DNA of 64,000 nucleotides from Puniceicoccaceae bacterium (GTDB lineage Bacteria > Verrucomicrobiota > Verrucomicrobiia > Opitutales > Oceanipulchritudinaceae): positions 1 through 64,000 of the forward strand of contig JBFOMH010000011.1 of NCBI GenBank assembly GCA_040830765.1, read 5' to 3'. Position 1 is the first letter of the stretch. Every line of letters begins with the position of its first letter. The notes beneath the pieces are model-generated. The model ran no database searches. It was not told where the DNA came from and saw only the letters and a program-made list of their open reading frames with translations. Below, one piece after another: positions 1 through 64,000 of the stretch. The position numbers and the translations under genes were made by a program.

Positions 1-2071
1 ATTTCGGGGGGTCCGCGGCTCTCTGCTCGAAGTAGTCGGGGTAGTATATTTCCTGCCTGGAGCGGGCCCCGACCCAGTAGCTGACCTTGCGGGGAGTTTT
101 TTCGTTCTGGAAGGGGGGGGCAAGAGGGGCGGGCAGGGGAGCCATCCCGGCCCCACCGCCGATGTAAATCATTTCCCGCTGGGTGGGCTTGATATGGAAG
201 TCGCCGAAGGGACCAATGGCGGTCACGGTATCGCCCGCCTTGAGGTTGAAGACATAGCTTGATCCGACGCCCGGAGGACAATCCTGCCCCGGGGGCGGCG
301 TGGCGATGCGGACATTGAAGCGGAGAATGGTCTCCTTTTGCGAATTGCTGGCGAGGGAGTAGTTGTTGCGCCGATTCTCCTCCGTGTTGCTGGCGACCAG
401 ATCAAAGACATGCTGCCGCTCCCAGACCGTGGCGTAGGGCTCGGGAATATCGAACTCCCGGAAGCGGATCTGTTCGTAAGTCGGGATATCGAGCTGCATA
501 TAATCACCCGGTTGGAAATCGACGGCGTCTTCAGCGCTGGCCGGCTCGAGGACCAGTTCCTTGATGAAGGTGGAGACGCTGGTGTTGCTGACCACCTTGA
601 AGGTGTAGGTCTTCTCCTCGCGGGCACCGTCGCCACCAGCCTGGCTGATATTGAGCCAGATCCGACCGTTGCGCTCCTCGATGGGATATGTGACCAAACC
701 GCGGCAGATGGGTGCGCGGGCAGGGGAACCGTCAGTGAGGTTGAAGCGGCCATTGTGCTTTGGACACTCGACAATCCGTCCCTTGACCAGGCCATCGGCG
801 AGGTGGGTGTTGCCATGGGTGCAGAATCCGTCCGAGGCGTAGAGCTGTCCCTCGATATCCCGGTAGAGGGCATAGGTCTTGGACCCATGGTCGAAGCGGA
901 TGACATCCTCCGTGCCGAGGTCGGCCGCGGCACAGATTTCCATCCAGCCCTCCGTATCCGGACCTTTGTCCGAGCGGTAGGTGTCATCCTCCTGGGTCCG
1001 GCTGGGCTCGGGCAGCTTGCGTTTGACGTGCCATGCCGTCTCCTTCACCTGGCGCAGGATGGCGGGAATGATTTCCCGGTAGGCAACGATAAGATTCGGA
1101 TAGGGCTCCGGGCAATCGTCCTTGATGGCCTCGTGCAGCTCGCGTTGCTTGTGGTAGGGCACCAGCGGGAACATGTGGTGTTCCACGTGGTAGTTCATAT
1201 TCCAATACAAAAAGCGGTGAATCGGATTCATATAGACCGTGCGGCAGTTGAGCCGGTGGTCGAGGACGTTCTCCGCGAGGCCGGCGTGCTGGGTCAGTCC
1301 ATAAAGGACCATTAGCCAGCTGCCGAAGATGTTCGTCAGGCCGACATAGAACAGCGGCAGGACGCTGCCGGTGTAAATTGATAGCGCGATGACCGAGGCG
1401 TAGATGAATACATAGACCCGCGCGTTGCGGTAAATCTTCCCGAACTCCGTTTCTGGGATGAAGGTCTTTTCATCATCGGACATCTTGCCGAGGGAATGGC
1501 TGATGATGCCTTTGAAATACTTCGGATAGACGGTGAGGTTGAAGATGCCAAGGATGAGTGCCTTGATGTCCGGCGGGCGCGGCACGGCGATCTCCGGATC
1601 CCGCCCGACTATGATGGTGTCGCTGTGGTGACGCGTGTGGCTCCAGCGCCAGACGACCGATTCCCGCATGACCATGAAAGAGGCGATTTCGTAGAGGACA
1701 TTGTTCATCCAGTCGGTGCGGAAGGCCGTTCCGTGGCTGGACTCGTGCCAGCGGGAATCCGAGCTGCCGGCGTAGAGGGCGGCGTAGGCAAGGTAGGGGA
1801 GAATGGCCCACCAGGTACCCCAGAGCATGAAGGTGAGGTAGCCAAACCCAAAGATAAGCCCAAACCAGATGATGGTGTCGCGGATCGCCGGCCCGTTGTT
1901 GCGTTCCAGCAGTTTGCGCATGGTGGCGCGGGGGACCGGGCACTGGTACCAGTCGGCCTCCGCGAGGCCCTTTTCAATGGACTTGGTGGCGTTTTCCCCG
2001 GTCAGGCTGTAGTCGAGGTGCTTCGGCGGTTTGGTGAGGACGGCTGATGCGTGTTCAAGGTCGTCGAGCAT
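1..2071 (-). CDS. Fatty-acid-desaturase-type (MocD-like) di-iron oxygenase + Rieske (MocE-like) + NqrF-like FAD/NAD reductase fusion, copy 1; C-terminus runs off the window
   Basis: Not in the ORF track because it has no stop in the window. Translated by hand from ATG at 2071: MLDDLEHASAVLTKPPKHLDYSL...WHESSH; 53 of the first 60 aa are identical to 15709..18003. Rieske CTH...CPKH and GGGAGMAP motifs are visible. Confidence 0.9.
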   Translation of the reverse strand, partial: MLDDLEHASAVLTKPPKHLDYSLTGENATKSIEKGLAEADWYQCPVPRATMRKLLERNNGPAIRDTIIWFGLIFGFGYLTFMLWGTWWAILPYLAYAALYAGSSDSRWHESSHGTAFRTDWMNNVLYEIASFMVMRESVVWRWSHTRHHSDTIIVGRDPEIAVPRPPDIKALILGIFNLTVYPKYFKGIISHSLGKMSDDEKTFIPETEFGKIYRNARVYVFIYASVIALSIYTGSVLPLFYVGLTNIFGSWLMVLYGLTQHAGLAENVLDHRLNCRTVYMNPIHRFLYWNMNYHVEHHMFPLVPYHKQRELHEAIKDDCPEPYPNLIVAYREIIPAILRQVKETAWHVKRKLPEPSRTQEDDTYRSDKGPDTEGWMEICAAADLGTEDVIRFDHGSKTYALYRDIEGQLYASDGFCTHGNTHLADGLVKGRIVECPKHNGRFNLTDGSPARAPICRGLVTYPIEERNGRIWLNISQAGGDGAREEKTYTFKVVSNTSVSTFIKELVLEPASAEDAVDFQPGDYMQLDIPTYEQIRFREFDIPEPYATVWERQHVFDLVASNTEENRRNNYSLASNSQKETILRFNVRIATPPPGQDCPPGVGSSYVFNLKAGDTVTAIGPFGDFHIKPTQREMIYIGGGAGMAPLPAPLAPPFQNEKTPRKVSYWVGARSRQEIYYPDYFEQRAADPPK

Positions 2072-2101
2072 GATGGTTTCTCCTGTTAAGGTGGTAGTGA
2101 A

Positions 2102-3187
2102 TTATTCGTGACAGAAGGCAAATTTCGTGATGCGGCGCTGTGGATTCCCCGGGCGGACAATGATGTCCCCGAAGCCGGCTTGTGTCGTGGCGGCCGGATA
2201 ACCCTCGGTCTCAAGACAAAGCCCGGCGCAACGGGTGTAGGCGCGTTCCGACTTGCCGGTGAGGGACCCGTCAAAGTCCTTGCCGGTGTAGAACTGGAGG
2301 CAGGTCTCGGTGGTGCTGACTTCCATGACCTGGCCGGTTGGCGGGTGAAACAGGCGCGCCACGGGCCGCAGCTCCTCCGCTTCGCCTAACCAGTAGAGGT
2401 CGCCGTGCTCCTGCCATATGCCGGGAATTATGTCACCAACCCGCTTGCGGGTACTGAGGTCGCAGGGCTTGCCGGCGACGGGCTCCTTCCCGCCGAGCAG
2501 GGTCATCTCTTCATCGGCTGCGGCGACCGAGTCACTGAGTATGACCAGTTCATGGTCCTCGATCGATCCGGAACCCTCACCGGCGAGATTAAAGTAGGCA
2601 TGGTGGGTCAGGCTGACGGGAGTCGGCTCGCTGGCCGTCACCTCTGTCTCATAGAGAAAGGCATTGTCTTGAGTGACGGTATAGGTCACGGCGACGAGGA
2701 CTTCTCCCGGATAGCCTTCCTCCCCGGCCGGACTGGTGTAGCTCAGCCGTACCGACGGCGCGCCGTCCGCCCGCTCGACCCCCTCGGCCGACCAGAGCCG
2801 CTTGTCGAAGCCAATGGCCCCGCCATGGAGGTGGTTGGTCCCGTCGTTTTGCAGTAAATGATAAGGCTTCCCCTCAACCTCAATGATGCCGTCCGGGACT
2901 CGGCCAGCAATCCGGCCCACCGTCGCCCCGGCAAAAGGCTTGTTGTTGAGGTAGGCAGCAAGGTCGTTGAATCCCAGCACGACGTCGCGGCGCTCGCCGC
3001 CGCCGTCCGGAACGATCAGTCGGGAGACAATGCCGCCATAGGTCAGGACTTCCAGCTCCATGCCAGCGGCATTGCGCAGTGTCCAGGCCGTCACGTCGCG
3101 CCCATCCGGCATATCGCCGTAGGGGCGGGACGTTAAGGTGGGAGTGGTGTCCGGTGAGGGGGTAGGGGTCGATTCGGTGCTGCTCAT
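2102..3187 (-). CDS. galM: Aldose 1-epimerase (mutarotase)
   Basis: GATVGRIAGR, NHLHGG, THHAYFNL and GLCLETE motifs. Confidence 0.92.
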   Translation of the reverse strand: MSSTESTPTPSPDTTPTLTSRPYGDMPDGRDVTAWTLRNAAGMELEVLTYGGIVSRLIVPDGGGERRDVVLGFNDLAAYLNNKPFAGATVGRIAGRVPDGIIEVEGKPYHLLQNDGTNHLHGGAIGFDKRLWSAEGVERADGAPSVRLSYTSPAGEEGYPGEVLVAVTYTVTQDNAFLYETEVTASEPTPVSLTHHAYFNLAGEGSGSIEDHELVILSDSVAAADEEMTLLGGKEPVAGKPCDLSTRKRVGDIIPGIWQEHGDLYWLGEAEELRPVARLFHPPTGQVMEVSTTETCLQFYTGKDFDGSLTGKSERAYTRCAGLCLETEGYPAATTQAGFGDIIVRPGNPQRRITKFAFCHE

Positions 3188-3199
3188 CTATTATGTCAG

Positions 3200-3263
3200 G
3201 TTATAACAGATATCAGCAGTCCTTTCTTTTCGCCTGTTGTGGAATACCTCTCCTTTTTTGCAA
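3200..3263 (-). promoter_or_regulatory. Putative AraC-activated promoter of galM-oxygenase operon
   Basis: TATAAC on the minus strand at 3200-3205; the 40-bp block 3224-3263 matches 4614-4653 at 27/40 positions. Confidence 0.5.
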
Positions 3264-3281
3264 AGAGGCTTCGATAGGGAG

Positions 3282-4541
3282 CTATTTTCCCGCATTGAAG
3301 TCGCGCACTGTCTCGATCATGGCGACAACATTCTCGACCGGCGTAAGGGCCTGGACGTTGTGGATTGAATTGAAGACAAAGCCGCCTTGCTTGCCGAGGA
3401 CCTCGCAGCGCTCACGGACCTCCTTGCGGACTGCCTCGGGGGTGCCAAAGGGGAGGGTCTCCTGGGTGTTGACCCCGCCACCCCAGAAGGTGATGCGGTC
3501 CCCATACTTGGCCTTGATGGTGTTGGCATCCATGCCGGTGGCCTGGCACTGAACCGGATTGATGATATCGAATCCAGACTCAATGAGCGGATCGAGCAAT
3601 GGCTCGATGGCCCCGCAGCTGTGCTTGAAGGTCTTCCAAGTGGTGTTCTCGTGAATCCAGTCGTTTATCTTGAGGTAATAGCCCTTCCACACATCGAGGT
3701 AGGTGTCGACGGAGCAGAACTGGGAGGTCTGGGTGCCGAAATCGGTCCCGCAAATCACGACCACGTCAAGGAGCTCCCCGACAATGGAATGGAGCCGCTT
3801 CATGTTCTCGACCGCAATCTCGGTCTGGGCTTCAAAAATCTTTTTCACATGGTCAGGTTCCTCGGCCACCAGCATGTACCAGTCGGCGACCCCACGGACG
3901 CCCTTTGGATTCTTCAGGAAAGGGGCCGGCACGAGCGCGATGTCGCCCAGGCAGGTGCCGTTGAGGTGGGTCAGGATTGCCCGGTCGTTGCCCTTCATGG
4001 CTTCCGCCTCCTTGGTCCAGTAGGCGACATCCTCATCGGTCATGAGGCCGAATTCCTCAAGGTTGTCTTCCACGTGCAGGTCATCCTCATCGAAGTCCGG
4101 ATCGATGCGCTCGATGGTGTCGAAGAAGTAGCCTGTCTTCGGCAACTCTGCACTGGGCGGCGCTGTCCGGTCACCTTGAGGATAGATGACAATGGAACCA
4201 TTCGCTTTCTCGTTGGTATGAAAATGGGAAGAGACCAGAACCTCCTGTCCCCAGGGCGTCTGCCATGACTTCCAGTCCTCGTTGGGAAAGCCGAAAATGG
4301 TCTTGTAGGGAAAGATGCTGGTGGTGTCGATACCCATGGCCTCGCGGAGGTCATCCTCCACCATGCCCAGCATCTGGTAGGGCTCGGGGACTTTTACAGG
4401 CTTCTTCTCGAGACCGTAATAGTCCCGCAGTTGCTCCACCACACTGCAGTGGATGCCGGTGATGAAGGTGCTCCCGAAGTCAACCGGTATCGGGCCATCC
4501 TGATGATTGAGGGAATTGAGGACGCGTTCCTTGTGTGTCAT
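3282..4541 (-). CDS. UroD/MtaA-CmuA-fold protein (putative corrinoid methyltransferase), paralog 1
   Basis: MTHKERV N-terminus, GTDFGTQ, FKHSCG, NPVQ, FWGGGVNTQ..LP.GTPE, GGFVFNSIHNVQ. Confidence 0.8.
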   Translation of the reverse strand: MTHKERVLNSLNHQDGPIPVDFGSTFITGIHCSVVEQLRDYYGLEKKPVKVPEPYQMLGMVEDDLREAMGIDTTSIFPYKTIFGFPNEDWKSWQTPWGQEVLVSSHFHTNEKANGSIVIYPQGDRTAPPSAELPKTGYFFDTIERIDPDFDEDDLHVEDNLEEFGLMTDEDVAYWTKEAEAMKGNDRAILTHLNGTCLGDIALVPAPFLKNPKGVRGVADWYMLVAEEPDHVKKIFEAQTEIAVENMKRLHSIVGELLDVVVICGTDFGTQTSQFCSVDTYLDVWKGYYLKINDWIHENTTWKTFKHSCGAIEPLLDPLIESGFDIINPVQCQATGMDANTIKAKYGDRITFWGGGVNTQETLPFGTPEAVRKEVRERCEVLGKQGGFVFNSIHNVQALTPVENVVAMIETVRDFNAGK

Positions 4542-4588
4542 TTTGGGGTCCTTGGAATAGGTGATATTTAACAGTCGAGCTGCAGCGC

Positions 4589-4653
4589 ATTATAGCGGAT
4601 GGAGAAGCTTCAATTCTTCTTGCTCTCTCGGAAAAACCTTTCATTTTTTGCGA
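4589..4653 (-). promoter_or_regulatory. Putative AraC-activated promoter of UroD paralog 1, abutting the araC start
   Basis: Perfect TATAAT on the minus strand at 4589-4594, with the shared 40-bp block at near-identical spacing. Confidence 0.55.
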
Positions 4654-4654
4654 T

Positions 4655-5545
4655 ATGCTTGAGGATCTCAAGTTAGGCCCGGCTTACGATGGATTCCTCT
4701 TCCTTGCCGAGGCGCGGCACAACCCGCCCATCCTGCGGAGCCACCGGCATGTCGAGTTGGAGCTGAACCTAGTCACCCAGGGATCGGTGACCTATATCAT
4801 TTCCGGGAACCGCTACACCTTTTCGCGCGGGAGCATGCTGTGGATATTTCCCGCTCAGGAGCATCAGCTGGTCGACCGTACCCCGGACGCCCGTTATTAT
4901 GTCGGAGTCTTTAAGCCGGAATTGATCGAGCGGGCCTGTCACGGGGACCTCTACCAGGGGCTGAAGCAGGAGTGCGTCGAAGGGGAGGCGATCCTCAGCA
5001 AGATCCTGCTTCTGGAGCGCTATAATCTTGTTATTCAAGTCATGGATTCGCTCATGGAAGGGTCCCTTGACCCCGAACTCCTAAACCGGGAAGCGGGTTT
5101 TGGCTACCAGTCGGACTTCCGCTACGAGCATGGGGACCCGGATGCCCTAAATGCGGGATTGCATTACCTGCTGGTCCATTGCTGGAAGGTCTTTCAGTCG
5201 GAGGGAACGGGGGCCGATTCCGTCCAGCTGCACCCGGCCGTCGCCAAAGCCCTGATCCTGATCGGAGAAGATGACAATGCCACCGGATTGACCGCCCTGG
5301 CCGAGAAATGCGGCATCTCGGAGACCTACCTGAGCCGCCTGTTCAAGGAGCAGGTCGGGGTAGCGCTGAATCACTACCGCAACTCCGTCCGCCTACGCGC
5401 GTTCATGGAGCACTACCGCTCTCCTCCGAGAAAGACCATCCTGGAGTGCGTCTATGCCGCCGGATTCGGCAGCTACGCCCAGTTCTACAAGGTCTTTATG
5501 AAGTCCTATGGCTACGGGCCAAGGGAATACTTGAAAGGCGATTGA
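4655..5545 (+). CDS. AraC-family regulator (cupin + HTH)
   Basis: HRHVELELNLV cupin; YLSRLFK...AGFGSYAQFYKVF HTH. Confidence 0.9.
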   Translation: MLEDLKLGPAYDGFLFLAEARHNPPILRSHRHVELELNLVTQGSVTYIISGNRYTFSRGSMLWIFPAQEHQLVDRTPDARYYVGVFKPELIERACHGDLYQGLKQECVEGEAILSKILLLERYNLVIQVMDSLMEGSLDPELLNREAGFGYQSDFRYEHGDPDALNAGLHYLLVHCWKVFQSEGTGADSVQLHPAVAKALILIGEDDNATGLTALAEKCGISETYLSRLFKEQVGVALNHYRNSVRLRAFMEHYRSPPRKTILECVYAAGFGSYAQFYKVFMKSYGYGPREYLKGD

Positions 5546-5602
5546 TCCAGGGTCTGGGCTGGTTGGGCGAAGGCTTTCGAAAGCGCAGCCTCCGAAAAAG
5601 GA

Positions 5603-7243
5603 TCAATTGCAGAGGTTATTTTTTTCGAACCAGAGAATCTCCTCCAGGTATTTATCATAAAAGAGGGTGGCATCATGGTCCAGTGAATCACTAATCAGGC
5701 GGCATGGAACACCATGTTCCTGTAATTCCTGAAAGAGCTCCAAGGCAATCGGTTTCCGCTTCTCCCCGGTAAGGATCATCACAGCTGACCTTCCTTCCAA
5801 ATTCCGGGTCTTATTATCATATATTTCCAGCAATTCCGGAATTGTGTTTCCGCTCAGTGGATCCTGGGTTCCTGAAAGTTCCCCCGTTTGCCTGCTGGAC
5901 GGTTCGCTGGAGAAGTAATACCGGCTTCCATCAATCGCAACCGCGTAATTGAAGAGTTCCGGATATTTCAATACATACCTGACGGCCCCACCGGCACCCA
6001 TTGAGAAGCCAACAATTCCAACGCAATCCTTGGCCGTACGGTACTCTTGATTAATGTGCGGGACAAGCTCGGTGATGATGTGACTTTCGATAAATAGCTC
6101 GCCATTCGGATTATCGACATAGCCTTCATTCATCCCATTTGGGAAGACCATGATTACCTCCGGAAAGCTGCCTTTTTCGGTCTCTTGGAAGTAGTACCTG
6201 CTGTTCCAGAAGTCAGCGGTCTCGGATCCAGTGAGCCCGTGCAGGAAGTAAATTACGGGGAATCTTGTAGTTGAAGAGTCATCGTCAAAATACGTCTTGG
6301 GCAGAACAATTGAATACCCAATCCCCTTTTCGTGCAATCTGCTGTATAGAACGGTATGCCTGAATCCCCCCATTGAGGGAATAGGGTTTTGAACCGATGG
6401 ATAGGGCCTTCCCTGCCACGGTTTATTTACGAATGGCGGATCATATTGATTGGGTGTTTCGACTCCCGGGGCGGTCTTTTGCTGCCTCATCAGCCACTGC
6501 CAGAGCTCCGGATCGGCATAGGTTTCCGTCCAGGCATCGTGGCCGGCATCCGGATAGAGGGTGAAACGGACATTGCCGCCTTCGTTTTGCATTTCCTCCA
6601 CCATTTCAAGGGACTCAGAGGGCGGGATCACCGTATCGAGGGCACCATGGAAGACCCATGTCGGGATGCCGCCCAGCCAATCGGCGTAGGGAGCCGGAGC
6701 CGCCCCACTAATGGGGACCAAGGCGGCAAAGCGATCCGGGTTCTCAATGGCCAGGCACCAGGCTCCGAATCCCCCGCGGCTGAGGCCGGTGAGGTAGATC
6801 CGGTTTGTATCCACGCGATAACTATTCTCCAGATGGTCAAGAAGCCTGATGAGGGTATTGGTGTCCCAGTAGCCCTTCACTTTTGAATTTTGAGGGGATA
6901 CGACAATCATCGGAAACGCATGACCTTCCTCAATCATCCGGGGCGGGCCATGGGCCTTGACTTTTTCGATATCCGTTCCCGATTCCCCGCCTCCATGGAG
7001 AAACAGAAGTAAAGGATAAGGCTCTCTCGACTCCGCATATTTATCTGGAAGATAGAGCAGGTAATCCATCAGGAATCCGCCGCTGGTTATTGTATCCGAG
7101 ATTTCGATATCCTGGCCGTTGACGGAATCAAAGCGTTTGTGCTCCTGAAGGATTTCCTGTCCCGCTATCAATTGGGCATGAACGAAAAATGCCACCAGCA
7201 ACACTATGCTGGATCCATGGTTTCCTCGCGTGGTATACAACAT
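5603..7243 (-). CDS. Secreted tandem alpha/beta-hydrolase (carboxylesterase-like + CE1-like esterase)
   Basis: Hydrophobic N-terminus; domain 1 FLHGGGE/GLSRGG/FHGALD/GHDAW; domain 2 YFLHG/GFSMG/DH. Confidence 0.75.
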   Translation of the reverse strand: MLYTTRGNHGSSIVLLVAFFVHAQLIAGQEILQEHKRFDSVNGQDIEISDTITSGGFLMDYLLYLPDKYAESREPYPLLLFLHGGGESGTDIEKVKAHGPPRMIEEGHAFPMIVVSPQNSKVKGYWDTNTLIRLLDHLENSYRVDTNRIYLTGLSRGGFGAWCLAIENPDRFAALVPISGAAPAPYADWLGGIPTWVFHGALDTVIPPSESLEMVEEMQNEGGNVRFTLYPDAGHDAWTETYADPELWQWLMRQQKTAPGVETPNQYDPPFVNKPWQGRPYPSVQNPIPSMGGFRHTVLYSRLHEKGIGYSIVLPKTYFDDDSSTTRFPVIYFLHGLTGSETADFWNSRYYFQETEKGSFPEVIMVFPNGMNEGYVDNPNGELFIESHIITELVPHINQEYRTAKDCVGIVGFSMGAGGAVRYVLKYPELFNYAVAIDGSRYYFSSEPSSRQTGELSGTQDPLSGNTIPELLEIYDNKTRNLEGRSAVMILTGEKRKPIALELFQELQEHGVPCRLISDSLDHDATLFYDKYLEEILWFEKNNLCN

Positions 7244-7571
7244 TACCTTTAGTGATGGTGTTCTTCATCATTTCGTCAATCCACTAATAATCAGGAGCTT
7301 ACAAAATTCTGTTTTGCGTCGATTTTCTACACAGCGAGCGCGTCTTTGTTCATGTTTAGACCCGATTATTTTGCTTCCATGGGACTTGAACAATTCCGGT
7401 AAACCACCAATCCTGAAGGGGTTAAGTCAGACAGAATCGATTTTTTTCACATCTTCATCGTTATTATCAATAGGATTAATATGGGGACCTGGGATAAGGT
7501 ATCGGCGAACCTGCGGAAGACCCGCTCTACTTCAAAATCCCTCAATCATTCAGATTGCAACCAAGAGAAAT

Positions 7572-8492
7572 ATGAATGCAAACTCCTATATTGAATCCGC
7601 TGCCCTGAAGGCCCGCAATTTCGTTTGTGCGCTAATCGGTTGCGTACTTGTTGCTCCATGGACACTAACCGCCCAGGAAGCGACCAGTGAAGACGACACG
7701 GAAATATATGATCTGTCTCCATTCGTGGTAGACGCCTCTGACGATACACGTTACGCAGCGACCAACACCTTGGCGGCAACCCGTGTAAGGACCGACCTCA
7801 ATGACGTCGCCTCCTCGGTTTCCGTTTATACCAAAGACTTCCTTGAAGATGTTAATGCGACGGATGATGCCTCCCTGCTGCTCTATGCTACCAATGCAGA
7901 AGTTGGTGGAATCTCCGGCAACTTTGCTGGCGCCGGCAATGGTGGCCTTCTGGATGAAACGGCTGGTTTCCGGGCCATCTCAACAACAACTCGAGTCCGC
8001 GGCCTTGATGCCGCTGACAACACCCGCGATTACTTCCGCACCTTGATCCCTTGGGACGGATACAACGTCGATCGTGTGGACATGCAGAGAGGTCCGAATT
8101 CCGTCCTCTATGGCCTCGGCAAGCCGGCAGGCATCATCAACACCACCCTCAAGCAGCCACTTTTTGACGATTACTTTGAGATGGCCCTTCAGGTATCCAA
8201 CTGGGGAAGCGTCCGGGTAACCGGCGACTTCAACAAGGAGATTATTGATAATGAGTTGGCTGTCCGCTTCAATGTCCTTTCGGACTCCACCGAGTTTCGG
8301 CAGGATCCCGCCTACGAGGACGATGAGCGCTTCTATATCGCCGCCAAGTATCTTCCGGAGTTTCTCATCCCGGCCGGGTTTGCCCTCTTGACGGCAGGGA
8401 TCACCTGCTTTTACAAGATCGACCGCCGGATGGAGGAGCAACTGGCCGAAACGATGAAGGAGATGAAAAGGTCCGGGGAATCACTTAGGTAA
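7572..8492 (+). pseudogene. Truncated TonB-dependent receptor (signal peptide + plug + start of barrel) fused in frame to a transporter-like C-terminal tail
   Basis: LSPFVVDAS..YAATNTLAATR, RVRG, RVDMQRGPNSVLYG..GIIN plug motifs; only about 300 aa; ends IPAGFALLTAGITCFYKIDRRMEEQL. Confidence 0.75.
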
Positions 8493-8565
8493 TGCCATCC
8501 ACGGAAGGAGCGGAACGTGCGTCGAACCGGAAGCGGCTTCTATTTTGCCTCCGAGCTCCCGCTTT

Positions 8566-9708
8566 TCACTCCCCATTCAACCTTTTCTTCCGGTAGGCAC
8601 CCGGTGACAGGCCGGTGGCCTTACGGAAGGTGCGGCTGAGATGGCTCTGGTCGAAGAATCCGCACTCGAGGGCGATGGCGGACAAATTGTAACTGGTACT
8701 GACAATCAGGTGCTTGGCCCGGTTGATGCGGTACTGGTTGAGGAGCTCGGTGAAGCTACGACCCAGGCGTTCGGTCATGACCTTGCTGAAGTGACTGGGG
8801 GACATGCCGACATGGGTGGCCACATCATCCCGCTTGAGGGGTTCGTGGAGATGCTCCTCCATGTAGGTGAGGGCCTTGTTGAGGACAATGAAGTGCGGAT
8901 AGGCTTCGCTCTGATGGATTTGCTCAATAAGCGCTTCCAGCATATTGCGCAACCAGACCGCCAGATCCTCTTCGTCATCAATGGCGGAGAGGTCGGTAAT
9001 AAAGCGGTAGTTGTTGCCCAGGAGGAGAGAGGGGTCCGCCCCGGCCTCGACGGCCGCGCGGCTCATCATGACCACCAGTTCGAGGACGGAACTTTTGAGC
9101 AGTTCCATGTTCTCGTCGGCGATGGAATAGATGCTGGTCAGGATGCGGTTGAGTATGGAGCGGGCCTCCTGGGTGCGGCCCTCCTTGATGGCGGTCAGGA
9201 GGCCGGGTTCCTCCCGGAGGTAGGTGGTCCGCAACTCGTCCTTGGACCATGCTTCCTTGGAGGCTTCAATGACGAGGAAACGCTCCCGTTCCTTGAGGGC
9301 CTGCTCGTTTGCCACTTGCAGGGCGGCGGCATTGGTCAGGTTTTCCTGAATGGCGAGGCTGAATAGGCCTTGGGCGGCCTTGCGGACGCGGCGGGAAATG
9401 TCCGCCTCCCCGGATTCAAGGTCGATTCCCTGGACCACCAGGGCGCCCGTTAGCCGGGCATTTTGCATGAGTGGCACCGCCCACTGGCCAAATCCGTTTT
9501 CACAGCAAAGCCCGATGATCGGCTCCCCGAAGGAGAGGGTCTGGCGGGCGGCCTCAATCCGCTTGGCGTTGGATGCGCACCTGCAGGAACAATCGGTCCG
9601 GGGCGTATCGCCAAAAACCACCATTCCCGATTCGTCACAGACCAGAAAGCTGAAGCCAAATTCGGTTTTGTAGCGAGCGAGCAATTTACTGTAACACTCC
9701 GGTGTCAT
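8566..9708 (-). CDS. PocR-ligand-binding-domain AraC regulator
   Basis: N-terminal C..(A..A)..GEP....C..G....AVPL...G PocR-like pattern; C-terminal AraC HTH (GFFDQSHLSRTF). Start could instead be 9756. Confidence 0.8.
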   Translation of the reverse strand: MTPECYSKLLARYKTEFGFSFLVCDESGMVVFGDTPRTDCSCRCASNAKRIEAARQTLSFGEPIIGLCCENGFGQWAVPLMQNARLTGALVVQGIDLESGEADISRRVRKAAQGLFSLAIQENLTNAAALQVANEQALKERERFLVIEASKEAWSKDELRTTYLREEPGLLTAIKEGRTQEARSILNRILTSIYSIADENMELLKSSVLELVVMMSRAAVEAGADPSLLLGNNYRFITDLSAIDDEEDLAVWLRNMLEALIEQIHQSEAYPHFIVLNKALTYMEEHLHEPLKRDDVATHVGMSPSHFSKVMTERLGRSFTELLNQYRINRAKHLIVSTSYNLSAIALECGFFDQSHLSRTFRKATGLSPGAYRKKRLNGE

Positions 9709-9811
9709 TGGAAGAGTCGCAGTTTGTGATGAACCATGGTGGACTTGCAAATACATAAGGGCTCAATCAGCATCACATGGGTCCAGTCCCGAAACCCCAA
9801 TACTGCCTATC

Positions 9812-10882
9812 ATGACCTCAAAGGAGCGTGTCAAACTCGCCTTTTCGCACCAGGAACCAGATCGTGTTCCGATCGACTACCTCTGTAATCCGGGAATTGA
9901 TGCCCGCCTCAAGGCCCATTTCGGGCTGAAGGCGGAGGATGACGAAGGCCTCCGGGAAGCTCTGGGAGTGGATTTCCGCAACGTCGAGGCGCCCTTTATC
10001 GGGCCGGAGCGCTTTTCTCCAGTGGAAGGACGCCGCATCGATGAATGGGGCATCCGGACCCGCTGGATCGAGCACAGCAGTGGGGGTTACTGGGACTATT
10101 GCGACTTTCCCCTGGAGGAAGCTGAACTGGATGAAATCATGTCCTGGCCCATTCCCGAGCCGGATGATTTCGACTACGACGCCTTGGTCGAGCAGTGCCG
10201 CCGCTGGAAGGACTACTACCTAATGCTGGGGAATCCGGGAGTAGGGGACTTTATTAACAGTACGGGCATGCTGCGGACCATGGAGGTTGTCCTGATGGAT
10301 CTCTTTGAAGGAGCGGAGGAGACACTAGCCCTCCTTGACCGCCGGCTGGACCTGCAGTTACAGATGCTGGAACGTTGTCTCGACAAGGCCAGGGGAGGAA
10401 TCGACATGCTCTGGATCGGGGATGACCTCGGAACCCAGATTGCCCCGATCCTCAGCCTGGAACTTTTCCGGCAGCACCTGCGGCCGCGGCACCAGAAGTT
10501 GGTCGACCTTGCCAAGTCTTACGGTGCCGAGGTCATGGTACATTCCTGCGGGTCCAGCAGCTGGGCCTTTGATGACTTCATTGAGATGGGTATTGGCGTG
10601 ATCGACACCCTGCAACCGGAGGCGAAGAACATGGATCCGGCGTACTTGAAAAGTCGCTACGGTGAGCAGTTGTCTTTTCATGGGTGTATTTCGACGGCTG
10701 GTCCGGTGGTCGACGGGACCGTTGAAGAAGTCGTTGGCGATGTCCGTGATAAACTGGACATCCTCATGCCCGGCGGTGGCTACGCCCTTGCCCCGACGCA
10801 CCAGTTACAGGACAACTCCAGGACGGAAAACGTGATCGCCCTCTACGAGACCGCCCGGACTTATGGGCGCTACCGGAAGTGA
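9812..10882 (+). CDS. UroD/MtaA-CmuA-fold protein, paralog 2
   Basis: MTSKERV..EPDRVP, DEWG, GDDLGTQ, VHSCG, LQPE, GGYALAPTHQLQ. Confidence 0.82.
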   Translation: MTSKERVKLAFSHQEPDRVPIDYLCNPGIDARLKAHFGLKAEDDEGLREALGVDFRNVEAPFIGPERFSPVEGRRIDEWGIRTRWIEHSSGGYWDYCDFPLEEAELDEIMSWPIPEPDDFDYDALVEQCRRWKDYYLMLGNPGVGDFINSTGMLRTMEVVLMDLFEGAEETLALLDRRLDLQLQMLERCLDKARGGIDMLWIGDDLGTQIAPILSLELFRQHLRPRHQKLVDLAKSYGAEVMVHSCGSSSWAFDDFIEMGIGVIDTLQPEAKNMDPAYLKSRYGEQLSFHGCISTAGPVVDGTVEEVVGDVRDKLDILMPGGGYALAPTHQLQDNSRTENVIALYETARTYGRYRK

Positions 10883-10898
10883 CTTGTTTGCAAGGTCC

Positions 10899-11945
10899 TC
10901 AGACCTTCCAGGTCTGGACCGTCTCGATCATGGTGAGAACATTGTCCAGTGGCGTGCCCGCCTGCACGTTGTGGCAGGAGCAGGGAAGATACCCACCACC
11001 CGCTCCCAGCGTTCGCAGGCAGGTCTCCACTTCCTGACGTACCTCATCGGGTGTACCGTGAGGCAGGACATGCTGGTTCTCAACGCCGCCGTGGAAGATA
11101 AGATCGTCGCCAAATGCCTCATTTAACTCCTTCCGGTCCATTCCGGGGCAGATGTGCTGGATGGGATTGAGGATGTCCACTCCACATTCAATCAGCTCCG
11201 GGATAATCGGCCTGGCCGCACCGTCGGAGTGGTATAAGACCTTCATTCCGCGTGAATGAACGAGATCGCACCAGCGGGCCATGCGTGGCTTGAGGAAGGT
11301 CCGCCAGTGGTCGATGGACATCAGAAGACTTTCCTGTGTTCCCATGTCATCGGAGACCAGGACCATGTCGAGGAGCCCATCCAGTTTGTCGAACATGCGC
11401 TCCAGCATGGCTGTCTGGGCGGCTTCAATCTTGTCGAGGGCAGCATTCAGGAATTCCGGCTCCGCCAGCACATCCATGAGGGCGTTCTCGAGGCCGCGCA
11501 TGCGGCAATAGACCTCGAAGTGGGACACCCATGGACCAATGGTCGCAAACTGGAACTGGCGGGCCTTTTCGGCCTTTGCCCGGACGGCTGCGTAGTCAAA
11601 TTTGTCCGGGTCCGGCCAGTAGGGATGGTCCTCCAGTTCCTCCGGTTCCTCCATGTCCTCGAGTGGCCGTTCACTGACCTCATTGTAGACGGCGGCCCCG
11701 GATTGAATGGCTTCGGAGGCAACACCCCAGGGATCGCGCAGGGCCGGTTTCTCATCGCTGATATAGTTGGGCACCAGCCAGGCAATCTTGTCGATGCCGA
11801 GGGCCTGGTACATCTCGTATTCGTCTTCCTTGCCAGTGTGCTTCTTGAGGTCGGCCATGACCTCCGGGGTTAGCCAGATGTCGATGGGGACCCGGTCCAC
11901 GGGCAGGCGGTTAATGGTATTCAGGGTTCTGAGCTTGGGTGTCAT
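10899..11945 (-). CDS. UroD/MtaA-CmuA-fold protein, paralog 3
   Basis: MTPK..DRVP, DPWG, SDDMGTQ, YHSDG, NPIQ, FHGGVENQ, GGYLPCSCHNVQ. Confidence 0.82.
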   Translation of the reverse strand: MTPKLRTLNTINRLPVDRVPIDIWLTPEVMADLKKHTGKEDEYEMYQALGIDKIAWLVPNYISDEKPALRDPWGVASEAIQSGAAVYNEVSERPLEDMEEPEELEDHPYWPDPDKFDYAAVRAKAEKARQFQFATIGPWVSHFEVYCRMRGLENALMDVLAEPEFLNAALDKIEAAQTAMLERMFDKLDGLLDMVLVSDDMGTQESLLMSIDHWRTFLKPRMARWCDLVHSRGMKVLYHSDGAARPIIPELIECGVDILNPIQHICPGMDRKELNEAFGDDLIFHGGVENQHVLPHGTPDEVRQEVETCLRTLGAGGGYLPCSCHNVQAGTPLDNVLTMIETVQTWKV

Positions 11946-12053
11946 GAGCGGAACGATTAACGGTTGATTACACGACATAAAGGCATACAAAGCTTTACTG
12001 TATCAGTTGTTTTAATCTTCTGAACAACGAATCTCCAGCGAATACTGCCCAAT

Positions 12054-12782
12054 ATGTCTTTCGACCTGTCAAACTGTGCCATTCTTTCCTGCGATGTCTT
12101 CCAGGAGGAGTTGTTCAACTATCTGGAATCGCCCGGGGAGCTGGGCGCGATGGCCCTTTTGGAGATGGGGCTGCATGACCAGCCGGATGTCCTGCGGCAG
12201 GAGGTTCAGAAAACCATCGACCGGCTGGAGGCGATGCCGAACATTGAGACAATCCTGCTGCTTTACGGCATTTGCGGAAACGGCCTCATCGGGGTGGAAT
12301 CGAAGCGCTGCCAACTGATCATTCCCCGTGCCCATGACTGCGTCTCCATCCTGCTGGGCAGCCCGGAAAAGCACCAGGCCATCCTGAAGGACAATCCTGG
12401 GACTTATTTCTACAGCCCCGGCTGGGTCCGCGGACGCCGGGTACCGGGGCCGGACCGGGATGCCCACTTGATGGAATTCTATTCTGAAAAATATCCCGGT
12501 GATGAGGAGATGGTGGAGGACCTGATCGAGGCGGATCATGAGACCTATGAGCACCACAATTGCGCCGCTTACGTGGATTTGACAGACAATGTGGGCGCCG
12601 AGTCCTACTGCAAGGATTGTGCGGCTTCCCTTGGGTGGAAGTACCGTCGACTGCAGGGTGATGCCACACTCTTGAAGGATTTTCTTTCGGGTAACTGGGA
12701 TGATACGCGCTTCCTGGTCGCTGGTCCTGGCGAGCGGATTGAGGGTGTAGTCGACGGTCCGTCAACTGGCATTCAGGGTTAA
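12054..12782 (+). CDS. DUF1638-family protein
   Basis: C...E, GLHD.P..L, YGICGNGL.G, PRAHDC..ILLG, GTYFYSPGW; typical neighbour of corrinoid activators. Confidence 0.8.
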   Translation: MSFDLSNCAILSCDVFQEELFNYLESPGELGAMALLEMGLHDQPDVLRQEVQKTIDRLEAMPNIETILLLYGICGNGLIGVESKRCQLIIPRAHDCVSILLGSPEKHQAILKDNPGTYFYSPGWVRGRRVPGPDRDAHLMEFYSEKYPGDEEMVEDLIEADHETYEHHNCAAYVDLTDNVGAESYCKDCAASLGWKYRRLQGDATLLKDFLSGNWDDTRFLVAGPGERIEGVVDGPSTGIQG

Positions 12783-12786
12783 GGCG

Positions 12787-14367
12787 ATGGGAGCGACCAA
12801 GTTCGAAGTCATCATTCCCGGTGGTCAGCGGCGTTCGGTCCGTCTTCCGGAGGACGCGCAACACCTGACTTTTGCCGAAGCCCTGGAGGCGCAAGGCCTT
12901 CCATTGAACATGCGGTGCGGTGGACGCGGCCTGTGCCGGGGATGCACAGTGGAATTCCGTGATGGTGATTCCATTGAATCCTTCCGTGCCTGCCAGAGAA
13001 AGACGGCTAAGTTGCCGTCCTCGGCCACCAATCTGTTCATTCCGGAAAACTCGTGGCGGGATCATTCCCTGCATGGGGTCAGTGTTTTTGAGATTCATAC
13101 CTCGGCCGACCTGCAATCCAGCCACCGTTCCGGATTTGGCCTCGCCCTCGATATCGGGACAACGACCATCGCCGGCGCCCTGTGGGATTTTTCCAACAAC
13201 CATTGCCTGGCCCACCATTCGCGGCCCAATCCGCAGGCTCGCTATGGGGACAATGTGGTTTCACGGATCCATTATTCCATGGAACGGGAAAGTGGTAGCG
13301 CGGATTTGCAGCGGTCCCTGGTCAAGGATGGACTGCAACCAATGCTCAGGGCCCTTTGTGCACAAGGGGGGGTAAATCCAGGGAGCATTGTATCCGCCAC
13401 TGCCTCCGGGAATCCGACCATGCTCCACACCCTGGCTGGCGAGTCCCTGGACGGTCTGGCTAAATATCCCTTTAAGCCGAACTTTCTCGGCCAGCGGACC
13501 TTCCAGGCCATTGACGTCGGCTTCAAGGAGGACTTCGAACTTGTCCTCTTGCCGGGCCTCGGACCCTTCGTCGGGGCGGATGTTGCCGTCGGGGCACTGG
13601 CCTCCGGCATGCTGGAGGAGGAAGGACCGATTCTCCTCATTGATTTCGGAACCAATGGGGAAATTCTCTTAAAAACCGCTGATGGCTACCTTGCCACCGC
13701 CACTGCGGCCGGACCGGCCTTTGAAGGTGGGCGACTAGCCTGCGGGGCAGCCGCAAGGGCGGGAGTCATCTCCTCGCTGCGGAGGAGGGAAGGGCAATGG
13801 CACTGGAAACTGTCCCGCAGCGGTGAGGAAGCACCCGTTGGGATTTCCGGCGCAGCCTATGTCGATTTTCTTGCGGCCGGTGCCAACGACGGCCTGCTGG
13901 ATCACTTTGGCCGCTTTAACCGCCAGTCCACGGAAGTGCATCAGAGGAAGGACGGCGAAGACGCCGATTGGGCCATTGCGATCAGCGAAAAAACCTACAT
14001 CACCGAAGCCGACGTGGCTGAGCTCCTGCAAGCCAAGGCGGCGATTGGCGGGGGTGTGCTGACCCTAATGGAAAAAGCGGGAATCGAAGCCAGCGACCTG
14101 CGCAAGGTCCTCGTGGCTGGAGGATTTGGCTATCACCTCGATCCCGCCCACGCCATGCGAGTTGGCCTGCTGCCCGAGGTCCCCCTCGAGCGCATCGACA
14201 TCGTCGGCAACGCCTCCCTTGGAGGCGCCTGCCTGTTGCTCAATGACGGGGTCAGCAAACAGCTGCAGCCACTGCTTGGTCAGTGTGAAGTCGTTGAGCT
14301 GAACCAGGAGGCCAGCTTTGAGGACCACTTCACCGACTGCCTCCTGCTGGAGCAGATGGACCTGTAG
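12787..14367 (+). CDS. ASKHA-type ATP-dependent reductive activator of corrinoid proteins (RACE/RACo, DUF4445) with N-terminal [2Fe-2S]
   Basis: CGGRGLCRGC...ACQ; ALDIGTTT; NPQ..YGD; FVGAD; DFGTNGE; AAGPAFEG; AGGFG; GNASL. Confidence 0.88.
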   Translation: MGATKFEVIIPGGQRRSVRLPEDAQHLTFAEALEAQGLPLNMRCGGRGLCRGCTVEFRDGDSIESFRACQRKTAKLPSSATNLFIPENSWRDHSLHGVSVFEIHTSADLQSSHRSGFGLALDIGTTTIAGALWDFSNNHCLAHHSRPNPQARYGDNVVSRIHYSMERESGSADLQRSLVKDGLQPMLRALCAQGGVNPGSIVSATASGNPTMLHTLAGESLDGLAKYPFKPNFLGQRTFQAIDVGFKEDFELVLLPGLGPFVGADVAVGALASGMLEEEGPILLIDFGTNGEILLKTADGYLATATAAGPAFEGGRLACGAAARAGVISSLRRREGQWHWKLSRSGEEAPVGISGAAYVDFLAAGANDGLLDHFGRFNRQSTEVHQRKDGEDADWAIAISEKTYITEADVAELLQAKAAIGGGVLTLMEKAGIEASDLRKVLVAGGFGYHLDPAHAMRVGLLPEVPLERIDIVGNASLGGACLLLNDGVSKQLQPLLGQCEVVELNQEASFEDHFTDCLLLEQMDL

Positions 14368-14429
14368 TTCTTAACGGTTTAAGTGAATTTGTTTGGCATC
14401 CTTCTTTGGCTGCTTTCAACTTATTTCAA

Positions 14430-15677
14430 ATGAAAATGCTACCACGATTCACCTTTGGAATGGGAGACCGCTTTGGCCGACAGGGCAAGGCCCAGTTGCA
14501 ATCCGTATTGGATGCCCGAAAATCGGGCATGGACGTGGCTCCGGTTTGGAACAAGAGCAAGCGGGAACATACACTGATCGGCACGGAACCGCAAAGTTTG
14601 CGGGATGAGGCGGATGCGGCGGTGCAGGCGCTGGGCTACAATGGTCCGTATTTCGTCGATGCTGACCACATCACAATCCAGACCGTGGATGACTTCCTTT
14701 CCTGCAGTGACTTCTTCACGCTGGATGTAGCCGACAGCCTCGGGCATCCCCCGGCAAGCGAGGAAAATAGTGCCCGTTACAGGGAAGCCCTGAAGGGATT
14801 GGGTGAGGTTTCCATTGAAGGTCTGGATGAACCCATTGTCTTCGATGAAGCAGCAGCGGAACAGATTGTCAGCAATTACGGCCTGGCCATCGAGGCAGCA
14901 AAGGAGCTGTTTGAGAAAATCGCGCTCAGCCGGACCGATGGGAAATTCGCCATCGAGGTTTCCATGGACGAGACAGAGACCCCGCAGGGTCCGAAGGAAT
15001 TGCTGGGGATTCTGCGGTTGCTTTCCCTCGAGCAGGTTCCCGCCCAGACGGTGGCCCCGAAGTTCACCGGTCGCTTCAACAAGGGAGTGGATTACGTCGG
15101 GGATGTGGACCAGTTCCGGAGTGAATTTGAGGCGGACCTGCTGGTCGTGGGTCATGCCATTGAGCATTTCGGGATGCCGGAAAGCCTTAAATTAAGTGTC
15201 CACTCCGGGAGTGACAAATTCAGCCTCTATCCTGTCATCAAGGAACTAGTGGCGAAGCACAACGCCGGTTTGCACTTGAAGACCGCCGGGACAACCTGGC
15301 TGGAGGAAGTCATTGGCCTGGCCGAATCCGGGGGCGAGGGGCTGGCCTTTATCAAGGACTTGTATGTGGAAGCGCTGCAGCACTTCGATGAGCTGACCGG
15401 TCCGTATGCGACGGTCCTGGATATCGATCCGAGCCAGTTGCCGGGCGCTGAAGAAGCCGGCCAATGGACCAGTGAAGACGTTATCGCCATGGTCGCCCAT
15501 GATCCTGGACACCCGCGTTTCAATTCCGGCCTGCGGCAGTTTTTCCATGTCGCCTTCAAGCTGGCAGCCAAGGCGGGGGACCGTTACTACAACCTGCTCG
15601 ATGCCAATGCCGTCGTCATCAACCGGCGCGTCTACGACAATCTCCACGACAAACACATCGTGAAGGTATTTGCCTGA
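14430..15677 (+). CDS. uxaE: Tagaturonate/fructuronate epimerase
   Basis: FGMGDRFG, DADH, EVSMDE, APKFTG.FNKGVDY, KLSVHSGSDKF, HLKTAGTTWLEE. Confidence 0.85.
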   Translation: MKMLPRFTFGMGDRFGRQGKAQLQSVLDARKSGMDVAPVWNKSKREHTLIGTEPQSLRDEADAAVQALGYNGPYFVDADHITIQTVDDFLSCSDFFTLDVADSLGHPPASEENSARYREALKGLGEVSIEGLDEPIVFDEAAAEQIVSNYGLAIEAAKELFEKIALSRTDGKFAIEVSMDETETPQGPKELLGILRLLSLEQVPAQTVAPKFTGRFNKGVDYVGDVDQFRSEFEADLLVVGHAIEHFGMPESLKLSVHSGSDKFSLYPVIKELVAKHNAGLHLKTAGTTWLEEVIGLAESGGEGLAFIKDLYVEALQHFDELTGPYATVLDIDPSQLPGAEEAGQWTSEDVIAMVAHDPGHPRFNSGLRQFFHVAFKLAAKAGDRYYNLLDANAVVINRRVYDNLHDKHIVKVFA

Positions 15678-15708
15678 CACAGGGCGAGCAGCCTTTCCAG
15701 CCGCTCAC

Positions 15709-18003
15709 CTAGAATTCATCGAAGGAAATCTGCTGAGGCTCGACCCCGAGTTCAGTCAGCATCCGGGTGCAGGCACGGATCATCATCGGCGGACCACAGA
15801 GGTAAAACTCGACCGCCTTGGGATTTGGATGATCCTGCAGGTAATTGTCGAGGACGACCTCATGGATAAATCCGGTGTGCCCCGTCCAGTTGTCCTCCGG
15901 GAGGGGCTCAGAAAGGGCCAGATTGAAGGAGAAATTGGCATGCTGTTCAGCCATCTGCTCAAAGTAATCCTGATAATAGAGTTCCTGCCGGGAACGGGCC
16001 CCGTACCAGTAGCTGACCTTGCGCGGGGTCTGCTCATTTTCAAAGAGATGGGCGAGGTGGGCCCGTAACGGGGCCATTCCGGCGCCACCGCCAATGTACA
16101 CCATTTCCCGCTGGGTCGGGCGGATGTGAAAGTCACCAAAGGGGCCGATGGCAGTGACCGTATCCCCGGCCTTCAGGTTGAAAGCATAACTGGAACCAAC
16201 ACCGGGCGGACAGTCCTGACCCGGAGGCGGCGTAGCAATGCGGACGTTGAAGCGAAGGGCAGTCTCCTTCTGCGGATTACTGGCGATGGAGTAGTTGTTG
16301 CGTCGGCTCTGTTCGGCGTTGCTGACAACGAGGTCGAAGACATGCTGGCGTTCCCACACGGAGGCATAGGGCTCCGGAACATCAAATTCGCGGAAGCGGA
16401 TTTGCTCATACTGGGGAATGTCGAGCTGCATGTAATCGCCGGGCTGGAATTCGATTTTCTCTTCACTGTCAGCCGGTTCCAGTACCAGTTCCTTGATGAA
16501 CGTGGAGACGTTCTTATTGCTGACGACCCTGAAGGTAAAAGTCTTTTCCTCCCGTGCACCATCGCCGCCAGCGCGGGAAACATTGAGCCAGATGCGGCCG
16601 TTGCGTTCCTCAATGGGGTAGGTGACAAGGCCCCTGCAAATGGGAGCCCGTGCGGGAGAGCCATCCGGAAGGTTGAAGCGGCCGTTGTGCTTCGGGCACT
16701 CGATAATCCTGCCCTTGACGAGGCCGTTGGCGAGATGGGTATTTCCGTGGGTACAGAATCCGTCCGTTGCATACAGCCTGCCCTCGTTGTCCCGGTAAAG
16801 CGCGTAGGTCCGTGTCCCGTGGTCGAAACGGATGACATCCTCGCTGCCAAGGTCGGCAGCGGCACAAATCTCCATCCACCCGTCCGTGTCCGGTCCTGCT
16901 TCTGAGCGGTACGTGTCATCGGCGTGCTGTCGTGTCGATTCCGGCAGCTTGCGCTTGACGTGCCATGCCGGCTCCTTGACCTGACGCAGGATGGCAGGGA
17001 TGATTTCCTTGTAGGCCGCAATAATTCCCGGATAAGGCTCCGGGCAGTCATCCTTTACCGCCTCGTGCAGCTCATGCTGCCGGTGATACGGAACCAGCGG
17101 AAACATGTGATGCTCCACATGGTAGTTCATGTTCCAGTAAAGGAAGCGGTTAACAGGATTCATGTAGACCGTCCGGCAGTTGAGCCGATGGTCGAGGACG
17201 TTTTCAGCCAGGCCGGCGTGCTGGGTCAGACCGTACATGACCATCACCCAGCTTCCGAAAATATTGGCCAGGCCAACGTACATCAGTGGCAGGATGCTTC
17301 CCGTGTAAATGGCCAGGCAAACGACGACGGCATAGATGCAAAGGTAGATGCGGGCGTTGCGGTAGATCTTTCCGAACTGTTCCTCAGGAATAAAGGTCTT
17401 TTCATCTTCCGTCATCCTGCCCATGGCATGCTGGGTTACGGTCTGGAAGTACTTTATATAGACTGGAAGATTGAAGATGCTCAGGAGCAGCGTCTTGATG
17501 TCCGGTGGCCGGGGAACTGCGATTTCCGGATCCCGCCCAACAATGATGGTATCACTGTGGTGCCGGGTATGGCTCCAGCGCCAGACAACGGATTCCCGCA
17601 TGACCATGAAGGAGGCGATTTCATAAAGCGCGTTGTTCATCCAGTCGGTCCGGAAAGCGGTTCCGTGGCTCGATTCATGCCAGCGGGAATCGGAGCTGCC
17701 CCCATAGAGGATGGCATAGATCATGTAGGGCAAAATGGCCCACCACGTGCCCCAGAGGATGTAGGTGGCGTAGGCGGAACCGAAGATGAGGCCAAACCAG
17801 ATGAGGGTGTCACGGATTGCCGGTCCGTTCGTCCGCTCCAGGAGTTTGCGCATCTTGGCCCGCGGAACGGGACACTGGTACCAGTCCGCCTCCGCCAGGC
17901 CTTTCTCAATGGCCTTGGTGGCGTTTTCACCAGTCAGGCTGTAATCGAGGTGCTTCGGAGGATTCAGGTGGATCGCACTGGCGTGTTCGAGGTCATCAAG
18001 CAT
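15709..18003 (-). CDS. MocD-like desaturase-type oxygenase + Rieske + NqrF-like reductase fusion, copy 2 (764 aa)
   Basis: His boxes HESSH, HTRHH, HVEHH with TM helices; Rieske CTH...CPKH; R.YS, GGGAGMAP, YLCGPP, FDEF end. Confidence 0.9.
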   Translation of the reverse strand: MLDDLEHASAIHLNPPKHLDYSLTGENATKAIEKGLAEADWYQCPVPRAKMRKLLERTNGPAIRDTLIWFGLIFGSAYATYILWGTWWAILPYMIYAILYGGSSDSRWHESSHGTAFRTDWMNNALYEIASFMVMRESVVWRWSHTRHHSDTIIVGRDPEIAVPRPPDIKTLLLSIFNLPVYIKYFQTVTQHAMGRMTEDEKTFIPEEQFGKIYRNARIYLCIYAVVVCLAIYTGSILPLMYVGLANIFGSWVMVMYGLTQHAGLAENVLDHRLNCRTVYMNPVNRFLYWNMNYHVEHHMFPLVPYHRQHELHEAVKDDCPEPYPGIIAAYKEIIPAILRQVKEPAWHVKRKLPESTRQHADDTYRSEAGPDTDGWMEICAAADLGSEDVIRFDHGTRTYALYRDNEGRLYATDGFCTHGNTHLANGLVKGRIIECPKHNGRFNLPDGSPARAPICRGLVTYPIEERNGRIWLNVSRAGGDGAREEKTFTFRVVSNKNVSTFIKELVLEPADSEEKIEFQPGDYMQLDIPQYEQIRFREFDVPEPYASVWERQHVFDLVVSNAEQSRRNNYSIASNPQKETALRFNVRIATPPPGQDCPPGVGSSYAFNLKAGDTVTAIGPFGDFHIRPTQREMVYIGGGAGMAPLRAHLAHLFENEQTPRKVSYWYGARSRQELYYQDYFEQMAEQHANFSFNLALSEPLPEDNWTGHTGFIHEVVLDNYLQDHPNPKAVEFYLCGPPMMIRACTRMLTELGVEPQQISFDEF

Positions 18004-18128
18004 AGCTCTATTTTAGGATCCTTTTTATGGCATTAGGCAATTCCTTTCATGAATTACCTTCATGAAGATACAGTTGCATATTTGAATTATTACTTATTTC
18101 ATCAGCCCCTGTGAACGCATTTAGCAAG

Positions 18129-19217
18129 ATGACCTCCCGCGAACGGGTAAACCGCATGTTTGCCCGCGAGGACCATGACCGCATGCCTCGTCACGAAGGG
18201 TGCTGGCTGGAGACGCTCGACCGGTGGATGCAGGAAGGCCTACCGGCTGACAACCACGATGATGCCTTTGCTGTTGTCCAGCAGCAGCTGGGTGGCGACT
18301 TGCAGATGGTCAACTGGTACTGGCCGCATTCCTTTCCGGGCAGGATGGAGGTCCTTGAGGAGGACGAGGATACCCGGGTCACCAAGGGTCCAAGCGGGAC
18401 AATCGAGCGATTCTGGAAGAACAAGTCGGGCACGCCGGAACACCTCGGCTGGGAGTGCGATGAGCGCGAAATCTGGGAATCGACCTACAAGCCGGCGATG
18501 CTCGAACAACCCGTGCAGATCGATGTGGAGGCCGTCAGGAAGCAGGTCGAGAAGGCGGAACGGCATCATCGCTGGACCTACCTGGCCGGCGTGGGACCGT
18601 TTGAAGTCATCCGCAAGATCCTCGGGGACGAGCTCTTCATGATGAACCTGATCGACGAGCCGGACTGGATCGAGGACATGGCCCGGATATCGATGGATAA
18701 CCTCGTCCGCAATTACCAGGTGGTGCTGGATGCCGGCATCCAGGCTGACGGGCTGTGGATATTTGATGACATGGCCTTCCGGACCGCAACCTTCTGCTCC
18801 CCGGCGATGTATCGCGAGCTGCTGTGGCCGCAGCACCAGCGGTTGGCGGAGTTTGCCCATGCCAACGGGATGAAGTTCATCTACCATACGGATGGGGATG
18901 TCCGGCAGGTGCTTCCCGACTACATCGAGGCCGGCTTCGACTGCCTCCAGCCACTGGAGGCCAAGGCCAGTATGGATGTGAGGGAACTGGTGCCCCAGTA
19001 TGGCAGGGAATTGGCATTTTTCGGTAATATCGACGTCACGAAGTTAATCACCAACGACCTCGATATCATTGAGGAGGAAATTGCCAGCAAGCTGACCGTG
19101 GCCAGCGGGTCGAAGGGCTACATTTACCACTCCGACCATTCCGTCCCGCCACAGGTATCATGGGAAACCTATCAGGCGGTCATCCGGTTCCTCGACAAGT
19201 ATGGATCCTACGGTTGA
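18129..19217 (+). CDS. UroD/MtaA-CmuA-fold protein, paralog 4
   Basis: MTSRERV..DRMP, FDDMAF, YHTDG, LQPLE, FFGNID, YIYHSDHSVP; start could instead be GTG at 18111. Confidence 0.8.
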   Translation: MTSRERVNRMFAREDHDRMPRHEGCWLETLDRWMQEGLPADNHDDAFAVVQQQLGGDLQMVNWYWPHSFPGRMEVLEEDEDTRVTKGPSGTIERFWKNKSGTPEHLGWECDEREIWESTYKPAMLEQPVQIDVEAVRKQVEKAERHHRWTYLAGVGPFEVIRKILGDELFMMNLIDEPDWIEDMARISMDNLVRNYQVVLDAGIQADGLWIFDDMAFRTATFCSPAMYRELLWPQHQRLAEFAHANGMKFIYHTDGDVRQVLPDYIEAGFDCLQPLEAKASMDVRELVPQYGRELAFFGNIDVTKLITNDLDIIEEEIASKLTVASGSKGYIYHSDHSVPPQVSWETYQAVIRFLDKYGSYG

Positions 19218-19300
19218 TTCGGCAGAGTAGGTAACGGGCATTTCCCTTTAGCGATCCCTGCGACCTCCCTGAGAATTGATTTGCCGGTTCCCGGTAAACC

Positions 19301-20215
19301 TTGGAAGCTGCTGCCGTGGGCAATGATAGCCAAGGCAAGGAATTCCGATCCTCGACGAACCTGCAGCTCTGTAAACTGCAGCCAGTCGATGCTCAGCATG
19401 GCTTGCGACTCTCCCGGATCGCCCATTGGAACCAGACCTTGGCTGACTGGGAATTCCTCTTGCGGGCAGGAGCTGGGTTCGGGTTCCGGACAGGGGACGG
19501 AATCTGGGTGGCGACGTTGATTGCCCTACCATTGGGGAACAATATCGGCTGGCTCAGCATGGTGCTGGTGGATCCGGAATGGCGTCGTCAAGGTCTGGCC
19601 AGTCGATTGATGCAGGAGGGCATTCGCTGGCTACAGGAGCGGGACTTGCGTCCGGTGCTGGATGCTACCCCCGAAGGTGAGACGGTCTATCGCAATCTCG
19701 GTTTTTCCGGCCAGGAAAACCTTGCCCGCTGGTTGCTGACGCCGGGTGCCGAGGAAGTCCCCCATGACATTGAAGGGGATAGCAACATCCGGCTCGCAGG
19801 GAAAGCGGATATCGAGCAACTTGCCCGCTGGGACAAGAATCTCGCCGGATTCGAGCGAAAGGCGGTTATGGAGCACCTGCTTGAAACCAAGCCCGAAATT
19901 GCCTTCCTTGCCGAGAACACCAAGGGCGATCTTTCCGGCTACATCATGGGACGTGAAGGCGAACGGGCGACCCATTTGGGACCCTTGGTGGCAGAGGACG
20001 CCGCGATGGCACGACAGCTCATCTCGACCGCTGTCCGGGTTATTGATTCACCGCTTTATGTGGATGCGTTTTCCATCAACCAGCCGGCCCTGGCATCCGG
20101 TCTGGGGGTGCACTGGTCAAAGGAGAGAACCTTCCGGCGGATGGCCTATGGGGATGCGCCATTGCCGGGCAACCCCGCCATGCATTACCTTGCCGCAGGA
20201 CCGGAACTGGGTTGA
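19301..20215 (+). CDS. Tandem GNAT acetyltransferase (YitH-like)
   Basis: MVLVDPEWRRQGLAS acetyl-CoA motif, LDATPEG..VY..LGF, LGPLVA; start uncertain. Confidence 0.8.
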   Translation: MEAAAVGNDSQGKEFRSSTNLQLCKLQPVDAQHGLRLSRIAHWNQTLADWEFLLRAGAGFGFRTGDGIWVATLIALPLGNNIGWLSMVLVDPEWRRQGLASRLMQEGIRWLQERDLRPVLDATPEGETVYRNLGFSGQENLARWLLTPGAEEVPHDIEGDSNIRLAGKADIEQLARWDKNLAGFERKAVMEHLLETKPEIAFLAENTKGDLSGYIMGREGERATHLGPLVAEDAAMARQLISTAVRVIDSPLYVDAFSINQPALASGLGVHWSKERTFRRMAYGDAPLPGNPAMHYLAAGPELG

Positions 20216-22050
20216 CCCGGTCCTTGGCCACTGGCAAATCAGAAGGCACCTTGAGCACTACCCATCCCATAGAGTATATCGTTATAGCCCTTTATTTTGG
20301 GGTGCTCATCGGGGTGGCTTTTGTCTTCCGGCGGTTCAACCAGAACGTGGATGACTATTTCCGCAACGGTTGCCGCGGAAGCTGGTGGCTGGTCGGTTCG
20401 AGCGCTTTTGTAGCCAACTTCACCGCCTGGACCTTCACCGGTGCGGCCGGGGTTGCCTTCACGGCCGGCTGGAGCGTCATGGTCATCTTCATGATCGCGC
20501 CAACAACAGCGCTTATTACGGCGATCTTCTTTGCGGACAAGTTCCGGCAGATCCGGGCTATTACAGCACCGGAAGTTCTGCGACGTCGCTTTGGCGGGGC
20601 TACCGAGCAGTTCTACAGCTATTTCGGGATCCTCAACAACCTCCTCATCTCCTCCATTCAGCTGTACGGCCTGGCTATCTTTGGTGCGGCCATCTTCGGC
20701 TTCGATATCGAGGTGGTGATTGTCTTCATTGGCCTGGTGGTCCTGACTTACTCGCTTTTCGGGGGCAGTTGGGCCGTCATGGGGACAGACTTCATCCAGG
20801 GATTGATCCTGGTTCCGGTGACTTTGTTTGTCTGCCTGCTGTGCCTGATCGAAATCGGGGGTATCGGTCAGCTCTTTGCCATGATCGAGGAAAAGGGCCT
20901 TGCGGCCGATTTCCAGATGTTCAACAGCGACCAGTTTGCCGGGCGGGTCTCCGACTTTACCTGGGCCTGGGCCCTGGCCATGCTGATGAAAAATGTTCCC
21001 GGCCAGATTTCGCTCATTACCGCCGTGCGCTACTTTGCGGTCAAGGATGGCAAGGAAGCCCGCAAGGCGGCGATCCTCGACTGCTGTCTCTCGACACTGG
21101 GCCTGTTGGTGTGGTTTATTCCCCCGATTGTTGCCCGCCTTCTCTTTGAATCGGAAGTGCTGGCCATGGACTTGGCCAACCCCGCCGAGTCGGCCTATGC
21201 GGTGGCCGCGATGCAGCTCTTGCCCGCCGGGATGGCGGGCCTGATGCTGGTGGCGATGCTGGCCGCCACCATGTCCAACCTGGATACCGGGCTGAACCGC
21301 AACGCGGCCATCTTCACCATCAATATCTACCCGCTGGTCGCGCGCCTGACCGGCCATACACCACTGACCGGAAAAGCACTGATGCGTCTTGGCCAGGCGT
21401 GGACCCTTTTCCTTGGTGCCTGCATCATCACGATCGCCCTTTATCTTTCCCGGCAGGAAGGGAAGGGAGTCTTCGACTTCCTGCTCGAGGTCGGTGCGGT
21501 CCTCGGAATGCCGATGTCCGTCCCGATGCTCCTGGGGTTGCTGATCAAGCGCGCACCCGGTTGGGCGGCCATGCTCAGTATCGCTGTGACCGCCATTCCC
21601 TCATCCATGGCCGCCTTGTCGGGCCGCGCACCAGGGCTGGCTGAATATCTCCCGTTCCTCACCGACTCCTGGAAATTCCAGACCATCGTCTTTGTCAACG
21701 GCACCGTCAGCGTTTCGACCTTCCTGGTATCGCTCCTCTTCTGGAAGACGACGGATGCAGCTTATCGTGAAAAAGTGGATACATTTTTCCGGACCATGCG
21801 CACCCCGATCAATTTCGCCGAGGAAGTGGGTGAAGCCAAGGACGACCAGCAGCTGACCATCATCGGCAGTTTCCTGATGATCATTGGCGGAGGAATTCTC
21901 CTGCTGGTCTTGGTCGACAATCCGTGGTCCATCAAGGGGCGTTTTGGTATCCTGTTGCTGGGCGGATTGATTTTCGGAATTGGTTTCCTTTTCCTCCGGT
22001 TGTCCCGGAAGCATCGTACCGATCTTAAACGGGAGGACAGGGATGGGTGA
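20212..22050 (+). CDS. Sodium:solute symporter (SSS) family sugar transporter
   Basis: Many TM segments; DYF..G..WW..G.S, GGSWAV..TD.IQ, AATMS motifs. Confidence 0.88.
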   Translation: MTRSLATGKSEGTLSTTHPIEYIVIALYFGVLIGVAFVFRRFNQNVDDYFRNGCRGSWWLVGSSAFVANFTAWTFTGAAGVAFTAGWSVMVIFMIAPTTALITAIFFADKFRQIRAITAPEVLRRRFGGATEQFYSYFGILNNLLISSIQLYGLAIFGAAIFGFDIEVVIVFIGLVVLTYSLFGGSWAVMGTDFIQGLILVPVTLFVCLLCLIEIGGIGQLFAMIEEKGLAADFQMFNSDQFAGRVSDFTWAWALAMLMKNVPGQISLITAVRYFAVKDGKEARKAAILDCCLSTLGLLVWFIPPIVARLLFESEVLAMDLANPAESAYAVAAMQLLPAGMAGLMLVAMLAATMSNLDTGLNRNAAIFTINIYPLVARLTGHTPLTGKALMRLGQAWTLFLGACIITIALYLSRQEGKGVFDFLLEVGAVLGMPMSVPMLLGLLIKRAPGWAAMLSIAVTAIPSSMAALSGRAPGLAEYLPFLTDSWKFQTIVFVNGTVSVSTFLVSLLFWKTTDAAYREKVDTFFRTMRTPINFAEEVGEAKDDQQLTIIGSFLMIIGGGILLLVLVDNPWSIKGRFGILLLGGLIFGIGFLFLRLSRKHRTDLKREDRDG

Positions 22051-23464
22051 GCGTCCCAACATCCTCGTTGTCATCACCGATCACCAGCGGGCAGACTCCA
22101 TCGGCATGGTCCAGTGTGGTCAGGAGGTGATGCCGCGGCTGAACGAGTTTGCCAGTGAGTCAACTGTCTTCACCCGGGCCTACACTACCGCACCCCTTTG
22201 CATTCCCGCCCGCACGGCCATGTCCACCGGGCAATACCCGACAAGCGGCATTTCCATTAATGACTTCAGTGGACGGGAAGCAAAGGAACAGCAACTGGTG
22301 AGCGTTCGCCTTGAGGAAGCCGGTTACAACATTGCTTATGTCGGCAAGAACGATATCCGGACCCGGCCGGAGACACGGAAACAGCACAAGCAAGGCTCAT
22401 GGATCGACAAGGAGGACTTTGAACAGTGGCTAGAGGAGACGGGGCTTGCTGAGTTTCCCGGCTGGGAGAACCGCCGCGATGCCTTTTTGGACTACTTCTA
22501 CAAGGAAGTGGAGGAGGTGCTACCCGACGGTCCGGTGACCAGCCGCTATTCCCATCCGGCAACGGGAAAGTGGGAAGGTGAGTTGGAGAATTTTCGTGAT
22601 TTTTATTTCTATCACCGGATGCGGGATTGGCTGGAGAAGCAGGCAGGGGAGGATGGGCCATTCGCCGCCTTTTTCTCGATTCCCTCACCGCATCCACCGC
22701 TGGTGGTTCCGGAACCGTATGCCAGTATTTATGATCCCGCTGCCATCAGTCTTCCGGCCAATGTCGGATTGCCGGCGGAAGGGGAGCCCGCCAACCGCAG
22801 CAGGGCGGTTGCCCGGCAACTGGCGCAGGACGCCTCCGAGGCCGATCATCGCAAGGCATGGGCGGCCCACCTTGGCCTGCTTACCTTGGCCGACGATATA
22901 TTTGGCAGTCTGCTGGATGACCTCGAACGGCTTGGGCTGAGGGAGAACACGCTGGTCATCTTCACGAGTGACCATGGCCACCATCTCGGCCAGCACAATA
23001 TGTTCGGGATCAATGAGCTCTATGAGCAGACGGTTCATGTGCCCTTCATAGCAAATCTCCCGGAAGGCCACAATGGCATCTTTGAACAGCCCGTGAGTCA
23101 CCTCTCCATTGCCCCGACGTTGCTCGAGCTGGCTGGCCTGCCACCCGATCCGGGCATGCCGCGCCAGTCGCTGCTTCCCTCGATCGCCACCGGCCAGACG
23201 CCCCCGGACGAGCCGCAGTTTTTCCAGTTTTCCGGCCAGATCGGTTACGGTTACTACCGTCGGGGTGTCGTGACGCGTCACTACAAATATATTTATGATC
23301 CCGAGGATGAGCCGGAGCTTTATCATCTTACCAGCGATCCTCTCGAGACGACAAATCTTGCCCGCTTGCCGGAGTACGCAACGATTCTTGCCGACCATCA
23401 TGCCCTGTGCCGGCAGTGGCATGAACGGCAGGGGGATTTACTGGATTTTGAGCATTCCGGTTAA
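22043..23464 (+). CDS. Cytoplasmic Cys-type sulfatase
   Basis: RPNILVVITDHQR, CIPARTAMSTG, PHPP, FTSDHG, ELYHL..DP.E; no signal peptide; start overlaps the SSS stop. Confidence 0.85.
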   Translation: MGERPNILVVITDHQRADSIGMVQCGQEVMPRLNEFASESTVFTRAYTTAPLCIPARTAMSTGQYPTSGISINDFSGREAKEQQLVSVRLEEAGYNIAYVGKNDIRTRPETRKQHKQGSWIDKEDFEQWLEETGLAEFPGWENRRDAFLDYFYKEVEEVLPDGPVTSRYSHPATGKWEGELENFRDFYFYHRMRDWLEKQAGEDGPFAAFFSIPSPHPPLVVPEPYASIYDPAAISLPANVGLPAEGEPANRSRAVARQLAQDASEADHRKAWAAHLGLLTLADDIFGSLLDDLERLGLRENTLVIFTSDHGHHLGQHNMFGINELYEQTVHVPFIANLPEGHNGIFEQPVSHLSIAPTLLELAGLPPDPGMPRQSLLPSIATGQTPPDEPQFFQFSGQIGYGYYRRGVVTRHYKYIYDPEDEPELYHLTSDPLETTNLARLPEYATILADHHALCRQWHERQGDLLDFEHSG

Positions 23465-23570
23465 GTGTCCAACTTTCACCTTTGTTTCTTATACAATAAT
23501 AATTAATTTTATCTCCCCTTCCTTCAGTCTATCGAGTTGAGTGAAGCATTGTGAGCGATTACTCAGATTG

Positions 23571-25403
23571 ATGAAATACTTTCCCATCCTTTTCCTCATT
23601 GCCTCATCCCTTTTGGGCAACCCCCGGATTGACGGGGAATTGCGCATGTGGCATCGCGTCACCCTGACCTTTGATGGGCCGGAATCCTCAGAGACTGCCG
23701 AAGTCAACCCGTTCATGAATTACCGGTTGTGGGTGACCTTCAGCCAAGGGGAACGGGTGTTAAGAGTCCCTGGCTTTTATGCGGCTGACGGGAATGCCGG
23801 CCAGACCGGGGCCGACTCCGGCAACAAGTGGCGGGTCCATTTTTCACCGGATGCCACCGGCCTGTGGCAATACACCGTTTCCTTCCGGGAGGGTGAAGGA
23901 ATTGCCATTTCGGATGATCCCGATGCGGGCAGTCCGGTGTTCTTCGATGGGACAACCGGTACCCTGGAGATTAGCAGGACCGACAAGACCGCACCGGATT
24001 TCCGGGCCAAGGGGCGGCTGGATTATGTCGGCGACCGCTACCTGCGCTTTGCAGAAACGAACGAAATCTTCCTCAAGGCGGGACCGGATAGTCCGGAGAA
24101 TTTCCTTGGGTATGTGGAATTCGACAACACCTACTCGCATAATCCGAACAAGCTTTTCTCCAAGGACTGGGCCCCGCATGTGGGTGACTGGGAGGAGGGA
24201 GACCCGACCTGGCGCGATGGCAAGGGCAAGGGGATTATCGGGGCGGTGAATTATCTGTCAGCGAAAGGGATGAACGTCATATATTTCCTGACCCAGAACA
24301 TCATCGGCGATGGGCAGGATGTCTGGCCCTATACCGACTATGACGAGCGGTTCCGGTTTGATTGCAGCAAGCTGGACCAATGGGAGATTGTCTTCGAGCA
24401 CATGACCCGTAAGGGGATCGTCCTCAATGTTGTCACCCAAGAGCGGGAAAATGACCAGCTCCACGACGAGGGCGAGTTGGGCCCAGAGAGAAAGGCCTAT
24501 TACCGCGAATTGATCGCGCGTTTTTCCCATCACCCGGCTATTGTCTGGAACCTTGGTGAAGAAAACACCAACACGGTGGACCAGATAAAGGACTTTTGTG
24601 ACTATTTTGCCGCGCAGGATCCCTACAACCACCCCAAGTCCCTCCATACGGTTCCCTATGGTTGGGATGTCCTCTACCGACCGATGCTGGGCCATCCCAC
24701 ATTTGAGGTCCTCAGCGTGCAGACTCGCGATGACTACCATGTCATTTACCCGCAAACCATCAAATGGATCGAACTCTCTCGTGCCCATGGTCGCGAATGG
24801 CCGGTCTTCATCGACGAGGTGGGGATAGCCTGGCAGGGACTGGAACCCGATGCCCAGCAGCCAAACAACCAGGGCGTTATGCGCAGATTCGCCCTATACC
24901 CAAGCATGATGGCGGGCGGTTCCGGGGTGGAGTGGTATTTTGGCTATGAGAAACCCCATAGCGACCTGACCTGCCAGGACTGGCGAACCCGTGATCAATT
25001 CTGGGACATCGCCCGCTACTCGATTGAGGTCATGGGAAGCCTGCCGCTCGGTGATATGCATCCATGTAATTACCTCCTCAATACCAATAGCTGGGATGCC
25101 TACTGCCTGGCCGAGGAGGGTAACATATACGCCATTTATTTCAAGGAATGGAAGGATGCGACCATCGACCTGCGCGAGCATCCGGGCACTTATTCCGTCC
25201 GGTGGTTTAATCCGCGGACCGGAGAGGGCCCCCTGACCGGTTCGGAGCTAAGGGAGATTCATCCCAGGCGCCGGGTAGCGAGCATCGATACCATAGAAGT
25301 CAAGGACACCCAACTGTCCCACATTGGTCCGGCTCCCTACGACCACCATGAGGATTGGCTGGTCATTATCCAGCAGCTTGAGGCCGCAAAAAAGACCCGC
25401 TGA
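23571..25403 (+). CDS. Secreted DUF5060/DUF4038-like putative glycoside hydrolase with C-terminal collagenase-type binding domain
   Basis: Signal peptide; NPF..Y, VPGFYAADG, W.V.F.P..TG.W.Y; WNLGEE; VRWFNPRTG...DW. Confidence 0.65.
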   Translation: MKYFPILFLIASSLLGNPRIDGELRMWHRVTLTFDGPESSETAEVNPFMNYRLWVTFSQGERVLRVPGFYAADGNAGQTGADSGNKWRVHFSPDATGLWQYTVSFREGEGIAISDDPDAGSPVFFDGTTGTLEISRTDKTAPDFRAKGRLDYVGDRYLRFAETNEIFLKAGPDSPENFLGYVEFDNTYSHNPNKLFSKDWAPHVGDWEEGDPTWRDGKGKGIIGAVNYLSAKGMNVIYFLTQNIIGDGQDVWPYTDYDERFRFDCSKLDQWEIVFEHMTRKGIVLNVVTQERENDQLHDEGELGPERKAYYRELIARFSHHPAIVWNLGEENTNTVDQIKDFCDYFAAQDPYNHPKSLHTVPYGWDVLYRPMLGHPTFEVLSVQTRDDYHVIYPQTIKWIELSRAHGREWPVFIDEVGIAWQGLEPDAQQPNNQGVMRRFALYPSMMAGGSGVEWYFGYEKPHSDLTCQDWRTRDQFWDIARYSIEVMGSLPLGDMHPCNYLLNTNSWDAYCLAEEGNIYAIYFKEWKDATIDLREHPGTYSVRWFNPRTGEGPLTGSELREIHPRRRVASIDTIEVKDTQLSHIGPAPYDHHEDWLVIIQQLEAAKKTR

Positions 25404-25438
25404 CCTGGGCGGCCGGTTTTGGGGCTGCGATTGACCTC

Positions 25439-27418
25439 TTACTTTGCCACGCTATCGAGCAGTCGCAGCCAGCCAGCCTTGTCCTTCGCCTCAATGGCCC
25501 GGCTCCAGGTGAATCCCATCCGGTACTGGATTTTGCCCTGGTTGTCGGTTTCGAGGATTGCCAGGTAGTCTGAGCCGGGTCCGTCGCCATATTTTTGGAA
25601 TCCATTCAAGTCCCCTCCGTCAATAAGCACACCCGTTCCGATCTCATCCCCGTTGGGCAACTGGTCCCAGACCGCCATCCAGCCATTATCCAGGGAGGAT
25701 TGGAAGTCGGTTCCCTCGGCCTGTGCGGTCAGGCCAATGGCGACCTGCATGCCGGGGAGGACATTGAAACGACTTCTGACATAGAAATAGGAGGTGACGG
25801 TGCAAAAGTCGTCACCGCTCTTCAAGGAAAGGATTTTTCGCTCGGAGATTCCGCTTTCCGGATACTTGTAGATGAACTCCAGCTCCACCTCGTTACGCGG
25901 TGTCCAGCGAACGGTTCCGATCCTGTAGACATTGGCCGTTTCCAGTTCGCCGTCTCGCCAGATACCGGTTCCGCCGCAACCACGCGCTGCCCCGACCTTG
26001 TACCCGTCATAGCCTTCCCCAGTGTCCTTGTGGTAGCTTTTGACTCCGGCGAAGTCATCCGCGTACCATTTCCGGATGACCGGGGTAGGGACACTTTTCA
26101 TCCAGCAGTCGATACCGCTGTCTTCGGTGGAGTCCTTCAAGGCGGGTCCATAGACCCGAAAAGCCATTTTGTCATTTTCCCAAGCGAGGTCATCCTTACG
26201 GTAAGGCTGGTAGACGCCCATCGCTTCCCCTGCCTTGTCCGAGAAGGCCATCGCTTCAGCTGCGTCGAGGAGCACGGGAGTATCCTTTGTCTCCTTTGCA
26301 CCAAGCACCTTCATGATTTCCGACCCGGCGAGAAGGAATGCCCCGGTGCCATAGACCTGGGTCAGCTCGCGTTCGATATTGTCCTCGGGCGAAGCTCCGA
26401 CGGGCTGGACATAACCCAGCATGCCTGACTCAAGCACGCATCCCAAGAGGCCCCTCCAGCCTTTCTTCACGACCGGCCAGTAATCTTCCCTGGAAAGGTA
26501 ACCATTATTGATCCCCCAGGCCATCCCGAAGGTGAAGAATCCGGTACCGCTGGATTCCTTATAGGGGATGTGCTTCCTGTCATCAAGATTTGGATACCAG
26601 AGCCCGTCGGATTGCTGCCGGTTCTTCAGGGAAGCGCTCATTTCCTTGAAGATATCCTCGAGGAAGGGTCGCAGGGAATGATCCTTGGGGAGCTTTTCCA
26701 AGGTAAGGGCAAGGCCGCCGTAGACCCATCCATTGCCGCGGGCCCAGAGGATCTTTTTGCCGTTCTCCAACCGGTTATTGATGAAGCGGGTGTCACGGAA
26801 ATAAAGGCTTGTTTTGGGGTCGTATAGGACGGAATGAGTCAGTCGCCACTCGGACTCGAGGTATTCGAGGTAGCGGTCATCACCGGTTGCCTGATGGAGG
26901 CGGGCCAGGGTGGGTGGGGCCATGAAGAGGGCATCACACCAGGCCCAGCGGTCGCTGTACCGTTCCCGTCTCGTTTCGGTCTGCTTTTCACCGAGAAATG
27001 TCAGGTCGATAGTCGGGGGATTGGCCAGAATCGCATCAAAACGCTTCTTGATCAGGGCGAGGCGTTCCGGATGATTCTGGTCCATCTCGTAAATATCCAA
27101 CCAGGCATGGCCGACAGCATGGTCATCGGCGTGGTAAAACTTGTCCCCCGGGGCCCAGTTGACCTGCTCCCCCGCCCGGACAACTTCCGAAAGGTAGCGG
27201 GGATCCCCGGTCATCATGGAAAGGCGCAACAGGCCGTCATAAAGTGGGGCCATGTGCCATTGGCGAAGGCCAATCCGCCTGATCTGGTTCTCGTTGGGAT
27301 GAGCCAGTTGCCAGTCAGCGGTGCGCCGCAGGGCGGATTCGACGTCTGAGACGGTAATTTCGGCGAAAAGGGAAGGCGTGGAGAATAGTAGAATGGGTAT
27401 TAGGAGCGTTCTTAACAT
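25439..27418 (-). CDS. GH105/GH88-type unsaturated glycuronyl hydrolase fused to DUF4861
   Basis: HADDHA, WCDALFMAPP, WARGNGW, YGTGAFLLAG; C-terminal DDLAWEND..AFRVYGP, GIDCW.K. Confidence 0.8.
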   Translation of the reverse strand: MLRTLLIPILLFSTPSLFAEITVSDVESALRRTADWQLAHPNENQIRRIGLRQWHMAPLYDGLLRLSMMTGDPRYLSEVVRAGEQVNWAPGDKFYHADDHAVGHAWLDIYEMDQNHPERLALIKKRFDAILANPPTIDLTFLGEKQTETRRERYSDRWAWCDALFMAPPTLARLHQATGDDRYLEYLESEWRLTHSVLYDPKTSLYFRDTRFINNRLENGKKILWARGNGWVYGGLALTLEKLPKDHSLRPFLEDIFKEMSASLKNRQQSDGLWYPNLDDRKHIPYKESSGTGFFTFGMAWGINNGYLSREDYWPVVKKGWRGLLGCVLESGMLGYVQPVGASPEDNIERELTQVYGTGAFLLAGSEIMKVLGAKETKDTPVLLDAAEAMAFSDKAGEAMGVYQPYRKDDLAWENDKMAFRVYGPALKDSTEDSGIDCWMKSVPTPVIRKWYADDFAGVKSYHKDTGEGYDGYKVGAARGCGGTGIWRDGELETANVYRIGTVRWTPRNEVELEFIYKYPESGISERKILSLKSGDDFCTVTSYFYVRSRFNVLPGMQVAIGLTAQAEGTDFQSSLDNGWMAVWDQLPNGDEIGTGVLIDGGDLNGFQKYGDGPGSDYLAILETDNQGKIQYRMGFTWSRAIEAKDKAGWLRLLDSVAK

Positions 27419-27606
27419 ACAGGATGCATTTATACAGTTTTTCAATGGCGAACCACAAGTTAAAGTTTGCTGCAGGTAGGCCTTTTCAGGCCCTTTTTTA
27501 AATTAGAAGAAAAGAATTGTCACCTATTGTACTCGGATTCAATTTGGAATGCAAAACGACAAATAATGCATCATTTGGACTATTCCATGCCATTGGCCCT
27601 GCCGTA

Positions 27607-30420
27607 TCAACTGAAGTCCAGCCGGGAGCAGACGCTGGAAGGACCAGTCTCTCCGGGAAATTGCGCCCGGATCTGATAAGTTCCTGAGCCGAGCGGGATG
27701 GCACGGTAGTCAGCATCCAGGTCAATCGGCTCATCATCGAGACTGCCATTGATCAGTTTCATGGGAATGATTACGGTTGCTGAGCAATTGGCCGGAATAG
27801 AGATTTCCCAGTGGAAATCACCGTTCCCCAACTTCCATGCGCTGCTGGCTGTTCCGTAGGGAGTCTGGATGGCTGCTTCGGCGCTGTCGAGGAGCCCCAC
27901 CAGCTGTGGCTGGAAGAGGAGGCGTTTGAATCCGGGGCAGGCGGGATCACGCTGAACGCCACCAATGGTATTATGGAACCAATGGTCGAAACCGGACTGG
28001 AAGGGATGGCTGAGCGACTTGGTCGTGGTCTTCCGGACAGGGTCCCAGCGGCTCATGTTCTCCCAGATGGAAGTGGCGCCCTGGGAAAACATGTAGCGAT
28101 AGCTTGGGTACGCTTCCTTGTTGAACATTTCCAGGGCCACATCGCCATGACCGAAGTCGCTCAGGGCATGGTAGAGGAAACCGGATCCATGGGCCCCGAC
28201 ATTGAAGTGTCCATCATTACCGTGGACAATCTCCTCGGCCAGCCGGTCCGCAACGGCCTGTCGATGTTTCGGATCGACAACGCCATAAATCAGGGCCATG
28301 GCGTTTTCGGTCTGGCTGTTGAAGGTCATTGCCCGCTTGTGGAAATAGGCGTCGATGATAGCGAGGCGGATCTTTTCGGCCCGTTGCTCAAAGGTTGCCA
28401 CAAGCACATCGTCCTTGCCCAGTTCCCGGGCCATCGCGGCCATGGACTTGACCGCGAAGAAGTAGTGCATGGAAGCGGTTGTGGCAGGATGCGAGTTGAA
28501 GGGGCTGCCATCAACACGGGTAAATGAGAGCTCGAGGCTGGCTGGCTGGTCGCACCAGTCACCGAGTGCACCACTGACGATCCCATGGGGGGCGATCTCC
28601 TCGCCGAATTCAAGGTAGCGGACCATGTAGTCCCAGTGCTCCTCGACAAGACGCAAGTCTCCAGTGTACTGATACCGGTACCACGGGAGGAGGATTGTGC
28701 AGAGTCCCCAGTCGAAGGCCTCGAACATGCCGTTGCGTCGCCCGGGGGCAACGTTTCCCGGCAAGCCTCCAAGTAGCTCGGAAGAAGTGCGGATGTCCTC
28801 GATATACTTGCCGATGCTGGTCCCAATGTCCCAGTTGTGATAGACCATCTCGGCTGTGTTGTAGGCATCCAGCCAGCCACATTTCTCTCGGTGCGGGCAA
28901 TCGGCCGGCAAACCGACAAAGTTGGCCTCGTAGGTCCAGAGAATACACGCGTGGAGTTTGTTCAGGAACGGGTCAGAGCAGTGGAATTTCCCGGTGCGTT
29001 GGAAGTCCGTCCGGACTTGGTAGCCTGTGATGTCTGCTGCTTTGGGCGTCCTGGAGAGCCCCTCAATTTCGACATACTGGAATCCGTGGTAGGTAAAGCG
29101 AGGCTCGTAGGTTTCACGACCATTCCCGCCTGCTATGTAGCGATCCCATTGGTACACACCGACAGCGCGCCGGCCAATGCTGTGCCAGTCGAGCTCCTTT
29201 TCCGGGGTAACGATTTCGGTATAGCGAAGGTCGACGACGGTTCCTTCTGTCTCCTCGATGGTCAGGGAAATCCAGCCGGCGAAATTGATGCCCATGTCGA
29301 CGAGATAGACGCCGGGCCGGGTCTCAATGATGGACTTCGGGGATATCGTATCCACCTTGCGGGTGGGGGGTAATAGCTGGGACTCGAGCCGTTCAGGGAC
29401 AGGTTGATCCGGATCGGGCCCGGCAACAGGGCCCCATTCAAGGTCTTGTTCCGTTACCCGACCGTCGCAAACCTCGCCTGAATAGATATTGGCCTTTGCC
29501 AGCTGACTGGGAGCGGCTTCCCACTCTTCCCCTGTGGCAATGGTTTCGGTGGAGCCGTCCGTGTAGAGAATTTCCAGTTGGGCAAGGACAAGTGGCTTAC
29601 CGTACCGGAATGTTGGGTCGAAGAACCCATGGCTTTGCCCGTACCAACCCTCCGCAAGATGAATGCGGAGTTCGTGTTCCCCCTCCGGCAACCGTTCGTC
29701 AAGGATGTCGATGTTATACAGGGCCCGGATCTCATAGTCGGTCTGGGAAGGATCAAGGACCCGGTCGTTCAGTTTTTTTCCGTCGAGAAAGACCTCCGCA
29801 TAACCAAGGCAGGCGGTATAGAGTCTGGCTTTCCCCACGGGGCCCTTGATTAAAAATCGACGACGGAGCCAGGTCGCGGGCAAGGCAGCCTTGACGGTTT
29901 CGATCCTATCGGGCCTTTCGGCATTCGCCCGTTCATCAAGTTTGCGCTCCCGTTCGTACCCACCATCGCTGATGGGGCGATAGACAACCTTCTCACACCA
30001 GTCATGAACCAGCGGATCCTCCACCGGGACCTGCCTGGCGGAAGCAATCCAGGCTGCCTGCCAGTCGGCCGCTTCAGTCAGCCCCATCTCCCAGCTGGCT
30101 GGTTCCGCAGAGGTTGCCTGGTTGCCATGATTGTCCCAGACAGTAACGCGCCAATAGGCTACCATTCGGGAGGAGAGCGGTATCCCCTCATAAGGAACAA
30201 GATGGGATTGCTCACTTTCCACCCGGCCACTGTCCCAGAGGTCCGCTTTGCCCTCGGCGAGGTTTCCAGCAGAGCAGGCGACTTCAATCCGGTAGGCTTC
30301 CTGAATTGTATTTCCATGCCCGGCCAGTAGTTTCCAGCTGAGCCTTGGCGAACGCGTGTGAATGCCAATTGGCTGCCGGATATTCTCGCAGTAAAGGTCG
30401 TGGAGGGAGAAAGTGGGCAT
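27607..30420 (-). CDS. GH78 alpha-L-rhamnosidase, no signal peptide
   Basis: PRLSW, LWDSG, YHGFQYVE, DCPHREKCGW, GDW, GATSIWE, SHP. Confidence 0.88.
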   Translation of the reverse strand: MPTFSLHDLYCENIRQPIGIHTRSPRLSWKLLAGHGNTIQEAYRIEVACSAGNLAEGKADLWDSGRVESEQSHLVPYEGIPLSSRMVAYWRVTVWDNHGNQATSAEPASWEMGLTEAADWQAAWIASARQVPVEDPLVHDWCEKVVYRPISDGGYERERKLDERANAERPDRIETVKAALPATWLRRRFLIKGPVGKARLYTACLGYAEVFLDGKKLNDRVLDPSQTDYEIRALYNIDILDERLPEGEHELRIHLAEGWYGQSHGFFDPTFRYGKPLVLAQLEILYTDGSTETIATGEEWEAAPSQLAKANIYSGEVCDGRVTEQDLEWGPVAGPDPDQPVPERLESQLLPPTRKVDTISPKSIIETRPGVYLVDMGINFAGWISLTIEETEGTVVDLRYTEIVTPEKELDWHSIGRRAVGVYQWDRYIAGGNGRETYEPRFTYHGFQYVEIEGLSRTPKAADITGYQVRTDFQRTGKFHCSDPFLNKLHACILWTYEANFVGLPADCPHREKCGWLDAYNTAEMVYHNWDIGTSIGKYIEDIRTSSELLGGLPGNVAPGRRNGMFEAFDWGLCTILLPWYRYQYTGDLRLVEEHWDYMVRYLEFGEEIAPHGIVSGALGDWCDQPASLELSFTRVDGSPFNSHPATTASMHYFFAVKSMAAMARELGKDDVLVATFEQRAEKIRLAIIDAYFHKRAMTFNSQTENAMALIYGVVDPKHRQAVADRLAEEIVHGNDGHFNVGAHGSGFLYHALSDFGHGDVALEMFNKEAYPSYRYMFSQGATSIWENMSRWDPVRKTTTKSLSHPFQSGFDHWFHNTIGGVQRDPACPGFKRLLFQPQLVGLLDSAEAAIQTPYGTASSAWKLGNGDFHWEISIPANCSATVIIPMKLINGSLDDEPIDLDADYRAIPLGSGTYQIRAQFPGETGPSSVCSRLDFS

Positions 30421-30700
30421 GAGGCTTTTACGTGAGATGTTTGAATTTGGGTAACTTGGGAGCTTTTTACTGATTCGCCGGCGCTGAAAAGGGTCATTCT
30501 ATTCCATGCCTGTGGTACAGTTCCGTAAATGCGGATATTCTCCTAAGTGTAGGAATACGAGTCGGGAGAGGCAGGGAAATTCGAAAATGTACATCTTTAT
30601 CCGGATTAATCGGGTTGAGGAGTTGATGTGGATGGTTTCTTTTTGAACAACTGAAGGGAGCTTTTAAGTAGAAGTTCATAAATCCAAGAATAAGAATATC

Positions 30701-33700
30701 ATGACTCACAACAGGATACTATTGTGCAGCTCAGCGGTTTTTCTGTTAGCCATAAGCCTTTCACAGGCCCAGTCACCAGCGGAATTTAGCGACCCATCCC
30801 GGGACTACCATCCCAAGACCTGGATGCATGCCATGAACGGAAACCTAGGCAGGGAAGGATTTGACAAGGACTTCGAGGCATTGGCCGATGCTGGCATCGG
30901 CGGGGCCATCCTCTTTCATGTCGACCGTGGATTAACCCCGAAGGGACCTGTCTCCTTCGGGAGTGAGAAATTCATCGACACGCTTGTGCATGCGGTGGGC
31001 GCTGCTGAAGAGGCAGGGATTGAGATGGGCCTGCACAACTGCGATGGCTGGTCTTCCAGTGGGGGTCCATGGATCACTCCGGAGTTATCGATGAAGCGGA
31101 TAACCTGGCTGGAGGAAACCGTGCCTGGTGATCGCCTTTGGCGGCCCGGGGTCCCCCTCCACCTACACGGCTTCTACCGCGACATCGCGGTGCTGGCCTG
31201 GCCCGCTACCGTTTACGACCGGGAGGATGCATTTGAGACAATGCGATTGTCTTCCTCCGTCGATGCGGATCCGGCCGTGCTGCTGGACAATGACTGGGAT
31301 AACGGCCTCGAGCTGGAACCTGATGGGCAAGGATTAATCTGGATCCAGATCGACCTTGAGGAGCCGGGCAAACTGCATGCTCTGCAGATTGAGGCGAAGG
31401 GGCACCGTTCCTGCCAGGGGGAACTACAGGTTTCCAGTGACGGAAAGAGCTTCCGGACTGTTGAGACATTGAGTTCCAACATGATTGCCAATACCAAGAC
31501 CTGGAGCTACAGCCCTTCCTTTGAGGCGGTTGAGGCCAAGCACTTTCGCATTACATTTTCGATACCGGTTGCAGTGCATCGACTTGAACTTTGGCCCAGT
31601 CCGAGGGCCAAGGGCTGGATTCCTTCCACCTCGATGGCGCGGGGCACTCCAAATCTGCTGCCCACGGTTCCCGGGGATGCGATCATCAATCGGGAGGACC
31701 TCGTGGTCCTTAACCGGGGTACATTGCCCGGGGAAGGAATTCAAATCCCGAAGGGCATTTGGCGGGTTGTCCGCTTCGGCTACACGACAACGGGTGCTAC
31801 CAATACGCCAGCTAGCTCAACGGGACACGGCCTGGAATGTGACAAGCTGGATAAGGAAACATTTCGATTCCACTTCGAGCAATATGTCGGAAAAGTGGCC
31901 CGGGCAGCTGCAGAAAGGGGCTATACAGGATTAAAGTTCAGCGAGATAGACAGTTACGAGGTGGGGGGGCAGAACTGGACTGAAGACCTCGATCGGGCCT
32001 TCGAGTCCCGGTACGGGTATGATTTCATTCCCTGGTTACCGCTTGTCACCGGACGGGTCGTCGAGTCGCCTGAACACAGCGGGGCAGTTCTTCAGGAATT
32101 CCGAAAGCTGATCGCCGATCTGATGGCGGAAAACTATTTCGGGGCCTTCACCGAACTATGCCACCAGTATGGCATGGAATCCTACATTGAGCCATACGGG
32201 ATTGGTCCCTTTGACGAGTTGAAGACCGGTGGAATGGCCGACCGGACGATGGGCGAATTCTGGGTCCGCGAGGGTCCTTACCGCGGTCGCCTGCCATCCG
32301 CAGTCTCCTCAGCCCGCATATACGGGAAAGAAATCATCTCCGCCGAGGCCTATACTTCCTTGCCGGAACTGAATTGGCGGGGTTATCCGTATCACTTCAA
32401 GCAATTCGGCGACCATGTCTGGTCACAGGGGATCAACGAAATGATGTTTCACCGCTACGCCCATCAGCCGAACACTCATGTCGTTCCCGGCGCGACCATG
32501 GATCGCATTGGTTCCCACATCGACCGGACGCAGACCTGGTGGAGCAATGGGGGGGTAGCCTGGTTTAACTACCTTGCACGCGGTTCCTACTTGTTGCGGC
32601 AGGGAGTCCCGGAGTCGGAGTTCCTTGTCCATCTCGGGGATGTTTCGCCCATCGGAATTCCTAATCCTAACTTCACCAATGTACCGCACGGTTTCAACTA
32701 CGACTACTGCAATTCGGATGTCCTGATTAACCGGATACATGTTTCTGACGGATGGCTTGTCCTGCCGGAAGGAACACGCTACCGTGCGCTCTATCTTCAC
32801 GACAGTGAGCACCTCGAGGTGGAGACGGTGCAACGAATCCGGGAACTGATTGAGCAGGGTGCCACGATCATTGGAAGGAAGCCGTTGGCTCCCATTGGAT
32901 ACAGTCAATGGAAGTACCGTGAGGCATTTAATGAGGCGGTAGCTGCTGTTTGGGGAGATGGTGAAGAAGCGATACGGTCCGTCGGCAAGGGTAAGGTCTG
33001 CACGCTCCCGATCGGCCAGGCGGTTGAGTCACTCAGCTACGAGGAGGATCTCCGCATCGACGGTACTCCCGTTGAATTTTTCTCCCACCGGCGGATCGGG
33101 AAGAATGACCTTTATTATTTCTACAACCGTTCACCGGAATTCATGGATGTTGAGGTTGATATTCGTGACGGTGATGGGCAGCCGGAGCTATGGGATGTTG
33201 ATACCGGAAAGGTTGAACCGTTGACTCACTACACTCGAAAGGGGAAGAGACTGTTGGCTTCGATGCGGTTGGAGCCCCATGCTGTCCGCTTTGTCCTGAT
33301 TCGTCGGGATGGAGAATTGCCGCTCTACAATGGCGGACTAAGCGCTCTGCTTGATGCTGTGTACGGCAAGAAGGGCAAGGAATTACAAGGATCCTGGGTG
33401 GCGGACTTTGATCCGGCATGGGGTGGCCCGGGAACAGTGATTCTTGATGAACTCATTGACTGGACCCGACACGCGGAGACGGGAATCAGGCATTATTCCG
33501 GGACCGTCCGCTATACCAAGGAGATTGAACTGACTCCCGGACAAGCTGATTCGGGCAGCCCCGTTTATTTGGATCTCGGGGATGTGCTGTATGTTGCTGA
33601 GGTGACAGTGAACGGGAGTAAACTGGCCACCCTTTGGAAACCCCCGTTCGCGCTGGATGTCAGCCAGGCATTGCAAGCAGGAAAGAATGTCATCGAGGTG

Positions 33701-33940
33701 GAAATCACGAACACCTGGACGAATCGCCTGATTGGCGACGAAGCGTTGGAAGATACCAGCGGGTACAGTCTCGAAGGGGACATGGTGGAGTGGTTCGCCA
33801 ATAACGAACCGCCTCCGGAAAGTGATCGGGTCACCTTCACGACCTACAACTTTTACGAGAACGAAGTGGACCGGGTCCTTCAACCCTCCGGGCTTATTGG
33901 ACCGGTTCGGCTGATTGAGTCGAGCTGGACTGAAAGGTGA
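30701..33940 (+). CDS. GH106 alpha-L-rhamnosidase, secreted
   Basis: GWSSSGGPWI, GLECDK, IDSYE, GEFW, SAEAYT, LDLG.V...AEV, PSGLIGPV. Confidence 0.88.
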   Translation: MTHNRILLCSSAVFLLAISLSQAQSPAEFSDPSRDYHPKTWMHAMNGNLGREGFDKDFEALADAGIGGAILFHVDRGLTPKGPVSFGSEKFIDTLVHAVGAAEEAGIEMGLHNCDGWSSSGGPWITPELSMKRITWLEETVPGDRLWRPGVPLHLHGFYRDIAVLAWPATVYDREDAFETMRLSSSVDADPAVLLDNDWDNGLELEPDGQGLIWIQIDLEEPGKLHALQIEAKGHRSCQGELQVSSDGKSFRTVETLSSNMIANTKTWSYSPSFEAVEAKHFRITFSIPVAVHRLELWPSPRAKGWIPSTSMARGTPNLLPTVPGDAIINREDLVVLNRGTLPGEGIQIPKGIWRVVRFGYTTTGATNTPASSTGHGLECDKLDKETFRFHFEQYVGKVARAAAERGYTGLKFSEIDSYEVGGQNWTEDLDRAFESRYGYDFIPWLPLVTGRVVESPEHSGAVLQEFRKLIADLMAENYFGAFTELCHQYGMESYIEPYGIGPFDELKTGGMADRTMGEFWVREGPYRGRLPSAVSSARIYGKEIISAEAYTSLPELNWRGYPYHFKQFGDHVWSQGINEMMFHRYAHQPNTHVVPGATMDRIGSHIDRTQTWWSNGGVAWFNYLARGSYLLRQGVPESEFLVHLGDVSPIGIPNPNFTNVPHGFNYDYCNSDVLINRIHVSDGWLVLPEGTRYRALYLHDSEHLEVETVQRIRELIEQGATIIGRKPLAPIGYSQWKYREAFNEAVAAVWGDGEEAIRSVGKGKVCTLPIGQAVESLSYEEDLRIDGTPVEFFSHRRIGKNDLYYFYNRSPEFMDVEVDIRDGDGQPELWDVDTGKVEPLTHYTRKGKRLLASMRLEPHAVRFVLIRRDGELPLYNGGLSALLDAVYGKKGKELQGSWVADFDPAWGGPGTVILDELIDWTRHAETGIRHYSGTVRYTKEIELTPGQADSGSPVYLDLGDVLYVAEVTVNGSKLATLWKPPFALDVSQALQAGKNVIEVEITNTWTNRLIGDEALEDTSGYSLEGDMVEWFANNEPPPESDRVTFTTYNFYENEVDRVLQPSGLIGPVRLIESSWTER

Positions 33941-34105
33941 TCTACGAGCGTGGCGTGCTCCGGTTGGCCGGCCCTCATGCTGGGTTCACTTAAATTCTAC
34001 AGTGGAGAGGGATGTACTTTTGTTCTTTTATTAGTGGGAATGCTTTTGTTTTTAAATGCGACTTTCCCGGTGGGAAATATACCGTATAACCATACCTTTC
34101 CTGAA

Positions 34106-35575
34106 ATGAATTACCCAATCTGCAAAACTCCTGCCGAACCCTTCAAAACCGCTGCTTTCGGCATTCGCTTGCTGACAGGTTTTTTTACTGGGCTATCCCT
34201 CTTTCAGACGGGTTGTGCCAATCATGATGCAGTTGAATCCAGTGAGCCGGTCGAGATGGTGGATCATTTCGCCGATAATGCTTTTGGCAATCCTCTGGCA
34301 ATTGTTCAGCACCCCGCCGGCATTCATCACGAGGGCATCACCTACGTGTCCTACCAGGGGCCCCTCGAGGATCCCTACGTCGCCTCCTACAACCATGAGA
34401 CGGGCCAATGGAAAGGACCCTTCAAGGCCGGAACCAGCGCCATGGGCAAGGACCCTGATCGCAAGACGGACAACCATGGCAAGCCAACGATCCTGATTGA
34501 TGACCTTGGCTACATTCATGTCTTCTTCGGAGGGCATGGGGGGATTCCTGCTATTCACGGCGACAATCCCCTCGGCAATCATCATTACGGGGAAAACAAG
34601 CATGCGGTCTCCAAGCGTCCCCTGGACATCACGGAGTGGGAGGAACTGGATACGATCACGCCCTTCGGCACCTACAACCAGGCCATCAAGATGGACAACG
34701 GGGATATTTACCTCTTTTACCGCCATGGGGCCCACCGCAGCGACTGGGTCTACCAGAAGTCGACCGATCATGGACGTACCTTTGATCCGCCTGTGTCTTT
34801 CCTCAAGCACAAGCGGCGGAACGATCTGGCAGCCGTCGACAGCTGGTATATGTGGGCCACCCGGGGTGAGGGTAACGACATTATTGTCAGCTACGACTAC
34901 CACCTTTGCTGGGATGCTGATGGGGCGCCGGATGAGCGTGGCCATACCACCGAGCGGCACGACGTTTACTTCATGATTTTTGACACCGCTACTGGCATCT
35001 GGCGCAACATCGAAGGCGAGGAACTGGCGATGCCTATCATCCGTGAATACGCTGACGAAATCACCCTCGTGGCCCGGACAGGTGAGCGCTGGACTTTCAA
35101 CGGATCAACCCACCTCGACTCCGAAGGCCACCCGCACATCGCCATGAATATCGGAGAGGACATTGGCTTGAAGACCGGTGGGCCGAAGCAGACCAGTCAT
35201 TACCGCTGGACCGGTTCTGAGTGGATTGGCGGCAATGCGGTCAATAGCGAAGTCGAGGAATCCCGGGGCGATTTTCTGGTTGGATCTCCTGGCGACATCC
35301 AGTTTCTCCTCGGTTACCGCGGAGCATCCGGAGACGGTGTGGTTGCCTGGTGGAGGAGCACGGATGGTGGAAAAACCTTCAACAAGGGAGAGGAGCTCCT
35401 GCGCCGTGAAAATGCCGGCTGGGCAGTGACCTCGCTTATCAAGAATGCCCATCCGGATGCGCGGGTCATCGTTGCGGAGAAGCCTCCCGGAACCGATTGG
35501 AGGCGGGTTTACCTGCTTGGTGACAAGGGCCCGGTGCAGCGCCCACTGGCCGAGATCCGGACCCTTGGGAACTAG
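34106..35575 (+). CDS. PL25 ulvan lyase-like lipoprotein (BNR-4 beta-propeller)
   Basis: Lipobox-like QTGC; GNPLAIVQHPAG, DNHGKPT, GGHGG, FGTYNQ, RHGAHRSDW match my recollection of characterised PL25 ulvan lyases. Confidence 0.85.
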   Translation: MNYPICKTPAEPFKTAAFGIRLLTGFFTGLSLFQTGCANHDAVESSEPVEMVDHFADNAFGNPLAIVQHPAGIHHEGITYVSYQGPLEDPYVASYNHETGQWKGPFKAGTSAMGKDPDRKTDNHGKPTILIDDLGYIHVFFGGHGGIPAIHGDNPLGNHHYGENKHAVSKRPLDITEWEELDTITPFGTYNQAIKMDNGDIYLFYRHGAHRSDWVYQKSTDHGRTFDPPVSFLKHKRRNDLAAVDSWYMWATRGEGNDIIVSYDYHLCWDADGAPDERGHTTERHDVYFMIFDTATGIWRNIEGEELAMPIIREYADEITLVARTGERWTFNGSTHLDSEGHPHIAMNIGEDIGLKTGGPKQTSHYRWTGSEWIGGNAVNSEVEESRGDFLVGSPGDIQFLLGYRGASGDGVVAWWRSTDGGKTFNKGEELLRRENAGWAVTSLIKNAHPDARVIVAEKPPGTDWRRVYLLGDKGPVQRPLAEIRTLGN

Positions 35576-35662
35576 AACTGGAGCCATGCGGCAAACGGTC
35601 TCGAAACAAGTACCTTGTCTTCGTCGCTGGAATTGTCAGTATCTGACGCAACGCCGGGATTC

Positions 35663-36544
35663 ATGAAATACGAACGCCTTCTCCTGCTGATGCTGACTTG
35701 CCTGACAACAGGAACCAACGCCGAAGAGACGATCCCTGTAGACGGTATAGGCCACGTGGCGTTCGAGGTGGTTGATTTGGAGAAGTCACAGGCCTTCTAC
35801 ACCAAACATTACGGGTTCCTGTTCGCCTTCAGCGTCGATGAGGGACCGGAAGCAAGGTATCTGAAAATCAATGATGACCAGTTCCTGAAGCTTGTTGGGA
35901 AGCCGGAGGGAACGGATGATGACAGGCTGGTCGAGGTGGCCTTCGAGGTTTCTGATCTTGAAGCAACCGTCACTTTGCTGCGGGCAAGGGGATTGAACCC
36001 GGGGCCTGTCAGGCGGAGGGCCGATGGCACATTGGCAAGCGTCCTCAGCGACCCCGAGGGCCATCGCCTGGTATTCGTCGAGTACGTTGATGGATCAGAG
36101 CAGGTTCTTGCTCGTGGTAAGCACCTGGGCGCGAACCGTGTAAGTGAGCGTCTCTGGCATGTTGGACTGACCATATCCGATGAAGCCGTGGCCAACGCCT
36201 TCTACCGAGATAAACTAGGCTTCGAGGAAGTCTGGCGAGCTTCCCGGACAGATGGCGGCCCGGATGCCTGGGTCAACATGCAGATACCGGGTGAGCGGGG
36301 CGACTACATTGAATACATCCTTCTCAACGGCACGACGCCTGATCGCCAGCGTCTGGGGACGATGCACCATGTTTGCTACATGATTGACGACATTGGGGAA
36401 GCCCATGCCCATCTGCTCTGCAATGGTTTGGCCGACCTCAAAAAGTACGAGCCGAGGATTGGACGTAATCAGCGTTGGTTGCTCAATGTGCACGACCCCG
36501 ATGGGACACGCAGTGAGTTGATGGAAAACAGGCTAGCGGACTGA
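35663..36544 (+). CDS. Secreted two-domain VOC/glyoxalase-fold protein
   Basis: Signal peptide; GHVAF..DLEKS..FY, DPEG..L..VE; HVGL, HHVC, DPDG..SE. Confidence 0.8.
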   Translation: MKYERLLLLMLTCLTTGTNAEETIPVDGIGHVAFEVVDLEKSQAFYTKHYGFLFAFSVDEGPEARYLKINDDQFLKLVGKPEGTDDDRLVEVAFEVSDLEATVTLLRARGLNPGPVRRRADGTLASVLSDPEGHRLVFVEYVDGSEQVLARGKHLGANRVSERLWHVGLTISDEAVANAFYRDKLGFEEVWRASRTDGGPDAWVNMQIPGERGDYIEYILLNGTTPDRQRLGTMHHVCYMIDDIGEAHAHLLCNGLADLKKYEPRIGRNQRWLLNVHDPDGTRSELMENRLAD

Positions 36545-36582
36545 AATTTCCGTGATTGCCTGCGGTGATCGGCGTATTCCTG

Positions 36583-39447
36583 TTAGCGCAGGATCCCAAA
36601 GCAGTAGTGCCCCGAACCTAACCTGACTTTCAAGCAAGGCATCCTTGCGTCATCGGCCTTCTCAATACTCATGATCCCGTCAGCCTCGCCCAGCGGTATT
36701 CCCGATTCCAGCACAGTACGGGCATCAATGGCTGGCAGATAGACAATTCCCTCTGCGTTCACGGGGACGTGAACTTTCCATTCCAGGCCATCGATGGTCT
36801 GTTTCCAACGGCTTTCAATGGGGCCGTAGGGAGAGGCGGTTAACACTCTCGCCCAATCCCATTGGAGTGTCAGACGCGGCCGAAACTCCGTTACGCGATA
36901 GCCGGGACCTTCTTCTGAAGGCCGGATGCCGCCCAGTCCCTCATAGAAAAACGCGGCAAACCCGCCCTGCATCGGATGGTTCATGGAGTTGCGGTAGCGG
37001 GGCTCCTCATCCCAATTGAACTGCCGTTCGGGCCAGGTCGAAAAGCCGTAGTCGGCAAGGTATCCCGGGCCAGGGAAGTCCCGGTCCAGGAGCATGCGGG
37101 CGACCAGCTCCTCGTGTCCAAAATCGGCCAGCACGGTGTAGAGGTGACGCAGGCCGTGGATGCCGACGGAATGTTGGCCAGAGTTGACGGTCTCGATGTC
37201 GTGGACCAGTCCATCGATAACGGACTCGAGTTGATCTTCAGGCACCATCCCCATCTGGAGAGCCATGATGGTGGCTGTCTGGCTGCCGTAGAATTTGGTA
37301 TCCGTCCCCGGTATATCCTCAAGATAAGTCTTGTTGAAAGCATCCCTGACCTCATTCGCCAGCAAGAGGCAGTATTCACTGAACTCATCCTCTTCCTGGA
37401 GTTGCGCCATGGAAGCAACGATTCTCAGGGCGGCGTAATAAAAGGCGGTACCGGAAACATGGGGGTGGCAGTCCATGTACTCGGGAGCCAGGCGCCGGTC
37501 CCAGAGGGGAGGGCACCAGTCGCCAAGGCCGTTGGCGAGAATCTGGCCGGGCTCGCGCATCGACTCGTAATAAGCAATGAAGTTCTTCAGTGCTGGATAA
37601 TGACGTTCAAATACGGTGGGATCACCAGTGTGGAGATAGAGGCGCCACGGCAAGAGGACATAGGCCACCCCCCAGTCGATCTCGGCTGGCCTGTCAGTGG
37701 CGCGTTTCCCCGGTGCGACACGTGGGGGAACGCCCTTGCCGACGCCGACAAACTGCTGATAGCGGTCATTGGCCACCAGGCTGTCCTCGATATCACGGCA
37801 GTACTTTGCGAGGAAACGCTTCGTATCGTATCCATAGAGGCTGATATCGACCGTGGCATGGGCATCACCGAGCCAGCCGCACTTTTCGCGGGCGGGGCAG
37901 TCCTCCGGGATGGAGTGCCAGTTGGCCTCAAGGGTGTTGCGGGTGATGGTGTACTGCCGGTTCACCAGCTCTTCCGAGCACTCGAAACTGCCGGTTTCGG
38001 GCAAGTCGTTATGGACAAGGACAGCAGTCAGGGAATCCGTTGTTGGCTCGGTGCGCAGGCCGCTGATTTCCACGTACTGGAATCCATGGTAGGAAAACCG
38101 GGGGCTCCAGGTTTCGGTTCCTTCGCCTTTGGCAATATAGATCATCTCCTGGACCCTTCCGGGTGCACCCCCGGTAGTCAGGGTGTTGACCGTCACTCCG
38201 TCCGGTTCCATCCGCTCGCCAGCAAGAATGGTGATGATGTCCCCAGCTTCCTGTTCAACCTGGATCTCCACCCAGCCGGCAATATTACGCCCAAAGTCGA
38301 CGATGTACTTACCGCCCTCAATGGCCTTGATGCTGACAGGTTGAAACCGCTCCTTGACGCGAATGGGCGGGATATCCTGGGCTCGCAGGTTTTCCCTACG
38401 ACAGGGTTCTTCGAGAACCACAGCCTGCTGCCAGGTGCTCGTATCACAACCGGAGCTGGCCCAGCCGGGGACTTCCTTCCGGGCATCATAAGTCTCGCCC
38501 CAGTAGACATTGTCGAAGACAATGGGTCCTGTCGTTGCATGCCAACTACAGTCAGTGCCGAAGACCTCCGTGCTGCCGTCAGTGTACTCCACAAATACCT
38601 TTGTCCGGGCCCGTGGCTGACCGTAATTAAAATCATGCTGCCAGGCCACATTCTGGCCGAAGAAGCCATTTCCCAGCCAAAGCCCGATTGCGTTTGAGCC
38701 TTCCACAAGACGGTCACTGAGGTCATGGACCGTGTAGAAGGTTTGCTTGTCGTAGTTGGTCTGTGCGGGATCGAGGACAGCGTCGCCAACTTTCTCGCCA
38801 TTCAGGTAAAGTTCCCCATAGCCGACTGCCGCTACATAAGCGAAGGCCCTACGGACCGGATGGGTCAGGAAGATTTCCTTCCGAAGAAGAGGGGAGGGAT
38901 AGGACCGCTTCATTTCCGGCTCCGGCATGAACATGTATTCGCGCTCCGCATGGGGGGAATCACGGGTGTCCTTAGCCAGTCCGATCCATTTGGATCCTTC
39001 CCAGTCACTGGCATCCAGCAGGGCCATCTTCCAATAGGCTGGTTTTGACCATTCGCTTGGCCTGCCTGCCTCGTCCCAGACCATCACCTTCCAGAAGCAG
39101 GCCTGCCGGCTGGTCAGCGGTTGGCCTTCGTAGCGCACGGTAATCGAATTACTGCTTTGAATTCGTTGACTATCCCAAAGGTCGGCTTCATCCGCCTGCA
39201 ACCGTTCGAGGCTGGTCGCCACAAGGATACGGTAGGCACTTTGTGAGCGGGACCTGTCAGTCGTTGATTGGGCAAGAAGCTTCCATCTGAGGACCGGTTG
39301 TGGATTGTCGATCTCAATGGGGTCAGTGCGATCGTCGCAGCGAAGGTCGATTACCTGCAAGGGACTGCTCCCTGCGACTGGAGCAACCAAGCCAACGAAG
39401 ATAATGAGGGCAATGAGCGCTTTCAACTGTCTTGATGGTTGGACCAA
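36583..39447 (-). CDS. GH78 alpha-L-rhamnosidase, secreted
   Basis: Signal peptide; YHGFQYVE, DCPAREKCGWLGD, LGDWCPP, SMNHPM. Confidence 0.9.
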   Translation of the reverse strand: MVQPSRQLKALIALIIFVGLVAPVAGSSPLQVIDLRCDDRTDPIEIDNPQPVLRWKLLAQSTTDRSRSQSAYRILVATSLERLQADEADLWDSQRIQSSNSITVRYEGQPLTSRQACFWKVMVWDEAGRPSEWSKPAYWKMALLDASDWEGSKWIGLAKDTRDSPHAEREYMFMPEPEMKRSYPSPLLRKEIFLTHPVRRAFAYVAAVGYGELYLNGEKVGDAVLDPAQTNYDKQTFYTVHDLSDRLVEGSNAIGLWLGNGFFGQNVAWQHDFNYGQPRARTKVFVEYTDGSTEVFGTDCSWHATTGPIVFDNVYWGETYDARKEVPGWASSGCDTSTWQQAVVLEEPCRRENLRAQDIPPIRVKERFQPVSIKAIEGGKYIVDFGRNIAGWVEIQVEQEAGDIITILAGERMEPDGVTVNTLTTGGAPGRVQEMIYIAKGEGTETWSPRFSYHGFQYVEISGLRTEPTTDSLTAVLVHNDLPETGSFECSEELVNRQYTITRNTLEANWHSIPEDCPAREKCGWLGDAHATVDISLYGYDTKRFLAKYCRDIEDSLVANDRYQQFVGVGKGVPPRVAPGKRATDRPAEIDWGVAYVLLPWRLYLHTGDPTVFERHYPALKNFIAYYESMREPGQILANGLGDWCPPLWDRRLAPEYMDCHPHVSGTAFYYAALRIVASMAQLQEEDEFSEYCLLLANEVRDAFNKTYLEDIPGTDTKFYGSQTATIMALQMGMVPEDQLESVIDGLVHDIETVNSGQHSVGIHGLRHLYTVLADFGHEELVARMLLDRDFPGPGYLADYGFSTWPERQFNWDEEPRYRNSMNHPMQGGFAAFFYEGLGGIRPSEEGPGYRVTEFRPRLTLQWDWARVLTASPYGPIESRWKQTIDGLEWKVHVPVNAEGIVYLPAIDARTVLESGIPLGEADGIMSIEKADDARMPCLKVRLGSGHYCFGILR

Positions 39448-40872
39448 TCAACGGGAAAACAGCTCCACAAATTCTTGGTGGACTTCCGGGTGATCAGCGG
39501 AAAGCTCGGTGGCCTCACCTGGATCCTGATCGAGGTTGAAGAGCTCGACCGGGTTTCCGTGGCCGTACTGGACCGCCTTCCATGAACCTTTGCGGGCAGC
39601 CTTGCGGACTGTCCCGACTATCCCGGAATTCGGGTCGCCAGCCTGCTTACCAAAAACCCAGTAAAGGATCCGTTCCGGTAATTCCGCAGGGTTGTCCCTT
39701 AGTAGCGGGGCAACCGATACGCCATTGGAACGCAAACGGGGAACAGCCAGGGTATCGACGCCCGTAAGGTCAGCCAGAGTCGGGAGGACATCGGCAAAGG
39801 CCCATGGGGTATCATCGACACGCGCCTCCGTAATCTGCTCCGGCCAGTGGACAATCATTGGTACATGTATCCCGCCCTCGTAAAGATCCCGCTTGATTCC
39901 CTTGTAGGGGGCGGCTGCCTTCATGGCGATGGGGTCGGCACCCCCTTCAGCGTGAGGTCCGTTATCTGAGGTAAAGAAGATGAGGGTGTTATCAGCGATT
40001 CCCAGCTCCTCAAGGGTCGCATAAATCTGACCGACATAATCATCAAGCGCCGCAACCATTCCGGCCAAAGTGGCACTGGGGTGCTGGACCGGCTCCGGGT
40101 AGTACCTTGCATACTGGGGGCCTGGAGGGCCTTTGGACAACCCGACATACGGCTCATCGTCAAAGGTCTCGAGGTACGGATCGATGTATTCCTGCGGTGC
40201 GGCCAGTTCAGCATGCGGGGAGGAGTAGGCAAGGAACACGAAAAACGGATTCTCCCGTTCCTCCCGGATGTAGTCGATCGCTTCACGGGTGAACAGCTCC
40301 TGGGCATAGGATCCCTGCTTTCCGCCCTCGTTTTCGGGCAATCGAATCTTCACCCCGTCCCGCCACAGGAATTGTGGATATTGCCGGTGCCCCTCGAGGA
40401 TGTGGTACATGCCGTACCAGGTGTCGAAGCCCATCGCCAGGGGATCGGTGACACCCATTTCTGAACCAATGGAATACTTGCCAAAAAGGGCGGTGTCATA
40501 ACCGGCATATTTCATGATGTGCCCGATTGTGATGTCGGCCGCTTCGAGCTGGACCGAGTTTGAGTGGTCGCGGAGAAGGAGGCTGTCCCGTCCCGTGAAC
40601 AGGGAAACCCGGGATGGCGAGCAAACAGTGCTTCCTGCGTATGCCTGGGTGAAGTTGATCCCGTTGTCGGCGAGTCGATCAAGGTTCGGGGTCCTGATCG
40701 TACTGCTGCCATTTGCCCCCACCTGATTGAATCCAAGGTCATCGGTGAGGATGAAAATGATGTTCGGCCGCTCCGGTGCAGTGGAACCAGAGGATATCGA
40801 TGGGGTCAGGGCCATTGCGGTTGCGACAGCCAAGCGGAGGAGGGGGTAGAAGGAGCGGGTGATTTTGTTCAT
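39448..40872 (-). CDS. Secreted Cys-type sulfatase
   Basis: RPNIIFILTDDLG, CSPSRVSLFTG, FTSDNG, LYEGG.HVP. Confidence 0.92.
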   Translation of the reverse strand: MNKITRSFYPLLRLAVATAMALTPSISSGSTAPERPNIIFILTDDLGFNQVGANGSSTIRTPNLDRLADNGINFTQAYAGSTVCSPSRVSLFTGRDSLLLRDHSNSVQLEAADITIGHIMKYAGYDTALFGKYSIGSEMGVTDPLAMGFDTWYGMYHILEGHRQYPQFLWRDGVKIRLPENEGGKQGSYAQELFTREAIDYIREERENPFFVFLAYSSPHAELAAPQEYIDPYLETFDDEPYVGLSKGPPGPQYARYYPEPVQHPSATLAGMVAALDDYVGQIYATLEELGIADNTLIFFTSDNGPHAEGGADPIAMKAAAPYKGIKRDLYEGGIHVPMIVHWPEQITEARVDDTPWAFADVLPTLADLTGVDTLAVPRLRSNGVSVAPLLRDNPAELPERILYWVFGKQAGDPNSGIVGTVRKAARKGSWKAVQYGHGNPVELFNLDQDPGEATELSADHPEVHQEFVELFSR

Positions 40873-40985
40873 AATAGGATGGGCAGCAGATTAGGCATAC
40901 GGCTTAGCCAGTTCAATTTGAATTGACGGTTTTCCTTTGTGCTTTTGCATATTTGAATTCGACAAGGCGGCCTGCAGATGTACAA

Positions 40986-41924
40986 ATGCAGTTGATGAGC
41001 ACTGATGCTGAGAAACCGGATTCTCCTTCCCCTGGTTTGACTCCTGAAATGATGAACCTTTCTCCGGCAGTGTGCCGGGCTGGCTATTTGCAATTTTCTG
41101 GCGAGCGCCGCTTCACCAATTCGCATGTGCAGAGCCGTGCTTTCTTTTGGTGTAAAAGCGGAACCGGCCGTTTCATCGTCAATGGCGAGACTTTCACCAT
41201 CAAACCACGGGACCTTTACATCTTGCCATGGAACCGGACAATCAGCTACGAACCAGACCGGAAGGATCCCATGTTTACGGGTCATGTCCACCTGATCCCG
41301 GACTATCGGATTGGTTCTGAATGGATTCCCAACGTTCCCCACCGGGTCAATGACGTCGCCTACAATTCCCCGGATCGACGAGATGCGGACTGGCCCAATC
41401 TCCGGGGAGTGCCGCGGTTCACCATCCTTGGCAACGATCGCATCGCCCTTCTTCTGGACTACACCATCCGGTGGTTCCGGCGCAGAAACGGCAGCAACGA
41501 GGCGGAAGCACGCCACCTCGGCCACCTGCTGGTGGGGGAGCTGATGCTTCTCCGGGCGAACGAGGAACAAAAGGGTCAAAACCTGCCCGAGGAGCTGCGA
41601 CGCATGGTTGGCCATATTGATGCCAATTACATGCGCTCGCCCACGGTTACCGAATTAGCGAACATCATTCAGCGCAGCCGTTCCCACGTCCTCAAGCTCT
41701 TCAAGAGTGAGTTGGGCATTTCCGCCAAGCGATACATCATCAACAAGCAACTTGGCGAGGCCTGCGAACAGCTCCTCAGTACAACCAAGTCGATCTCTGA
41801 AATTGGTCATGCGGTCGGCATCTCCGATCCCTATCACTTTTCCAAACTGTTCAGGCGACATATCCATCTTTCACCAACTGAATATCGCCGAAATCATGGA
41901 CCGGTGGACGTTTCGGCGGAATAG
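40986..41924 (+). CDS. AraC-family regulator
   Basis: Cupin-like N-terminus; EI..AVG..DPYHFSKLF HTH; start uncertain. Confidence 0.88.
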   Translation: MQLMSTDAEKPDSPSPGLTPEMMNLSPAVCRAGYLQFSGERRFTNSHVQSRAFFWCKSGTGRFIVNGETFTIKPRDLYILPWNRTISYEPDRKDPMFTGHVHLIPDYRIGSEWIPNVPHRVNDVAYNSPDRRDADWPNLRGVPRFTILGNDRIALLLDYTIRWFRRRNGSNEAEARHLGHLLVGELMLLRANEEQKGQNLPEELRRMVGHIDANYMRSPTVTELANIIQRSRSHVLKLFKSELGISAKRYIINKQLGEACEQLLSTTKSISEIGHAVGISDPYHFSKLFRRHIHLSPTEYRRNHGPVDVSAE

Positions 41925-42071
41925 GATCCCTTTGCAGGCACTGGCATTTACACGTGGTTGAATGCAAAAACACATGGGCCTGCTGACTTGTCCATTGATA
42001 AGGGAAGGGTCACTGGGATATGATTTTTGCCAGCAACATCTGTTGCGATATTTCACCATCTCCATGTTCCC

Positions 42072-43487
42072 ATGAAGACCATCAAACTCCTTTCCTACGT
42101 TCTAATCCTCACCCTGGCCCATCAGGGCCTGGCCCAGATCAGGGGCGCCCTTCGGGATGGGCAGGGCCGCCACGTCATCCCGCGGGGATTTGTCGTCAAC
42201 ACCAACGACCATGTTGGCCCGGTTGAGTTCAATGCCGATGACTTCGCCCGCATGGTCAGGCTGGGGGCCAATTATCAGGTTGTCCGGTTGGAGCTGGGCC
42301 GTCTCAGTACCTATCCGGGTTACCAGTTTGAGCCGAGCTATCTCGACAAGTTGGAACGCCTGGTCCGACTCGGGCGCGAGGCCGGCATTAAAACGGTCTT
42401 CAAGATGACGGTCTACACCGTCAAAGGCTTCTCCTGGGAGGATTTCTGGGCCAATGAGGACAATGAGCAGGACATCTACCTTCAGGCATGGCGGCACGTC
42501 TGGAAGCGCTTCAAGGACGAGCCTGCGGTCGTCGCCTACGACCTCGTCAACGAGCCGCGCAAGCTGACGATGGAGATTTCCTATACGGACCTGACCAACA
42601 AACACCTGATTCCGTTGTACGAACGCCTGATTGACGAAGCACAGATGATCAGTGCGGACAAGTTGTACCTCTGCCAGACGATTTTCATGAACAAGGGTGA
42701 GGCAATTAACCATAATCAGTATGCGGAAATCACCAAGCCCATCAAGCGGGACGGAGTTGTGTTTTCACCACATATCTACCAGGACAAGATCGAATTGATT
42801 GAGCCCATCATGCGGCGCTTCGAGAAGGAGGCCCTGATGCTCGATGCGCCGATCCTCATCGGTGAGTGGGGCTTCCCGACCTATGAGTCGGCCGATACAT
42901 CCGTCGAGGAGCAACTGGCCTACATCGAGATGTATGTCCGCACCGCGGAGGTTTTCGACGCCATGGGCGTCGGCTCCATCAAGGCCTGGTTTCTCGGTAA
43001 CCGGACGATGCAGGATTTCCTGCCCGGCGGGCGCTCCACATGGGCCATCTTCAGTGACGAGGTTGCCGCCGGGACGGTGGAGAGGAAGTACATCACGGAC
43101 GTCATTGCGCGACCCTATCCGCAGACCATCGCCGGGGATATCCATTCCTTCATGTTCAACCATGCGACTCGCGTCCTGGATTTCAAAATCACTCCCGACA
43201 ACAGCACAGGGGCCTCCCGGATCTTTGTCGCGGCCGACCGGCACTATCCCGACGGCTTTTCCATCCATTGCGGGGATGACCTTGTCCTTTGTTACAATCC
43301 CCTCAATGCCAAAGGTATCGAGGTCATCAAGGCCGGCGCATCGACCAATCCCAGCGACTTTATCTGGAACCCAGCCACCCAGCAGCTCATCGTCCTCCGC
43401 TGGCCGGTGGACGGGGAGGAACTGACAGTGAAGATTGTCCCGGGGATTGCGGTGGTGGAGTCACTCAGACTTGCTGAGGGAAACTAG
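42072..43487 (+). CDS. Secreted GH5 (endoglycoceramidase-like) glycosidase
   Basis: D..GR.VI.RG, YDLVNEP acid/base, SPHIY, IGEWG nucleophile, ARPYP..IAG. Confidence 0.78.
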   Translation: MKTIKLLSYVLILTLAHQGLAQIRGALRDGQGRHVIPRGFVVNTNDHVGPVEFNADDFARMVRLGANYQVVRLELGRLSTYPGYQFEPSYLDKLERLVRLGREAGIKTVFKMTVYTVKGFSWEDFWANEDNEQDIYLQAWRHVWKRFKDEPAVVAYDLVNEPRKLTMEISYTDLTNKHLIPLYERLIDEAQMISADKLYLCQTIFMNKGEAINHNQYAEITKPIKRDGVVFSPHIYQDKIELIEPIMRRFEKEALMLDAPILIGEWGFPTYESADTSVEEQLAYIEMYVRTAEVFDAMGVGSIKAWFLGNRTMQDFLPGGRSTWAIFSDEVAAGTVERKYITDVIARPYPQTIAGDIHSFMFNHATRVLDFKITPDNSTGASRIFVAADRHYPDGFSIHCGDDLVLCYNPLNAKGIEVIKAGASTNPSDFIWNPATQQLIVLRWPVDGEELTVKIVPGIAVVESLRLAEGN

Positions 43488-43506
43488 ATTAGCTTACCTT
43501 AACCGC

Positions 43507-44244
43507 TCACCGGTTCATCAACTCCTCGGCCAGAAGGGCTTCGGCTGCAGTGGCCAGGTCGACCAATTCTGTTAGTAAGCGCAGCCAGTCCTCATGGGTG
43601 TCTTCGGCCCAATAAAAGCCGTTTTTAACGATTGGATCGGCAAGCAGGGCGTCGAAATCGTAGTTTATACGGCGTTTTGGCTCGTAGATCAGGCCGCCGG
43701 CTGCTGACGCGCTGGGTGGTGACCTGTCTTCCGTGTAAAACTCAACGAGCGGGGAGATGTGTTTTTCCAAGTCGAGTGGAATGTTCCGCCACCATGAGAA
43801 ATGGCCCTTCATCGTTTCTTGTTCGGCAAACAGGCTGGAGAGGGTCCTACGCAGGTCTTCTGATTCCAATCGGGCGAACATACCGGAAAAAACCATCTCG
43901 TCGTAGGCACTGCGGTTGACGGTAAAGGTCGGAAGGTGGCCGACGTAAATCAGTCCATGCTCAAAGAGATCGGTATTGCCATTAATAATCTCCCCTTGGT
44001 TGAGCGACTGGTAAACAAAGGAAACGCCTTCAAGATTTTCCCCGATGAAGGAAAGGATGGATTCCGAATCCGAAATAAAAACCTTCAACTCCTCATCCAG
44101 TCGCTGCAGGTATTGTGTCTCTGAACGGTGGTAGGAACGGGCTTCCCTCCACTGGTCGACCTGAAGGGCAATGATGATACCGATGAAAACAACAGAAAGG
44201 TCAATGAAGGCCGTCTTTAAAGTGGAGTTGAATCGTAATCGCAT
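43507..44244 (-). CDS. Membrane-anchored hypothetical protein (DUF6090-like N-terminus)
   Basis: VFIGIIIALQVDQW single TM followed by coiled coil; AY.EM..SG. Confidence 0.6.
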   Translation of the reverse strand: MRLRFNSTLKTAFIDLSVVFIGIIIALQVDQWREARSYHRSETQYLQRLDEELKVFISDSESILSFIGENLEGVSFVYQSLNQGEIINGNTDLFEHGLIYVGHLPTFTVNRSAYDEMVFSGMFARLESEDLRRTLSSLFAEQETMKGHFSWWRNIPLDLEKHISPLVEFYTEDRSPPSASAAGGLIYEPKRRINYDFDALLADPIVKNGFYWAEDTHEDWLRLLTELVDLATAAEALLAEELMNR

Positions 44245-44288
44245 GATGCCTGTTGAATTATGAAGAAGCGTCTTTTGGAGACCGGACC

Positions 44289-45410
44289 TCAGGGCGTAAT
44301 TTTCAGCGTGAAGGCCCGGCCTTGGACGGCGTGGTTACCGACGCCGACAATGATCGTGTCCTCTGAGATGACGGCCAGGTTGCTGGCACCACCACCGGAT
44401 TCATTGGCATAGGTGACCTTGCCCTTGGCCATCTCGAGCAGGTTGACCCATTCGTTCCAAGTCTCGCCCCCGTCGTCGGAAATCATCACCAGATGGCGGT
44501 AGATGGGTTGGCTCTGGTCAGTGGCCGACATGATCCAGTAGTCCTTCCCGTCGAAGGAGAAGGGAACACACTGCCCAAGAAACCCTTTTTCCCAGAACTG
44601 GTGGGCCTTCTGCCAGGTTTCCCCGTTGTCCTCGCTCTTGAAGAGGGTAGCAATCCCGGAGGCGAGGACGTAGATGTCGTCGCCGGACTTGAAGAAATCC
44701 ATCAGGTCGCGGGCAGCCGGGAATTCGGCTTTCCGGGTCCAGGTCTTTCCGTAGTCATTCGATTGATACACCTTGCCGGATCCTTCAAAACCGACTCCCG
44801 CATAGACGGTCGGGCCGCCCCAGTAACCGAAACAGGTTGTGTTCTGGCGCGGAGCCTCCGCGTCGACCACGATCCAGTTAAAGGAGGCGAAGTGGTCGCT
44901 CGACCGGAGGATGCTGATCAAGTTGTTCCTCGACCGCCGCAAGCCGACAAGGATGGAGCCGTCATCAAGCTGCACTAGACCGACCGTTCGCGAAGCAGGT
45001 GCCGTGGCCATGATGGACCAGGTATCTCCGTCATCTTCTGATCGGCCGACGGTGCCTGGTTCGGTCGTCGTAATGTAGATATTGCCATCTTCGGCCCGGA
45101 TGTAGTTTCGGACATCCGCAATGTCCCATTCGTCCCCGCCATCGAAAACCTTTGTCCAGGACATTCCTGCATCGCTCGTCTTGAAAATGTCACCGGTCTC
45201 CTCGGTGCCGATGAGGCCAACACCTTCCGCAACCCGGAATGAGGAGCGGACATTGGACTCCCCTTCCGGTTCGAAGATGTTGACGATTTCCGCGGTGGGA
45301 AAGCGGTCCTTCGGCTTTTGCCCCGGCAGGGACATGTCGACATCCACGTCGACCTGGCATCCAAATAAGAATAGGGAACAGGGAAGTAACAGGATCTGGT
45401 TTCGATTCAT
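44289..45410 (-). CDS. BNR/Asp-box beta-propeller lipoprotein (sialidase/GH74-like fold)
   Basis: Lipobox LFGC; about five S.D.G.(T/S)W Asp boxes. Confidence 0.75.
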   Translation of the reverse strand: MNRNQILLLPCSLFLFGCQVDVDVDMSLPGQKPKDRFPTAEIVNIFEPEGESNVRSSFRVAEGVGLIGTEETGDIFKTSDAGMSWTKVFDGGDEWDIADVRNYIRAEDGNIYITTTEPGTVGRSEDDGDTWSIMATAPASRTVGLVQLDDGSILVGLRRSRNNLISILRSSDHFASFNWIVVDAEAPRQNTTCFGYWGGPTVYAGVGFEGSGKVYQSNDYGKTWTRKAEFPAARDLMDFFKSGDDIYVLASGIATLFKSEDNGETWQKAHQFWEKGFLGQCVPFSFDGKDYWIMSATDQSQPIYRHLVMISDDGGETWNEWVNLLEMAKGKVTYANESGGGASNLAVISEDTIIVGVGNHAVQGRAFTLKITP

Positions 45411-45547
45411 CGGAACTGATTGAATTAGAGTACCTTAGATTTTCCTTCAAGCGTGTTTTTGGTCGGCCTGTATGCGGCTATTGACGATGGGGACGACCCT
45501 TGACCCCTTCAGATCTACCTTTCACCATGGTACCCAGCCAACCTCAT

Positions 45548-46957
45548 ATGATGAAAAAGTCTCTCCTGATCCACCCGGCCTTACTTGCCTCCATTGCTGG
45601 ATTCGCGGCCCCGCCGCCCAACATTGTCATCATATTCAATGATGATCAGGGGTATCAGGATTTGGGCTGTTACGGCTCGCCCGACATCAAGACCCCACGG
45701 GTTGATCAACTGGCGCAGGAGGGCATGCGTTTTACTGACTTCCTGGTGGCCTCGCCGGTCTGCTCGCCTTCGCGAGCGTCCCTGCTGACTGGTTTGTATC
45801 CCCACAAAGCGGGTGTGAGGGGAGTCTTTTTTCCCAACCGGGGCTATCATGGATTGGCTCCGAGTCAGGTGACGATTGCGGAAACCCTGCGTGATGTGGG
45901 TTACGCAACAGCCGCAGTCGGCAAGTGGCACCTTGGTGATCATGTGGACTTCCTGCCAACCAACCAGGGCTTTGATAGTTATTTTGGCATCCCCTACAGC
46001 AACGACATGTATCCGGCCCAGGACATGCGGTATGCCGCTGACTGCATCTATCTGGAAGGGGAGACACCCGAGACGATTCGGCAATCCTTTGAGGAGGAAT
46101 TGAGGAGAGGCAATCCCGTGGCCATGCGAGACAAGGTTCCCTTGATGCGGGATGAGGAGTGCATCGAGTTCCCGGCAGACCAACGGACCATTACCCGCCG
46201 CTACGCCGACGCAGGTATTCGCTTCATTCGGGATAGCGTGGATTCCGGCAAGCCATTCTTCCTCTACCTGGCCAATACCATGCCCCATGTCCCGCTTTTT
46301 TCGTCCGAGCCATTCACCGGCAATAGCGAGCGAGGACCCTATGGGGATGTCATCGAGGAAATTGATTTTTATACGGGAAGAATCCTCGATTGTCTGGAGG
46401 CGCTGGGTATCGAGGAAAACACGATTGTCATCTTCACGTCGGACAATGGCCCCTGGCTGACCAAGGGCGAGGAGGGTGGCTCCGCTGATCCGCTTTTTGA
46501 AGGCAAGTTCTCAGGCTTTGAAGGCGGTCATCGGGTCCCTTGTATCATTCGTTGGCCGGGCAAGATCCCGGCTGGAAGTGTTTGTGCCGAAATAACCTCT
46601 ACAATCGATTTTCACCCGACCCTGGCGGGTCTGGCAGGTGCGGAGCTCCCCGCAATTGAGCTGGATGGCAAGGATGTGCTCGACCTGTGGCTGGCCAAAG
46701 AAGGAGCAGAATCCCCGCACGAGTACTTTTTCTATGTGCACCGGGGGCAAGCGGTCCGTTCGGGCGACTGGAAGTACCACTTGAAGGAAGTGTTTCCCGT
46801 CAAGGCAACCGCCCGCGAGTACACAGGTCCATCATTGTACAACCTTCGCGACGACATCGGGGAGGCGAACAATGTGATAACTGAGTATCCAGAGGTCGCG
46901 GAGCGCCTTTCAGCTCAACTGGACGCCTTCCTCAGTGACTGGGCCAAGGAGGAATAA
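45548..46957 (+). CDS. Secreted Cys-type sulfatase
   Basis: PNIVIIFNDDQG, CSPSRASLLTG, GKWHLG, PYSNDM, FTSDNGPW. Confidence 0.92.
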   Translation: MMKKSLLIHPALLASIAGFAAPPPNIVIIFNDDQGYQDLGCYGSPDIKTPRVDQLAQEGMRFTDFLVASPVCSPSRASLLTGLYPHKAGVRGVFFPNRGYHGLAPSQVTIAETLRDVGYATAAVGKWHLGDHVDFLPTNQGFDSYFGIPYSNDMYPAQDMRYAADCIYLEGETPETIRQSFEEELRRGNPVAMRDKVPLMRDEECIEFPADQRTITRRYADAGIRFIRDSVDSGKPFFLYLANTMPHVPLFSSEPFTGNSERGPYGDVIEEIDFYTGRILDCLEALGIEENTIVIFTSDNGPWLTKGEEGGSADPLFEGKFSGFEGGHRVPCIIRWPGKIPAGSVCAEITSTIDFHPTLAGLAGAELPAIELDGKDVLDLWLAKEGAESPHEYFFYVHRGQAVRSGDWKYHLKEVFPVKATAREYTGPSLYNLRDDIGEANNVITEYPEVAERLSAQLDAFLSDWAKEE

Positions 46958-46984
46958 TGGCAGGTCGGGGATCCGTCGCTTCGA

Positions 46985-48334
46985 TCAATCCTCATTAAGG
47001 CGGTTGTAGGAGACAGTGGCGCGGATGTCCGTCTGGACGTGGCGCTCGACGATCGGCTTGCGGGAGCCGCCATCCTCTTCGCCCCAGACAACCTTAACTT
47101 CGGAACCGTCGGGAACCTCCTCATCCAGCATGGCCAGGGAGAACCAGGACCGGACATTGGCGGTGTAAACGGTGTAGGTTGAGAGACCCACCATGCGGTC
47201 GCCGACAAGCACCTTGTCGAACGGCAGGATGGAGTAATAGGCGTTCGGTACTTCCATGTACTTGTAACGCTCACCTTCGCCCAGCTGACTGGCGAAGACC
47301 TTCATCACATCCTCGTCGTTCCCCTTCAGCCAGAGTTTCCGGCGGTGGGGCTGGTCGACCATCTTTTCCAGTGCCTCGCGGCCAATGAAATCGTGATCGA
47401 ACTTGATGTGCTTGCCGTAGCCGAGATCCCACGGGGTCTGGTAGTAGTCCTCAATGTTGTCGGCATAGAAACTGCCCCCAAGGGAGGCATTGGCCTCGAA
47501 ACCGTTGGCCGGGAGCCATTCGCGGTAGGCCTTCATCTTGTCCCCGGCATAGATGGCCGGCATCGGAGAGGGGATCCAGCCGCTTTCGGGGGAGACAGTC
47601 GAATAGGCACGGCTGCCTCCCATGACCAATCCAAATTCCGGCCCCTTCTTGAGGATTGCCTCAAGCACGACATCTCGGTCCTCGACGGGGCCATGGAGCT
47701 CAAGTCCACCCATTCTGGACATGTTGTGGTTGAGGGCACGCACTTTCTTGCCGGCGATCGTGAGGTCACCGAGATTGAAGAACTTGATTTCCGGGAATTC
47801 CCCTTCGTGGACGCTCTTGATGAGGTCGAGGGCGTTCGGTCCCTGAATCTGGTACCGGTAGATGAGGCGGGAACCGTCATTGCTGACCGTGCGCTGGTCG
47901 CGCGTCACCTTGACATCGTAATTTCCGGTCTCGGCATGGAAATTGACCCAGTTGGGGACGGAGGGACGTCCAACCACGCTGACCTTGTCATCCGTGTGGC
48001 CAAAGAGAATGGCATCGCCGATGACATAGCCATCGTAATTACAGGCGACAATCTGCTTGGCCTTGTTGGCGGCAAAGTTCTTCAAGGTATTGACCCCGAC
48101 GTCGGAAAGCAGGCGGCGTACGTCCGGCCCCTCAAAGTAGATGTCGGTCATGTGAAAGGACTGGTCAAAGAGGACGACGCTGTTCTGCCACGCCTGTTGT
48201 TCCTCGCGCCAGTTGGTGTATTCGCCCGGGAAAGGGAACTGGTAGCCGCCTACCTGTGCATGGCGGAGCATCTCGACGGGGCTGGGGTATTGCTGAAGCT
48301 TGGCTTCAAGACTGGTGGGTTGTTCTGTACTCAT
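46985..48334 (-). CDS. THF-dependent O-demethylase (LigM/DesA-like, GcvT fold)
   Basis: NWREEQ.AW....LFDQS.HM, GYVIGD.IL, GSRAY...ESGWIPSP.PAIY, LGGSF, TPWDLGYG. Confidence 0.85.
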   Translation of the reverse strand: MSTEQPTSLEAKLQQYPSPVEMLRHAQVGGYQFPFPGEYTNWREEQQAWQNSVVLFDQSFHMTDIYFEGPDVRRLLSDVGVNTLKNFAANKAKQIVACNYDGYVIGDAILFGHTDDKVSVVGRPSVPNWVNFHAETGNYDVKVTRDQRTVSNDGSRLIYRYQIQGPNALDLIKSVHEGEFPEIKFFNLGDLTIAGKKVRALNHNMSRMGGLELHGPVEDRDVVLEAILKKGPEFGLVMGGSRAYSTVSPESGWIPSPMPAIYAGDKMKAYREWLPANGFEANASLGGSFYADNIEDYYQTPWDLGYGKHIKFDHDFIGREALEKMVDQPHRRKLWLKGNDEDVMKVFASQLGEGERYKYMEVPNAYYSILPFDKVLVGDRMVGLSTYTVYTANVRSWFSLAMLDEEVPDGSEVKVVWGEEDGGSRKPIVERHVQTDIRATVSYNRLNED

Positions 48335-48385
48335 AATGGATAGTGGTTGATGTTGTGAGAGATTGAATATTGTAGTTGAAATTGA

Positions 48386-49666
48386 TTACACGGCCATGGG
48401 ATTGAACTGGACGCCGCTCCGTGCCCGGGCCTCCTTGGCGCGGTCACGAATCTGGCGCAGGAATTCGTCGATAAGGGAGGGCGGCATCCCGAAGTTCATG
48501 ACATGTACGCCAGCAGCGCCAACCTCGATGACTCCCTCAGCGATGCCGAAGGCCCAATCAAGGGCAGCCCGCTGGAAGTCTTCCTGTTCCATGATGGCGT
48601 GCAGGGACGGATCCACGTAGACCCCGGGCAAGCGGCAGAGTACCTTGAAGAGCTTCTGGCTTCCAACCAGGGGCAGTGAAGGAATGGTCAGCTTGGGGGC
48701 GTCCTCCCGTCCGGACCGGACCTGCTTGTACCATTCGGCAAAGGTCGGGACGTGGGTAATGGCCTGGGTCTGGCAGAAACGGGCCCCCGCGTGACGCTTG
48801 AAGGCCAGCCGGTCGACGCTGACATTCATCGGCGTGGAAAATGGATTGGCCGCGCAGCCGAAGAAGGGGACAATCCCAAGGCGGCTCTTCCAGTCTTCCA
48901 GTTCTTGGTTGGCGAAGTGGATCATCTGTGAGCTGTCCATGGGAAACCAAGTCTGCTGGGCCACCTTGCGCTCCTTGTCCGGGAGCCAGTCGCCGGTCAG
49001 CAGGAGGAAATTCCTGTAGCCCATGTCCATCGCCTTTTCGACCTCGCGGAGGAAGTCCTCCCGGTCGTGGTCGCGTCCGCAAAACTGGATAATCGATTCC
49101 ACCCCATGGGCCATCACGACCTTGCCGGTCTCCGTAGAATGGAGCGACGGTACTCCTCCGGCATTGGTTGTGGTATTGACTGCATCGACCTGGTCATGGG
49201 TCCGGGCCATGATCTTCTCAACCCGCCAAAGACCGTCCTTGTTCAAGGGTGAGGCGATTTCCAAGGTGACAACAAACTCCCCCCGGCCCATTTTTTGGGC
49301 AAGTTGGGAACTGGCGGCAATATGGGTCGTGTCAATGAATTCGTGGGGGAGGCGGGTTTCCCGATCCTTGCCGTTGACGAAATTCACATAGCTGGCCGTA
49401 TTGAGCAGCTCCTCCTTGGGCGGGAGGTGGATTTTCTGCGGCTTCTTCTGGTCTTTCTTTATCTCAATGTTCGTCCAGACGCAGTCCAGTTCCGGCAGGA
49501 CTTCGCATTTGCCGTCGAGGGTCCCGCCACAGGGTCCGTTTCGCAGTCCCTTGGGACAATTCATCGGACAGATCAACTTGGTATGAGTAAGGATGCACTG
49601 GCCGCATGTCTGGCAGCCAAACATCTTTTCCTTCATCCATTTTTCTGCCTGGAAGATGACGCTCAT
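48386..49666 (-). CDS. metF: Methylene-THF reductase: MetV-like Cys-rich domain fused to MetF-like domain
   Basis: CQTCGQC..CPMNCPKGLRNGPCGG..CEV..CVW; then E..SP, RD, LTGD, AANP, QTQ. Confidence 0.75.
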   Translation of the reverse strand: MSVIFQAEKWMKEKMFGCQTCGQCILTHTKLICPMNCPKGLRNGPCGGTLDGKCEVLPELDCVWTNIEIKKDQKKPQKIHLPPKEELLNTASYVNFVNGKDRETRLPHEFIDTTHIAASSQLAQKMGRGEFVVTLEIASPLNKDGLWRVEKIMARTHDQVDAVNTTTNAGGVPSLHSTETGKVVMAHGVESIIQFCGRDHDREDFLREVEKAMDMGYRNFLLLTGDWLPDKERKVAQQTWFPMDSSQMIHFANQELEDWKSRLGIVPFFGCAANPFSTPMNVSVDRLAFKRHAGARFCQTQAITHVPTFAEWYKQVRSGREDAPKLTIPSLPLVGSQKLFKVLCRLPGVYVDPSLHAIMEQEDFQRAALDWAFGIAEGVIEVGAAGVHVMNFGMPPSLIDEFLRQIRDRAKEARARSGVQFNPMAV

Positions 49667-49714
49667 AGGGACCTGATTGGGCAGGGAAGTGTTTCCTGCC
49701 GGTCGGGAATGGTC

Positions 49715-49776
49715 ATTATAGCAGATTTAGCGGCTTTATCTTGGATTATCCGGATTTGTTTGATTGTATTATCCGG
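49715..49776 (-). promoter_or_regulatory. Putative AraC-dependent promoter of metVF-demethylase
   Basis: TATAAT on the minus strand at 49715-49720; direct repeat TTG(G/T)ATTATCCGG at 49741 and 49764. Confidence 0.6.
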
Positions 49777-49778
49777 CA

Positions 49779-50648
49779 ATGGATAATTTGAATCAAGCAT
49801 TCAGGCGCCGCAAGGCCCCTGCCCGGATTGAAGTTCCGGAAGGGCAGGTCCGTGTCCTCGAAAGCCATCATGATGTCGATTTCCAGATGCCTGTCAGTAC
49901 TTGGTCATTCCACAAGATATGCTGGGTGGCGGTTGGTAAGGGAGAGCTGGAGTCGGAAGAGGGCAGGTACTCCCTGCGGGCGGATGATATTCTTCTCCTG
50001 CCGGCAGATTGGCCCCACCGGTTTGTGGATGATCCAAGGGAGCCACTGACGCTGGTGATTCTTTGCATTTCCGGGAAATTCATGGAAGCCACCGATGGTG
50101 GTGGGAAGCCATCGCTGTGGGAATCGATTCGCGAATCCACAGCTCCCGGAAAGCCTTTAAGGGCCCGGACCGCTTTTCACCGCAGCAATTTAATCGAGAT
50201 GTTCCGACTGGCCCTGCAGGAGCAGGGGAGGCAGCGCAGGGGTTGGGAGACCATCCTTGAGACAATCGCCAGTCGGGTTCTGGTCAGCTTCGCCCGTGGG
50301 CACCTGGAGGAAGGAGAAGTCGATGGAAATTCGAGCCTGCGCTCTGTGGAAGGGGCCATCGAGTACATTGATACCCATGTCCACGAGCGGCTGACAATCG
50401 AGGAAATGGCCAGCCGCAGCAATTTATCTCCCCGACGCTTCACGACCCTCTTCAAACAGCTGACAGGAGAGACCTTCAGTAACTATTTGAACCAGAAGCG
50501 GATTGAGTACGCCTGCCAACGGCTCGATGAGACCGGCCACATTCTTTATGCCTGTCACGGATCCGGCTTTAACGACGTGGCCTATTTTTATCGCGTATTC
50601 AAGAAATTCACCGGGATGACGCCGGGTGAGTACCTTAAAAAAGCTTAG
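49779..50648 (+). CDS. AraC-family regulator
   Basis: Cupin N-terminus; RFTTLFK...GFNDVAYFYRVFKK..G.TP. Confidence 0.9.
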   Translation: MDNLNQAFRRRKAPARIEVPEGQVRVLESHHDVDFQMPVSTWSFHKICWVAVGKGELESEEGRYSLRADDILLLPADWPHRFVDDPREPLTLVILCISGKFMEATDGGGKPSLWESIRESTAPGKPLRARTAFHRSNLIEMFRLALQEQGRQRRGWETILETIASRVLVSFARGHLEEGEVDGNSSLRSVEGAIEYIDTHVHERLTIEEMASRSNLSPRRFTTLFKQLTGETFSNYLNQKRIEYACQRLDETGHILYACHGSGFNDVAYFYRVFKKFTGMTPGEYLKKA

Positions 50649-50678
50649 TCACAATTTGTTCGGAGTTTATGAAATGAC

Positions 50679-50708
50679 AAGGGTGGGCGCTGTGAAACGC
50701 CCACCCTT
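50679..50708. terminator. Bidirectional intrinsic terminator
   Basis: Perfect 11-bp stem AAGGGTGGGCG / CGCCCACCCTT between convergent genes. Confidence 0.75.
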
Positions 50709-50741
50709 TACTCATTCTGCTGCAAGGTGTACCAGCAGGTA

Positions 50742-53700
50742 TTACATCGGTGGAGCCACTTCGAGGACCAACGCTGTCGTTGCCTGTCTGCTGCCAAGGC
50801 TCAAGGGGCCGCTGGCCGCCATGTAATCGACACCGGGTACCGGTTGGAAGACTCCGCCACCTTCCATGTAGAGGGCGACGACGACATGATAGTCGCCGGT
50901 TAAACCCGCATCCGGGAAGGCTAGGACGAGGTTCTTGGAGTCGCTGAGGATATTGTCGATATCCCCGATGCCATCCCCGTCCCCATCAGCATTGCTGATC
51001 TCCGCCAGGACTGCGGCAGGCGGTCCCATCACCGGCAGGCTGTGAGCCAGCGTGACCAGCAACTTGCTCTTGTTGCCAGTGAATCCTTCCGGCAGGGAGA
51101 TATCCACCACGAGGCTGCCTTCAGGATGGACTTGCTCCATGATGAAGGCCTTGCCGAAGGTCATGGTGGTACCGACCCAGTCATCATCACCATCATCATC
51201 CATGTCCTGCATGGCAAAATCACCCGGCAGGCGGATGTTCCTGAAGATGAGGTTCGGTTTCCATGGGGGCGGTTCCCCATGACCGGGATTCTGGTGCCAG
51301 AAACCGCGGTGGGCCGTATGGTCGGCACTGCAGACATCCATCAGGCCATCCTGGTCCATGTCGGCCAGCCACATGTCGCTGGGTGAGGTCAAGTCATCAA
51401 TGATAATTTCCTGGGCCCATGGATCCATGAGGACGCCGCCCGGATTCCAGTAGCGGGTGACTGTAGAATTGAAGATCTGGTTGGCGATGAGGTCCTTGAA
51501 GCCGTCACCATCGAAGTCATGGAACCACATGTCGGCTGCTGCCCAGTTGTCGTCATCTATGACGACCATGGGCCAGGGGTCGCCCCAGTGGCCCGGACCC
51601 GGATTGATGGCCAACCAGATCTCCCCGCGGTAGCGCGGTGGGTTGGTGTCCGGAATATCAAACATGGCATTGTAGATGATTTCCGGGTAGCCGTCGTTAT
51701 TGAGGTCGGCGCTCTTGTAGGCAAGCGTTCCCCGGATATGGGGATCGGTCGCCGGGTCCATCGGCAAGAGGTGTTCCACCCACGGGATCAGGGGAATCCC
51801 GGTATTCTCCAGCCAGCTTCCGACCGCCGAGGTTTGAAAGGCCCCGCTCAAGGCGAGGTCCTCGTCCCCGTCATTGTCGATGTCGGCGGCGACCACGATC
51901 ATCGCATTGTAATTGGTCACGGTTGGGTCCGGATTGTGCCGGACCACCGAGCGGACCCAGAGGTCACCTTCCTGCTTGTAGGAAAGAACAATACCCGAAC
52001 CTTCTTCAAGCGGAGCCAGTTCGGGGATATTGCATCCGACAATGATCATCGGCGCACCGCTATGCTCGATAACCTTGACCCCCCATGGACTGTAGAAGAG
52101 GGGATCGCCTTCCGACCAGGAGTCGAGAATTTCCGTGGATTTCACGGTCATGTCTGGATTCATGTAGTAGACACCCAGCTTGAGGACCTCCAGCGGCAAC
52201 TCGGGCTCTTCAAAGTGCGGTTCACCAACCATGATGATGTCCTTCACGCCGTCCCCATCGAGGTCGTAGACATCAAGGTAGATCGCTCCCGGGACAAATC
52301 CATCCTCACCCAGCATGTGTTCTTCCCAGAGAAGTGGCCCAGTCAGACGGTGTGGGTGGTAGGGATTGATGTCGCTTGGATTACCCTGCGGGATGAATAG
52401 GTCAAGGGCACCGAAGTCAGCTGCCTGGTCAGGATCGAAGATCAATGTCCCTGCTGAAAAGCCCCGGGCGTCGGTTGGCTCGACAACGAAGTTTGCGGCC
52501 ACGCCGGTGACAACAACGAGACCGAGCCGCTCACCTATCAGTTCCTCACCGGAGAAGGTGAAGAGGTTGCCCTCGATGGGAATGTGGATGTCAATGGGGA
52601 ATTCGGCCGGGACGGGAACGGTTTGTGTAACCACTGCCGTCGGGGTTGGCAGGGTCAGGTAGCCTTGGGGCCAGTCTTCCTCGGCGGTCTTGTAGAGCAT
52701 CAGCTTCAGATCCGGTCCGGTCACTTCCTCAGCGTGGACCGTGACACAGATGGTCCCGCTTTCACAACTTGGCCCGATGATGGGCAGACCGAGATCCACC
52801 CGGCCGAAGTCGAGGCCCGTCTCCATCGAGTAGACGGCGGTATGGGTTGAGAAACCACGCGGATCGTCCGGATCCGCTACCATGTCCGCCGAGGAGAGGA
52901 TGGCCAGGCCAAGATGGGCCCCTTGGATGGGTTTGCCGCTCAAGGGCATAATGTTGCCATCCGGCGGAATACGCAGGCGTGCCGGGAAGGATTCGGGGAC
53001 GGGCTGCGGTACGGTGATCATCCAATCCGGCATAGGCAGCCCGGTAAAGTCATCCGGCCACATGCCAGCCGACAAGTCATAGAGCATCAGCTTGAGATCA
53101 TCCTCGACGGGAACAGTCGAATCCAGCACCACCGAGAGGGCCCCGGGTGGGTTGTAGTGGGATTCCTCATACATGTCCGGGGCGGTTTTCTCGAGCGCCT
53201 CCATGATGGCGATTTTTGCCAGGAACTCCAACCCGTCCCGGAAAAGTTCCTTTCCCGGTTCAAGATCGGCAATTCCGGTCGAAGTGTAATAGACCGTCAT
53301 TCCCGAAGCGCGAACTTGGGTGACGACACCTTCTTGCGGCAGGACAGGTCGCCCCACAGCGGGATTGGCGACATCATACATCGTATGGATGGCCGCGGTC
53401 GGGAAGGCCGATGGTACCACCACGACATGGGTGTACCCCTCGTATTCAAATTCCGCCAGCGCATCACCAATTTCCGGTGTTGAGTAATTCATCCGTCCGG
53501 TCTTGGAGGCCCAGGGCAGGGACATGGCGATTTCCTCGTGAAAAGCGTCTTCCGTCTGGATTAGCTCCGAATAGATTTCCCCTTCCTGCCATCCGAACTC
53601 AGGGTAGGGAGGGACATAGGGAGTCCCGTGGGAAGCCAGCACCACCCCAATGTTGTGGTCCTGAACCCCCTCCGGAATGAATTCAGACAGGTACCAAGTC

Positions 53701-54542
53701 ATTGAGACAATGGCATCGCGGAGGCTTTTGCGCATGTAGGGGACTTCAAAGAAGGGTTCCGCGACCATCACATCCATCCCATGGGTGAGGTGCTCCACCT
53801 CTTCCATCTGGCCGGTGATTTCATCGGTATGCGTTGATTTGGCGACCAGCATGGGGACAACCACCAGTTCATCGTAATCCCCCTGGGCGATTTCGTAGAC
53901 AACATCCGGGATTCGCGGCACCTCATCCAGTAGAGCGAGAAAGACATCCACCTTGGCGCCGTGCACCTTGATATCGAGACTGTCGACATGGGCCTGTATG
54001 CTGTCGTTGTGAGGGCTGTAGTTTCCGGTCTCCGCGTAATGCATGTAAATGAGCCCGTGAAAGGCCTCCCAAGAGAAGAAACCGGGAACATCCCCGTGGG
54101 GAACAATTCCCACTTCATGGATGATGCCGTTGCCATTGATGTCGCCAAAGATGTAAGCCAGAGCAGTGGCAATTTCCTCGTAAGCCGCTGCCCACTCCGT
54201 GTACTGGAACATGGGCGGCACGCCCAGTTCAACCCCGTGCGGGCCAAATTCGGATCCGTCCGGAAAAACAATGGGAATATCACCGTCCTCGGCGGTGGCG
54301 GGCTCCCCGTGGCCAACATACATCAGGGCCACCTTGGGAATGCGGTTATTGTCTTTGGGTTTGTTGACGGCGGCGCGTGCCTTATCAGAGGCCTGCGGAG
54401 GAAGCTGGACTTCCGGAGCGTATCTGTCGGCAAGTGTCCGGGACAGCTTTGACTTGAAAGCCTTGGCTTCCAGCGTGGACAATCCGAGCGGGGTAAGCAG
54501 CAATGCGGTGGCTATGCACCATGCGAGCGTGCGGATTTTCAT
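50742..54542 (-). CDS. Large secreted protein: class II chelatase-like domain + two tandem ~120-aa domains + FG-GAP propeller + C-terminal domain
   Basis: Signal peptide; VGHGE, VVPM...H, LASHGTP, VVPSAF....HT.YD; six D.D.DG..D repeats. Confidence 0.65.
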   Translation of the reverse strand: MKIRTLAWCIATALLLTPLGLSTLEAKAFKSKLSRTLADRYAPEVQLPPQASDKARAAVNKPKDNNRIPKVALMYVGHGEPATAEDGDIPIVFPDGSEFGPHGVELGVPPMFQYTEWAAAYEEIATALAYIFGDINGNGIIHEVGIVPHGDVPGFFSWEAFHGLIYMHYAETGNYSPHNDSIQAHVDSLDIKVHGAKVDVFLALLDEVPRIPDVVYEIAQGDYDELVVVPMLVAKSTHTDEITGQMEEVEHLTHGMDVMVAEPFFEVPYMRKSLRDAIVSMTWYLSEFIPEGVQDHNIGVVLASHGTPYVPPYPEFGWQEGEIYSELIQTEDAFHEEIAMSLPWASKTGRMNYSTPEIGDALAEFEYEGYTHVVVVPSAFPTAAIHTMYDVANPAVGRPVLPQEGVVTQVRASGMTVYYTSTGIADLEPGKELFRDGLEFLAKIAIMEALEKTAPDMYEESHYNPPGALSVVLDSTVPVEDDLKLMLYDLSAGMWPDDFTGLPMPDWMITVPQPVPESFPARLRIPPDGNIMPLSGKPIQGAHLGLAILSSADMVADPDDPRGFSTHTAVYSMETGLDFGRVDLGLPIIGPSCESGTICVTVHAEEVTGPDLKLMLYKTAEEDWPQGYLTLPTPTAVVTQTVPVPAEFPIDIHIPIEGNLFTFSGEELIGERLGLVVVTGVAANFVVEPTDARGFSAGTLIFDPDQAADFGALDLFIPQGNPSDINPYHPHRLTGPLLWEEHMLGEDGFVPGAIYLDVYDLDGDGVKDIIMVGEPHFEEPELPLEVLKLGVYYMNPDMTVKSTEILDSWSEGDPLFYSPWGVKVIEHSGAPMIIVGCNIPELAPLEEGSGIVLSYKQEGDLWVRSVVRHNPDPTVTNYNAMIVVAADIDNDGDEDLALSGAFQTSAVGSWLENTGIPLIPWVEHLLPMDPATDPHIRGTLAYKSADLNNDGYPEIIYNAMFDIPDTNPPRYRGEIWLAINPGPGHWGDPWPMVVIDDDNWAAADMWFHDFDGDGFKDLIANQIFNSTVTRYWNPGGVLMDPWAQEIIIDDLTSPSDMWLADMDQDGLMDVCSADHTAHRGFWHQNPGHGEPPPWKPNLIFRNIRLPGDFAMQDMDDDGDDDWVGTTMTFGKAFIMEQVHPEGSLVVDISLPEGFTGNKSKLLVTLAHSLPVMGPPAAVLAEISNADGDGDGIGDIDNILSDSKNLVLAFPDAGLTGDYHVVVALYMEGGGVFQPVPGVDYMAASGPLSLGSRQATTALVLEVAPPM

Positions 54543-54700
54543 ATTAAATCCTCCATAGAGCTTGTTGTTGTTCAAGGGACCCGGGGGGGTCCCTTCGGCG
54601 AGATGTTTTGGGGTGTAGTCGCTTGAAAGAAACGACTGAGTCTTGATATAGGGTATTTACCTTAAGGTCAAGGTTGAATCTATTCCTTGGATCCAATGAA

Positions 54701-54740
54701 AAGGGCCTGCCTCCGCCAGTTATGGCGAAAGCAGGCCCTT
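54701..54740 (-). terminator. Intrinsic terminator of aqpZ
   Basis: Stem AAGGGCCTGC / GCAGGCCCTT with inner CGCCA/TGGCG and a short U tract on the minus strand. Confidence 0.7.
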
Positions 54741-54772
54741 GAAATGTAGTGAAGCGTTCCTTGAGGCTTATC

Positions 54773-55465
54773 TTATGCCGCTTCCTTGCCTCCGATAAAC
54801 TTGTAGACGACGGCGCCGAGGATGCCGCCGATGATCGGTGCCACCCAGAAGAGCCAGAGCTGGCCGAGGGCCCAGTCACCGGCAAAGACGGCAACGGCTG
54901 TACTGCGGGCAGGATTAACGGATGTATTGGTCACGGGAATACTGATGAGGTGGATCAGGGTCAGTCCGAGACCAATGGCGATGGGTGCCATGCCAGCAGG
55001 TGCCCGCTTGTCCGTTGCCCCAAGAATAATGATGAGGAACATCATCGTCATGACGATTTCACAGACCAGCGCGGCCACCATACCATATCCGCCGGGCGAG
55101 TGTTCGCCGTATCCGTTGGAGGCAAATCCGCCGGCGAGATCAAAGCCTGCCTTGCCGCTTGCAATGATGTACAGGACGGCCCCGGCCAGGACGCCGCCAA
55201 CAACTTGGGCGACGATATAGGGCAGGAGCTCCTTGCCCTCAAAGCGGCCGGCGCTCCAAAGACCGATGGAGACGGCGGGATTAAGATGGCAACCGGAAAT
55301 GTGGCCGATGGCATAGGCCATGGTCAGGACCGTCAGCCCGAAGGCCAGGGAGACACCAAGAAGCCCAATTCCAACTCCGGGGAAGGCCGCGGCAAGGACG
55401 GCACTACCGCATCCGCCCAATACCAGCCAGAAAGTTCCCACAAGCTCAGCTCCATATTTTTTCAT
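54773..55465 (-). CDS. aqpZ: Aquaporin Z
   Basis: [31 protein letters not shown]. Confidence 0.95.
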
Positions 55466-55620
55466 ATTATCATTCATCACATACCTTGATTAGGGGTTGT
55501 TCCATACAGGGGAGAGTAGCGCTAATGTACTGGGATACAACTGCTTGGCAATGCCAATTGTTGTGCGGCAGCCTGGTCCTGAAGTCCCAGCTGCGGATCA
55601 TAGCAAGTATTGAAATCTTG

Positions 55621-57330
55621 TTACTCGTGCAGATGAGCACGGTAAAAGGTGTGTCCCGACCAGGATGCCCGCATGGCTTTTCCGGAAACGACCTCATCAA
55701 AGGCAACTCTTTCCGGGGTCGGTTCAGCTTCGGGGCGGAAGATACCTTTTTCTACCTGGAACAGTCGTGCTTCCTGTCCGGCCGAGGTCTCTCCGCCACC
55801 TGCGGTCACACTCCACAGTTCCCCTCTGCGAATAAATACGGAAAACCCGGGAAACCATGGACTGTGGGAGTGGTATGTCCCCACATAAGCCTGCCAGTCC
55901 TTGGGTGGGGTGAATTCAGTCGGTCCGGTGTAATGCTGGTTGGCAAGCCAGCGCGGGCCATGGGTCACATAGATCACCTGGCCTTGGTCGTCCCGTTCAA
56001 ACTTCAAGTAATAGCGGTCCAGGTCTGGATGGAGCGTGTAGAAGGTGTCACTCCATACGTGTTCCAGTTGGGCAAGCGAATCCTCCAAGCGAATCCACAG
56101 TTCATCTCCCCTTGCTTCAACCTGAATCGTTTCCCCGTCTGGCGACGTGAATGAATCCGCGTAATCGGCTGCATTATCCACCTTGGAAGGGTTCCGGTTT
56201 TCCGGGATTTCAGGTAGTGGTAAGTCACGACTGAGTGCGTTCATGACTTCAATTGCGTAACGCGCAATCCGGTAGGGCTGGCCCGGACCATTGCAAAGCA
56301 CGACGACCCCGAAACCGGTCTCCATGTCGGCCATGGCATAGGCAGTGAATCCGACCATTCCTCCGAAGTGGTGGAGGATGAACCGGCCTTCACGCCTATC
56401 CACGCCTATGCCGCAGGCATATCCCCCGCCATTCTCGTTTGGTATCCCCGGATCGATGAAGTCTTTGAATGCATTTTCAGACAGTATCCGGGTCTCACCG
56501 ACATGCCCCCGGTTGAGCAAGAGGCGGACGAAGATGGCCATGTCCTCTGCCGTTGAACTGATGCATCCATCACCCATTGCATAGGGAAAGTGGGGAGCCT
56601 CAGCCAGTTCCCGCGTCCTGTGGGCCGGGCGTTCGGCGTCAGCCTGGATGTAGCCGATGGCCTGACGGCTCCGCGTGGCATAGCTAATCCCGGGCTCAGA
56701 ATTTGTCATGCCCAGTGGTCCGATGATACGTTCATCAATGACGTCCGCCCATGGCTTGCCGGCAACGGATTCGACGAGCACGCTAAGGAGCTGGTAACCG
56801 ACATTGGAGTAATGTAGTCGAGTACCCGGTGCCCAGGCCGCCTCTTGCTCACGAATGGCAACAGCCATGTATGGTGAACTCGGCAGATCGTCCCGGTTCG
56901 CGGGAATGCCGCTGGTGTTGGTCAGCAAATGGCGGGGCGTGATCTCCGGGTATTCGGTTTTGATGGAGAACCAGGGCAGTTCCTCCGTGATAGGGGCATC
57001 CAGATCCAGCTTGCCTTCCTCCGCGAGGGCGAGCAGCGCCACCGCCGTGAATGACTTGGTGATGGAGCCGATCTGAAGGAGTGTCGTTTCCGCAAGGCGC
57101 TTACCGAGTTTGCGATCGGCAAAACCGAATGTATCCGAATAGAGAGTCTTTTCGGATGACGTTAGCGCAATGGAAATACCCGGCGTTCCTGACCAGTCCT
57201 GCGTCTGCTTCGCATAGGCCTCAACCAAATGGAAGGCCTGCGTCAATTTATCCGGTTCAACCCCTGCCAGGCCACTACCTTGGGAGAGTGGGAATAGAAA
57301 TAACAGGATTAGGCCCAGCCTGGGTTTCAT
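55621..57330 (-). CDS. Secreted beta-lactamase-family serine hydrolase/peptidase
   Basis: IGSITK (SxxK), YSN, HFGG; signal peptide. Confidence 0.85.
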   Translation of the reverse strand: MKPRLGLILLFLFPLSQGSGLAGVEPDKLTQAFHLVEAYAKQTQDWSGTPGISIALTSSEKTLYSDTFGFADRKLGKRLAETTLLQIGSITKSFTAVALLALAEEGKLDLDAPITEELPWFSIKTEYPEITPRHLLTNTSGIPANRDDLPSSPYMAVAIREQEAAWAPGTRLHYSNVGYQLLSVLVESVAGKPWADVIDERIIGPLGMTNSEPGISYATRSRQAIGYIQADAERPAHRTRELAEAPHFPYAMGDGCISSTAEDMAIFVRLLLNRGHVGETRILSENAFKDFIDPGIPNENGGGYACGIGVDRREGRFILHHFGGMVGFTAYAMADMETGFGVVVLCNGPGQPYRIARYAIEVMNALSRDLPLPEIPENRNPSKVDNAADYADSFTSPDGETIQVEARGDELWIRLEDSLAQLEHVWSDTFYTLHPDLDRYYLKFERDDQGQVIYVTHGPRWLANQHYTGPTEFTPPKDWQAYVGTYHSHSPWFPGFSVFIRRGELWSVTAGGGETSAGQEARLFQVEKGIFRPEAEPTPERVAFDEVVSGKAMRASWSGHTFYRAHLHE

Positions 57331-57423
57331 GCCATGGGATTATTCATTCCAAATTCGCTCTTGGCAATAGCGTGTGCAGAATGAGCCACTCACCCGGAGT
57401 CTTGTCATGAAGTCTCGGTCGTC

Positions 57424-58971
57424 TCAGCGGTCGCTCCTGTAGCCCGACCAATCGATACCTGCCAGTCCGGCAAGGTCCTTGTCCCAACTGGCAAGGTCCT
57501 CCTTGTTAAACTGATTGAGGTGGTCGTGACCACAGGCACGGGCCATGACCTGCATCAGTTCAACACTGGCCTCGAAGAAGTTGGCCAGGCGTCTGGCTGC
57601 GACGTCGACCTTGAGCCGCTTGCGGAGCTCGGGCTTCTGGGTGGCGATGCCGGCCGGGCAGAGGTTGGTGTTGCAGATACGCGCGCCGACACAGCCGATG
57701 GCCTGCATGGCGGAGTTGGAGACGGCGACCCCGTCAGCCCCAAGGGCCAGTGCCTTGGCAAAATCCGTGTGGGTGCGCAATCCACCCGTGATGATAAGGG
57801 TGACCCTTCCGCTGGCGCCTGTCTTGTCCAGATAATGCCGGGCCCGTGCGAGGGCGGGAATAGTAGGAACAGAAATGTGGTTGCGGAAGAGCAGGGGAGC
57901 CGCCCCGGTGCCGCCGCCCCGTCCATCAAGGATGATATAGTCGGCTCCGGCAGCTACCGCGAACTCGATGTCCCGCTCAATGTGCTGGGCACTCAATTTG
58001 AAGCCTACCGGGATCCCGCCGGAGACCTCCCGCACGCGGTCGGCAAAGTGGGAGAAGTCCTCCACCGTGCTCAAGTCGGAAAAGGTTGGCGGGGAGACCG
58101 CCGGCTGGCCCTCCGGGATGCCCCGGACCTCGGAGATGCGGCCGGTATTCTTGTTGCCGGGCAAGTGTCCCCCGGTTCCGGTCTTGGCCCCTTGGCCGCA
58201 CTTAAAATGAAAGGCCTGGACCCGCTCAAGAAGGGATTCCTCGTAGCCAAACTTGGCCGAGGCCAGCTCGTAGAAGTAACGGCTGTTGGCTGCCTGTTCA
58301 TCGGGCAACATGCCGCCTTCGCCAGAGCAAATGCCCGTCCCTGCCAGTTCGGCCCCCTTGGCCATGGACACCTTGGCCTCCTCGGAGAGAGCGCCAAAAC
58401 TCATGTCGCTGACGAACAGGGGAATCTGCAAATGTAGTGGTTTTTTCGCTTCAGGTCCGATGACGAGATCGGTTCCGACCTCGACATCCTCCATCAGCGG
58501 CTTTGTCGACAACTGGGCTACCATGAACTGGATTCCATTCCAGTCCGGCAGTTCGGAGCGGGGGACGCCCATGGCACCCATTTCCCCGTGATGGCCCAGT
58601 TTCTTGAGTCCATCCTTTGCTAGCTGGTGAATGAAGGCGACTGTCGGTTCTTCCGGAGTGGGTTCCGGTTCCGGCATGGCATCATCACCAGATGACGATT
58701 CGAGGGCGATTGCCTCCCCGATCTTGTCGTCGGGGATCCGCGCATGGGTACCATCACAAAAGGGAGCGTTGGCTGACTGCTTGCACTGGCAAAGATGGGC
58801 TTCCCCGTCTTCTTCCGCAACGAAGGGCTTCGGGCTGAATCCGGTTCCTTTGTGTGAGCCGTCGCAGAAGGGCTGGTTGGCCGACTTGCCGCAAGTGCAG
58901 AAATAGTATTCTTCACCGGCTTTGAGTTCGATTCCCACCGGCTTGTTGTTGGCAACGATTGGCTTATTCAT
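57424..58971 (-). CDS. CDGSH x2 + FMN-binding glutamate-synthase-like protein
   Basis: C.C..S...FCDGSH and FCDGTH; MSFGALS, SGEGG, QGAK.G.GG, DG..GGTGA, C.....C....CP. Confidence 0.88.
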   Translation of the reverse strand: MNKPIVANNKPVGIELKAGEEYYFCTCGKSANQPFCDGSHKGTGFSPKPFVAEEDGEAHLCQCKQSANAPFCDGTHARIPDDKIGEAIALESSSGDDAMPEPEPTPEEPTVAFIHQLAKDGLKKLGHHGEMGAMGVPRSELPDWNGIQFMVAQLSTKPLMEDVEVGTDLVIGPEAKKPLHLQIPLFVSDMSFGALSEEAKVSMAKGAELAGTGICSGEGGMLPDEQAANSRYFYELASAKFGYEESLLERVQAFHFKCGQGAKTGTGGHLPGNKNTGRISEVRGIPEGQPAVSPPTFSDLSTVEDFSHFADRVREVSGGIPVGFKLSAQHIERDIEFAVAAGADYIILDGRGGGTGAAPLLFRNHISVPTIPALARARHYLDKTGASGRVTLIITGGLRTHTDFAKALALGADGVAVSNSAMQAIGCVGARICNTNLCPAGIATQKPELRKRLKVDVAARRLANFFEASVELMQVMARACGHDHLNQFNKEDLASWDKDLAGLAGIDWSGYRSDR

Positions 58972-59001
58972 GATGGTACCCTGCGTGGATGGTTAGTGGG
59001 C

Positions 59002-59397
59002 TCAGTCTGCCTGCTTGATGGCCAGCTTGCAGAAGGCATCCCGCTCTGCCCAGAGCAGGAAGGCGGAGAGCACGGTAACAAGGACCACTACCGGGTCAAA
59101 TAACCCGCCTCCGACGAGGAAGACGTGGAAGGCGAGGATGTTGACGACGATCGGCCCGAGAACGAGAAGCCCGAGCCCCCGGGTCTTCGGCACGGCCACG
59201 AGGACGCCACCGATGATTTCCAGGACCTTGATGAAGGTCAGGAAACCGGTGGTGTAGGCAGCCCCCATGAAGGCGGCGGCCGGTGAGCCTTCCGGCAATG
59301 GCGGGATCGGAATGAATTGGAGGAAGAAGTTCAGTCCGAAGACGACGAATACAAGGCCCAGGAGGCCGCCGGCGATGAGAGAGAGTTTTTCTTTCAT
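59002..59397 (-). CDS. DoxX-family membrane protein
   Basis: GL.FV.FGLN.F, E..GG, P..VNI..FH. Confidence 0.75.
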   Translation of the reverse strand: MKEKLSLIAGGLLGLVFVVFGLNFFLQFIPIPPLPEGSPAAAFMGAAYTTGFLTFIKVLEIIGGVLVAVPKTRGLGLLVLGPIVVNILAFHVFLVGGGLFDPVVVLVTVLSAFLLWAERDAFCKLAIKQAD

Positions 59398-59428
59398 GGT
59401 TCTTTGCTTTTTTGATTATGGTTGTTGT

Positions 59429-60163
59429 TTAAGAGAGACGAAAGACGAGGAACTTGCTTTCGGCGGATGCGGTGATGTCAAATCCATCAGGAGCACCCTC
59501 GATGGCCAGTCCGTCGGCGGTTTTGAGTGTTTCCCCAAGAACATTGACTTCACCGGAGATGACTTGCACCCAGGCATGCGGCATTGTTTCTGAAGGGGAA
59601 ACGGTAATGGCTGTGCCAAAACCATCCGAATTGACTTCACCATAGTGGATTTCCGCGTCCTGGCGGATCTGCGTCGAGCCGTCGCGTCCATCCCCTGAAT
59701 AGAGCAGGGTCAGGGCATTGGGCTGGGCCAGCTCGGCCAGGGGCTTCTCCATGTAGCGGGGTTGTCCACCCTTTTCATTCGGCAGCAGCCAGATCTGGTA
59801 GAGTTCGAGCTGCTCGGTATCGGAAGGATTGAACTCGCTGTGGAGGATTCCCTTGCCGGCACTCATGTACTGCAGGTTGCCGGGCGTGAGCACGGCCCCG
59901 TTACCCAGACTGTCGCGGTGTTCCAGCTGTCCCTCGATGACATAGGTGAAGATTTCCATGTCCGAATGGGGATGGGTTGGAAATCCACCCTCCGGTTGGA
60001 CAGTGTCATTGTTCATGACCCGGAGGGAGCGGAAGCCCATGTGGTCCGGATCAACATATTCGGCAAAGGAGAAGGTGAAGCGGGCCTGCAGCCAACCATG
60101 GTCGGCGCGGCCCCGCTCCTCTGCCGGGCGCTTGTAGGTTCGTGGTGTGGTTTCTGTTTTCAT
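59429..60163 (-). CDS. Pirin-family protein (YhhW-like)
   Basis: FSFAEY.DP, HPH.DMEI.TYV, HRDSLG, MSAG.GI.HSE. Confidence 0.92.
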   Translation of the reverse strand: MKTETTPRTYKRPAEERGRADHGWLQARFTFSFAEYVDPDHMGFRSLRVMNNDTVQPEGGFPTHPHSDMEIFTYVIEGQLEHRDSLGNGAVLTPGNLQYMSAGKGILHSEFNPSDTEQLELYQIWLLPNEKGGQPRYMEKPLAELAQPNALTLLYSGDGRDGSTQIRQDAEIHYGEVNSDGFGTAITVSPSETMPHAWVQVISGEVNVLGETLKTADGLAIEGAPDGFDITASAESKFLVFRLS

Positions 60164-60218
60164 GCACCTACCATAACCCGGTTCTGGTAATTCGTCTAAT
60201 ACCTTGTTTTTTGGGTGC

Positions 60219-60235
60219 TATGCGTTTTAGTTATA
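60219..60235. promoter_or_regulatory. Putative LysR recognition box
   Basis: TATGCGTTTTAGTTATA (TAT-N11-ATA) between divergent lysR and pirin. Confidence 0.5.
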
Positions 60236-60239
60236 CCTA

Positions 60240-61139
60240 ATGGAACTTAGGCATTTACGGTACTTTGTCATGGCGGCTGAGGAAGGGAACATCAGCCGAG
60301 CCTCCGATCGCCTGAACGTATCCCAGCCAGCGGTCTCGCGTCAAATCAAGGACCTCGAGGAGGAATTGGGGGTCCAGCTGTTCAACCGCGAGCCGAACGG
60401 GATGAGCCTGACTGAGGCCGGTAGGTCGGCGCTGGCCCATGCGCGGGAGGTCTTGCGGCAGTCCAATTCGATGGTCGAGGCAATGGAAGCACTGGCCTCC
60501 CGGGGGAGGTCCCAATCCATCAAGGTGGGCTTTTTACCGACCGCACTTCCCGGCCTCCTGACCAACGCCTTGCGGACCTTCAACAACCACCACCAGGCCT
60601 ATTGTGTGCAAATCCACGAAATGTCCCCGACCCAGCAGGAGGAAGCGCTCCGCAAGGGCGACATCGACCTCGGACTCATCGGCGAGGCCTGCCCGGAGAT
60701 CAAGCGCGACTTCCATGTCGATACCATCCGCCGAACTGAAGTGGCGGTGATTGTCCCGGATAATCATCCCCTCGCAGGCCGCAAGTCCGTCGACTTGGTG
60801 GAGTTCGCCGGGGATACCTTTGTCACCTTGCACGAAGAACGCTTTCCCGGACGCAAGGAGCTAATGGCCGATATGTTCTCCAAGGCTGGTATTCAACCGG
60901 ATGTCGCAATGCGGGCCGGTGGGTTGTCTGAGCTGCTGGGCCTGGTCGGAGCCGGTTCCGGGGTTGCCCTGGCCCCGGCCGACCTCGTCAACCTGCCTCA
61001 CCCGGGTGTCGTCTTCCTGAAGCTGAAAAGGCCCCAGCGAGCAATGTTCTTCACCGCTGCCTGGCGCAAGACAGGCGATCTCACTGGTGTCGAAGCGCTA
61101 GTCCATCAAATTCGTGTCGAGGGAGGCCTTGAGGATTGA
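60240..61139 (+). CDS. LysR-family regulator
   Basis: MELRHLRYF...SQPAVSRQIKDLEEELG..LF.R. Confidence 0.95.
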   Translation: MELRHLRYFVMAAEEGNISRASDRLNVSQPAVSRQIKDLEEELGVQLFNREPNGMSLTEAGRSALAHAREVLRQSNSMVEAMEALASRGRSQSIKVGFLPTALPGLLTNALRTFNNHHQAYCVQIHEMSPTQQEEALRKGDIDLGLIGEACPEIKRDFHVDTIRRTEVAVIVPDNHPLAGRKSVDLVEFAGDTFVTLHEERFPGRKELMADMFSKAGIQPDVAMRAGGLSELLGLVGAGSGVALAPADLVNLPHPGVVFLKLKRPQRAMFFTAAWRKTGDLTGVEALVHQIRVEGGLED

Positions 61140-61263
61140 ATGACGATTTTGTAAATAATCCCGGATTAAGCTTGTTCGCATACTGTGCCTGTGGATAATT
61201 CTTCCTTGTGGAAGGGCAGCACGAGGCAGCCCGACGACTCTTCTCTCTTAACCACAAGGAAAC

Positions 61264-61734
61264 ATGAAAGTATCCATTTCCCTCCTTTCATTGGGCATCG
61301 CCTCGATGATAATCCCCAGCCTGTTGATCGCGGCTGAGAAGGATTCCGATCTCTTCGATACGATTTACGCGAGAAAGCAGCTTTGGGCCAAGTTTTACAA
61401 TGCCGATGATGCCGCCTCACTGACTGCAATGTACACGGAGGATGCAACGGTCATCGCCCCGAATTTCCCACCCGACAAGGGACATGCCGCGATCCAGGCA
61501 GGGCTGGAAGCTGAATTGGCTCTCGGCGATGGTACCATCCAATTGAAGACACTCGAAGTTCACCGGATTAACAAGAAGACCGCGTGGGAGCTAGGGTCCT
61601 ATGACCTGAAGATTGTCCTCGAGGAAGGGGAACCCATTGTCGACGTCGGCCACTATGTCATCATCTGGAAGCTCATCGATGATGAGTGGCTGCTCCATAT
61701 GGATACCTGGAATACCAGTCTGCCATTGGAATAG
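61264..61734 (+). CDS. Secreted SnoaL/NTF2-like (DUF4440/YybH-like) protein
   Basis: Signal peptide; YTEDA, G..AI, G.Y..IW, D.WN. Confidence 0.75.
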   Translation: MKVSISLLSLGIASMIIPSLLIAAEKDSDLFDTIYARKQLWAKFYNADDAASLTAMYTEDATVIAPNFPPDKGHAAIQAGLEAELALGDGTIQLKTLEVHRINKKTAWELGSYDLKIVLEEGEPIVDVGHYVIIWKLIDDEWLLHMDTWNTSLPLE

Positions 61735-61899
61735 TTTCTTCCGTTTTTCCAGTACTGGAGATTCTTGGCCAGCGTCACGCTTGGCCAACCTGAGGGTGTG
61801 CATTGGCGACATTGACATGCTGCTGCAAATATGCATCAAATTGCACTATAAGCCCAAGAAGTCATGTCTGTTCATTTTACTCCCAGCCAGTACTCTTCG

Positions 61900-63783
61900 A
61901 TGAGAGAGTGTACCCGGATTTCATCGCGTGTCGGGAAGTGCTTTTTTTCCCTGTATTTCCTGCTGGTGCATGCGATGGTTGCGCAAGGATTGCCGGTAAC
62001 GGTCATGGATCCCGGCAACGATCCCCTGGCGTTAACCGTTGAAGCGGCAGATACAATCCTCGAGCTCAAGGAAGAAATCCTCACCGCCCGTGGGTATCCG
62101 GTGGAGGAGCAGGTGCTTGTCTACGACGGGAGCCGGCTGGCTGACAGCAGTACCATTGAGGAGAATGCAATAGTGTCCGATGGCGTCCTGTACCTGACCC
62201 TTGAGACAGGGGAGGGTATGGGGATCTCCAACGTCACCCTCGGCCCGGAGACATTGGAAATTGACACAAACCGGATGACCATGGGGATCAGCCATGTTCT
62301 TGAACATTCCCCGGAGCTTACGGATCCTGCCGTGTGGAACAGCGAGGCTGAAATTGTTGCCACATCAGCGGCGGACACCCTGACCATTCCAGCGCCGGAG
62401 GAAGCCTCTGCCTTTTACCGTGTCCGTGAACGGAATCCCCGCCCGCCGGTGACCCAGTACGAGGGTTACGAATTGATTTGGCATGACGAGTTTGAAGGAC
62501 CTGATATCAATCCGGAGAACTGGGAACATCATCTTGGCGACGGGAGTCTGTATGGACTTCCTCCGGGTTGGGGAAATGCCGAGATGCAGATCTATACCGC
62601 TGAGCCGGCAAACTCGTCCATTGTTGGTGACGGTGAAGGGAATTCGGTCTTGCTCATCCAGGGGCAGCAGGATCCCATCGACGGCGGTATAACCTCGGCG
62701 AAGTTGGTCACCCAGGACCTGCAGAGTTTCCGCTACGGGCGCATTGAGGCGCGGATCCGGTTGCCGTTTAGCAAGGGAGCCTGGCCTGCCTTCTGGATGT
62801 TGGGGATCAATCAGCCAATCGTCCCCTGGCCGGGCTGTGGCGAGATTGACATCATGGAGATGCTTGGTGGCGAAGAGGACACGATACACGGAACGGTTTT
62901 TTATATTGATGCCGACCGGCAGCCAGGTGGATCCACGGATTTCGTGACGAATCCGTCCGGCCTATACAGCGATGCCTATCACATCTATCGTATCGACTGG
63001 ACACCTACTGAAATCACTTGGTCAGTTGATGGCGTACCGTACCATACAACGCTTCTGGAAGATGACATGAAGGAGTTCCAGAGGGGCTTCTATCTTATCC
63101 TGAATCTGGCAGTGGGGGGATTCTGGCCAGGCAATCCCGATAGAACTTCCGTGTTCCCGATGCGCATGTTTGTGGACTGGGTTCGCGCCTATCGGGATGT
63201 GGATCTGGTGGATCCGGGCGAGCCGGCGTTGGATGTTGAAGAGGAAACGATCGACGTGATTATTTTCGACGGCTCTGCGGCGATCAAGGAAGGCTTTGAA
63301 CCGTTCCAGAATCTGGCCACCAAGACCTGGGGCCCGGGTGCACCAGAGGGGATGCTTTCCTTCGAAGCAGTTGACGGAACTTACAGCGTGCTGGACCAAT
63401 GGAAATCAAACGGCTATGGCGGCATGTGGTGGGTGTTCACGGATCCCCTTGATGCGAACAAGGTTGTCCCTCAGGACCTCAGCGCCTATGAGGGAGGCAA
63501 TCTGGTGATGGCCCTCAAGGTGCCTGAAACTGTTGCCTTCTATTTCGAGGTGAAGCTCGAGTCTTCAGGCCCGTTCGGCAAGGTTAACCTTCTCGATTAC
63601 ACCCCGGTGCCACTCAGCGGGGGCTTTGCCGAATACACCATCCCTCTGGCCGATTTTACTTCCCAGGGATTTGACCTCACCAAGGTGACGATTCCTCTTG
63701 GACTCTGGAATCCCCAGAGTGAGCAGGGGGTTTACGTGGATGCAGAGGTCTTGATCGACAACGTCCACTGGACGCTTCCGTAA
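61900..63783 (+). CDS. Secreted ubiquitin-like domain + FYRV module + GH16 laminarinase-type catalytic domain + C-terminal CBM-like domain
   Basis: 22/76 ungapped identity to ubiquitin; LIWHDEF, WPAFWMLG, GEIDIME, NLAVGG.W; start 61864 or 61900. Confidence 0.85.
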   Translation: MRECTRISSRVGKCFFSLYFLLVHAMVAQGLPVTVMDPGNDPLALTVEAADTILELKEEILTARGYPVEEQVLVYDGSRLADSSTIEENAIVSDGVLYLTLETGEGMGISNVTLGPETLEIDTNRMTMGISHVLEHSPELTDPAVWNSEAEIVATSAADTLTIPAPEEASAFYRVRERNPRPPVTQYEGYELIWHDEFEGPDINPENWEHHLGDGSLYGLPPGWGNAEMQIYTAEPANSSIVGDGEGNSVLLIQGQQDPIDGGITSAKLVTQDLQSFRYGRIEARIRLPFSKGAWPAFWMLGINQPIVPWPGCGEIDIMEMLGGEEDTIHGTVFYIDADRQPGGSTDFVTNPSGLYSDAYHIYRIDWTPTEITWSVDGVPYHTTLLEDDMKEFQRGFYLILNLAVGGFWPGNPDRTSVFPMRMFVDWVRAYRDVDLVDPGEPALDVEEETIDVIIFDGSAAIKEGFEPFQNLATKTWGPGAPEGMLSFEAVDGTYSVLDQWKSNGYGGMWWVFTDPLDANKVVPQDLSAYEGGNLVMALKVPETVAFYFEVKLESSGPFGKVNLLDYTPVPLSGGFAEYTIPLADFTSQGFDLTKVTIPLGLWNPQSEQGVYVDAEVLIDNVHWTLP

Positions 63784-64000
63784 GTAAGGGAGGATAGCCG
63801 GTAAGGGGATTCGAGAAACTTATAAACGACTCATGACGAACAGGTTAGCGGTCTATCCTTAGGTATCATCTATTCGATTCTATCCGGAATTATAAAAAGT
63901 TATTCAAAAAACCAGCTGCTCTTATGACCTCTCTGGACAGGGGATCGGGTGTATCTAACATCCGGTGACATGGAAGGACTGGTAGAATTATTCGCTGAAA

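Follow-up and report, generated by a model that had tools for sequence, protein, structure and literature searches.

A Puniceicoccaceae locus with two candidate methyl-sugar demethylation cassettes, one oxygen-dependent and one vitamin B12-dependent, beside an ulvan-type polysaccharide locus

Do genes for three kinds of O-demethylation, found close to ulvan-degrading enzymes on one stretch of Verrucomicrobiota DNA, encode one system for methylated algal sugars or several systems with separate tasks? The preliminary description of the window, the 64,000-nucleotide stretch analysed here, whose base 1 is base 1 of contig C11, proposed a P450-independent, oxic plus anoxic methyl-sugar demethylation system built into an algal-polysaccharide locus. 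Gene calls rest on Pfam and NCBIfam profile scans of 44 long open reading frames. These scans bear out the inventory in that description: two oxygenase fusions, four URO-D proteins, DUF1638, RACo, a LigM-like protein with MetVF, galM, uxaE, an SSS transporter, sulfatases, rhamnosidases and PL25. The genes are as follows.

2..2071, minus strand: Fus1 (FA_desaturase + Rieske + FAD_binding_6(/NAD_binding_1)), a MocD-like membrane di-iron oxygenase, MocE-like Rieske and NqrF-like flavin reductase; C-terminus missing because the window opens at the first base of the contig
2102..3187, minus strand: GalM-like aldose 1-epimerase (PF01263, 216 bits; galM_Leloir model, 231 bits, under the cut-off of 397)
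3282..4541, minus strand: UroD_A, 419 residues, URO-D/MtaA fold, candidate methyl-sugar:corrinoid methyltransferase (PF01208, 53 bits)
4655..5545, plus strand: AraC1, AraC-family regulator divergent from the UroD_A-GalM-Fus1 operon (Pfam)
5603..7243, minus strand: tandem alpha/beta-hydrolase esterase, PHB-depolymerase / feruloyl-esterase-like (profile scans)
8566..9756, minus strand: AraC2 regulator, with a homologue adjoining MtaB in 13 of 20 loci
9812..10882, plus strand: UroD_B, URO-D/MtaA fold, H-S-C motif (Pfam/NCBIfam)
10899..11990, minus strand: UroD_C, URO-D/MtaA fold, H-S-D instead of H-x-C (Pfam)
12054..12782, plus strand: DUF1638 protein, putative accessory of corrinoid reactivation (PF07796, 134.8 bits)
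12787..14367, plus strand: RACo/RamA-type ATP-dependent reductive activase of corrinoid proteins (PF14574, PF17651; RACo_C_ter 209.8 bits, Raco_middle 129.8 bits; AcsV model 286 bits, below the cut-off of 800)
14406..15677, plus strand: UxaE-like protein, tagaturonate epimerase family (PF16257, 181.8 bits), starting 38 bases 3' of RACo
15709..18003, minus strand: Fus2, complete 764-residue MocD-MocE-reductase fusion (Pfam/NCBIfam)
18111..19217, plus strand: UroD_D, URO-D/MtaA fold, H-T-D, divergent from Fus2 and heading the plus-strand run that follows
19301..25403, plus strand: GNAT acetyltransferase, SSS sodium:solute symporter, sulfatase and DUF5060-domain protein (Pfam)
20212..22050, plus strand: the SSS transporter
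21980-23464, 39448-40872 and 45500-46957: sulfatases (profile scans)
25439..46957: ulvan-type locus, in the order GH88+DUF4861, GH78, GH106, PL25, VOC, GH78, sulfatase, AraC3, GH5, DUF6090, BNR, sulfatase
25439-27445: GH88+DUF4861 (Pfam)
27607-30420 and 36583-39447: two GH78 proteins (Pfam)
30701-33940: GH106 (Pfam)
33950-35575: PL25 ulvan lyase, BNR_4 protein, matching the solved PL25 ulvan lyase 5UAM (E 1.8e-197)
46985..48334, minus strand: LigM/DesA-family tetrahydrofolate-dependent O-demethylase, GCV_T protein (DesA and LigM models)
48386..49666, minus strand: MetV-MetF type methylenetetrahydrofolate reductase, DUF5981+MTHFR (PF12225 + PF02219)
49764..50648, plus strand: AraC4, putative regulator of the LigM-MetVF cassette (Pfam)

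We give about even chances to the proposal that the left 19 kb encodes two self-contained cassettes, acting at the level of monosaccharides, for O-demethylating imported methyl-hexoses, and that the tetrahydrofolate cassette is independent of them and likely aromatic. Two-chemistry demethylation of methyl-sugars, one route needing O2 and the other vitamin B12, is the reading of the locus that we favor. Both cassettes lie beside the ulvan-type polysaccharide locus, and this adjacency is not conserved: the ulvan enzymes are not beside the cassettes in the close relatives L099, L100 and L103 or in most of the 30 fusion loci compared, which does not support calling the cassettes built into the algal locus. 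Supported in the overall proposal are the oxygenase and the URO-D set, tied to monosaccharide genes beyond this genome; the LigM arm and the ulvan link are not. The label P450-independent fits the window, where the scans of long reading frames found no P450, but the genome encodes one elsewhere. The literature searched yielded no publication on either sugar route.

The two fusions are identical at 576 of 685 positions (84%), and a 748-residue copy in a Puniceicoccaceae MAG is 97% identical to Fus1. Both retain HESSH, HTRHH, HVEHH, the Rieske pattern C-x-H...C-x-x-H and GGAGMAP; neither lacks any of the eight desaturase histidines, the Rieske motif or the NAD motif. Residues 1-474 of Fus2 show approximately 52% identity, over approximately 95% of the length, to rhizobial pairs annotated as desaturase family protein and MocE family ferredoxin. 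The rhizobial MocD and MocE are encoded by separate genes, followed by an FAD oxidoreductase, whereas Fus1 and Fus2 are single chains. The demethylase role of MocDEF is a proposal made from sequence. Full-length fusions occur in 26 of 401 genomes of the phylum. The passages of PMC10107442 that concern mocDEF describe it as part of rhizopine catabolism, with a rhizopine-induced promoter.

Neighborhoods of the fusion were compared at 30 loci. An AraC1 homologue lies beside it in nine and another AraC-family regulator in six; a GalM homologue adjoins it in nine, a xylose-isomerase-like TIM barrel of divergent sequence follows immediately downstream in ten, and a URO-D protein is near in four. No UxaE homologue was found across the 30 loci. 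An SSS homologue (39% identity) is beside the fusion in G288, and housekeeping genes surround many of the loci. Every substrate and reaction proposed for these genes is inferred, from what the analysis did observe, namely gene content, motifs, conserved neighborhoods and folds. Fus1 and Fus2 would each unite the rhizobial MocD/MocE/MocF oxygenase in one chain, with electrons passing from NAD(P)H to the flavin domain, on to the Rieske cluster and then to the membrane di-iron centre, which would hydroxylate the O-methyl carbon; the hemiacetal would then give free sugar and formaldehyde, and GalM may equilibrate the freed aldose.

Orthologues of UroD_A form a tight clade (support 100/100). They occur in at least ten phyla, and the 80 loci collected, at 43-95% identity, include members of Verrucomicrobiota, Planctomycetota, Bacteroidota, Spirochaetota, Acidobacteriota and Clostridia. 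Residues H307, C309 and H394 are invariant in 30 of 30 sequences, and the structure model (pLDDT 93) has MtaA 4AY7 as its top fold match. On the MtaA/CmuA model, whose cut-off is 235 bits, the four URO-D proteins of the window reach 36-52. In UroD_C a Cys falls at the alignment position of MtaA's third zinc ligand, UroD_B is sister to the UroD_C clade in the tree, and UroD_C orthologues (56-63% identity) adjoin MtaC, UroD_A or the fusion in L098, L052 and L107. Counting genes up to 9 kb from UroD_A at the 80 loci gives an MtaC-like protein at 18, DUF1638 at 13, RACo at 12 and the fusion at nine. A scan of up to two neighbors per side at 45 UroD_A loci found a sugar transporter, glycoside hydrolase, hexokinase or ROK protein flanking the gene in 25, and no sugar gene among the scanned neighbors in the other 20. 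Far outside this genome, too, both the MocDEF-like fusion and the set of URO-D, DUF1638 and RACo are linked to monosaccharide genes.

The corrinoid system is incomplete within the window, and its carrier is elsewhere in the genome. DUF1638, RACo and URO-D proteins are present, as first described, but the same profile scans find no corrinoid-binding protein in the window; the genome's single stand-alone corrinoid protein is the MtaC on contig C21, beside MtaB, with CobW also encoded there. DUF1638, with C13, H41, C74, D95 and C96 invariant, and RACo are each single-copy in the genome. In relatives, AraC2-MtaC-MtaB-(CobW)-DUF1638-RACo is one contiguous operon; around MtaB at 20 loci, MtaC occurs in 14, AraC2 in 13, RACo in nine and DUF1638 in six, and in G098 and G288 this operon is linked with the fusion and with UroD_A or UroD_C. 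UroD_A may act as a zinc-site MtaA-fold methyltransferase, moving the methyl group to the Co(I) of an MtaC-type corrinoid protein, with the C21 MtaC as the probable carrier; UroD_B, UroD_C and UroD_D would probably do the same for other sugars, or perform the unloading step. RACo and DUF1638 would reactivate the carrier from oxidised Co(II) to Co(I), and the final acceptor could be tetrahydrofolate, homocysteine, or water by MtaB in reverse. No stand-alone pterin-binding or homocysteine methyltransferase was found in the genome. A search for cobalamin riboswitches found none in the window or 33 related loci, which lends no support to B12-dependent switching. PMC5764234, in the part that treats Phaeobacter, links DUF1638 genetically to a RamA-like activase. 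The route had been supposed to be anoxic but need not be, since corrinoid methyltransferases with RamA and DUF1638 function in aerobic roseobacters according to sections of PMC5764234 and PMC12478193.

The oxygenase and UroD_A meet in a shared operon. Fus1 is the last gene of the UroD_A-GalM-Fus1 operon, and the arrangement of AraC1 divergent from UroD_A-(GalM)-fusion recurs in L099, L101, L103, L106, L136, L142 and L055, making eight genomes with the window, a pattern consistent with one methyl-sugar being handled by two chemistries. AraC1 orthologues, which flank UroD_A in 12 of 80 loci, form one clade in which contexts with the fusion alone, with UroD_A alone and with both are intermixed. 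This regulator type may control either route or both, which suggests alternative chemistries for the same sugar. Tallied over the 401-genome sample, the fusion and UroD_A share 12 genomes (26 and 45 singly) and UroD_A and MtaB share 11 (45 and 26 singly), overlaps that overstate the association because the sampled genomes are related and not independent. Of the 12 sampled genomes holding both, only three have the fusion and UroD_A side by side or in one cluster.

MtaB belongs to a family of methanol enzymes, so the corrinoid module could serve methanol and not ethers: MtaB-MtaC with RACo, DUF1638, CobW and AraC2 would capture methanol, for example from methyl-esterified uronic acids, and the URO-D paralogues would be MtaA-like unloaders passing the methyl group of methyl-MtaC to tetrahydrofolate, a thiol or homocysteine. 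The C21 protein reaches 567 bits on PF12176 and 435 on the MtaB model, the core operon lacks a URO-D gene detectable with the queries used in most of the 20 MtaB loci, a stand-alone homocysteine S-methyltransferase sits inside the cluster in f27 genomes and Acidobacteria, and the window has an esterase gene. Of its four URO-D proteins, UroD_A and UroD_B alone keep H-x-C, which we take to be the thiol-activating zinc motif of MtaA. We nevertheless judge methanol capture unlikely. MtaC-like genes adjoin UroD_A in 18 of 80 loci and MtaB in only three, so UroD_A mostly works without MtaB, and monosaccharide ABC or MFS transporters directly precede it in many phyla. The genome has nine diverged non-HemE URO-D paralogues, each in a different glycan locus (four of the five outside the window adjoin GH38, pectate-lyase-like or TonB-receptor genes), which resemble substrate-specific loading enzymes more than a single unloader. 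UroD_A also shares operon and regulator with an oxygenase whose sole proposed chemistry is O-demethylation. That oxygenase might itself hydroxylate or desaturate another position of a sugar-like substrate, such as the C6 methyl of a 6-deoxy sugar (rhamnose, for example) or a carbon of an inositol or sugar acid, or might act on a lipid; proximity to URO-D genes would then stem from successive steps or shared regulation only. The fold family of AlkB, XylM and the desaturases hydroxylates unactivated methyl groups, rhamnosidases abound in the window, and common neighbors of the fusion include xylose-isomerase-like TIM barrels, GFO_IDH_MocA oxidoreductases, aldo-keto reductases and beta-hydroxyacid dehydrogenases. 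A role other than demethylation seems quite improbable to us, because the closest annotated relatives are the MocD and MocE pairs with their proposed O-demethylation, O-methyl removal is the sole chemistry common to the fusion and the corrinoid methyltransferase family of the same operon, one regulator clade serves both modules, and GalM suggests a free aldose and not a lipid as product.

In favor of the broadest possibility, that all three systems, LigM-like protein included, demethylate methylated algal sugars within the polysaccharide locus, the three lie near one another in the window, and five of the six genomes (among 401) with a LigM-like gene carry the fusion. The genome, 96.9% complete, has no LigB-type or intradiol ring-cleavage dioxygenase, which weakens the case for a full aromatic pathway. 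We hold this possibility very unlikely. The LigM-like protein scores 582.6 bits on the DesA model (cut-off 800) and 536.4 bits on the LigM model (cut-off 580), and is a close, full-length match to the solved aryl O-demethylase LigM (PDB 5X1I; E 5.6e-135, residues 3-442 of 449), with the catalytic tyrosine of SRAY kept at the aligned position; where the methyl group passes directly to tetrahydrofolate, chemical reasoning makes an alkoxide a much worse leaving group than a phenolate. LigM-MetVF-AraC4, first described as a third methyl-sugar route, looks instead like a separate C1 cassette for which an aromatic substrate is more likely than a sugar; it would load tetrahydrofolate with methyl groups whose most likely source is methoxylated aromatic acids. 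Five relatives, mostly from one order and hence not independent, carry an AraC-MTHFR-LigM cassette with no CAZyme among the scanned neighbors; an AraC4 homologue is found in four of these five loci, MTHFR+DUF5981 adjoins the LigM-like gene in three, PurU is present in three and GcvP in two.

The regulator gene AraC1 is divergent from a run encoding UroD_A, GalM and Fus1, one of two MocD-MocE-reductase fusions in the window, with 113 bases separating AraC1 and UroD_A, and the same order (AraC1<>UroD_A-GalM-fusion, with <> marking divergent genes) recurs in relatives at L099, L136 and L142. Locus L141 starts with AraC1<>UroD_A-GalM, the fetched stretch stopping after GalM, and L101, L103, L106 and L055 show AraC1<>UroD_A-fusion. 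The genes of the window concerned here are these:

2-2071, minus strand: Fus1, MocD-MocE-reductase fusion
2102-3187, minus strand: GalM
3282-4541, minus strand: UroD_A, URO-D/MtaA-fold protein
4655-5545, plus strand: AraC1, regulator
8566-9756, minus strand: AraC2, regulator
9812-10882, plus strand: UroD_B, URO-D/MtaA-fold protein
10899-11990, minus strand: UroD_C, URO-D/MtaA-fold protein
12054-12782, plus strand: DUF1638 protein
12787-14367, plus strand: RACo, activase
15709-18003, minus strand: Fus2, MocD-MocE-reductase fusion
18111-19217, plus strand: UroD_D, URO-D/MtaA-fold protein
46985-48334, minus strand: LigM-like protein
48386-49666, minus strand: MTHFR of MetV-MetF type
49764-50648, plus strand: AraC4, regulator

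A FastTree tree of 21 AraC1 homologues plus AraC1 and AraC2-4 of the window, read for topology only with support values aside, placed all AraC1 homologues in one clade, within which the contexts are interleaved: fusion only (8), UroD_A only (5) and both (8). This regulator clade, common to oxygenase and UroD_A, is a new observation. Among 401 sampled genomes of the phylum, 12 contain both the fusion and UroD_A (26 and 45 singly), which lie adjacent or in one cluster in three of these 12, and UroD_A occurs together with MtaB in 11; the related genomes behind these co-occurrence counts are not independent.

Fus1, cut by the contig end, is 84% identical to Fus2. Both copies have the histidine boxes HESSH at 109, HTRHH at 145 and HVEHH at 295, which fit the desaturase/AlkB pattern HX3-4H, HX2-3HH, HX2-3HH (PF00487, 125 bits), and both keep the Rieske motif C-x-H...C-x-x-H and the NAD motif. 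The Rieske domain scores 116 bits on the MocE-family model TIGR02377, against a cut-off of 136.15, and tblastn with Fus2 finds genes annotated as MocE family. Residues 1-474 of Fus2 are about 52% identical, over about 95% of the length, to rhizobial pairs annotated 'fatty acid desaturase family protein' and 'MocE family 2Fe-2S type ferredoxin', with 273 of 372 matching plasmid records covering at least 80% of this query. Because the motifs are kept and the match extends over such pairs, Fus2 is taken to be a single-chain MocD-MocE-reductase, a candidate for O-demethylation of a methylated cyclitol or sugar. Counting only matches to nearly the whole query, full-length fusions are found in 26 of the 401 genomes; the remaining matches are NqrF-like reductases.

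The system resembles MocD/MocE/MocF of Sinorhizobium and Rhizobium in its desaturase-type membrane di-iron protein with three His boxes, its putative MocE-type Rieske part, its flavin reductase and its control by a sugar-type regulator. It differs in that the three parts form one 764-aa chain, the reductase is NqrF-like (FAD_binding_6/NAD_binding_1) where rhizobia have a separate 'FAD-dependent oxidoreductase', the regulator is AraC-type rather than LacI or MocR, and GalM, a URO-D protein and a TIM barrel stand nearby in place of inositol genes. We know of no biochemical demonstration of MocDEF activity, nor of O-demethylation by any family member. Downstream of the rhizobial MocD/MocE-like pairs come genes for an FAD oxidoreductase and a PanB-like protein, under a LacI regulator. 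In PMC10107442, mocDEF is placed in the catabolism of rhizopine (3-O-methyl-scyllo-inosamine) under a rhizopine-induced promoter, and the demethylase role is traced to a proposal of 1998 (Bahar 1998, cited therein). The PanB-like gene is annotated '3-methyl-2-oxobutanoate hydroxymethyltransferase' on Rhizobium and Sinorhizobium plasmids (L179, L180), and its product could be a partner handling formaldehyde or methylene-THF.

The Fus1 counterpart in a Puniceicoccaceae MAG (97% identical) has 748 aa; relative to it, the C-terminal end of Fus1 (window 2-140) shows many changes of His, Met and Tyr to Pro, Leu and Val within the last ~45 residues, which probably reflect base errors of the kind common where a contig ends. 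In both assemblies the break falls within the fusion gene, probably because of the 84%-identical paralogue. Elsewhere in the host genome (G000 C26:81195-82262) is a third MocD-like desaturase gene, stand-alone and with a product 30% identical to Fus2; the same run encodes an Amidohydro_2 protein, a zinc alcohol dehydrogenase and a 2-hydroxyacid dehydrogenase, and no adjoining Rieske gene was observed.

Around the fusion, 30 loci were fetched. An AraC1 homologue occurs in nine and another AraC-family regulator in six, GalM in nine, and a URO-D protein in four; a xylose-isomerase-like TIM barrel of ~300 aa, without Pfam match, lies directly downstream in ten. Sulfatases are found at five loci and glycoside hydrolases or lyases at three, and many of the loci are small islands amid housekeeping genes. 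The conserved unit is a monosaccharide-level cassette, not a polysaccharide locus. The ~300-aa family carries the motifs 'ETHR.T.TQD' and 'DFSH', matches nothing in Pfam or NCBIfam, and by these motifs looks like a xylose-isomerase-type TIM barrel; examples are L036:9967-10860, L056:11167-12021 and eight more loci. The host genome encodes it at C19:32275-33129, with an SSF transporter and a beta-hydroxyacid dehydrogenase, and at C34:27452-28300, with a URO-D paralogue.

Of the ten URO-D matches in the host genome, four lie in the window, one is HemE-like (355 bits) and five are encoded at other sites, and four of these five adjoin GH38, pectate-lyase-like or TonB-receptor genes. For the GH38-linked paralogue, on contig C18, a methyl-mannose substrate would fit. 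The four window proteins score 36.5-51.7 bits on TIGR01463 (MtaA/CmuA), all below its cut-off of 235.4. At the zinc motif of MtaA, which we take to be H-x-C ... C, UroD_A and UroD_B have H-S-C, UroD_C has H-S-D and UroD_D has H-T-D; a Cys aligns with the third zinc ligand only in UroD_C, the other three having His there. All 30 UroD_A orthologues compared keep H307, C309 and H394. By sequence, UroD_A gives only weak UroD matches among solved structures. The best Foldseek match of its predicted structure (pLDDT 93) is MtaA (4AY7_A, E 2.7e-11, TMt 0.68), followed by uroporphyrinogen decarboxylases and MetE; the model has an extra beta-rich insert at residues ~73-135. A protein atlas returned only 'Methyltransferase' and 'URO-D family' clusters. 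In a tree, UroD_A orthologues form a tight clade (100/100), and UroD_C orthologues form another (100/99) with UroD_B as sister.

Scanning one genome per species found 141 UroD_A relatives, and the loci of the best 80 were analyzed. These 80 are 43-95% identical to UroD_A and include members from Verrucomicrobiota, Planctomycetota, Bacteroidota, Spirochaetota, Acidobacteriota and Calditrichota, with Lentisphaeria, Kiritimatiellia, Clostridia and others among the further lineages. This cross-phylum census of UroD_A neighbours is new.

Table. Genes within 9 kb of UroD_A by tblastn, best 80 of 141 relatives.
Neighbour; loci
MtaC-like; 18/80
DUF1638; 13/80
RACo; 12/80
AraC1; 12/80
Fusion; 9/80
UroD_C-like; 8/80
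GalM; 4/80
MtaB; 3/80

Neighbours of UroD_A were also scanned at 45 mostly non-Verrucomicrobial loci, at up to two ORFs per side, covering 100 of 269 candidate ORFs. A sugar gene appears in at least 25 of the 45 loci; among the neighbours scanned none was seen in the other 20. Adjoining sugar transporters are MFS Sugar_tr, Peripla_BP_4 or other ABC-type systems, and RhaT. A GH29 or fucosidase-like protein lies beside UroD_A in at least five of these loci within the same scan, and other neighbours are GH120-like, GH2, GH31, GH127, GH130, GH63-like, melibiase, DUF4185, a pectate-lyase-like beta-helix protein, and a hexokinase or ROK protein.

The corrinoid machinery itself is divided between two contigs of the host genome, C11 (bases 1-64000 of which are the window) and C21, a further new observation. 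DUF1638 and RACo occur once each in the genome, both in the window, the latter being a RACo/RamA-type activase (PF14574, 209.8 bits; PF17651, 129.8 bits). No corrinoid protein is encoded within the 64-kb window; the sole stand-alone corrinoid protein of the genome, an MtaC-type carrier whose D-x-H-x-x-G motif is invariant, lies on C21 together with CobW and, directly adjoining, an MtaB homologue (567 bits); GH2, GH38 and a GHL6 protein stand on the flanks. MtaB is present in 26 of the 401 genomes. Around it, in 20 loci searched by tblastn with window proteins (two being repeats of G098 and G288), MtaC is a neighbour in 14, AraC2 in 13, RACo in nine, CobW in eight and DUF1638 in six. AraC2-MtaC-MtaB-DUF1638-RACo are contiguous in G231, of the same family as the host, and the fusion and either UroD_A or UroD_C are linked to this operon in G098 and G288. 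With MtaC and MtaB on C21 and the operon contiguous in relatives, what the window carries is the regulator together with the repair half of an MtaB/MtaC system, and the comparison shows that the DUF1638/RACo pair belongs to that system. UroD_B and UroD_C occupy in the host the place that MtaC-MtaB has in relatives.

URO-D/MtaA-fold methyltransferases, an MtaC-type carrier, an MtaB homologue, a RACo/RamA-type activase and many substrate-linked paralogues are features shared with MtaABC of methanogens and acetogens and with the aryl O-demethylases of acetogens and Desulfitobacterium, whose four components are MT I, corrinoid protein, MT II and activating enzyme. Unlike those systems, the present one stands among sugar uptake and glycosidase genes rather than in aromatic or C1 growth, belongs to an Opitutales host with an O2-dependent enzyme in the same operon, and has DUF1638 and CobW as extra parts. 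Its URO-D proteins are far below the MtaA/CmuA cut-off, and, in contrast to the four-component enzymes, it has no pterin-binding MT II and keeps carrier and MtaB on another contig. Pterin-binding PF00809 is found in the genome only inside a 1251-aa MetH frame on C18, and no stand-alone homocysteine methyltransferase was found in the genome outside that frame.

The preliminary description had labelled the corrinoid route anoxic, which is not a necessary conclusion. According to PMC5764234 and PMC12478193, the split MetH and MtgABC (glycine betaine) systems of marine roseobacters are another likeness, in which DUF1638 and RamA/RACo serve a stand-alone corrinoid protein in oxygen-living bacteria: a DUF1638 protein and RamA-like activase are genetically linked to B12 reactivation in the aerobe Phaeobacter (PMC5764234) and increase in abundance when Ruegeria grows on methylated compounds (PMC5764234, PMC12478193). 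With the pair at work in aerobes, a corrinoid system need not be anoxic. The host differs from the roseobacters in having the full-length 1251-aa MetH frame and no stand-alone homocysteine or pterin module, and from MtgABC in having URO-D-fold rather than MttB-fold loading enzymes. A homocysteine S-methyltransferase does occur, as in roseobacter split MetH, at UroD_A loci of Acidobacteria, in the order URO-D, UroD_A, MtaC, homocysteine S-methyltransferase, DUF1638, URO-D, followed in two loci by RACo; this points to homocysteine as one possible methyl acceptor. Stand-alone forms are seen in MtaB/MtaC or UroD_A/MtaC clusters at L085, L088 and L084 (f27 and other Verrucomicrobiota) and at L147 and L157 (Acidobacteria), some of these clusters also carrying B12-uptake genes, which hints that methyl groups derived from methanol or ethers feed methionine synthesis there.

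In DUF1638, C13, C74, C96, H41 and D95 are invariant across 16 sequences, a pattern that suggests a metal or redox site. No solved relative was found by sequence, and its model (pLDDT 90) gave no Foldseek match at E <= 0.001; the best VIA matches, aspartate racemase and periplasmic-binding-protein-like two-lobe folds, reach Z 7.0 (rmsd 2.8, 94 aligned residues), within the noise range of the tool. A cobalamin riboswitch was considered as a sign of B12-dependent switching and rejected: at the gathering score, neither the window nor 20 fusion loci gave any Rfam match, and 13 further loci (33 related loci with the 20) gave one tRNA only.

Removal of an O-methyl group is the one chemistry common to a MocDEF-type oxygenase and a corrinoid methyltransferase, and GalM and sugar transporters adjoin; for these reasons we infer that both cassettes act in methyl-sugar demethylation. 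In a tentative extension, in our estimate possible rather than probable, the AraC1 operon would pair an O2/NAD(P)H-dependent single-chain MocDEF oxygenase with an unrelated enzyme, a B12-dependent URO-D methyltransferase, acting on the same methyl-hexose; the two would be isofunctional, as MetE and MetH are. Either 3-O-methyl-galactose or 3-O-methyl-mannose, from glycans of algae or molluscs, may be the substrate, these and algal methyl-sugars being natural candidates. The corrinoid branch would save the methyl group, with MtaC handing it on to homocysteine or tetrahydrofolate, or with MtaB, working in the reverse direction, setting it free as methanol.

The preliminary description had gone further, joining all three systems and letting the LigM-like enzyme also act on methylated algal sugars, which we regard as very improbable. 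Two results favour it: neither a LigB-type nor an intradiol dioxygenase, nor any known enzyme that cleaves the protocatechuate or gallate ring, turned up in the genome, and the fusion is also present in five of the six genomes (of 401) with the LigM-like gene. Against it, the protein matches solved LigM at full length (5X1I, 5.6e-135; E ~1e-135 for 5X1I and 5TL4; residues 3-442 of 449), its 'SRAY' tyrosine aligning with 'SRAY' of the 5X1I chain, where the residue is the catalytic tyrosine and by count probably Tyr247. Scores of 582.6 bits on the DesA model (cut-off 800) and 536.4 on the LigM model (580) make it by sequence a LigM/DesA family member, not an equivalog. In the five other genomes carrying the gene, none of the neighbouring ORFs scanned encodes a carbohydrate-active enzyme; neighbours are an AraC4-like regulator (4/5), an MTHFR+DUF5981 protein (3/5), PurU (3/5) and GcvP (2/5), with one URO-D gene 5 kb off at one locus and a weak sulfatase-like match 8 kb off at another. 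Pairing with an MTHFR recalls ligM-metF-ligH of Sphingobium lignivorans SYK-6, although the MTHFR here is of MetV-MetF type, relatives add PurU and GcvP, and, unlike SYK-6 LigM/DesA, the protein scores below both cut-offs in a genome in which no known ring-cleavage enzyme was found. Dedicated MTHFRs accompany THF-dependent demethylases, as described in PMC11868366. On LigM kinship, MTHFR pairing and absence of carbohydrate-active enzymes among the neighbours scanned, the genes are therefore read as a cassette for aryl methyl ethers and C1 units, its position next to the ulvan-type locus being a coincidence. Setting this cassette apart from the sugar systems is new.

Methylated sugars block ordinary sugar catabolism and are common in algal, plant, microbial and mollusc glycans; to our knowledge, the P450 enzyme for 6-O-methyl-galactose is the only characterised bacterial route for them. 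Oxidative demethylation to sugar and formaldehyde, proposed here for the fusion, is likewise the outcome for the P450 6-O-methyl-D-galactose demethylase that serves porphyran utilisation in Zobellia and Formosa, but the catalyst here is unrelated, a membrane di-iron rather than a haem-thiolate protein, and the window has no P450. Demethylation of the methoxy sugar by P450 to sugar and formaldehyde is described in the abstracts of PMC6292453, PMC10033563 and PMC9400963, and by titles and abstract openings those papers found on 6-O-methyl-D-galactose that treat its demethylation concern this route. For the only P450 of the host genome (G000 C27:32619-33851), identity with a known sugar demethylase was rejected, no carbohydrate-active P450 being among the 60 best matches to solved structures; its gene is flanked by a GFO_IDH_MocA oxidoreductase, a 104-aa ORF and a PfkB sugar kinase, with oligogalacturonate-lyase-like genes close by.

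A literature search that covered few subscription journals, so that the routes may be published, found nothing on corrinoid demethylation of methylated sugars, on a desaturase-Rieske fusion with methyl sugars in Verrucomicrobi(ota), or tying uroporphyrinogen decarboxylase-fold corrinoid methyltransferases to polysaccharide utilization; by title or abstract opening, the papers found on DUF1638 did not concern sugars, nor those on MtaB, methanol and Verrucomicrobi the present system. Should the cassettes work as suggested, two more routes would be open to polysaccharide degraders of at least ten phyla, one of them oxygen-free and coupling sugar breakdown to B12 and C1 metabolism. On the tentative extension above, the methyl ethers of sugars would represent a C1 source not recognised until now, and the URO-D paralogues that stand in the glycan loci of many phyla would form a methyl-sugar demethylase family. 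Handles for testing are the 419-aa UroD_A family (43-95% identity across phyla), the carrier MtaC and the regulator AraC1, and cultured carriers exist, such as Pelagicoccus mobilis KCTC 13126, whose gene order is AraC1<>MtaC-UroD_A-URO-D-CobW-URO-D-DUF1638-RACo.

The host genome comprises 3.99 Mb in 40 contigs (96.9% complete). Among named organisms, the genes closest to its UroD_A belong to a Puniceicoccaceae MAG (95% identity), followed by Oceanipulchritudo MAGs (79-81%). When 44 long ORFs were scanned with Pfam and NCBIfam, this bore out every item of the gene list in the preliminary description. The BNR_4 protein matches the solved PL25 ulvan lyase 5UAM at E 1.8e-197 over query residues 102-538 and is by sequence assigned as such a lyase; with GH88, two GH78, GH106 and three sulfatases, it makes 25-47 kb an ulvan-type locus. 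A VOC protein at 35615-36544 was rejected as an extradiol dioxygenase, no solved dioxygenase having matched. Window DNA is present in sequencing runs labelled 'mollusc metagenome'. Contigs from RNA libraries X2, X3 ('mollusc metagenome') and X4 fall in 29, 20 and 15 of 30 bins of window 1-20000, and 36 of 37, 20 of 21 and 21 of 21, respectively, are at least 99% alike to the window; such contigs, which may include DNA and are unfit for ranking genes, give a weak hint of transcription.

Several further ORFs of the window have unusual architectures. At 7206-8492 (+), a 428-aa ORF has a TonB-dependent receptor plug domain without beta-barrel and may be a truncated receptor. The 1277-aa protein at 50742-54575 (-), adjoining the LigM cassette, combines a CbiX/ferrochelatase-like region (residues ~178-405) with FG-GAP repeats, a combination unusual in a chelatase. 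The protein at 57424-58971 (-) is a fusion of a glutamate-synthase-like FMN domain with two CDGSH iron-sulfur zinc-finger motifs, and a GH16 protein at 61864-63783 (+) has an N-terminal ubiquitin-like domain (PF00240, 40.4 bits; Rad60-SLD, 30.5 bits).

Follow-up and report, generated by a model that had tools for sequence, protein, structure and literature searches.

A predicted single-chain membrane di-iron O-demethylase of methyl sugars, with Rieske and NqrF-derived reductase domains, in a Puniceicoccaceae bacterium

MocD, MocE and MocF of Rhizobium and Sinorhizobium are three separate proteins of a ferredoxin oxygenase in the catabolism of the rhizopine 3-O-methyl-scyllo-inosamine; the demethylase role of MocD is reportedly a genetic model. 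The mocDEF genes are described as a rhizopine-induced unit (PMC10107442). A self-sufficient membrane di-iron oxygenase is already known in the three-domain AlkB of Leptospira, Limnobacter and Polaromonas, which combines ferredoxin, ferredoxin reductase and alkane hydroxylase, and thus both electron partners, in a single chain that is reported as active and as mis-annotated (PMC8918992, PMC4021335). Methylated sugars are described as resistant to degradation and as accumulating in the sea; for CYP236A of marine Bacteroidota, which accepts only 6-O-methyl-galactose, the reported chemistry is hydroxylation of the O-CH3 group followed by breakdown of the hemiacetal to formaldehyde (PMC6292453). 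Corrinoid O-demethylase systems consist of MT1, a corrinoid protein, MT2 and an activating enzyme; a literature search yielded no sugar substrate for them.

The window, the whole stretch of 64,000 nucleotides analysed here, contains two copies of a gene that unites counterparts of these components (Table 1). The open reading frame of copy 1 runs from 18003 to 15709 without an internal stop, and its product carries the three His boxes that the sequence-only reading had recognised in one 764-aa chain (HESSH at residues 109-113, HTRHH at 145-149, HVEHH at 295-299), in addition to QH at 261-262. The Rieske motifs CTH (417-419) and CPKH (436-439) lie in a domain that the same reading had placed, almost exactly, at about 16580-16880. 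The Pfam scan it had proposed found all four domains above their cut-offs: FA_desaturase (86-327), Rieske (376-463), FAD_binding_6 (553-626) and NAD_binding_1 (637-745). The NqrF profile TIGR01941 matched at 356 bits (cut-off 295) in residues 487-764 only; because this match covers only profile positions 128-403, leaving positions 1-127 unmatched and Fer2 without a match, the fusion lacks both the anchor and the plant-type 2Fe-2S domain of NqrF, as had been claimed.

Table 1. Features of the fusion locus and its surroundings in the window.
Feature	Position	Strand	Remarks
Fusion gene copy 2	1..2071	-	84% identical to copy 1; cut by contig end
Aldose 1-epimerase (mutarotase)	2102..3187	-	directly upstream of copy 2
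Predicted AraC site	3224..3261	-	ahead of mutarotase and copy 2; second-best match of the genome (28.7 bits)
UroD-fold (MtaA/CmuA-like) methyltransferase	3282..4541	-	orthologs both beside fusion and in corrinoid operons
Predicted AraC site	4614..4651	-	upstream of UroD-fold gene; 40.4 bits, best in genome
AraC-family regulator	4655..5545	+	inferred to be dedicated to fusion and corrinoid modules
UroD-fold methyltransferase-like protein	9812..10882	+	
UroD-fold methyltransferase-like protein	10899..11990	-	
DUF1638 protein	12054..12782	+	
RACo/ASKHA corrinoid reactivase-like protein	12787..14367	+	with 2Fe-2S domain
UxaE-family uronate epimerase	14406..15677	+	convergent on copy 1
Fusion gene copy 1	15709..18003	-	764 aa; MocD-type di-iron oxygenase, MocE-type Rieske ferredoxin, NqrF-derived FAD/NAD reductase
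FNR-type FAD/NAD module	15712..16545	-	residues 487-764; NqrF-derived
Flavin motif RRNNYS	16288-16305	-	one-residue insertion relative to NqrF RAYS
Rieske [2Fe-2S] ferredoxin domain	16576..16878	-	residues 376-476; ligands C417, H419, C436, H439
Membrane desaturase-fold domain	16954..18003	-	residues 1-350; polar conserved stretch ahead of box 1
His boxes	17665-17679, 17557-17571, 17107-17121	-	copy 1
QH	17218-17223	-	copy 1
UroD-fold methyltransferase-like protein	18111..19217	+	divergent from copy 1; heads GNAT, sodium-solute symporter, sulfatase run

All 120 matches listed for copy 1 (identity 71-84%) carry the desaturase and Rieske domains, and 119 of them have the NAD domain as well, which only the contig-cut copy 2 lacks; the metal ligands (H109/H113, H145/H148/H149, H262, H295/H298/H299) and the Rieske ligands are conserved in 196-197 of the 197 fused sequences. 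Since its relatives share its domains and the fused sequences keep these ligands, the fusion is neither a chance product nor a misassembly. The family is common and occurs in peat, soil and water bacteria; it was found in 25 of 301 genomes sampled from the phylum, and relatives belong to six named phyla, with Verrucomicrobiota, Acidobacteriota and Bacteroidota among the hosts. The fused form was absent from 72,556 plasmids (0 records covering 80% of the query), and a search on phages found none.

The catalytic domain shares 50% identity over 349 aa with a rhizobial MocD-like protein, the product of a desaturase-like gene in a rhizopine-type cluster; its record calls it only "fatty acid desaturase family protein", and it was assigned as MocD by gene order. 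The desaturase tree, calculated without rows L145 and P0200, placed the fusion clade as sister to rhizobial MocD (support 99/96); the lipid desaturases, represented by three named references only, were distant in this tree and shared 21-25% identity with the fusion domain. The best named desaturase profiles, DesB (40 bits) and DesA (10 bits), remained far below their cut-off of 500. Tree, identity and profile scores separate the domain from lipid desaturases, and tree and identity bear out the kinship with MocD that the sequence-only reading had presupposed. A polar stretch of nine residues precedes His box 1 in all 12 fusions and all 4 MocD-like proteins compared; its mean hydropathy is -1.0 to -1.6, and the three named lipid desaturases have values of -0.3 to +1.9 at this place. 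D105, R107, E128, R136 and E137 are kept in 49-51 of 51 sequences.

A full-length structure model was confident for the individual domains (whole-chain pTM 0.63), and the mutual arrangement of the domains in it is uncertain. Because the reductase filled the fold searches with the full-length model, the catalytic domain was folded alone (pLDDT 94.8, pTM 0.90), with an alignment that omitted L084 and L073 because of frame breaks and P0121 because of a frameshift-like tail. The closest structures were 8xks_K (Z 21.2, rmsd 3.6, 298 aligned), FtAlkB (Z 12.1, rmsd 4.5, 263 aligned) and SCD1 (Z 5.8, rmsd 6.0, 213 aligned), with the next row at 3.7; a sequence search of this domain against solved structures gave nothing significant. 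The model indicates a helical membrane fold like that of AlkB and SCD. Three-domain AlkB and the fusion share this fold but represent different superfamily branches, with 18% identity in the structural alignment, and the NCBIfam matches to the fusion (to E 1) included no AlkB profile; moreover, the electron partners are N-terminal in three-domain AlkB and C-terminal in the fusion, where the carrier is a Rieske protein, and the substrate is predicted to be polar rather than an alkane.

The Rieske domain shares 52% identity with the second gene, the MocE position, of the rhizopine-type cluster, and its best Rieske profile is TIGR02377 of the MocE family, at 116 bits and thus below the cut-off of 136. 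The fusion reductase, however, showed no similarity to MocF (E 0.075), so that the proposed correspondence to the separate rhizobial MocD, MocE and MocF holds for the first two domains, which are similar and stand in the same order, and fails for the third. The FAD/NAD module shares 46-54% identity with NqrF, its model superposes on the NqrF FAD domain (rmsd 1.2 A over 278 residues), and the fusion reductases form their own clade (support 100/98); on these sequence comparisons, the reductase is best taken as a replacement of MocF rather than a fused MocF, captured once from NqrF. In most fusions one inserted residue turns the RxYS flavin motif into RRNNYS, and two basal members have it in canonical form; Arg or Lys is retained at 567 or 568. 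Y571, S572, GxxSS, GGxGMAP, CGPP and the terminal Phe, as far as they were tabulated, occur in 191-197 of the 197 sequences.

The window is a rhamnose-glycan locus, with a PL25 ulvan lyase, GH105, two GH78, GH106 and sulfatases; genes of mocCABR or inositol catabolism are not found in it. The fusion differs from MocD-MocE-MocF not only in its single chain and FNR-type reductase but also in its neighbours, which are mutarotase, rhamnose and corrinoid genes instead of inositol genes. Across 80 fusion loci, an uneven sample of best matches whose kin are not independent, an aldose mutarotase is the commonest neighbour (25 loci in three phyla; absent from 55) and adjoins the fusion in 22 of the 78 loci where the fusion was called as an ORF; other neighbours are RhaT (7), RhaM (3), GH78-like (3) and UroD-fold genes (8). 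The formaldehyde dehydrogenase FdhA (713 bits, cut-off 637) occurs in 3 of the 80 loci, adjacent in 2, and is missing from 77; the unfused rhizobial trio is followed by a panB-like gene, purU and folD. A search of the present genome for Hps, FrmA and FdhA gave no match, and only Fhs was found.

A dedicated AraC regulator occurs in 12 of the 301 genomes, and all 12 carriers are among the 25 fusion genomes. In 11 metagenome loci, this regulator faces the fusion in six and a corrinoid and methyltransferase set in three; the corrinoid-type loci run to the locus or contig edge, and a fusion could lie further on. All 18 intergenic regions examined, the two of corrinoid type among them, contain a conserved 38-bp site; with an operator model trained without L155, L160, L163, L173 and the window's own site, the two best matches of the genome both lie in this window. 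The site was not found upstream of copy 1 (score -7), where the upstream region differs from that of copy 2, or in two intergenic regions of the UroD/DUF1638 block; copy 2 has the mutarotase and the site. The regulator gene and the site thus stand ahead of either the fusion or vitamin-B12 methyltransferase genes predicted to demethylate without oxygen, which points to methyl removal. Parts of corrinoid O-demethylase systems lie beside the fusion or under its regulator, and all of them score below the curated cut-offs of named families. The neighbouring UroD-fold proteins lack a His-Cys-Cys site, an absence that is described as a mark of O- rather than S-methyl transfer (PMC10418091). The UroD-fold protein divergent from copy 1 and a DUF5060 protein have no informative solved relative. 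MtaB and the fusion co-occur in 6 of 37 genomes of the family (12 with the fusion, 11 with MtaB), which is not significant (p 0.12).

The reading that we prefer, with a probability of roughly 0.6, is that the fusion works as a self-sufficient O-demethylase that uses O2 to convert a free O-methyl aldose into formaldehyde and the plain sugar. The substrate would derive from algal or plant glycans. By analogy with the enzyme families involved, NADH would reduce FAD, which would deliver electrons one at a time to the Rieske cluster; the domain with this cluster, moving by means of its linkers, would reach the His-coordinated di-iron site, where O2 would be activated, and the hydroxylated O-CH3 group would collapse as a hemiacetal to formaldehyde. 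CYP236A is reported to perform the same overall reaction, but as a soluble heme enzyme of unrelated fold with separate ferredoxin and reductase and with specificity for 6-O-methyl-D-galactose (PMC6292453). Gene context suggests that the adjacent mutarotase supplies the right anomer or hands on the product, that some hosts pass the formaldehyde to FdhA whereas a folate route probably takes it up in this genome, and that the corrinoid methyltransferase set under the same regulator does the same job without oxygen. Methyl-sugars or methyl-inositols had been proposed as substrates; gene context agrees with the former, and the mutarotase speaks for aldoses rather than inositols. The identity of the sugar is the least certain step; the first candidate would be an O-methyl-rhamnose such as acofriose, and 3-O-methyl-rhamnose is reported from mosses and algae (PMC6918356, PMC4446615). 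A literature search found no measured activity for any member of the fusion family. In a broader and more tentative reading, held at somewhat less than even odds, a widespread regulon of Verrucomicrobiota, Acidobacteriota and Bacteroidota would serve the use of recalcitrant O-methyl sugars, a single AraC and its operator controlling two interchangeable arms. The oxic arm would be the first single-chain carbohydrate O-demethylase of the membrane di-iron type, made by joining the FAD domain of NqrF directly to a Rieske carrier; the anoxic arm would be the first O-demethylase of sugars that depends on a corrinoid.

The same chain could be a self-sufficient oxygenase that acts on a small polar substrate by a different reaction, such as C-hydroxylation, N-demethylation or the oxidative loss of a different ether group. 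Some desaturase-fold enzymes hydroxylate polar molecules (the GntB profile matched weakly), the aldo/keto reductase, creatininase-like and TIM-barrel neighbours (each in 4-6 of the 80 loci) do not point specifically to methyl removal, and copy 1 has its different upstream region; yet this remains rather unlikely, as a regulator and site common to corrinoid methyltransferase operons point to a methyl group, and one-carbon genes lie beside fused and unfused forms alike. A true MocD equivalent, demethylating O-methyl cyclitols of the rhizopine or pinitol type for an inositol pathway, would fit the sister position to MocD, the shared polar stretch and the presence, each in 3 of the 80 loci, of genes of the Gfo/Idh/MocA or sugar-phosphate-isomerase type. 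A cyclitol lacks an anomeric carbon, however, which sits poorly with the mutarotase, and neither an inositol operon nor a mocCABR linkage was recognised near the 80 loci among 105 neighbour representatives scanned; we consider cyclitols an improbable substrate. A study of pinitol, in the portion of its text available, names no moc genes and reports two annotated demethylase genes as dispensable, and has no bearing on the fusion family (PMC9788770).

Self-sufficiency itself may be questioned, in a manner compatible with the preferred O-demethylase: the flavin module could be impaired or need an extra carrier, with electrons coming from another reductase. NqrF normally hands its electrons to the plant-type cluster, which the fusion lacks; the RRNNYS insertion, the existence of two-domain forms without the reductase and the whole-chain pTM agree with this view, which is nevertheless unlikely given the retention of the other flavin/NAD motifs and of Arg or Lys at 567 or 568, the canonical motif in basal members and the close superposition on the NqrF FAD domain. 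A complex prediction of the Rieske and reductase domains, with FAD and 2Fe-2S riding along, scored 0.02 (mark 0.32) and counts neither for nor against it. A lipid desaturase or lipid hydroxylase with a fused electron supply is very improbable: the FA_desaturase match, a fold common to AlkB and SCD1, and the fact that the genome's only three PF00487 matches are copy 1, copy 2 and one MocD-like single gene would allow it, whereas the kinship results, the polar pocket entrance and a sugar-catabolic, patchy and regulator-linked context oppose it. Hardly credible is the function implied by database names, that of the NqrF subunit of a sodium-pumping NADH:quinone reductase. The reductase part alone passes the TIGR01941 naming cut-off, but the fusion differs from NqrF of Na+-NQR in its missing domains, flavin-motif insertion and separate clade; no NqrB, the only subunit searched, scored above its cut-off in the present genome (one match of 152 bits vs. 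350, in an Rnf-like run), and 8 of 25 fusion genomes have a separate NqrF-length gene, full-length in all three checked.

Relatives bear the source names NqrF or MocE Rieske protein, so that the predicted mis-annotation as NqrF has in fact occurred, and genome-based metabolic surveys overcount NqrF through this family. New in this analysis are the shared regulator with its site, the trees and the second copy in the window. A one-gene assay of the family would make methyl removal at other sugar positions and the old MocD model testable, and the fusion would offer a one-component biocatalyst for selective sugar demethylation. In this genome, which is 96.9% complete, a C-terminus matching copy 2 lies at the end of contig C34.

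The fusion family is real and widespread, and it is a variation on known kinds of enzyme, the Moc-type oxygenases and the self-sufficient membrane di-iron enzymes; we read it as a putative O2-dependent O-demethylase of a methyl aldose (probability about 0.6), and O-demethylation of any kind is predicted with somewhat greater confidence. Copy 1 contains the four Pfam domains that the sequence-only reading had named, all over cut-off (FA_desaturase, residues 86-327; Rieske, 376-463; FAD_binding_6, 553-626; NAD_binding_1, 637-745), and the His boxes and Rieske ligands, which lie where that reading had placed them, are conserved in 196-197 of the 197 fused sequences. The suggested AlphaFold model of the whole chain has confident domains (mean pLDDT 89.6), but their mutual arrangement is uncertain (pTM 0.63). 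Folded alone (pLDDT 94.8), the catalytic domain matched the desaturase-fold chain 8xks_K (Z 21.2), FtAlkB (Z 12.1) and SCD1 (Z 5.8); the Rieske part superposed on dioxygenase ferredoxins with 1.2-1.4 A, and the reductase part on the FAD domain of NqrF with 1.2 A. Residues 487-764 alone pass the NqrF profile cut-off (356 against 295), which explains the NqrF-type names of fusions in databases, a misnaming that had been foreseen. Where NqrF has RAYS as its flavin motif, most fusions carry a one-residue insertion and read RRNNYS; the canonical spacing persists in two basal members. A profile search of the genome found no NqrB over cut-off, and a role as Na+-NQR subunit was rejected.

Domain 1 shares 50% identity with the desaturase-like gene, and domain 2 52% with the Rieske gene, of one Rhizobium leguminosarum cluster whose gene order is of the rhizopine type; we call these two genes mocD and mocE. 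Domain 3 has no similarity to the reductase at the MocF position; the proposed correspondence to MocD/E/F thus stands for MocD and MocE and fails for MocF. A tree built from 56 PF00487 proteins, with long-branch warnings applying to the outgroup, unites 12 fusions with the two-domain form P0123 (100/99); their sister group (99/96) consists of four MocD-like proteins. The remaining family members, among them three named lipid desaturases, fall far outside, so that the desaturase domain sides with MocD on the very point by which the sequence-only reading had proposed to be judged. Two-domain desaturase-Rieske proteins (seven of the 15 proteins read) are dispersed over this tree. When 40 reductase domains were compared in a tree, one branch (100/98, stem 0.75) separated the 20 fused domains from the rest, and they sit amid NqrF sequences. 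The simplest history would be a MocD-MocE fusion, followed by a single capture of the NqrF FAD domain, an order that we only infer because the trees are midpoint-rooted.

Counting the architecture, as had been proposed, found it in all 120 matches listed (identity 71-84%; one is the cut copy 2) and in 25 of 301 genomes evenly sampled from the phylum (23 of them almost full-length, two partial); several of the 25 carry two fusions, and eight also have a separate NqrF-length gene. A scan of species genomes confirmed at least 594 among at least 599 stretches; the best 80 of these loci comprise, by our own phylum assignment, 46 Verrucomicrobiota, 26 Acidobacteriota, 4 Bacteroidota, and one each from Planctomycetota, Kiritimatiellota, Chloroflexota and an unclassified lineage. 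All these locus and genome counts are inflated by kinship. One compared locus (L106, G063:C11) encodes a 613-aa NqrF-like protein, about 200 residues above the usual length.

A search of freely accessible article texts found no paper on this fusion. Its predicted self-sufficiency is shared in kind with three-domain AlkB, an already known self-sufficient membrane di-iron enzyme that was predicted (PMC4021335) and reported active (PMC8918992). Oxidative sugar demethylation is known for CYP236A (PMC6292453, PMC9400963), and mocDEF is a rhizopine-induced unit (PMC10107442) that, in Pseudomonas syringae pathogenic to trees, also adjoins the gene for a xylose isomerase (PMC5132102).

Features of the window
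Feature	Position	Strand	Remarks
Fusion ORF, copy 2	2071 to 1	minus	84% identical to copy 1
AraC regulator gene	4655-5545	plus	copy 2 side
ORF opening as TonB-dependent receptor	7206-8492		plug domain at the start; ends prematurely, with a tail that looks unrelated; the gene is probably broken or rearranged
Fusion ORF, copy 1	18003 to 15709	minus	764 aa
Divergent promoter region of copy 1	18004-18110		AT-rich; palindrome TTCATGAA twice
Ulvan-type glycan locus	25439-39447		GH105-DUF4861, two GH78, GH106, PL25 lyase, glyoxalase-fold gene
Putative third demethylation chemistry	46985-50648		folate-dependent O-demethylase resembling LigM/DesA (below cut-offs at 583 and 536 bits), MTHFR-like gene, AraC
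1277-aa protein	50742-54575		CbiX/ferrochelatase-like domain and FG-GAP repeats
GH16 protein	61864-63783		N-terminal domain of the ubiquitin family (PF00240, E 2.5e-10), an unusual combination in a bacterium

Removal of a methyl group is argued from one-carbon genes, a reverse search with AraC and a 38-bp site. FdhA starts 17 bp past the fusion stop at one fusion locus (L019). Of five examined loci with unfused rhizobial trios, three continue with a PanB-like gene and one with purU and folD. This PanB-like gene (L087, L089 and L152; under cut-off) is possibly a consumer of formaldehyde or methylene-folate. Twelve of the 301 genomes carry the AraC of the copy 2 side, and every one of them also has a fusion. 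In the 11 other loci of the phylum sample it faces the fusion directly (6), a mutarotase and then the fusion (2), a UroD-fold gene (2) or nothing recognised (1); in 11 metagenome loci the counts are six for the fusion and seven for the ortholog of the UroD-fold gene at 3282-4541. In three of the latter 11, AraC faces a run of corrinoid protein, this ortholog and an MtaA-like methyltransferase, the longest run continuing with CobW, DUF1638 and RACo, and no fusion lies within the sequence of these three loci. Since AraC stands before either the oxygenase or a B12 methyltransferase set, both are best explained as taking a methyl group off the same inducer. The MtaA-like methyltransferase of one AraC-led corrinoid operon (L162:2583-3953) carries a C-terminal thioredoxin-like domain (HUIPC-type, weak).

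The 38-bp site (boxes CAAAATATGA and GCGAGAAGA, spacing 17 nt) occurs in 18 of 18 AraC-facing intergenic regions, both tested loci of the corrinoid type among them, with leave-one-out scores of 27-51 bits; its best matches in the 4-Mb genome lie in the window at 4614-4651 (40.4) and 3224-3261 (28.7), with the third at 20.5. It scores at least 18, a threshold of our choice, in 22 of the 80 fusion loci, which may overlap the training genomes; four of the 22 have no AraC in view. Common to fusion and corrinoid operons, the site is likely to be the AraC operator, and it could be used as a reporter for the inducer. Read at what we take to be the MtaA motif position, 11 aligned UroD-fold neighbours have His-x-Cys or His-x-Asp, with His at the second-Cys position of thiol methyltransferases; in O-methyltransferases one or both Cys are replaced (PMC10418091). 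The genome also encodes a corrinoid protein with MtaB, an Rnf-like run, Fhs and a gene that, judged by the start of its sequence, resembles pyruvate:ferredoxin oxidoreductase, fitting a facultative organism. The pair of corrinoid protein and MtaB (methanol methyltransferase family; G000:C21:150985-153019) stands here in a sugar degrader; such a pair lies within 8 kb of the fusion at three loci (L009, L063, L067), and MtaB occurs in 12 of 61 relatives; the system might serve methanol uptake, or methanol release as a methyl sink.

All 12 fusions and all four MocD-like proteins are polar over the nine residues preceding His box 1, a stretch that is mostly apolar elsewhere in the family (exceptions include L144 and L148); D105, R107, E128, R136 and E137 are conserved in 49-51 of 51 fusions. 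Heuristic gene calling around the best 80 of at least 599 loci (105 representatives scanned from 466 clusters; about ten of the 80 too short upstream for any neighbour to show) found aldose 1-epimerase (25 loci, from three phyla), one AraC ortholog group (17), UroD-fold methyltransferases (8), RhaT (7), and RhaM, GH78-like genes, FdhA and the corrinoid-MtaB-RACo set (3 each). Because mutarotases act at the anomeric carbon, their presence speaks for an aldose rather than a cyclitol such as that of the Moc system. The window is a rhamnose-glycan locus with sulfatases, its GH105 of ulvan type and its PL25 an ulvan lyase (E 2e-197); 3-O-methyl-rhamnose is known from mosses, liverworts and algae (PMC6918356, PMC4446615), and the passages cited do not report it for ulvan. 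Against demethylation of a methyl aldose, a formaldehyde gene is absent from most of the 80 loci, Hps, FrmA and FdhA had no match in the genome, and co-occurrence of MtaB and fusion over 37 family genomes was not significant. Copy 1 lacks both AraC site and mutarotase, is divergent from another UroD-fold gene and adjoins DUF1638-RACo-UxaE; its substrate may therefore differ from that of copy 2, and since its promoter region has no match to the AraC site, another regulator is likely.

Copy 2 is split by the assembly, the final 170 bp of its contig, C11, looking error-rich; its missing end is probably at G000:C34:39318-39706 (166-bp overlap at 89%), beyond which lies an apparently truncated 105-aa aldo/keto reductase piece with a full relative on contig C5. 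A distant single-domain MocD relative (31% identity) heads amidohydrolase, Zn-dehydrogenase, hydroxyacid dehydrogenase and SDR-like genes, named from sequence starts, at G000:C26:77484-82262; no Rieske gene was seen beside it, and it may therefore draw electrons from the fusions.

What the first reader, a model, noticed from the sequence alone, without database searches (positions are those of the whole stretch)
61990..62217. Eukaryote-type ubiquitin-like domain at the mature N-terminus of a secreted GH16
LPVTVMDPGNDPLALTVEAADTILELKEEILTARGYPVEEQVLVYDGSRLADSSTIEENAIVSDGVLYLTLETGEG aligns to ubiquitin without gaps at 22/76 identities. These include VE..DTI...K..I....G.P...Q.L...G..L.D..T and L.L.L. 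It starts right after the predicted signal peptide, lacks the RGG end and K48/K63, and is very acidic, so it is probably not conjugatable. A ubiquitin-GH16 fusion is unusual; it could be a folding or binding module, or mimicry related to algal hosts.
Basis: partly seen in the sequence, partly recalled or inferred. Interest (0 to 1): 0.75.

Follow-up and report, generated by a model that had tools for sequence, protein, structure and literature searches.

The report
Ubiquitin-fold domain on a secreted laminarinase
A marine bacterium's secreted enzyme for the algal sugar laminarin carries at its front end a real but divergent copy of the ubiquitin fold that cannot act as a protein tag, a rare combination whose role, probably docking the enzyme to a partner, is still untested.

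Summary
Window 61990-62217 encodes exactly the 76 residues quoted, inside a 639-aa ORF (61864-63783, +). The stretch passes Pfam PF00240 (46 bits against a cut-off of 25.4) and aligns without gaps to ubiquitin at 22 of 76 positions. Its model (pLDDT 90.5) superposes on ubiquitin at TM 0.85-0.92 and rmsd 0.7-1.3 Å.

The domain follows a signal peptide whose A-Q-G cleavage site is conserved in the orthologues. It has no di-glycine end and keeps only Lys27, so it is an integral ubiquitin-like domain and not a modifier. After it come a roughly 70-aa beta-sandwich, a GH16 endo-beta-1,3-glucanase domain with an intact EIDIME motif, and a C-terminal beta-sandwich.

Only 12 of the 120 listed homologues have the ubiquitin-like (Ubl) domain. 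They form one clade, and the one named member is a Pontiella (Kiritimatiellota) MAG. Most homologues outside the clade have a lipoprotein-type N-terminus and no Ubl. The window protein's closest relative has lost the module.

My best reading, which is inferred, is a protein-docking or tethering module standing where the lipid anchor stands in the other homologues. A passive stabilising cap and glycan binding remain open rivals.

This is a new variant of known kinds, of moderate interest.

The parts
61864..63783 (+). Whole gene, 639 aa plus stop: signal peptide, ubiquitin-like domain, small beta-sandwich, GH16 catalytic domain, C-terminal beta-sandwich.
   Evidence: The ORF is listed. Pfam finds PF00240 and PF00722. 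The database copy P0002 (627 aa) starts at the second Met, position 61900. The first Met is more likely the true start, because the region before Met13 aligns with the long N-regions of the orthologues.
61864..61989 (+). Sec-type signal peptide, residues 1-42. It ends ...HAMVAQG, with cleavage predicted before Leu43.
   Evidence: The 9 orthologues with complete N-termini, plus N-truncated P0035, end a hydrophobic stretch with [A/S/G]-Q-G followed by F/L/Y-x-V-[TS]-V. The Pontiella locus L001 does the same. This was judged by eye; no predictor was run.
61990..62217 (+). Ubiquitin-family beta-grasp domain, residues 43-118. It is non-conjugatable: no di-glycine end, and K27 is the only lysine.
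   Evidence: PF00240 scores 46 bits against a cut-off of 25.4. phmmer to ubiquitin aligns without gaps. The model has pLDDT 90.5. Foldseek gives TM 0.85-0.92 to ubiquitin. Identity to ubiquitin is 22 of 76.
62218..62430 (+). Domain 2, residues 119-189: a six-stranded beta-sandwich ending FYRVRE. It has no Pfam family and is probably a spacer typical of PVC bacteria.
   Evidence: The model has pLDDT 84.5 and six strands. Foldseek gives only weak FN3/Ig-like matches, best E 0.018 and 0 at E<=1e-3. ESM Atlas look-alikes are Verrucomicrobiota/Kiritimatiellota proteins with many different catalytic domains; this is a lead only. No Pfam hit was found.
62458..63198 (+). GH16 catalytic domain, about residues 199-445, of endo-beta-1,3-glucanase (laminarinase) type.
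   Evidence: PF00722 scores 83.4 bits. The best PDB matches are 2vy0, 2hyk, 3atg and 3azx (endo-beta-1,3-glucanases/laminarinases), E 6e-59 to 5e-54, over residues 10-256 of the fragment that starts at residue 190.
62842..62859 (+). Catalytic motif E-I-D-I-M-E of GH16.
   Evidence: Translation shows it. E, D and E are invariant in all 15 aligned sequences, as E315, D317 and E320 in P0002 numbering. Reading these three as the catalytic residues of GH16 is recalled knowledge.
63214..63780 (+). C-terminal beta-sandwich, residues 451-639, shared with the Bacteroidota homologues. It is possibly glycan-binding.
   Evidence: It makes a weak match to PF18559 Exop_C (galactose-binding domain-like): 18.8 bits, below the 26.1 cut-off. 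The precomputed label PF26113 appears on all 120 listed homologues, but that model is not in the local Pfam copy, so I could not name it.

Best explanation
SHOWN. The gene encodes a secreted, multi-modular endo-beta-1,3-glucanase (GH16, laminarinase type). The mature protein begins with a true but divergent member of the ubiquitin family, about 29% identical to ubiquitin with the same fold. This is an integral ubiquitin-like (Ubl) domain and not a modifier: it has no di-glycine end, it is covalently continuous with the next domain, and all lysines except the structural K27 are gone. The Ubl and the beta-sandwich behind it occur together only in one small clade of these enzymes. The one named member is from Pontiella (Kiritimatiellota).

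INFERRED (about 0.4). The Ubl is a protein-protein docking head held out on the beta-sandwich spacer. It would keep the enzyme at the cell surface or on a partner protein. It would thus do the job that the N-terminal lipid anchor, with or without an Ig-like spacer, does in the Bacteroidota homologues. The partner is unknown.

The origin is also inferred: an old acquisition of a eukaryote-type ubiquitin-family domain, followed by long divergence. It is not a recent transfer.
For: IDENTITY
- PF00240 scores above its cut-off.
- The phmmer alignment to ubiquitin has no gaps.
- The model has pLDDT 90.5, and at least 500 PDB beta-grasp/ubiquitin matches are led by ubiquitin at TM 0.85-0.92.
- K27, D52, G35, P37, Q41, L43, G47 and L50 are retained.

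SECRETION
- The A-Q-G cleavage site is conserved in the 9 orthologues with complete N-termini, in N-truncated P0035 and in L001.

ENZYME
- The best solved relatives are laminarinases.
- The EIDIME motif is intact.

A MODULE, NOT PART OF THE CATALYTIC FOLD
- In a tree of 55 catalytic regions, the 11 Ubl-bearing rows plus P0010 form one clade with SH-aLRT 100.
- P0010 is 72% identical in the core and is sister to the window protein with support 100. It has neither the Ubl nor domain 2.

THE PLACE OF THE ANCHOR
- 35 of the 43 rows outside the clade match a lipobox pattern at the N-terminus, followed within a few residues by GH16.
- A Bacteroidota laminarin-PUL GH16_3 is described as a lipoprotein signal, then an Ig-like module, a CBM and GH16_3, tethered to the outer membrane (bioRxiv 10.1101/2023.09.07.556657, abstract and section 5 read).

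CONSTRAINT ON THE UBL
- Mean pairwise identity among 9 full-length members is 0.69 for the Ubl. It is 0.70 for the C-terminal domain, 0.78 for GH16 and 0.51 for domain 2.
- Positions 44, 68 and 70 of the ubiquitin beta-sheet face are invariant in the family, as V, Y and T, and R49 is nearly so. That these positions form ubiquitin's main recognition face is recalled knowledge.

NOT A RECENT TRANSFER OR A CHIMERA
- GC is uniform: Ubl 0.583, gene 0.556, window 0.566.
- Twelve independent clusters from several sources share the architecture.
Against: - No partner is known, and none could be looked for. The only outside locus, L001, ends inside the gene, and its upstream genes differ from the window's.
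- The argument from the lipid anchor is positional analogy only.
- The loss of the module in P0010 shows that the enzyme lineage can do without it.
- The lipobox count rests on a regular expression of my own. It also gave one false positive inside the clade (P0008).
- The tree used the quick method, with SH-aLRT support only.
- The conserved tyrosines (Y36, Y68) would fit sugar stacking as well as protein contacts.
Confidence: 0.4

Rival explanations
1. Passive N-terminal cap. The Ubl has no specific partner. Its fast-folding, very stable, acidic fold improves solubility and folding yield after export, or protects the N-terminus from proteases, as ubiquitin or SUMO tags do in the laboratory.
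For: The domain is the first thing at the mature N-terminus. It is acidic in every member, net -3 to -13. The use of N-terminal SUMO/ubiquitin tags for expression is established practice; one example is a His-SUMO tag in the methods passage of PMC11467351.
Against: The sister protein P0010, 72% identical in the core, has no such cap. The homologues outside the clade also lack it. A mere cap would not need invariant residues on the beta-sheet face, nor conservation equal to that of the C-terminal domain. Which family positions are surface-exposed is inferred from ubiquitin, not measured.
Confidence: 0.25
2. The Ubl is a new kind of carbohydrate-binding module: a beta-grasp domain that binds laminarin or another algal glycan and brings the enzyme to its substrate.
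For: Accessory modules of GH16_3 laminarinases are usually CBMs (bioRxiv 10.1101/2023.09.07.556657, abstract and section 5). Other beta-grasp families in secreted bacterial proteins bind soluble ligands (PMC1796856, abstract in search listing; PMC1949818, passages). Y36 and Y68 are invariant.
Against: The domain has no tryptophan. In the passages found of PMC1949818, the word 'carbohydrate' occurs 0 times. The protein already has a C-terminal beta-sandwich with a weak galactose-binding-like match.
Confidence: 0.12
3. Mimicry aimed at eukaryotes. The exposed Ubl engages ubiquitin-binding proteins of algae or other hosts.
For: The domain belongs to a family that is otherwise overwhelmingly eukaryotic. 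Of the 10 nearest structural clusters in the ESM Atlas, 8 are listed as 95-100% Eukaryota, 1 has no taxon recorded and 1 is bacterial. The substrate, laminarin, is algal.
Against: The enzyme is extracellular, while ubiquitin receptors are intracellular. The canonical recognition positions are changed throughout the family: 8 mostly Pro, 44 Val, 68 Tyr, 70 Thr. Identity to ubiquitin is only 19-24 of 76 across the family. There is no di-glycine end.
Confidence: 0.05
4. A BfUbb-like antagonistic factor. The Ubl is cut off after secretion and acts on competing bacteria, as the secreted ubiquitin homologue of Bacteroides fragilis does.
For: BfUbb is a secreted bacterial ubiquitin homologue that antagonises related strains (PMC5705921 and PMC11467351, abstracts in search listing). 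The model superposes on BfUbb (8hm3_A) at TM 0.88.
Against: BfUbb stands alone and is 63% identical to human ubiquitin (PMC3352274, abstract in listing). Here the domain is fused, about 29% identical to ubiquitin and 22% to BfUbb. No conserved cleavage motif is seen at the Ubl/domain 2 junction.
Confidence: 0.05
5. Artefact: a chance resemblance, or a chimeric assembly of a eukaryotic ubiquitin gene with a bacterial GH16 gene.
For: None was found.
Against: The Pfam score is well above its cut-off and the fold is confirmed. The same architecture occurs in 12 clusters from JGI, ENA and Logan sources and in a Pontiella MAG. The ORF is continuous with uniform GC.
Confidence: 0.01

Closest known systems
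Eukaryotic ubiquitin and integral ubiquitin-like (UBL) domains, such as the N-terminal UBL of Rad23/Dsk2 (Pfam PF00240)
   Same: Same family by profile score and the same fold. Like Rad23-type UBLs, it is an N-terminal, non-cleaved, non-conjugated domain of a larger protein. NCBIfam's rad23 model matches only its N-terminal UBL part, well below its cut-off (33.8 bits against 207.3).
   Different: It is bacterial, exported behind a signal peptide, and fused to a glycoside hydrolase. The recognition-face residues are changed. No ubiquitin system is implied.
BfUbb / BoUbb, the secreted ubiquitin homologues of Bacteroides
   Same: Both are bacterial proteins of the eukaryote-type ubiquitin family exported with a type I signal peptide (PMC11467351 passages; abstracts in listing). 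The fold match to 8hm3_A has TM 0.88.
   Different: BfUbb stands alone, is 63% identical to human ubiquitin and acts as an antibacterial toxin. This domain is fused to an enzyme, about 29% identical to ubiquitin and 22% to BfUbb, and comes from another phylum. [quoted passage not shown]
Multi-modular GH16_3 laminarinases of marine Bacteroidota, such as Cf-GH16_3 of Christiangramia forsetii
   Same: Both have a GH16 laminarinase-type catalytic core. In both, an N-terminal targeting element is followed by a small beta-sandwich spacer and then the catalytic module (bioRxiv 10.1101/2023.09.07.556657, section 5). The nearest homologues outside the clade share the core and the C-terminal domain at 42-50% identity.
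   Different: Those enzymes are lipoproteins with a lipobox cysteine. This one has a type I signal peptide and a Ubl instead. Its spacer is a PVC-type module and not the Bacteroidota Ig-like one.
Other secreted bacterial beta-grasp domains (SLBB, fasciclin, superantigen/streptokinase, Ig-binding domains)
   Same: They share the general beta-grasp fold and occur in secreted multi-domain bacterial proteins (PMC1949818 passages; PMC1796856 abstract).
   Different: Those are separate beta-grasp families. This domain scores as the ubiquitin family proper, PF00240 and Rad60-SLD.

Membership tests
Ubiquitin family (Pfam PF00240) | Profile score above the curated gathering threshold | tested here: met
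   The domain alone scores 46.0 bits and the whole protein 40.4 bits, against a cut-off of 25.4.
Ubiquitin family (Pfam PF00240) | Beta-grasp fold superposable on ubiquitin | tested here: met
   The model has pLDDT 90.5 with strand-strand-helix-strand-strand order. Foldseek gives TM 0.85-0.92 and rmsd 0.7-1.3 Å over 71 columns to ubiquitin chains.
Conjugatable ubiquitin-like modifiers (ubiquitin, NEDD8, SUMO) | Free or processable C-terminal di-glycine | tested here: not met
   The domain ends T-G-E-G and continues into domain 2. The family consensus there is x-D-x-G-L-P-L, with no GG.
Conjugatable ubiquitin-like modifiers (ubiquitin, NEDD8, SUMO) | Chain-forming lysines (K48, K63 and others) | tested here: not met
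   Positions 48 and 63 are Ser. K27 is the only lysine in the window domain and in all 9 orthologue domains examined.
BfUbb-like secreted bacterial ubiquitin | Stand-alone ~76-aa ubiquitin with high identity to eukaryotic ubiquitin (63%) | tested here: not met
   The domain is fused within a 639-aa enzyme. Identity to ubiquitin is 22 of 76 and to 8hm3_A 22%. The 63% figure comes from the abstract of PMC3352274.
BfUbb-like secreted bacterial ubiquitin | Export by a type I signal peptide | tested here: inconclusive
   A hydrophobic N-terminus with a conserved A-Q-G site is seen by eye in the window protein and its orthologues. No predictor was run and there are no experimental data.
GH16 endo-beta-1,3-glucanase (laminarinase type, GH16_3-like) | GH16 profile match and the E-x-D-x-x-E catalytic motif | tested here: met
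   PF00722 scores 83.4 bits. EIDIME lies at 62842-62859, and its E, D and E are invariant in 15 of 15 aligned sequences.
GH16 endo-beta-1,3-glucanase (laminarinase type, GH16_3-like) | Closest characterised relatives are beta-1,3-glucanases; CAZy subfamily assignment | tested here: inconclusive
   The top PDB matches are all endo-beta-1,3-glucanases/laminarinases, E 6e-59 to 5e-54. No CAZy subfamily tool was available, so 'GH16_3' is an inference.
GH16 endo-beta-1,3-glucanase (laminarinase type, GH16_3-like) | Hydrolysis of laminarin | not testable with these tools
   This needs an enzyme assay.
Outer-membrane lipoprotein GH16 of Bacteroidota PULs | Lipobox with an invariant Cys at the cleavage site | tested here: not met
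   The window protein and its orthologues end the signal with A-Q-G followed by L/F/Y, with no Cys at +1. By contrast, 35 of 43 rows outside the clade match a lipobox pattern.

The most novel reading that the evidence does not exclude
A marine Kiritimatiellota lineage captured a eukaryote-type ubiquitin-family domain, perhaps from an alga. It now uses the domain outside the cell as a docking head, comparable to a dockerin, that fixes a laminarinase to a surface receptor or to an enzyme assembly. This would be the first ubiquitin-family fold serving as an extracellular accessory module of a carbohydrate-active enzyme. It would also be a protein-based alternative to lipid anchoring in a phylum without SusC/D-type systems. 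That Kiritimatiellota lack such systems is recalled, not tested here.
Probability: 0.2. Interest if true: 0.7.

Novelty: new variant of a known kind. Interest (0 to 1): 0.55.

Why it matters
Eukaryote-type ubiquitin is almost unknown in bacteria. The textbook exception is the stand-alone BfUbb toxin of Bacteroides. Here a second, independent and much more divergent bacterial use of the family appears, in a different phylum. It is exported and welded to a polysaccharide-degrading enzyme.

If the domain is a docking or tethering device, it would show how Kiritimatiellota hold enzymes at the cell surface. These bacteria are important degraders of algal glycans in the sea and are poorly understood. 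It would also add a fold to the catalogue of accessory modules of carbohydrate-active enzymes.

If it is only a stabilising cap, it is a natural counterpart of the laboratory ubiquitin/SUMO tag. Either way, the claim can be tested with a few constructs.

Tried and rejected
1. Exhaustive profile search with the N-terminal module A2. It gave 7471 hits at E<=1e-3. The 150 listed were 3 family members plus 147 proteins with 4-21 ubiquitin-like stretches, ranked by summed score (>=148 bits). Any single-domain relative scoring 50-148 bits was therefore invisible. I re-scored the listed proteins with a Ubl-only HMM. The best single domain outside the family scored 42.9 bits, against 108-146 bits inside it. 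The question whether other bacterial proteins carry this Ubl is not settled.

2. Word-indexed searches for other architectures: 3 hits, all family; 11 family members plus P0270. P0270 is a 440-aa protein with a canonical PF00240 domain of 96 bits and is probably unrelated to the fusion. The tool itself calls such blanks weak evidence.

3. Genome scan. Of 44 pattern matches, 1 was confirmed: a Pontiella MAG contig that ends 54 residues into the match. It gives no downstream context, and its upstream genes are not shared with the window.

4. Complex prediction of the Ubl against the rest of the protein. The result was no verdict: scores 0.30, 0.35 and 0.02 against a mark of 0.32. It counts neither for nor against intramolecular docking.

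5. ESM Atlas by features for the Ubl gave no usable hit.

6. tblastn of the N-terminal module against plasmids and phages gave no match.

7. The PADLOC scan gave nothing relevant, only a 12-bit chance hit, so I see no link to defence-system Ubls.

8. A twin-arginine (Tat) signal was considered, because several orthologues have R-R in a long N-region. I rejected it as a family feature. The window protein, P0003, P0006, P0012 and P0013 lack the pair, and where it is present it lies about 11 residues before the hydrophobic core.

9. The promoter/terminator scan around the gene found no more than shuffled sequence gives.

10. Literature. No paper combined 'ubiquitin-like' with 'Kiritimatiellota' (0 papers) or ubiquitin, GH16, N-terminal and Verrucomicrobi* (0 papers). 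The search for 'ubiquitin-like domain', glycoside hydrolase, signal peptide and bacterial gave 1 paper, on a fungus. The PVC laminarin paper PMC13526803 contains 'ubiquitin' 0 times.
Full report
WHAT IS THERE

The window carries an ORF at 61864-63783 on the + strand, 639 aa. Pfam places four things on the protein:
- PF00240 (ubiquitin family) at residues 56-114, 40.4 bits against a curated cut-off of 25.4.
- Rad60-SLD, 30.5 bits against a cut-off of 23.8.
- PF00722 (GH16), 83.4 bits, at residues 286-440.
- A weak galactose-binding-like match near the C-terminus.

On its own, the 76-residue stretch scores 46.0 bits (E 4.5e-12) against PF00240. NCBIfam sees only the N-terminal UBL part of its rad23 model and GH16 glucanase models, all below their cut-offs.

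IS THE UBIQUITIN RESEMBLANCE REAL?

Yes.
- phmmer against all PDB sequences finds 415 sequences at E<=10. Monomeric ubiquitins score about 5e-7 to 1e-5, and residues 12-72 align to 12-72 without a gap.
- An AlphaFold2 model built on 12 sequences has mean pLDDT 90.5 and the order strand, strand, helix, strand, strand.
- Foldseek against PDB returns at least 500 matches at E<=1e-3. The top ones are ubiquitin chains at TM 0.85-0.92, rmsd 0.7-1.3 Å over 71 columns and 30-32% identity. NEDD8 (1ndd) comes at 27% identity, and the Bacteroides homologue BfUbb (8hm3_A) at rank 23 with 22%.

IT IS A DOMAIN, NOT A MODIFIER

The stretch ends T-G-E-G and runs directly into the next domain. The family consensus at that point is x-D-x-G-L-P-L, with no di-glycine. 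Positions 48 and 63 are serine. K27 is the only lysine in the window domain and in all nine orthologue domains I examined. K27 and D52 are invariant in the family. From memory, this pair forms a buried salt bridge in ubiquitin, which would explain why this one lysine survives.

The window domain is very acidic: 16 Asp/Glu against 3 Lys/Arg. The orthologues are only net -3 to -9, so extreme acidity is not a family trait.

SECRETION

The residues before the domain are a basic N-region, a hydrophobic core and the sequence A-Q-G. The nine orthologues with complete N-termini, and N-truncated P0035, end their hydrophobic stretch with [A/S/G]-Q-G followed by F/L/Y-x-V-[T/S]-V. The Pontiella locus L001 does so too. 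I could not run a signal-peptide predictor, so this rests on inspection and conservation.

The first ATG (61864) is the likelier start. The residues before Met13 align with the long N-regions of the orthologues. The database copy P0002 starts at Met13.

THE REST OF THE PROTEIN

Residues 119-189 model as a six-stranded beta-sandwich with pLDDT 84.5. It has only weak FN3/Ig-like structural matches, best E 0.018 and none at E<=1e-3, and no Pfam family. ESM Atlas look-alikes of this piece are Verrucomicrobiota and Kiritimatiellota proteins that carry many different catalytic domains: GDSL lipase, GH44, peptidases, beta-helix. This is a lead, not a test. It suggests a spacer module typical of PVC bacteria.

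The catalytic part is closest to solved endo-beta-1,3-glucanases/laminarinases (2vy0, 2hyk, 3atg, 3azx; E 6e-59 to 5e-54). It has the E-I-D-I-M-E motif at 62842-62859, whose E, D and E are invariant in 15 of 15 aligned sequences. The last ~190 residues are a domain shared with the Bacteroidota homologues, with a sub-threshold galactose-binding-like match.

HOW COMMON IS THE FUSION?

A full-length search listed 120 homologues, out of 2018 with E<=0.001 among 8000 scored candidates. Twelve of the 120 carry PF00240: P0002-P0009, P0011-P0013 and P0035. They are 53-64% identical to the window protein, apart from P0002, which is its own copy. The other 108 have only the GH16 core and the C-terminal domain, and are about 42-50% identical over about 70% of the query; P0010, at 71%, is the exception.

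Other searches added little:
- Searches with the Ubl alone, or with the Ubl-plus-domain-2 alignment, among longer proteins found only family members and one unrelated protein with a canonical ubiquitin domain.
- A scan of one genome per species (185,579 species) confirmed a single locus, a Pontiella sp. MAG (Kiritimatiellota, Pontiellaceae). That contig ends inside the gene.
- The family's clusters carry no organism names.
- No other copy of either N-terminal domain is in the window.

The window's other genes fit a marine polysaccharide degrader of this kind: sulfatases, GH78 and GH106 rhamnosidases, GH88 and GH5. I did not determine the window's own taxon.

HISTORY OF THE MODULE

I built a tree of the catalytic plus C-terminal regions of 55 homologues with quick IQ-TREE (SH-aLRT support only). 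I started from the 59 proteins P0002-P0061 without P0035. Four more were dropped because my motif anchor did not find them: P0022, P0032, P0043 and P0057.

The tree puts the 11 Ubl-bearing rows and P0010 in one clade with support 100, on a long stem of 0.41. P0010 is sister to the window protein with support 100 and 72% identity. It has neither the Ubl nor domain 2, but carries a ~55-residue tryptophan-rich C-terminal extension. The simplest reading is one gain of the module and one later loss. The catalytic core therefore does not need the Ubl.

Outside the clade, 35 of 43 rows match a lipobox pattern at the N-terminus, followed almost at once by the GH16 domain. The pattern is my own regular expression, and it also hit P0008 inside the clade, which I judge a false positive.

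A preprint on a Bacteroidota laminarin locus describes its GH16_3 as a lipoprotein signal, then an Ig-like module, a CBM and the catalytic module, tethered to the outer membrane (bioRxiv 10.1101/2023.09.07.556657; abstract and section 5 read).

CONSTRAINT

Among nine full-length members, mean pairwise identity is 0.69 for the Ubl, 0.51 for domain 2, 0.78 for GH16 and 0.70 for the C-terminal domain. The Ubl is thus conserved about as well as a working domain.

Sixteen of its columns are invariant. Half are the same as in ubiquitin: V5, E18, K27, Q41, L43, D52, I61 and L67. Half are family-specific: V3, G9, P12, R34, Y36, V44, Y68 and T70. Positions 44, 68 and 70, with position 8, form ubiquitin's main recognition face (recalled). 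Here they are fixed but changed. This argues for a conserved interaction of a different specificity, and against binding to canonical ubiquitin receptors.

ORIGIN

GC content is uniform: Ubl 0.583, gene 0.556, window 0.566, and GC3 is also similar. Identity to ubiquitin is only 19-24 of 76 across the family. This is not a recent transfer like BfUbb, which is 63% identical to human ubiquitin (PMC3352274, abstract in listing).

The nearest structural clusters in the ESM Atlas are mostly eukaryotic: of 10, 8 are listed as 95-100% Eukaryota, 1 has no taxon recorded and 1 is bacterial. I could not test a donor. The exhaustive search returned unlabelled proteins and was swamped by polyubiquitin-like repeats.

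MECHANISM

Shown: the protein is a secreted laminarinase-type GH16 with an integral, non-conjugatable ubiquitin-family domain at its mature N-terminus. The domain is modular, clade-restricted and conserved.

Inferred (about 0.4): the Ubl is a protein-docking head on a beta-sandwich stalk. It occupies the position that a lipid anchor, with or without an Ig-like spacer, occupies in the Bacteroidota enzymes, and so keeps the enzyme at the cell surface or on a partner.

Rivals:
- A passive solubility or stability cap (0.25).
- A beta-grasp glycan-binding module (0.12).
- Mimicry of eukaryotic ubiquitin (0.05).
- A released BfUbb-like factor (0.05).
- An artefact (0.01).

A complex prediction of the Ubl against the rest of the protein gave no verdict, and I do not count it either way.

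COMPARISON AND NOVELTY

The domain is a member of the ubiquitin family by profile and fold. It fails the tests for a conjugatable modifier and for a BfUbb-like stand-alone protein. The enzyme part is an ordinary laminarinase-type GH16.

The combination is what is new. My searches found no paper on it:
- Searches returned 0 papers.
- One search returned 1 paper, on a fungus.
- PMC13526803, on laminarin-degrading PVC bacteria, contains 'ubiquitin' 0 times.

[quoted passage not shown] Secreted bacterial beta-grasp domains reviewed earlier belong to other families (PMC1949818 passages; PMC1796856 abstract).

I rate the finding a new variant of known kinds, with interest 0.55. It is rare and clean, and a few constructs would test it, but its function is unknown and it is confined to a small clade.

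WHAT STAYED UNCHECKED

- Single-domain relatives of intermediate score in the exhaustive library.
- Supplements of the papers cited, which I did not open.
- Any prediction of the signal peptide by a dedicated tool.

Noticed in passing
P0010 (homologue, 534 aa); compare window 61864-63783: The window protein's closest relative (72% identical in the core, sister with support 100) lacks the Ubl and domain 2. It ends instead in a ~55-residue tryptophan-rich extension with no Pfam match. This may be an alternative targeting or anchoring module.
   Followed up: partly
window 62218-62430: Domain 2, a ~70-aa six-stranded sandwich ending FYR[IV]RE, has no Pfam family. Its ESM Atlas look-alikes are many Verrucomicrobiota/Kiritimatiellota proteins with unrelated catalytic domains. 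It may be an undescribed accessory module specific to PVC bacteria.
   Followed up: partly
signal peptides of orthologues P0004, P0007, P0011 and L001:2984-3457: The N-regions are unusually long (about 25 residues) and conserved, with a motif like S-x-R-R-V-E-F-V-S-S-R-C-W-R before the hydrophobic core. The window protein has a related stretch without the R-R pair. I do not consider it a consistent Tat signal.
   Followed up: partly
window 23541-46957: A cluster of genes for GH88, two GH78 and one GH106 rhamnosidases, BNR-repeat proteins, GH5 and two sulfatases. It suggests use of a sulfated, rhamnose-containing algal polysaccharide. The GH16 gene lies about 15 kb away, behind a LysR regulator and a DUF4440 protein.
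   Followed up: no
window 50742-54575 (-): A 1277-aa ORF combines ferrochelatase/CbiX-like and FG-GAP repeat matches, which is an odd pairing.
   Followed up: no
L001:1906-2820: In the Pontiella MAG contig, the gene upstream of the Ubl-GH16 encodes a 304-aa protein with a hydrophobic N-terminus and an E-L-D-F-E-F stretch reminiscent of GH16-like hydrolases. It has no counterpart upstream in the window.
   Followed up: no
P0035 (homologue, 382 aa): This family member follows the others through the Ubl, domain 2 and half of GH16. It then diverges into unrelated sequence, as after a frameshift or a truncated contig. I left it out of the tree.
   Followed up: no
ESM Atlas neighbours of window residues 43-118: One structural neighbour is a diatom cluster in which a ubiquitin domain is fused to nickel superoxide dismutase (PF09055). 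This is another marine example of ubiquitin fused N-terminally to an enzyme, here eukaryotic.
   Followed up: no
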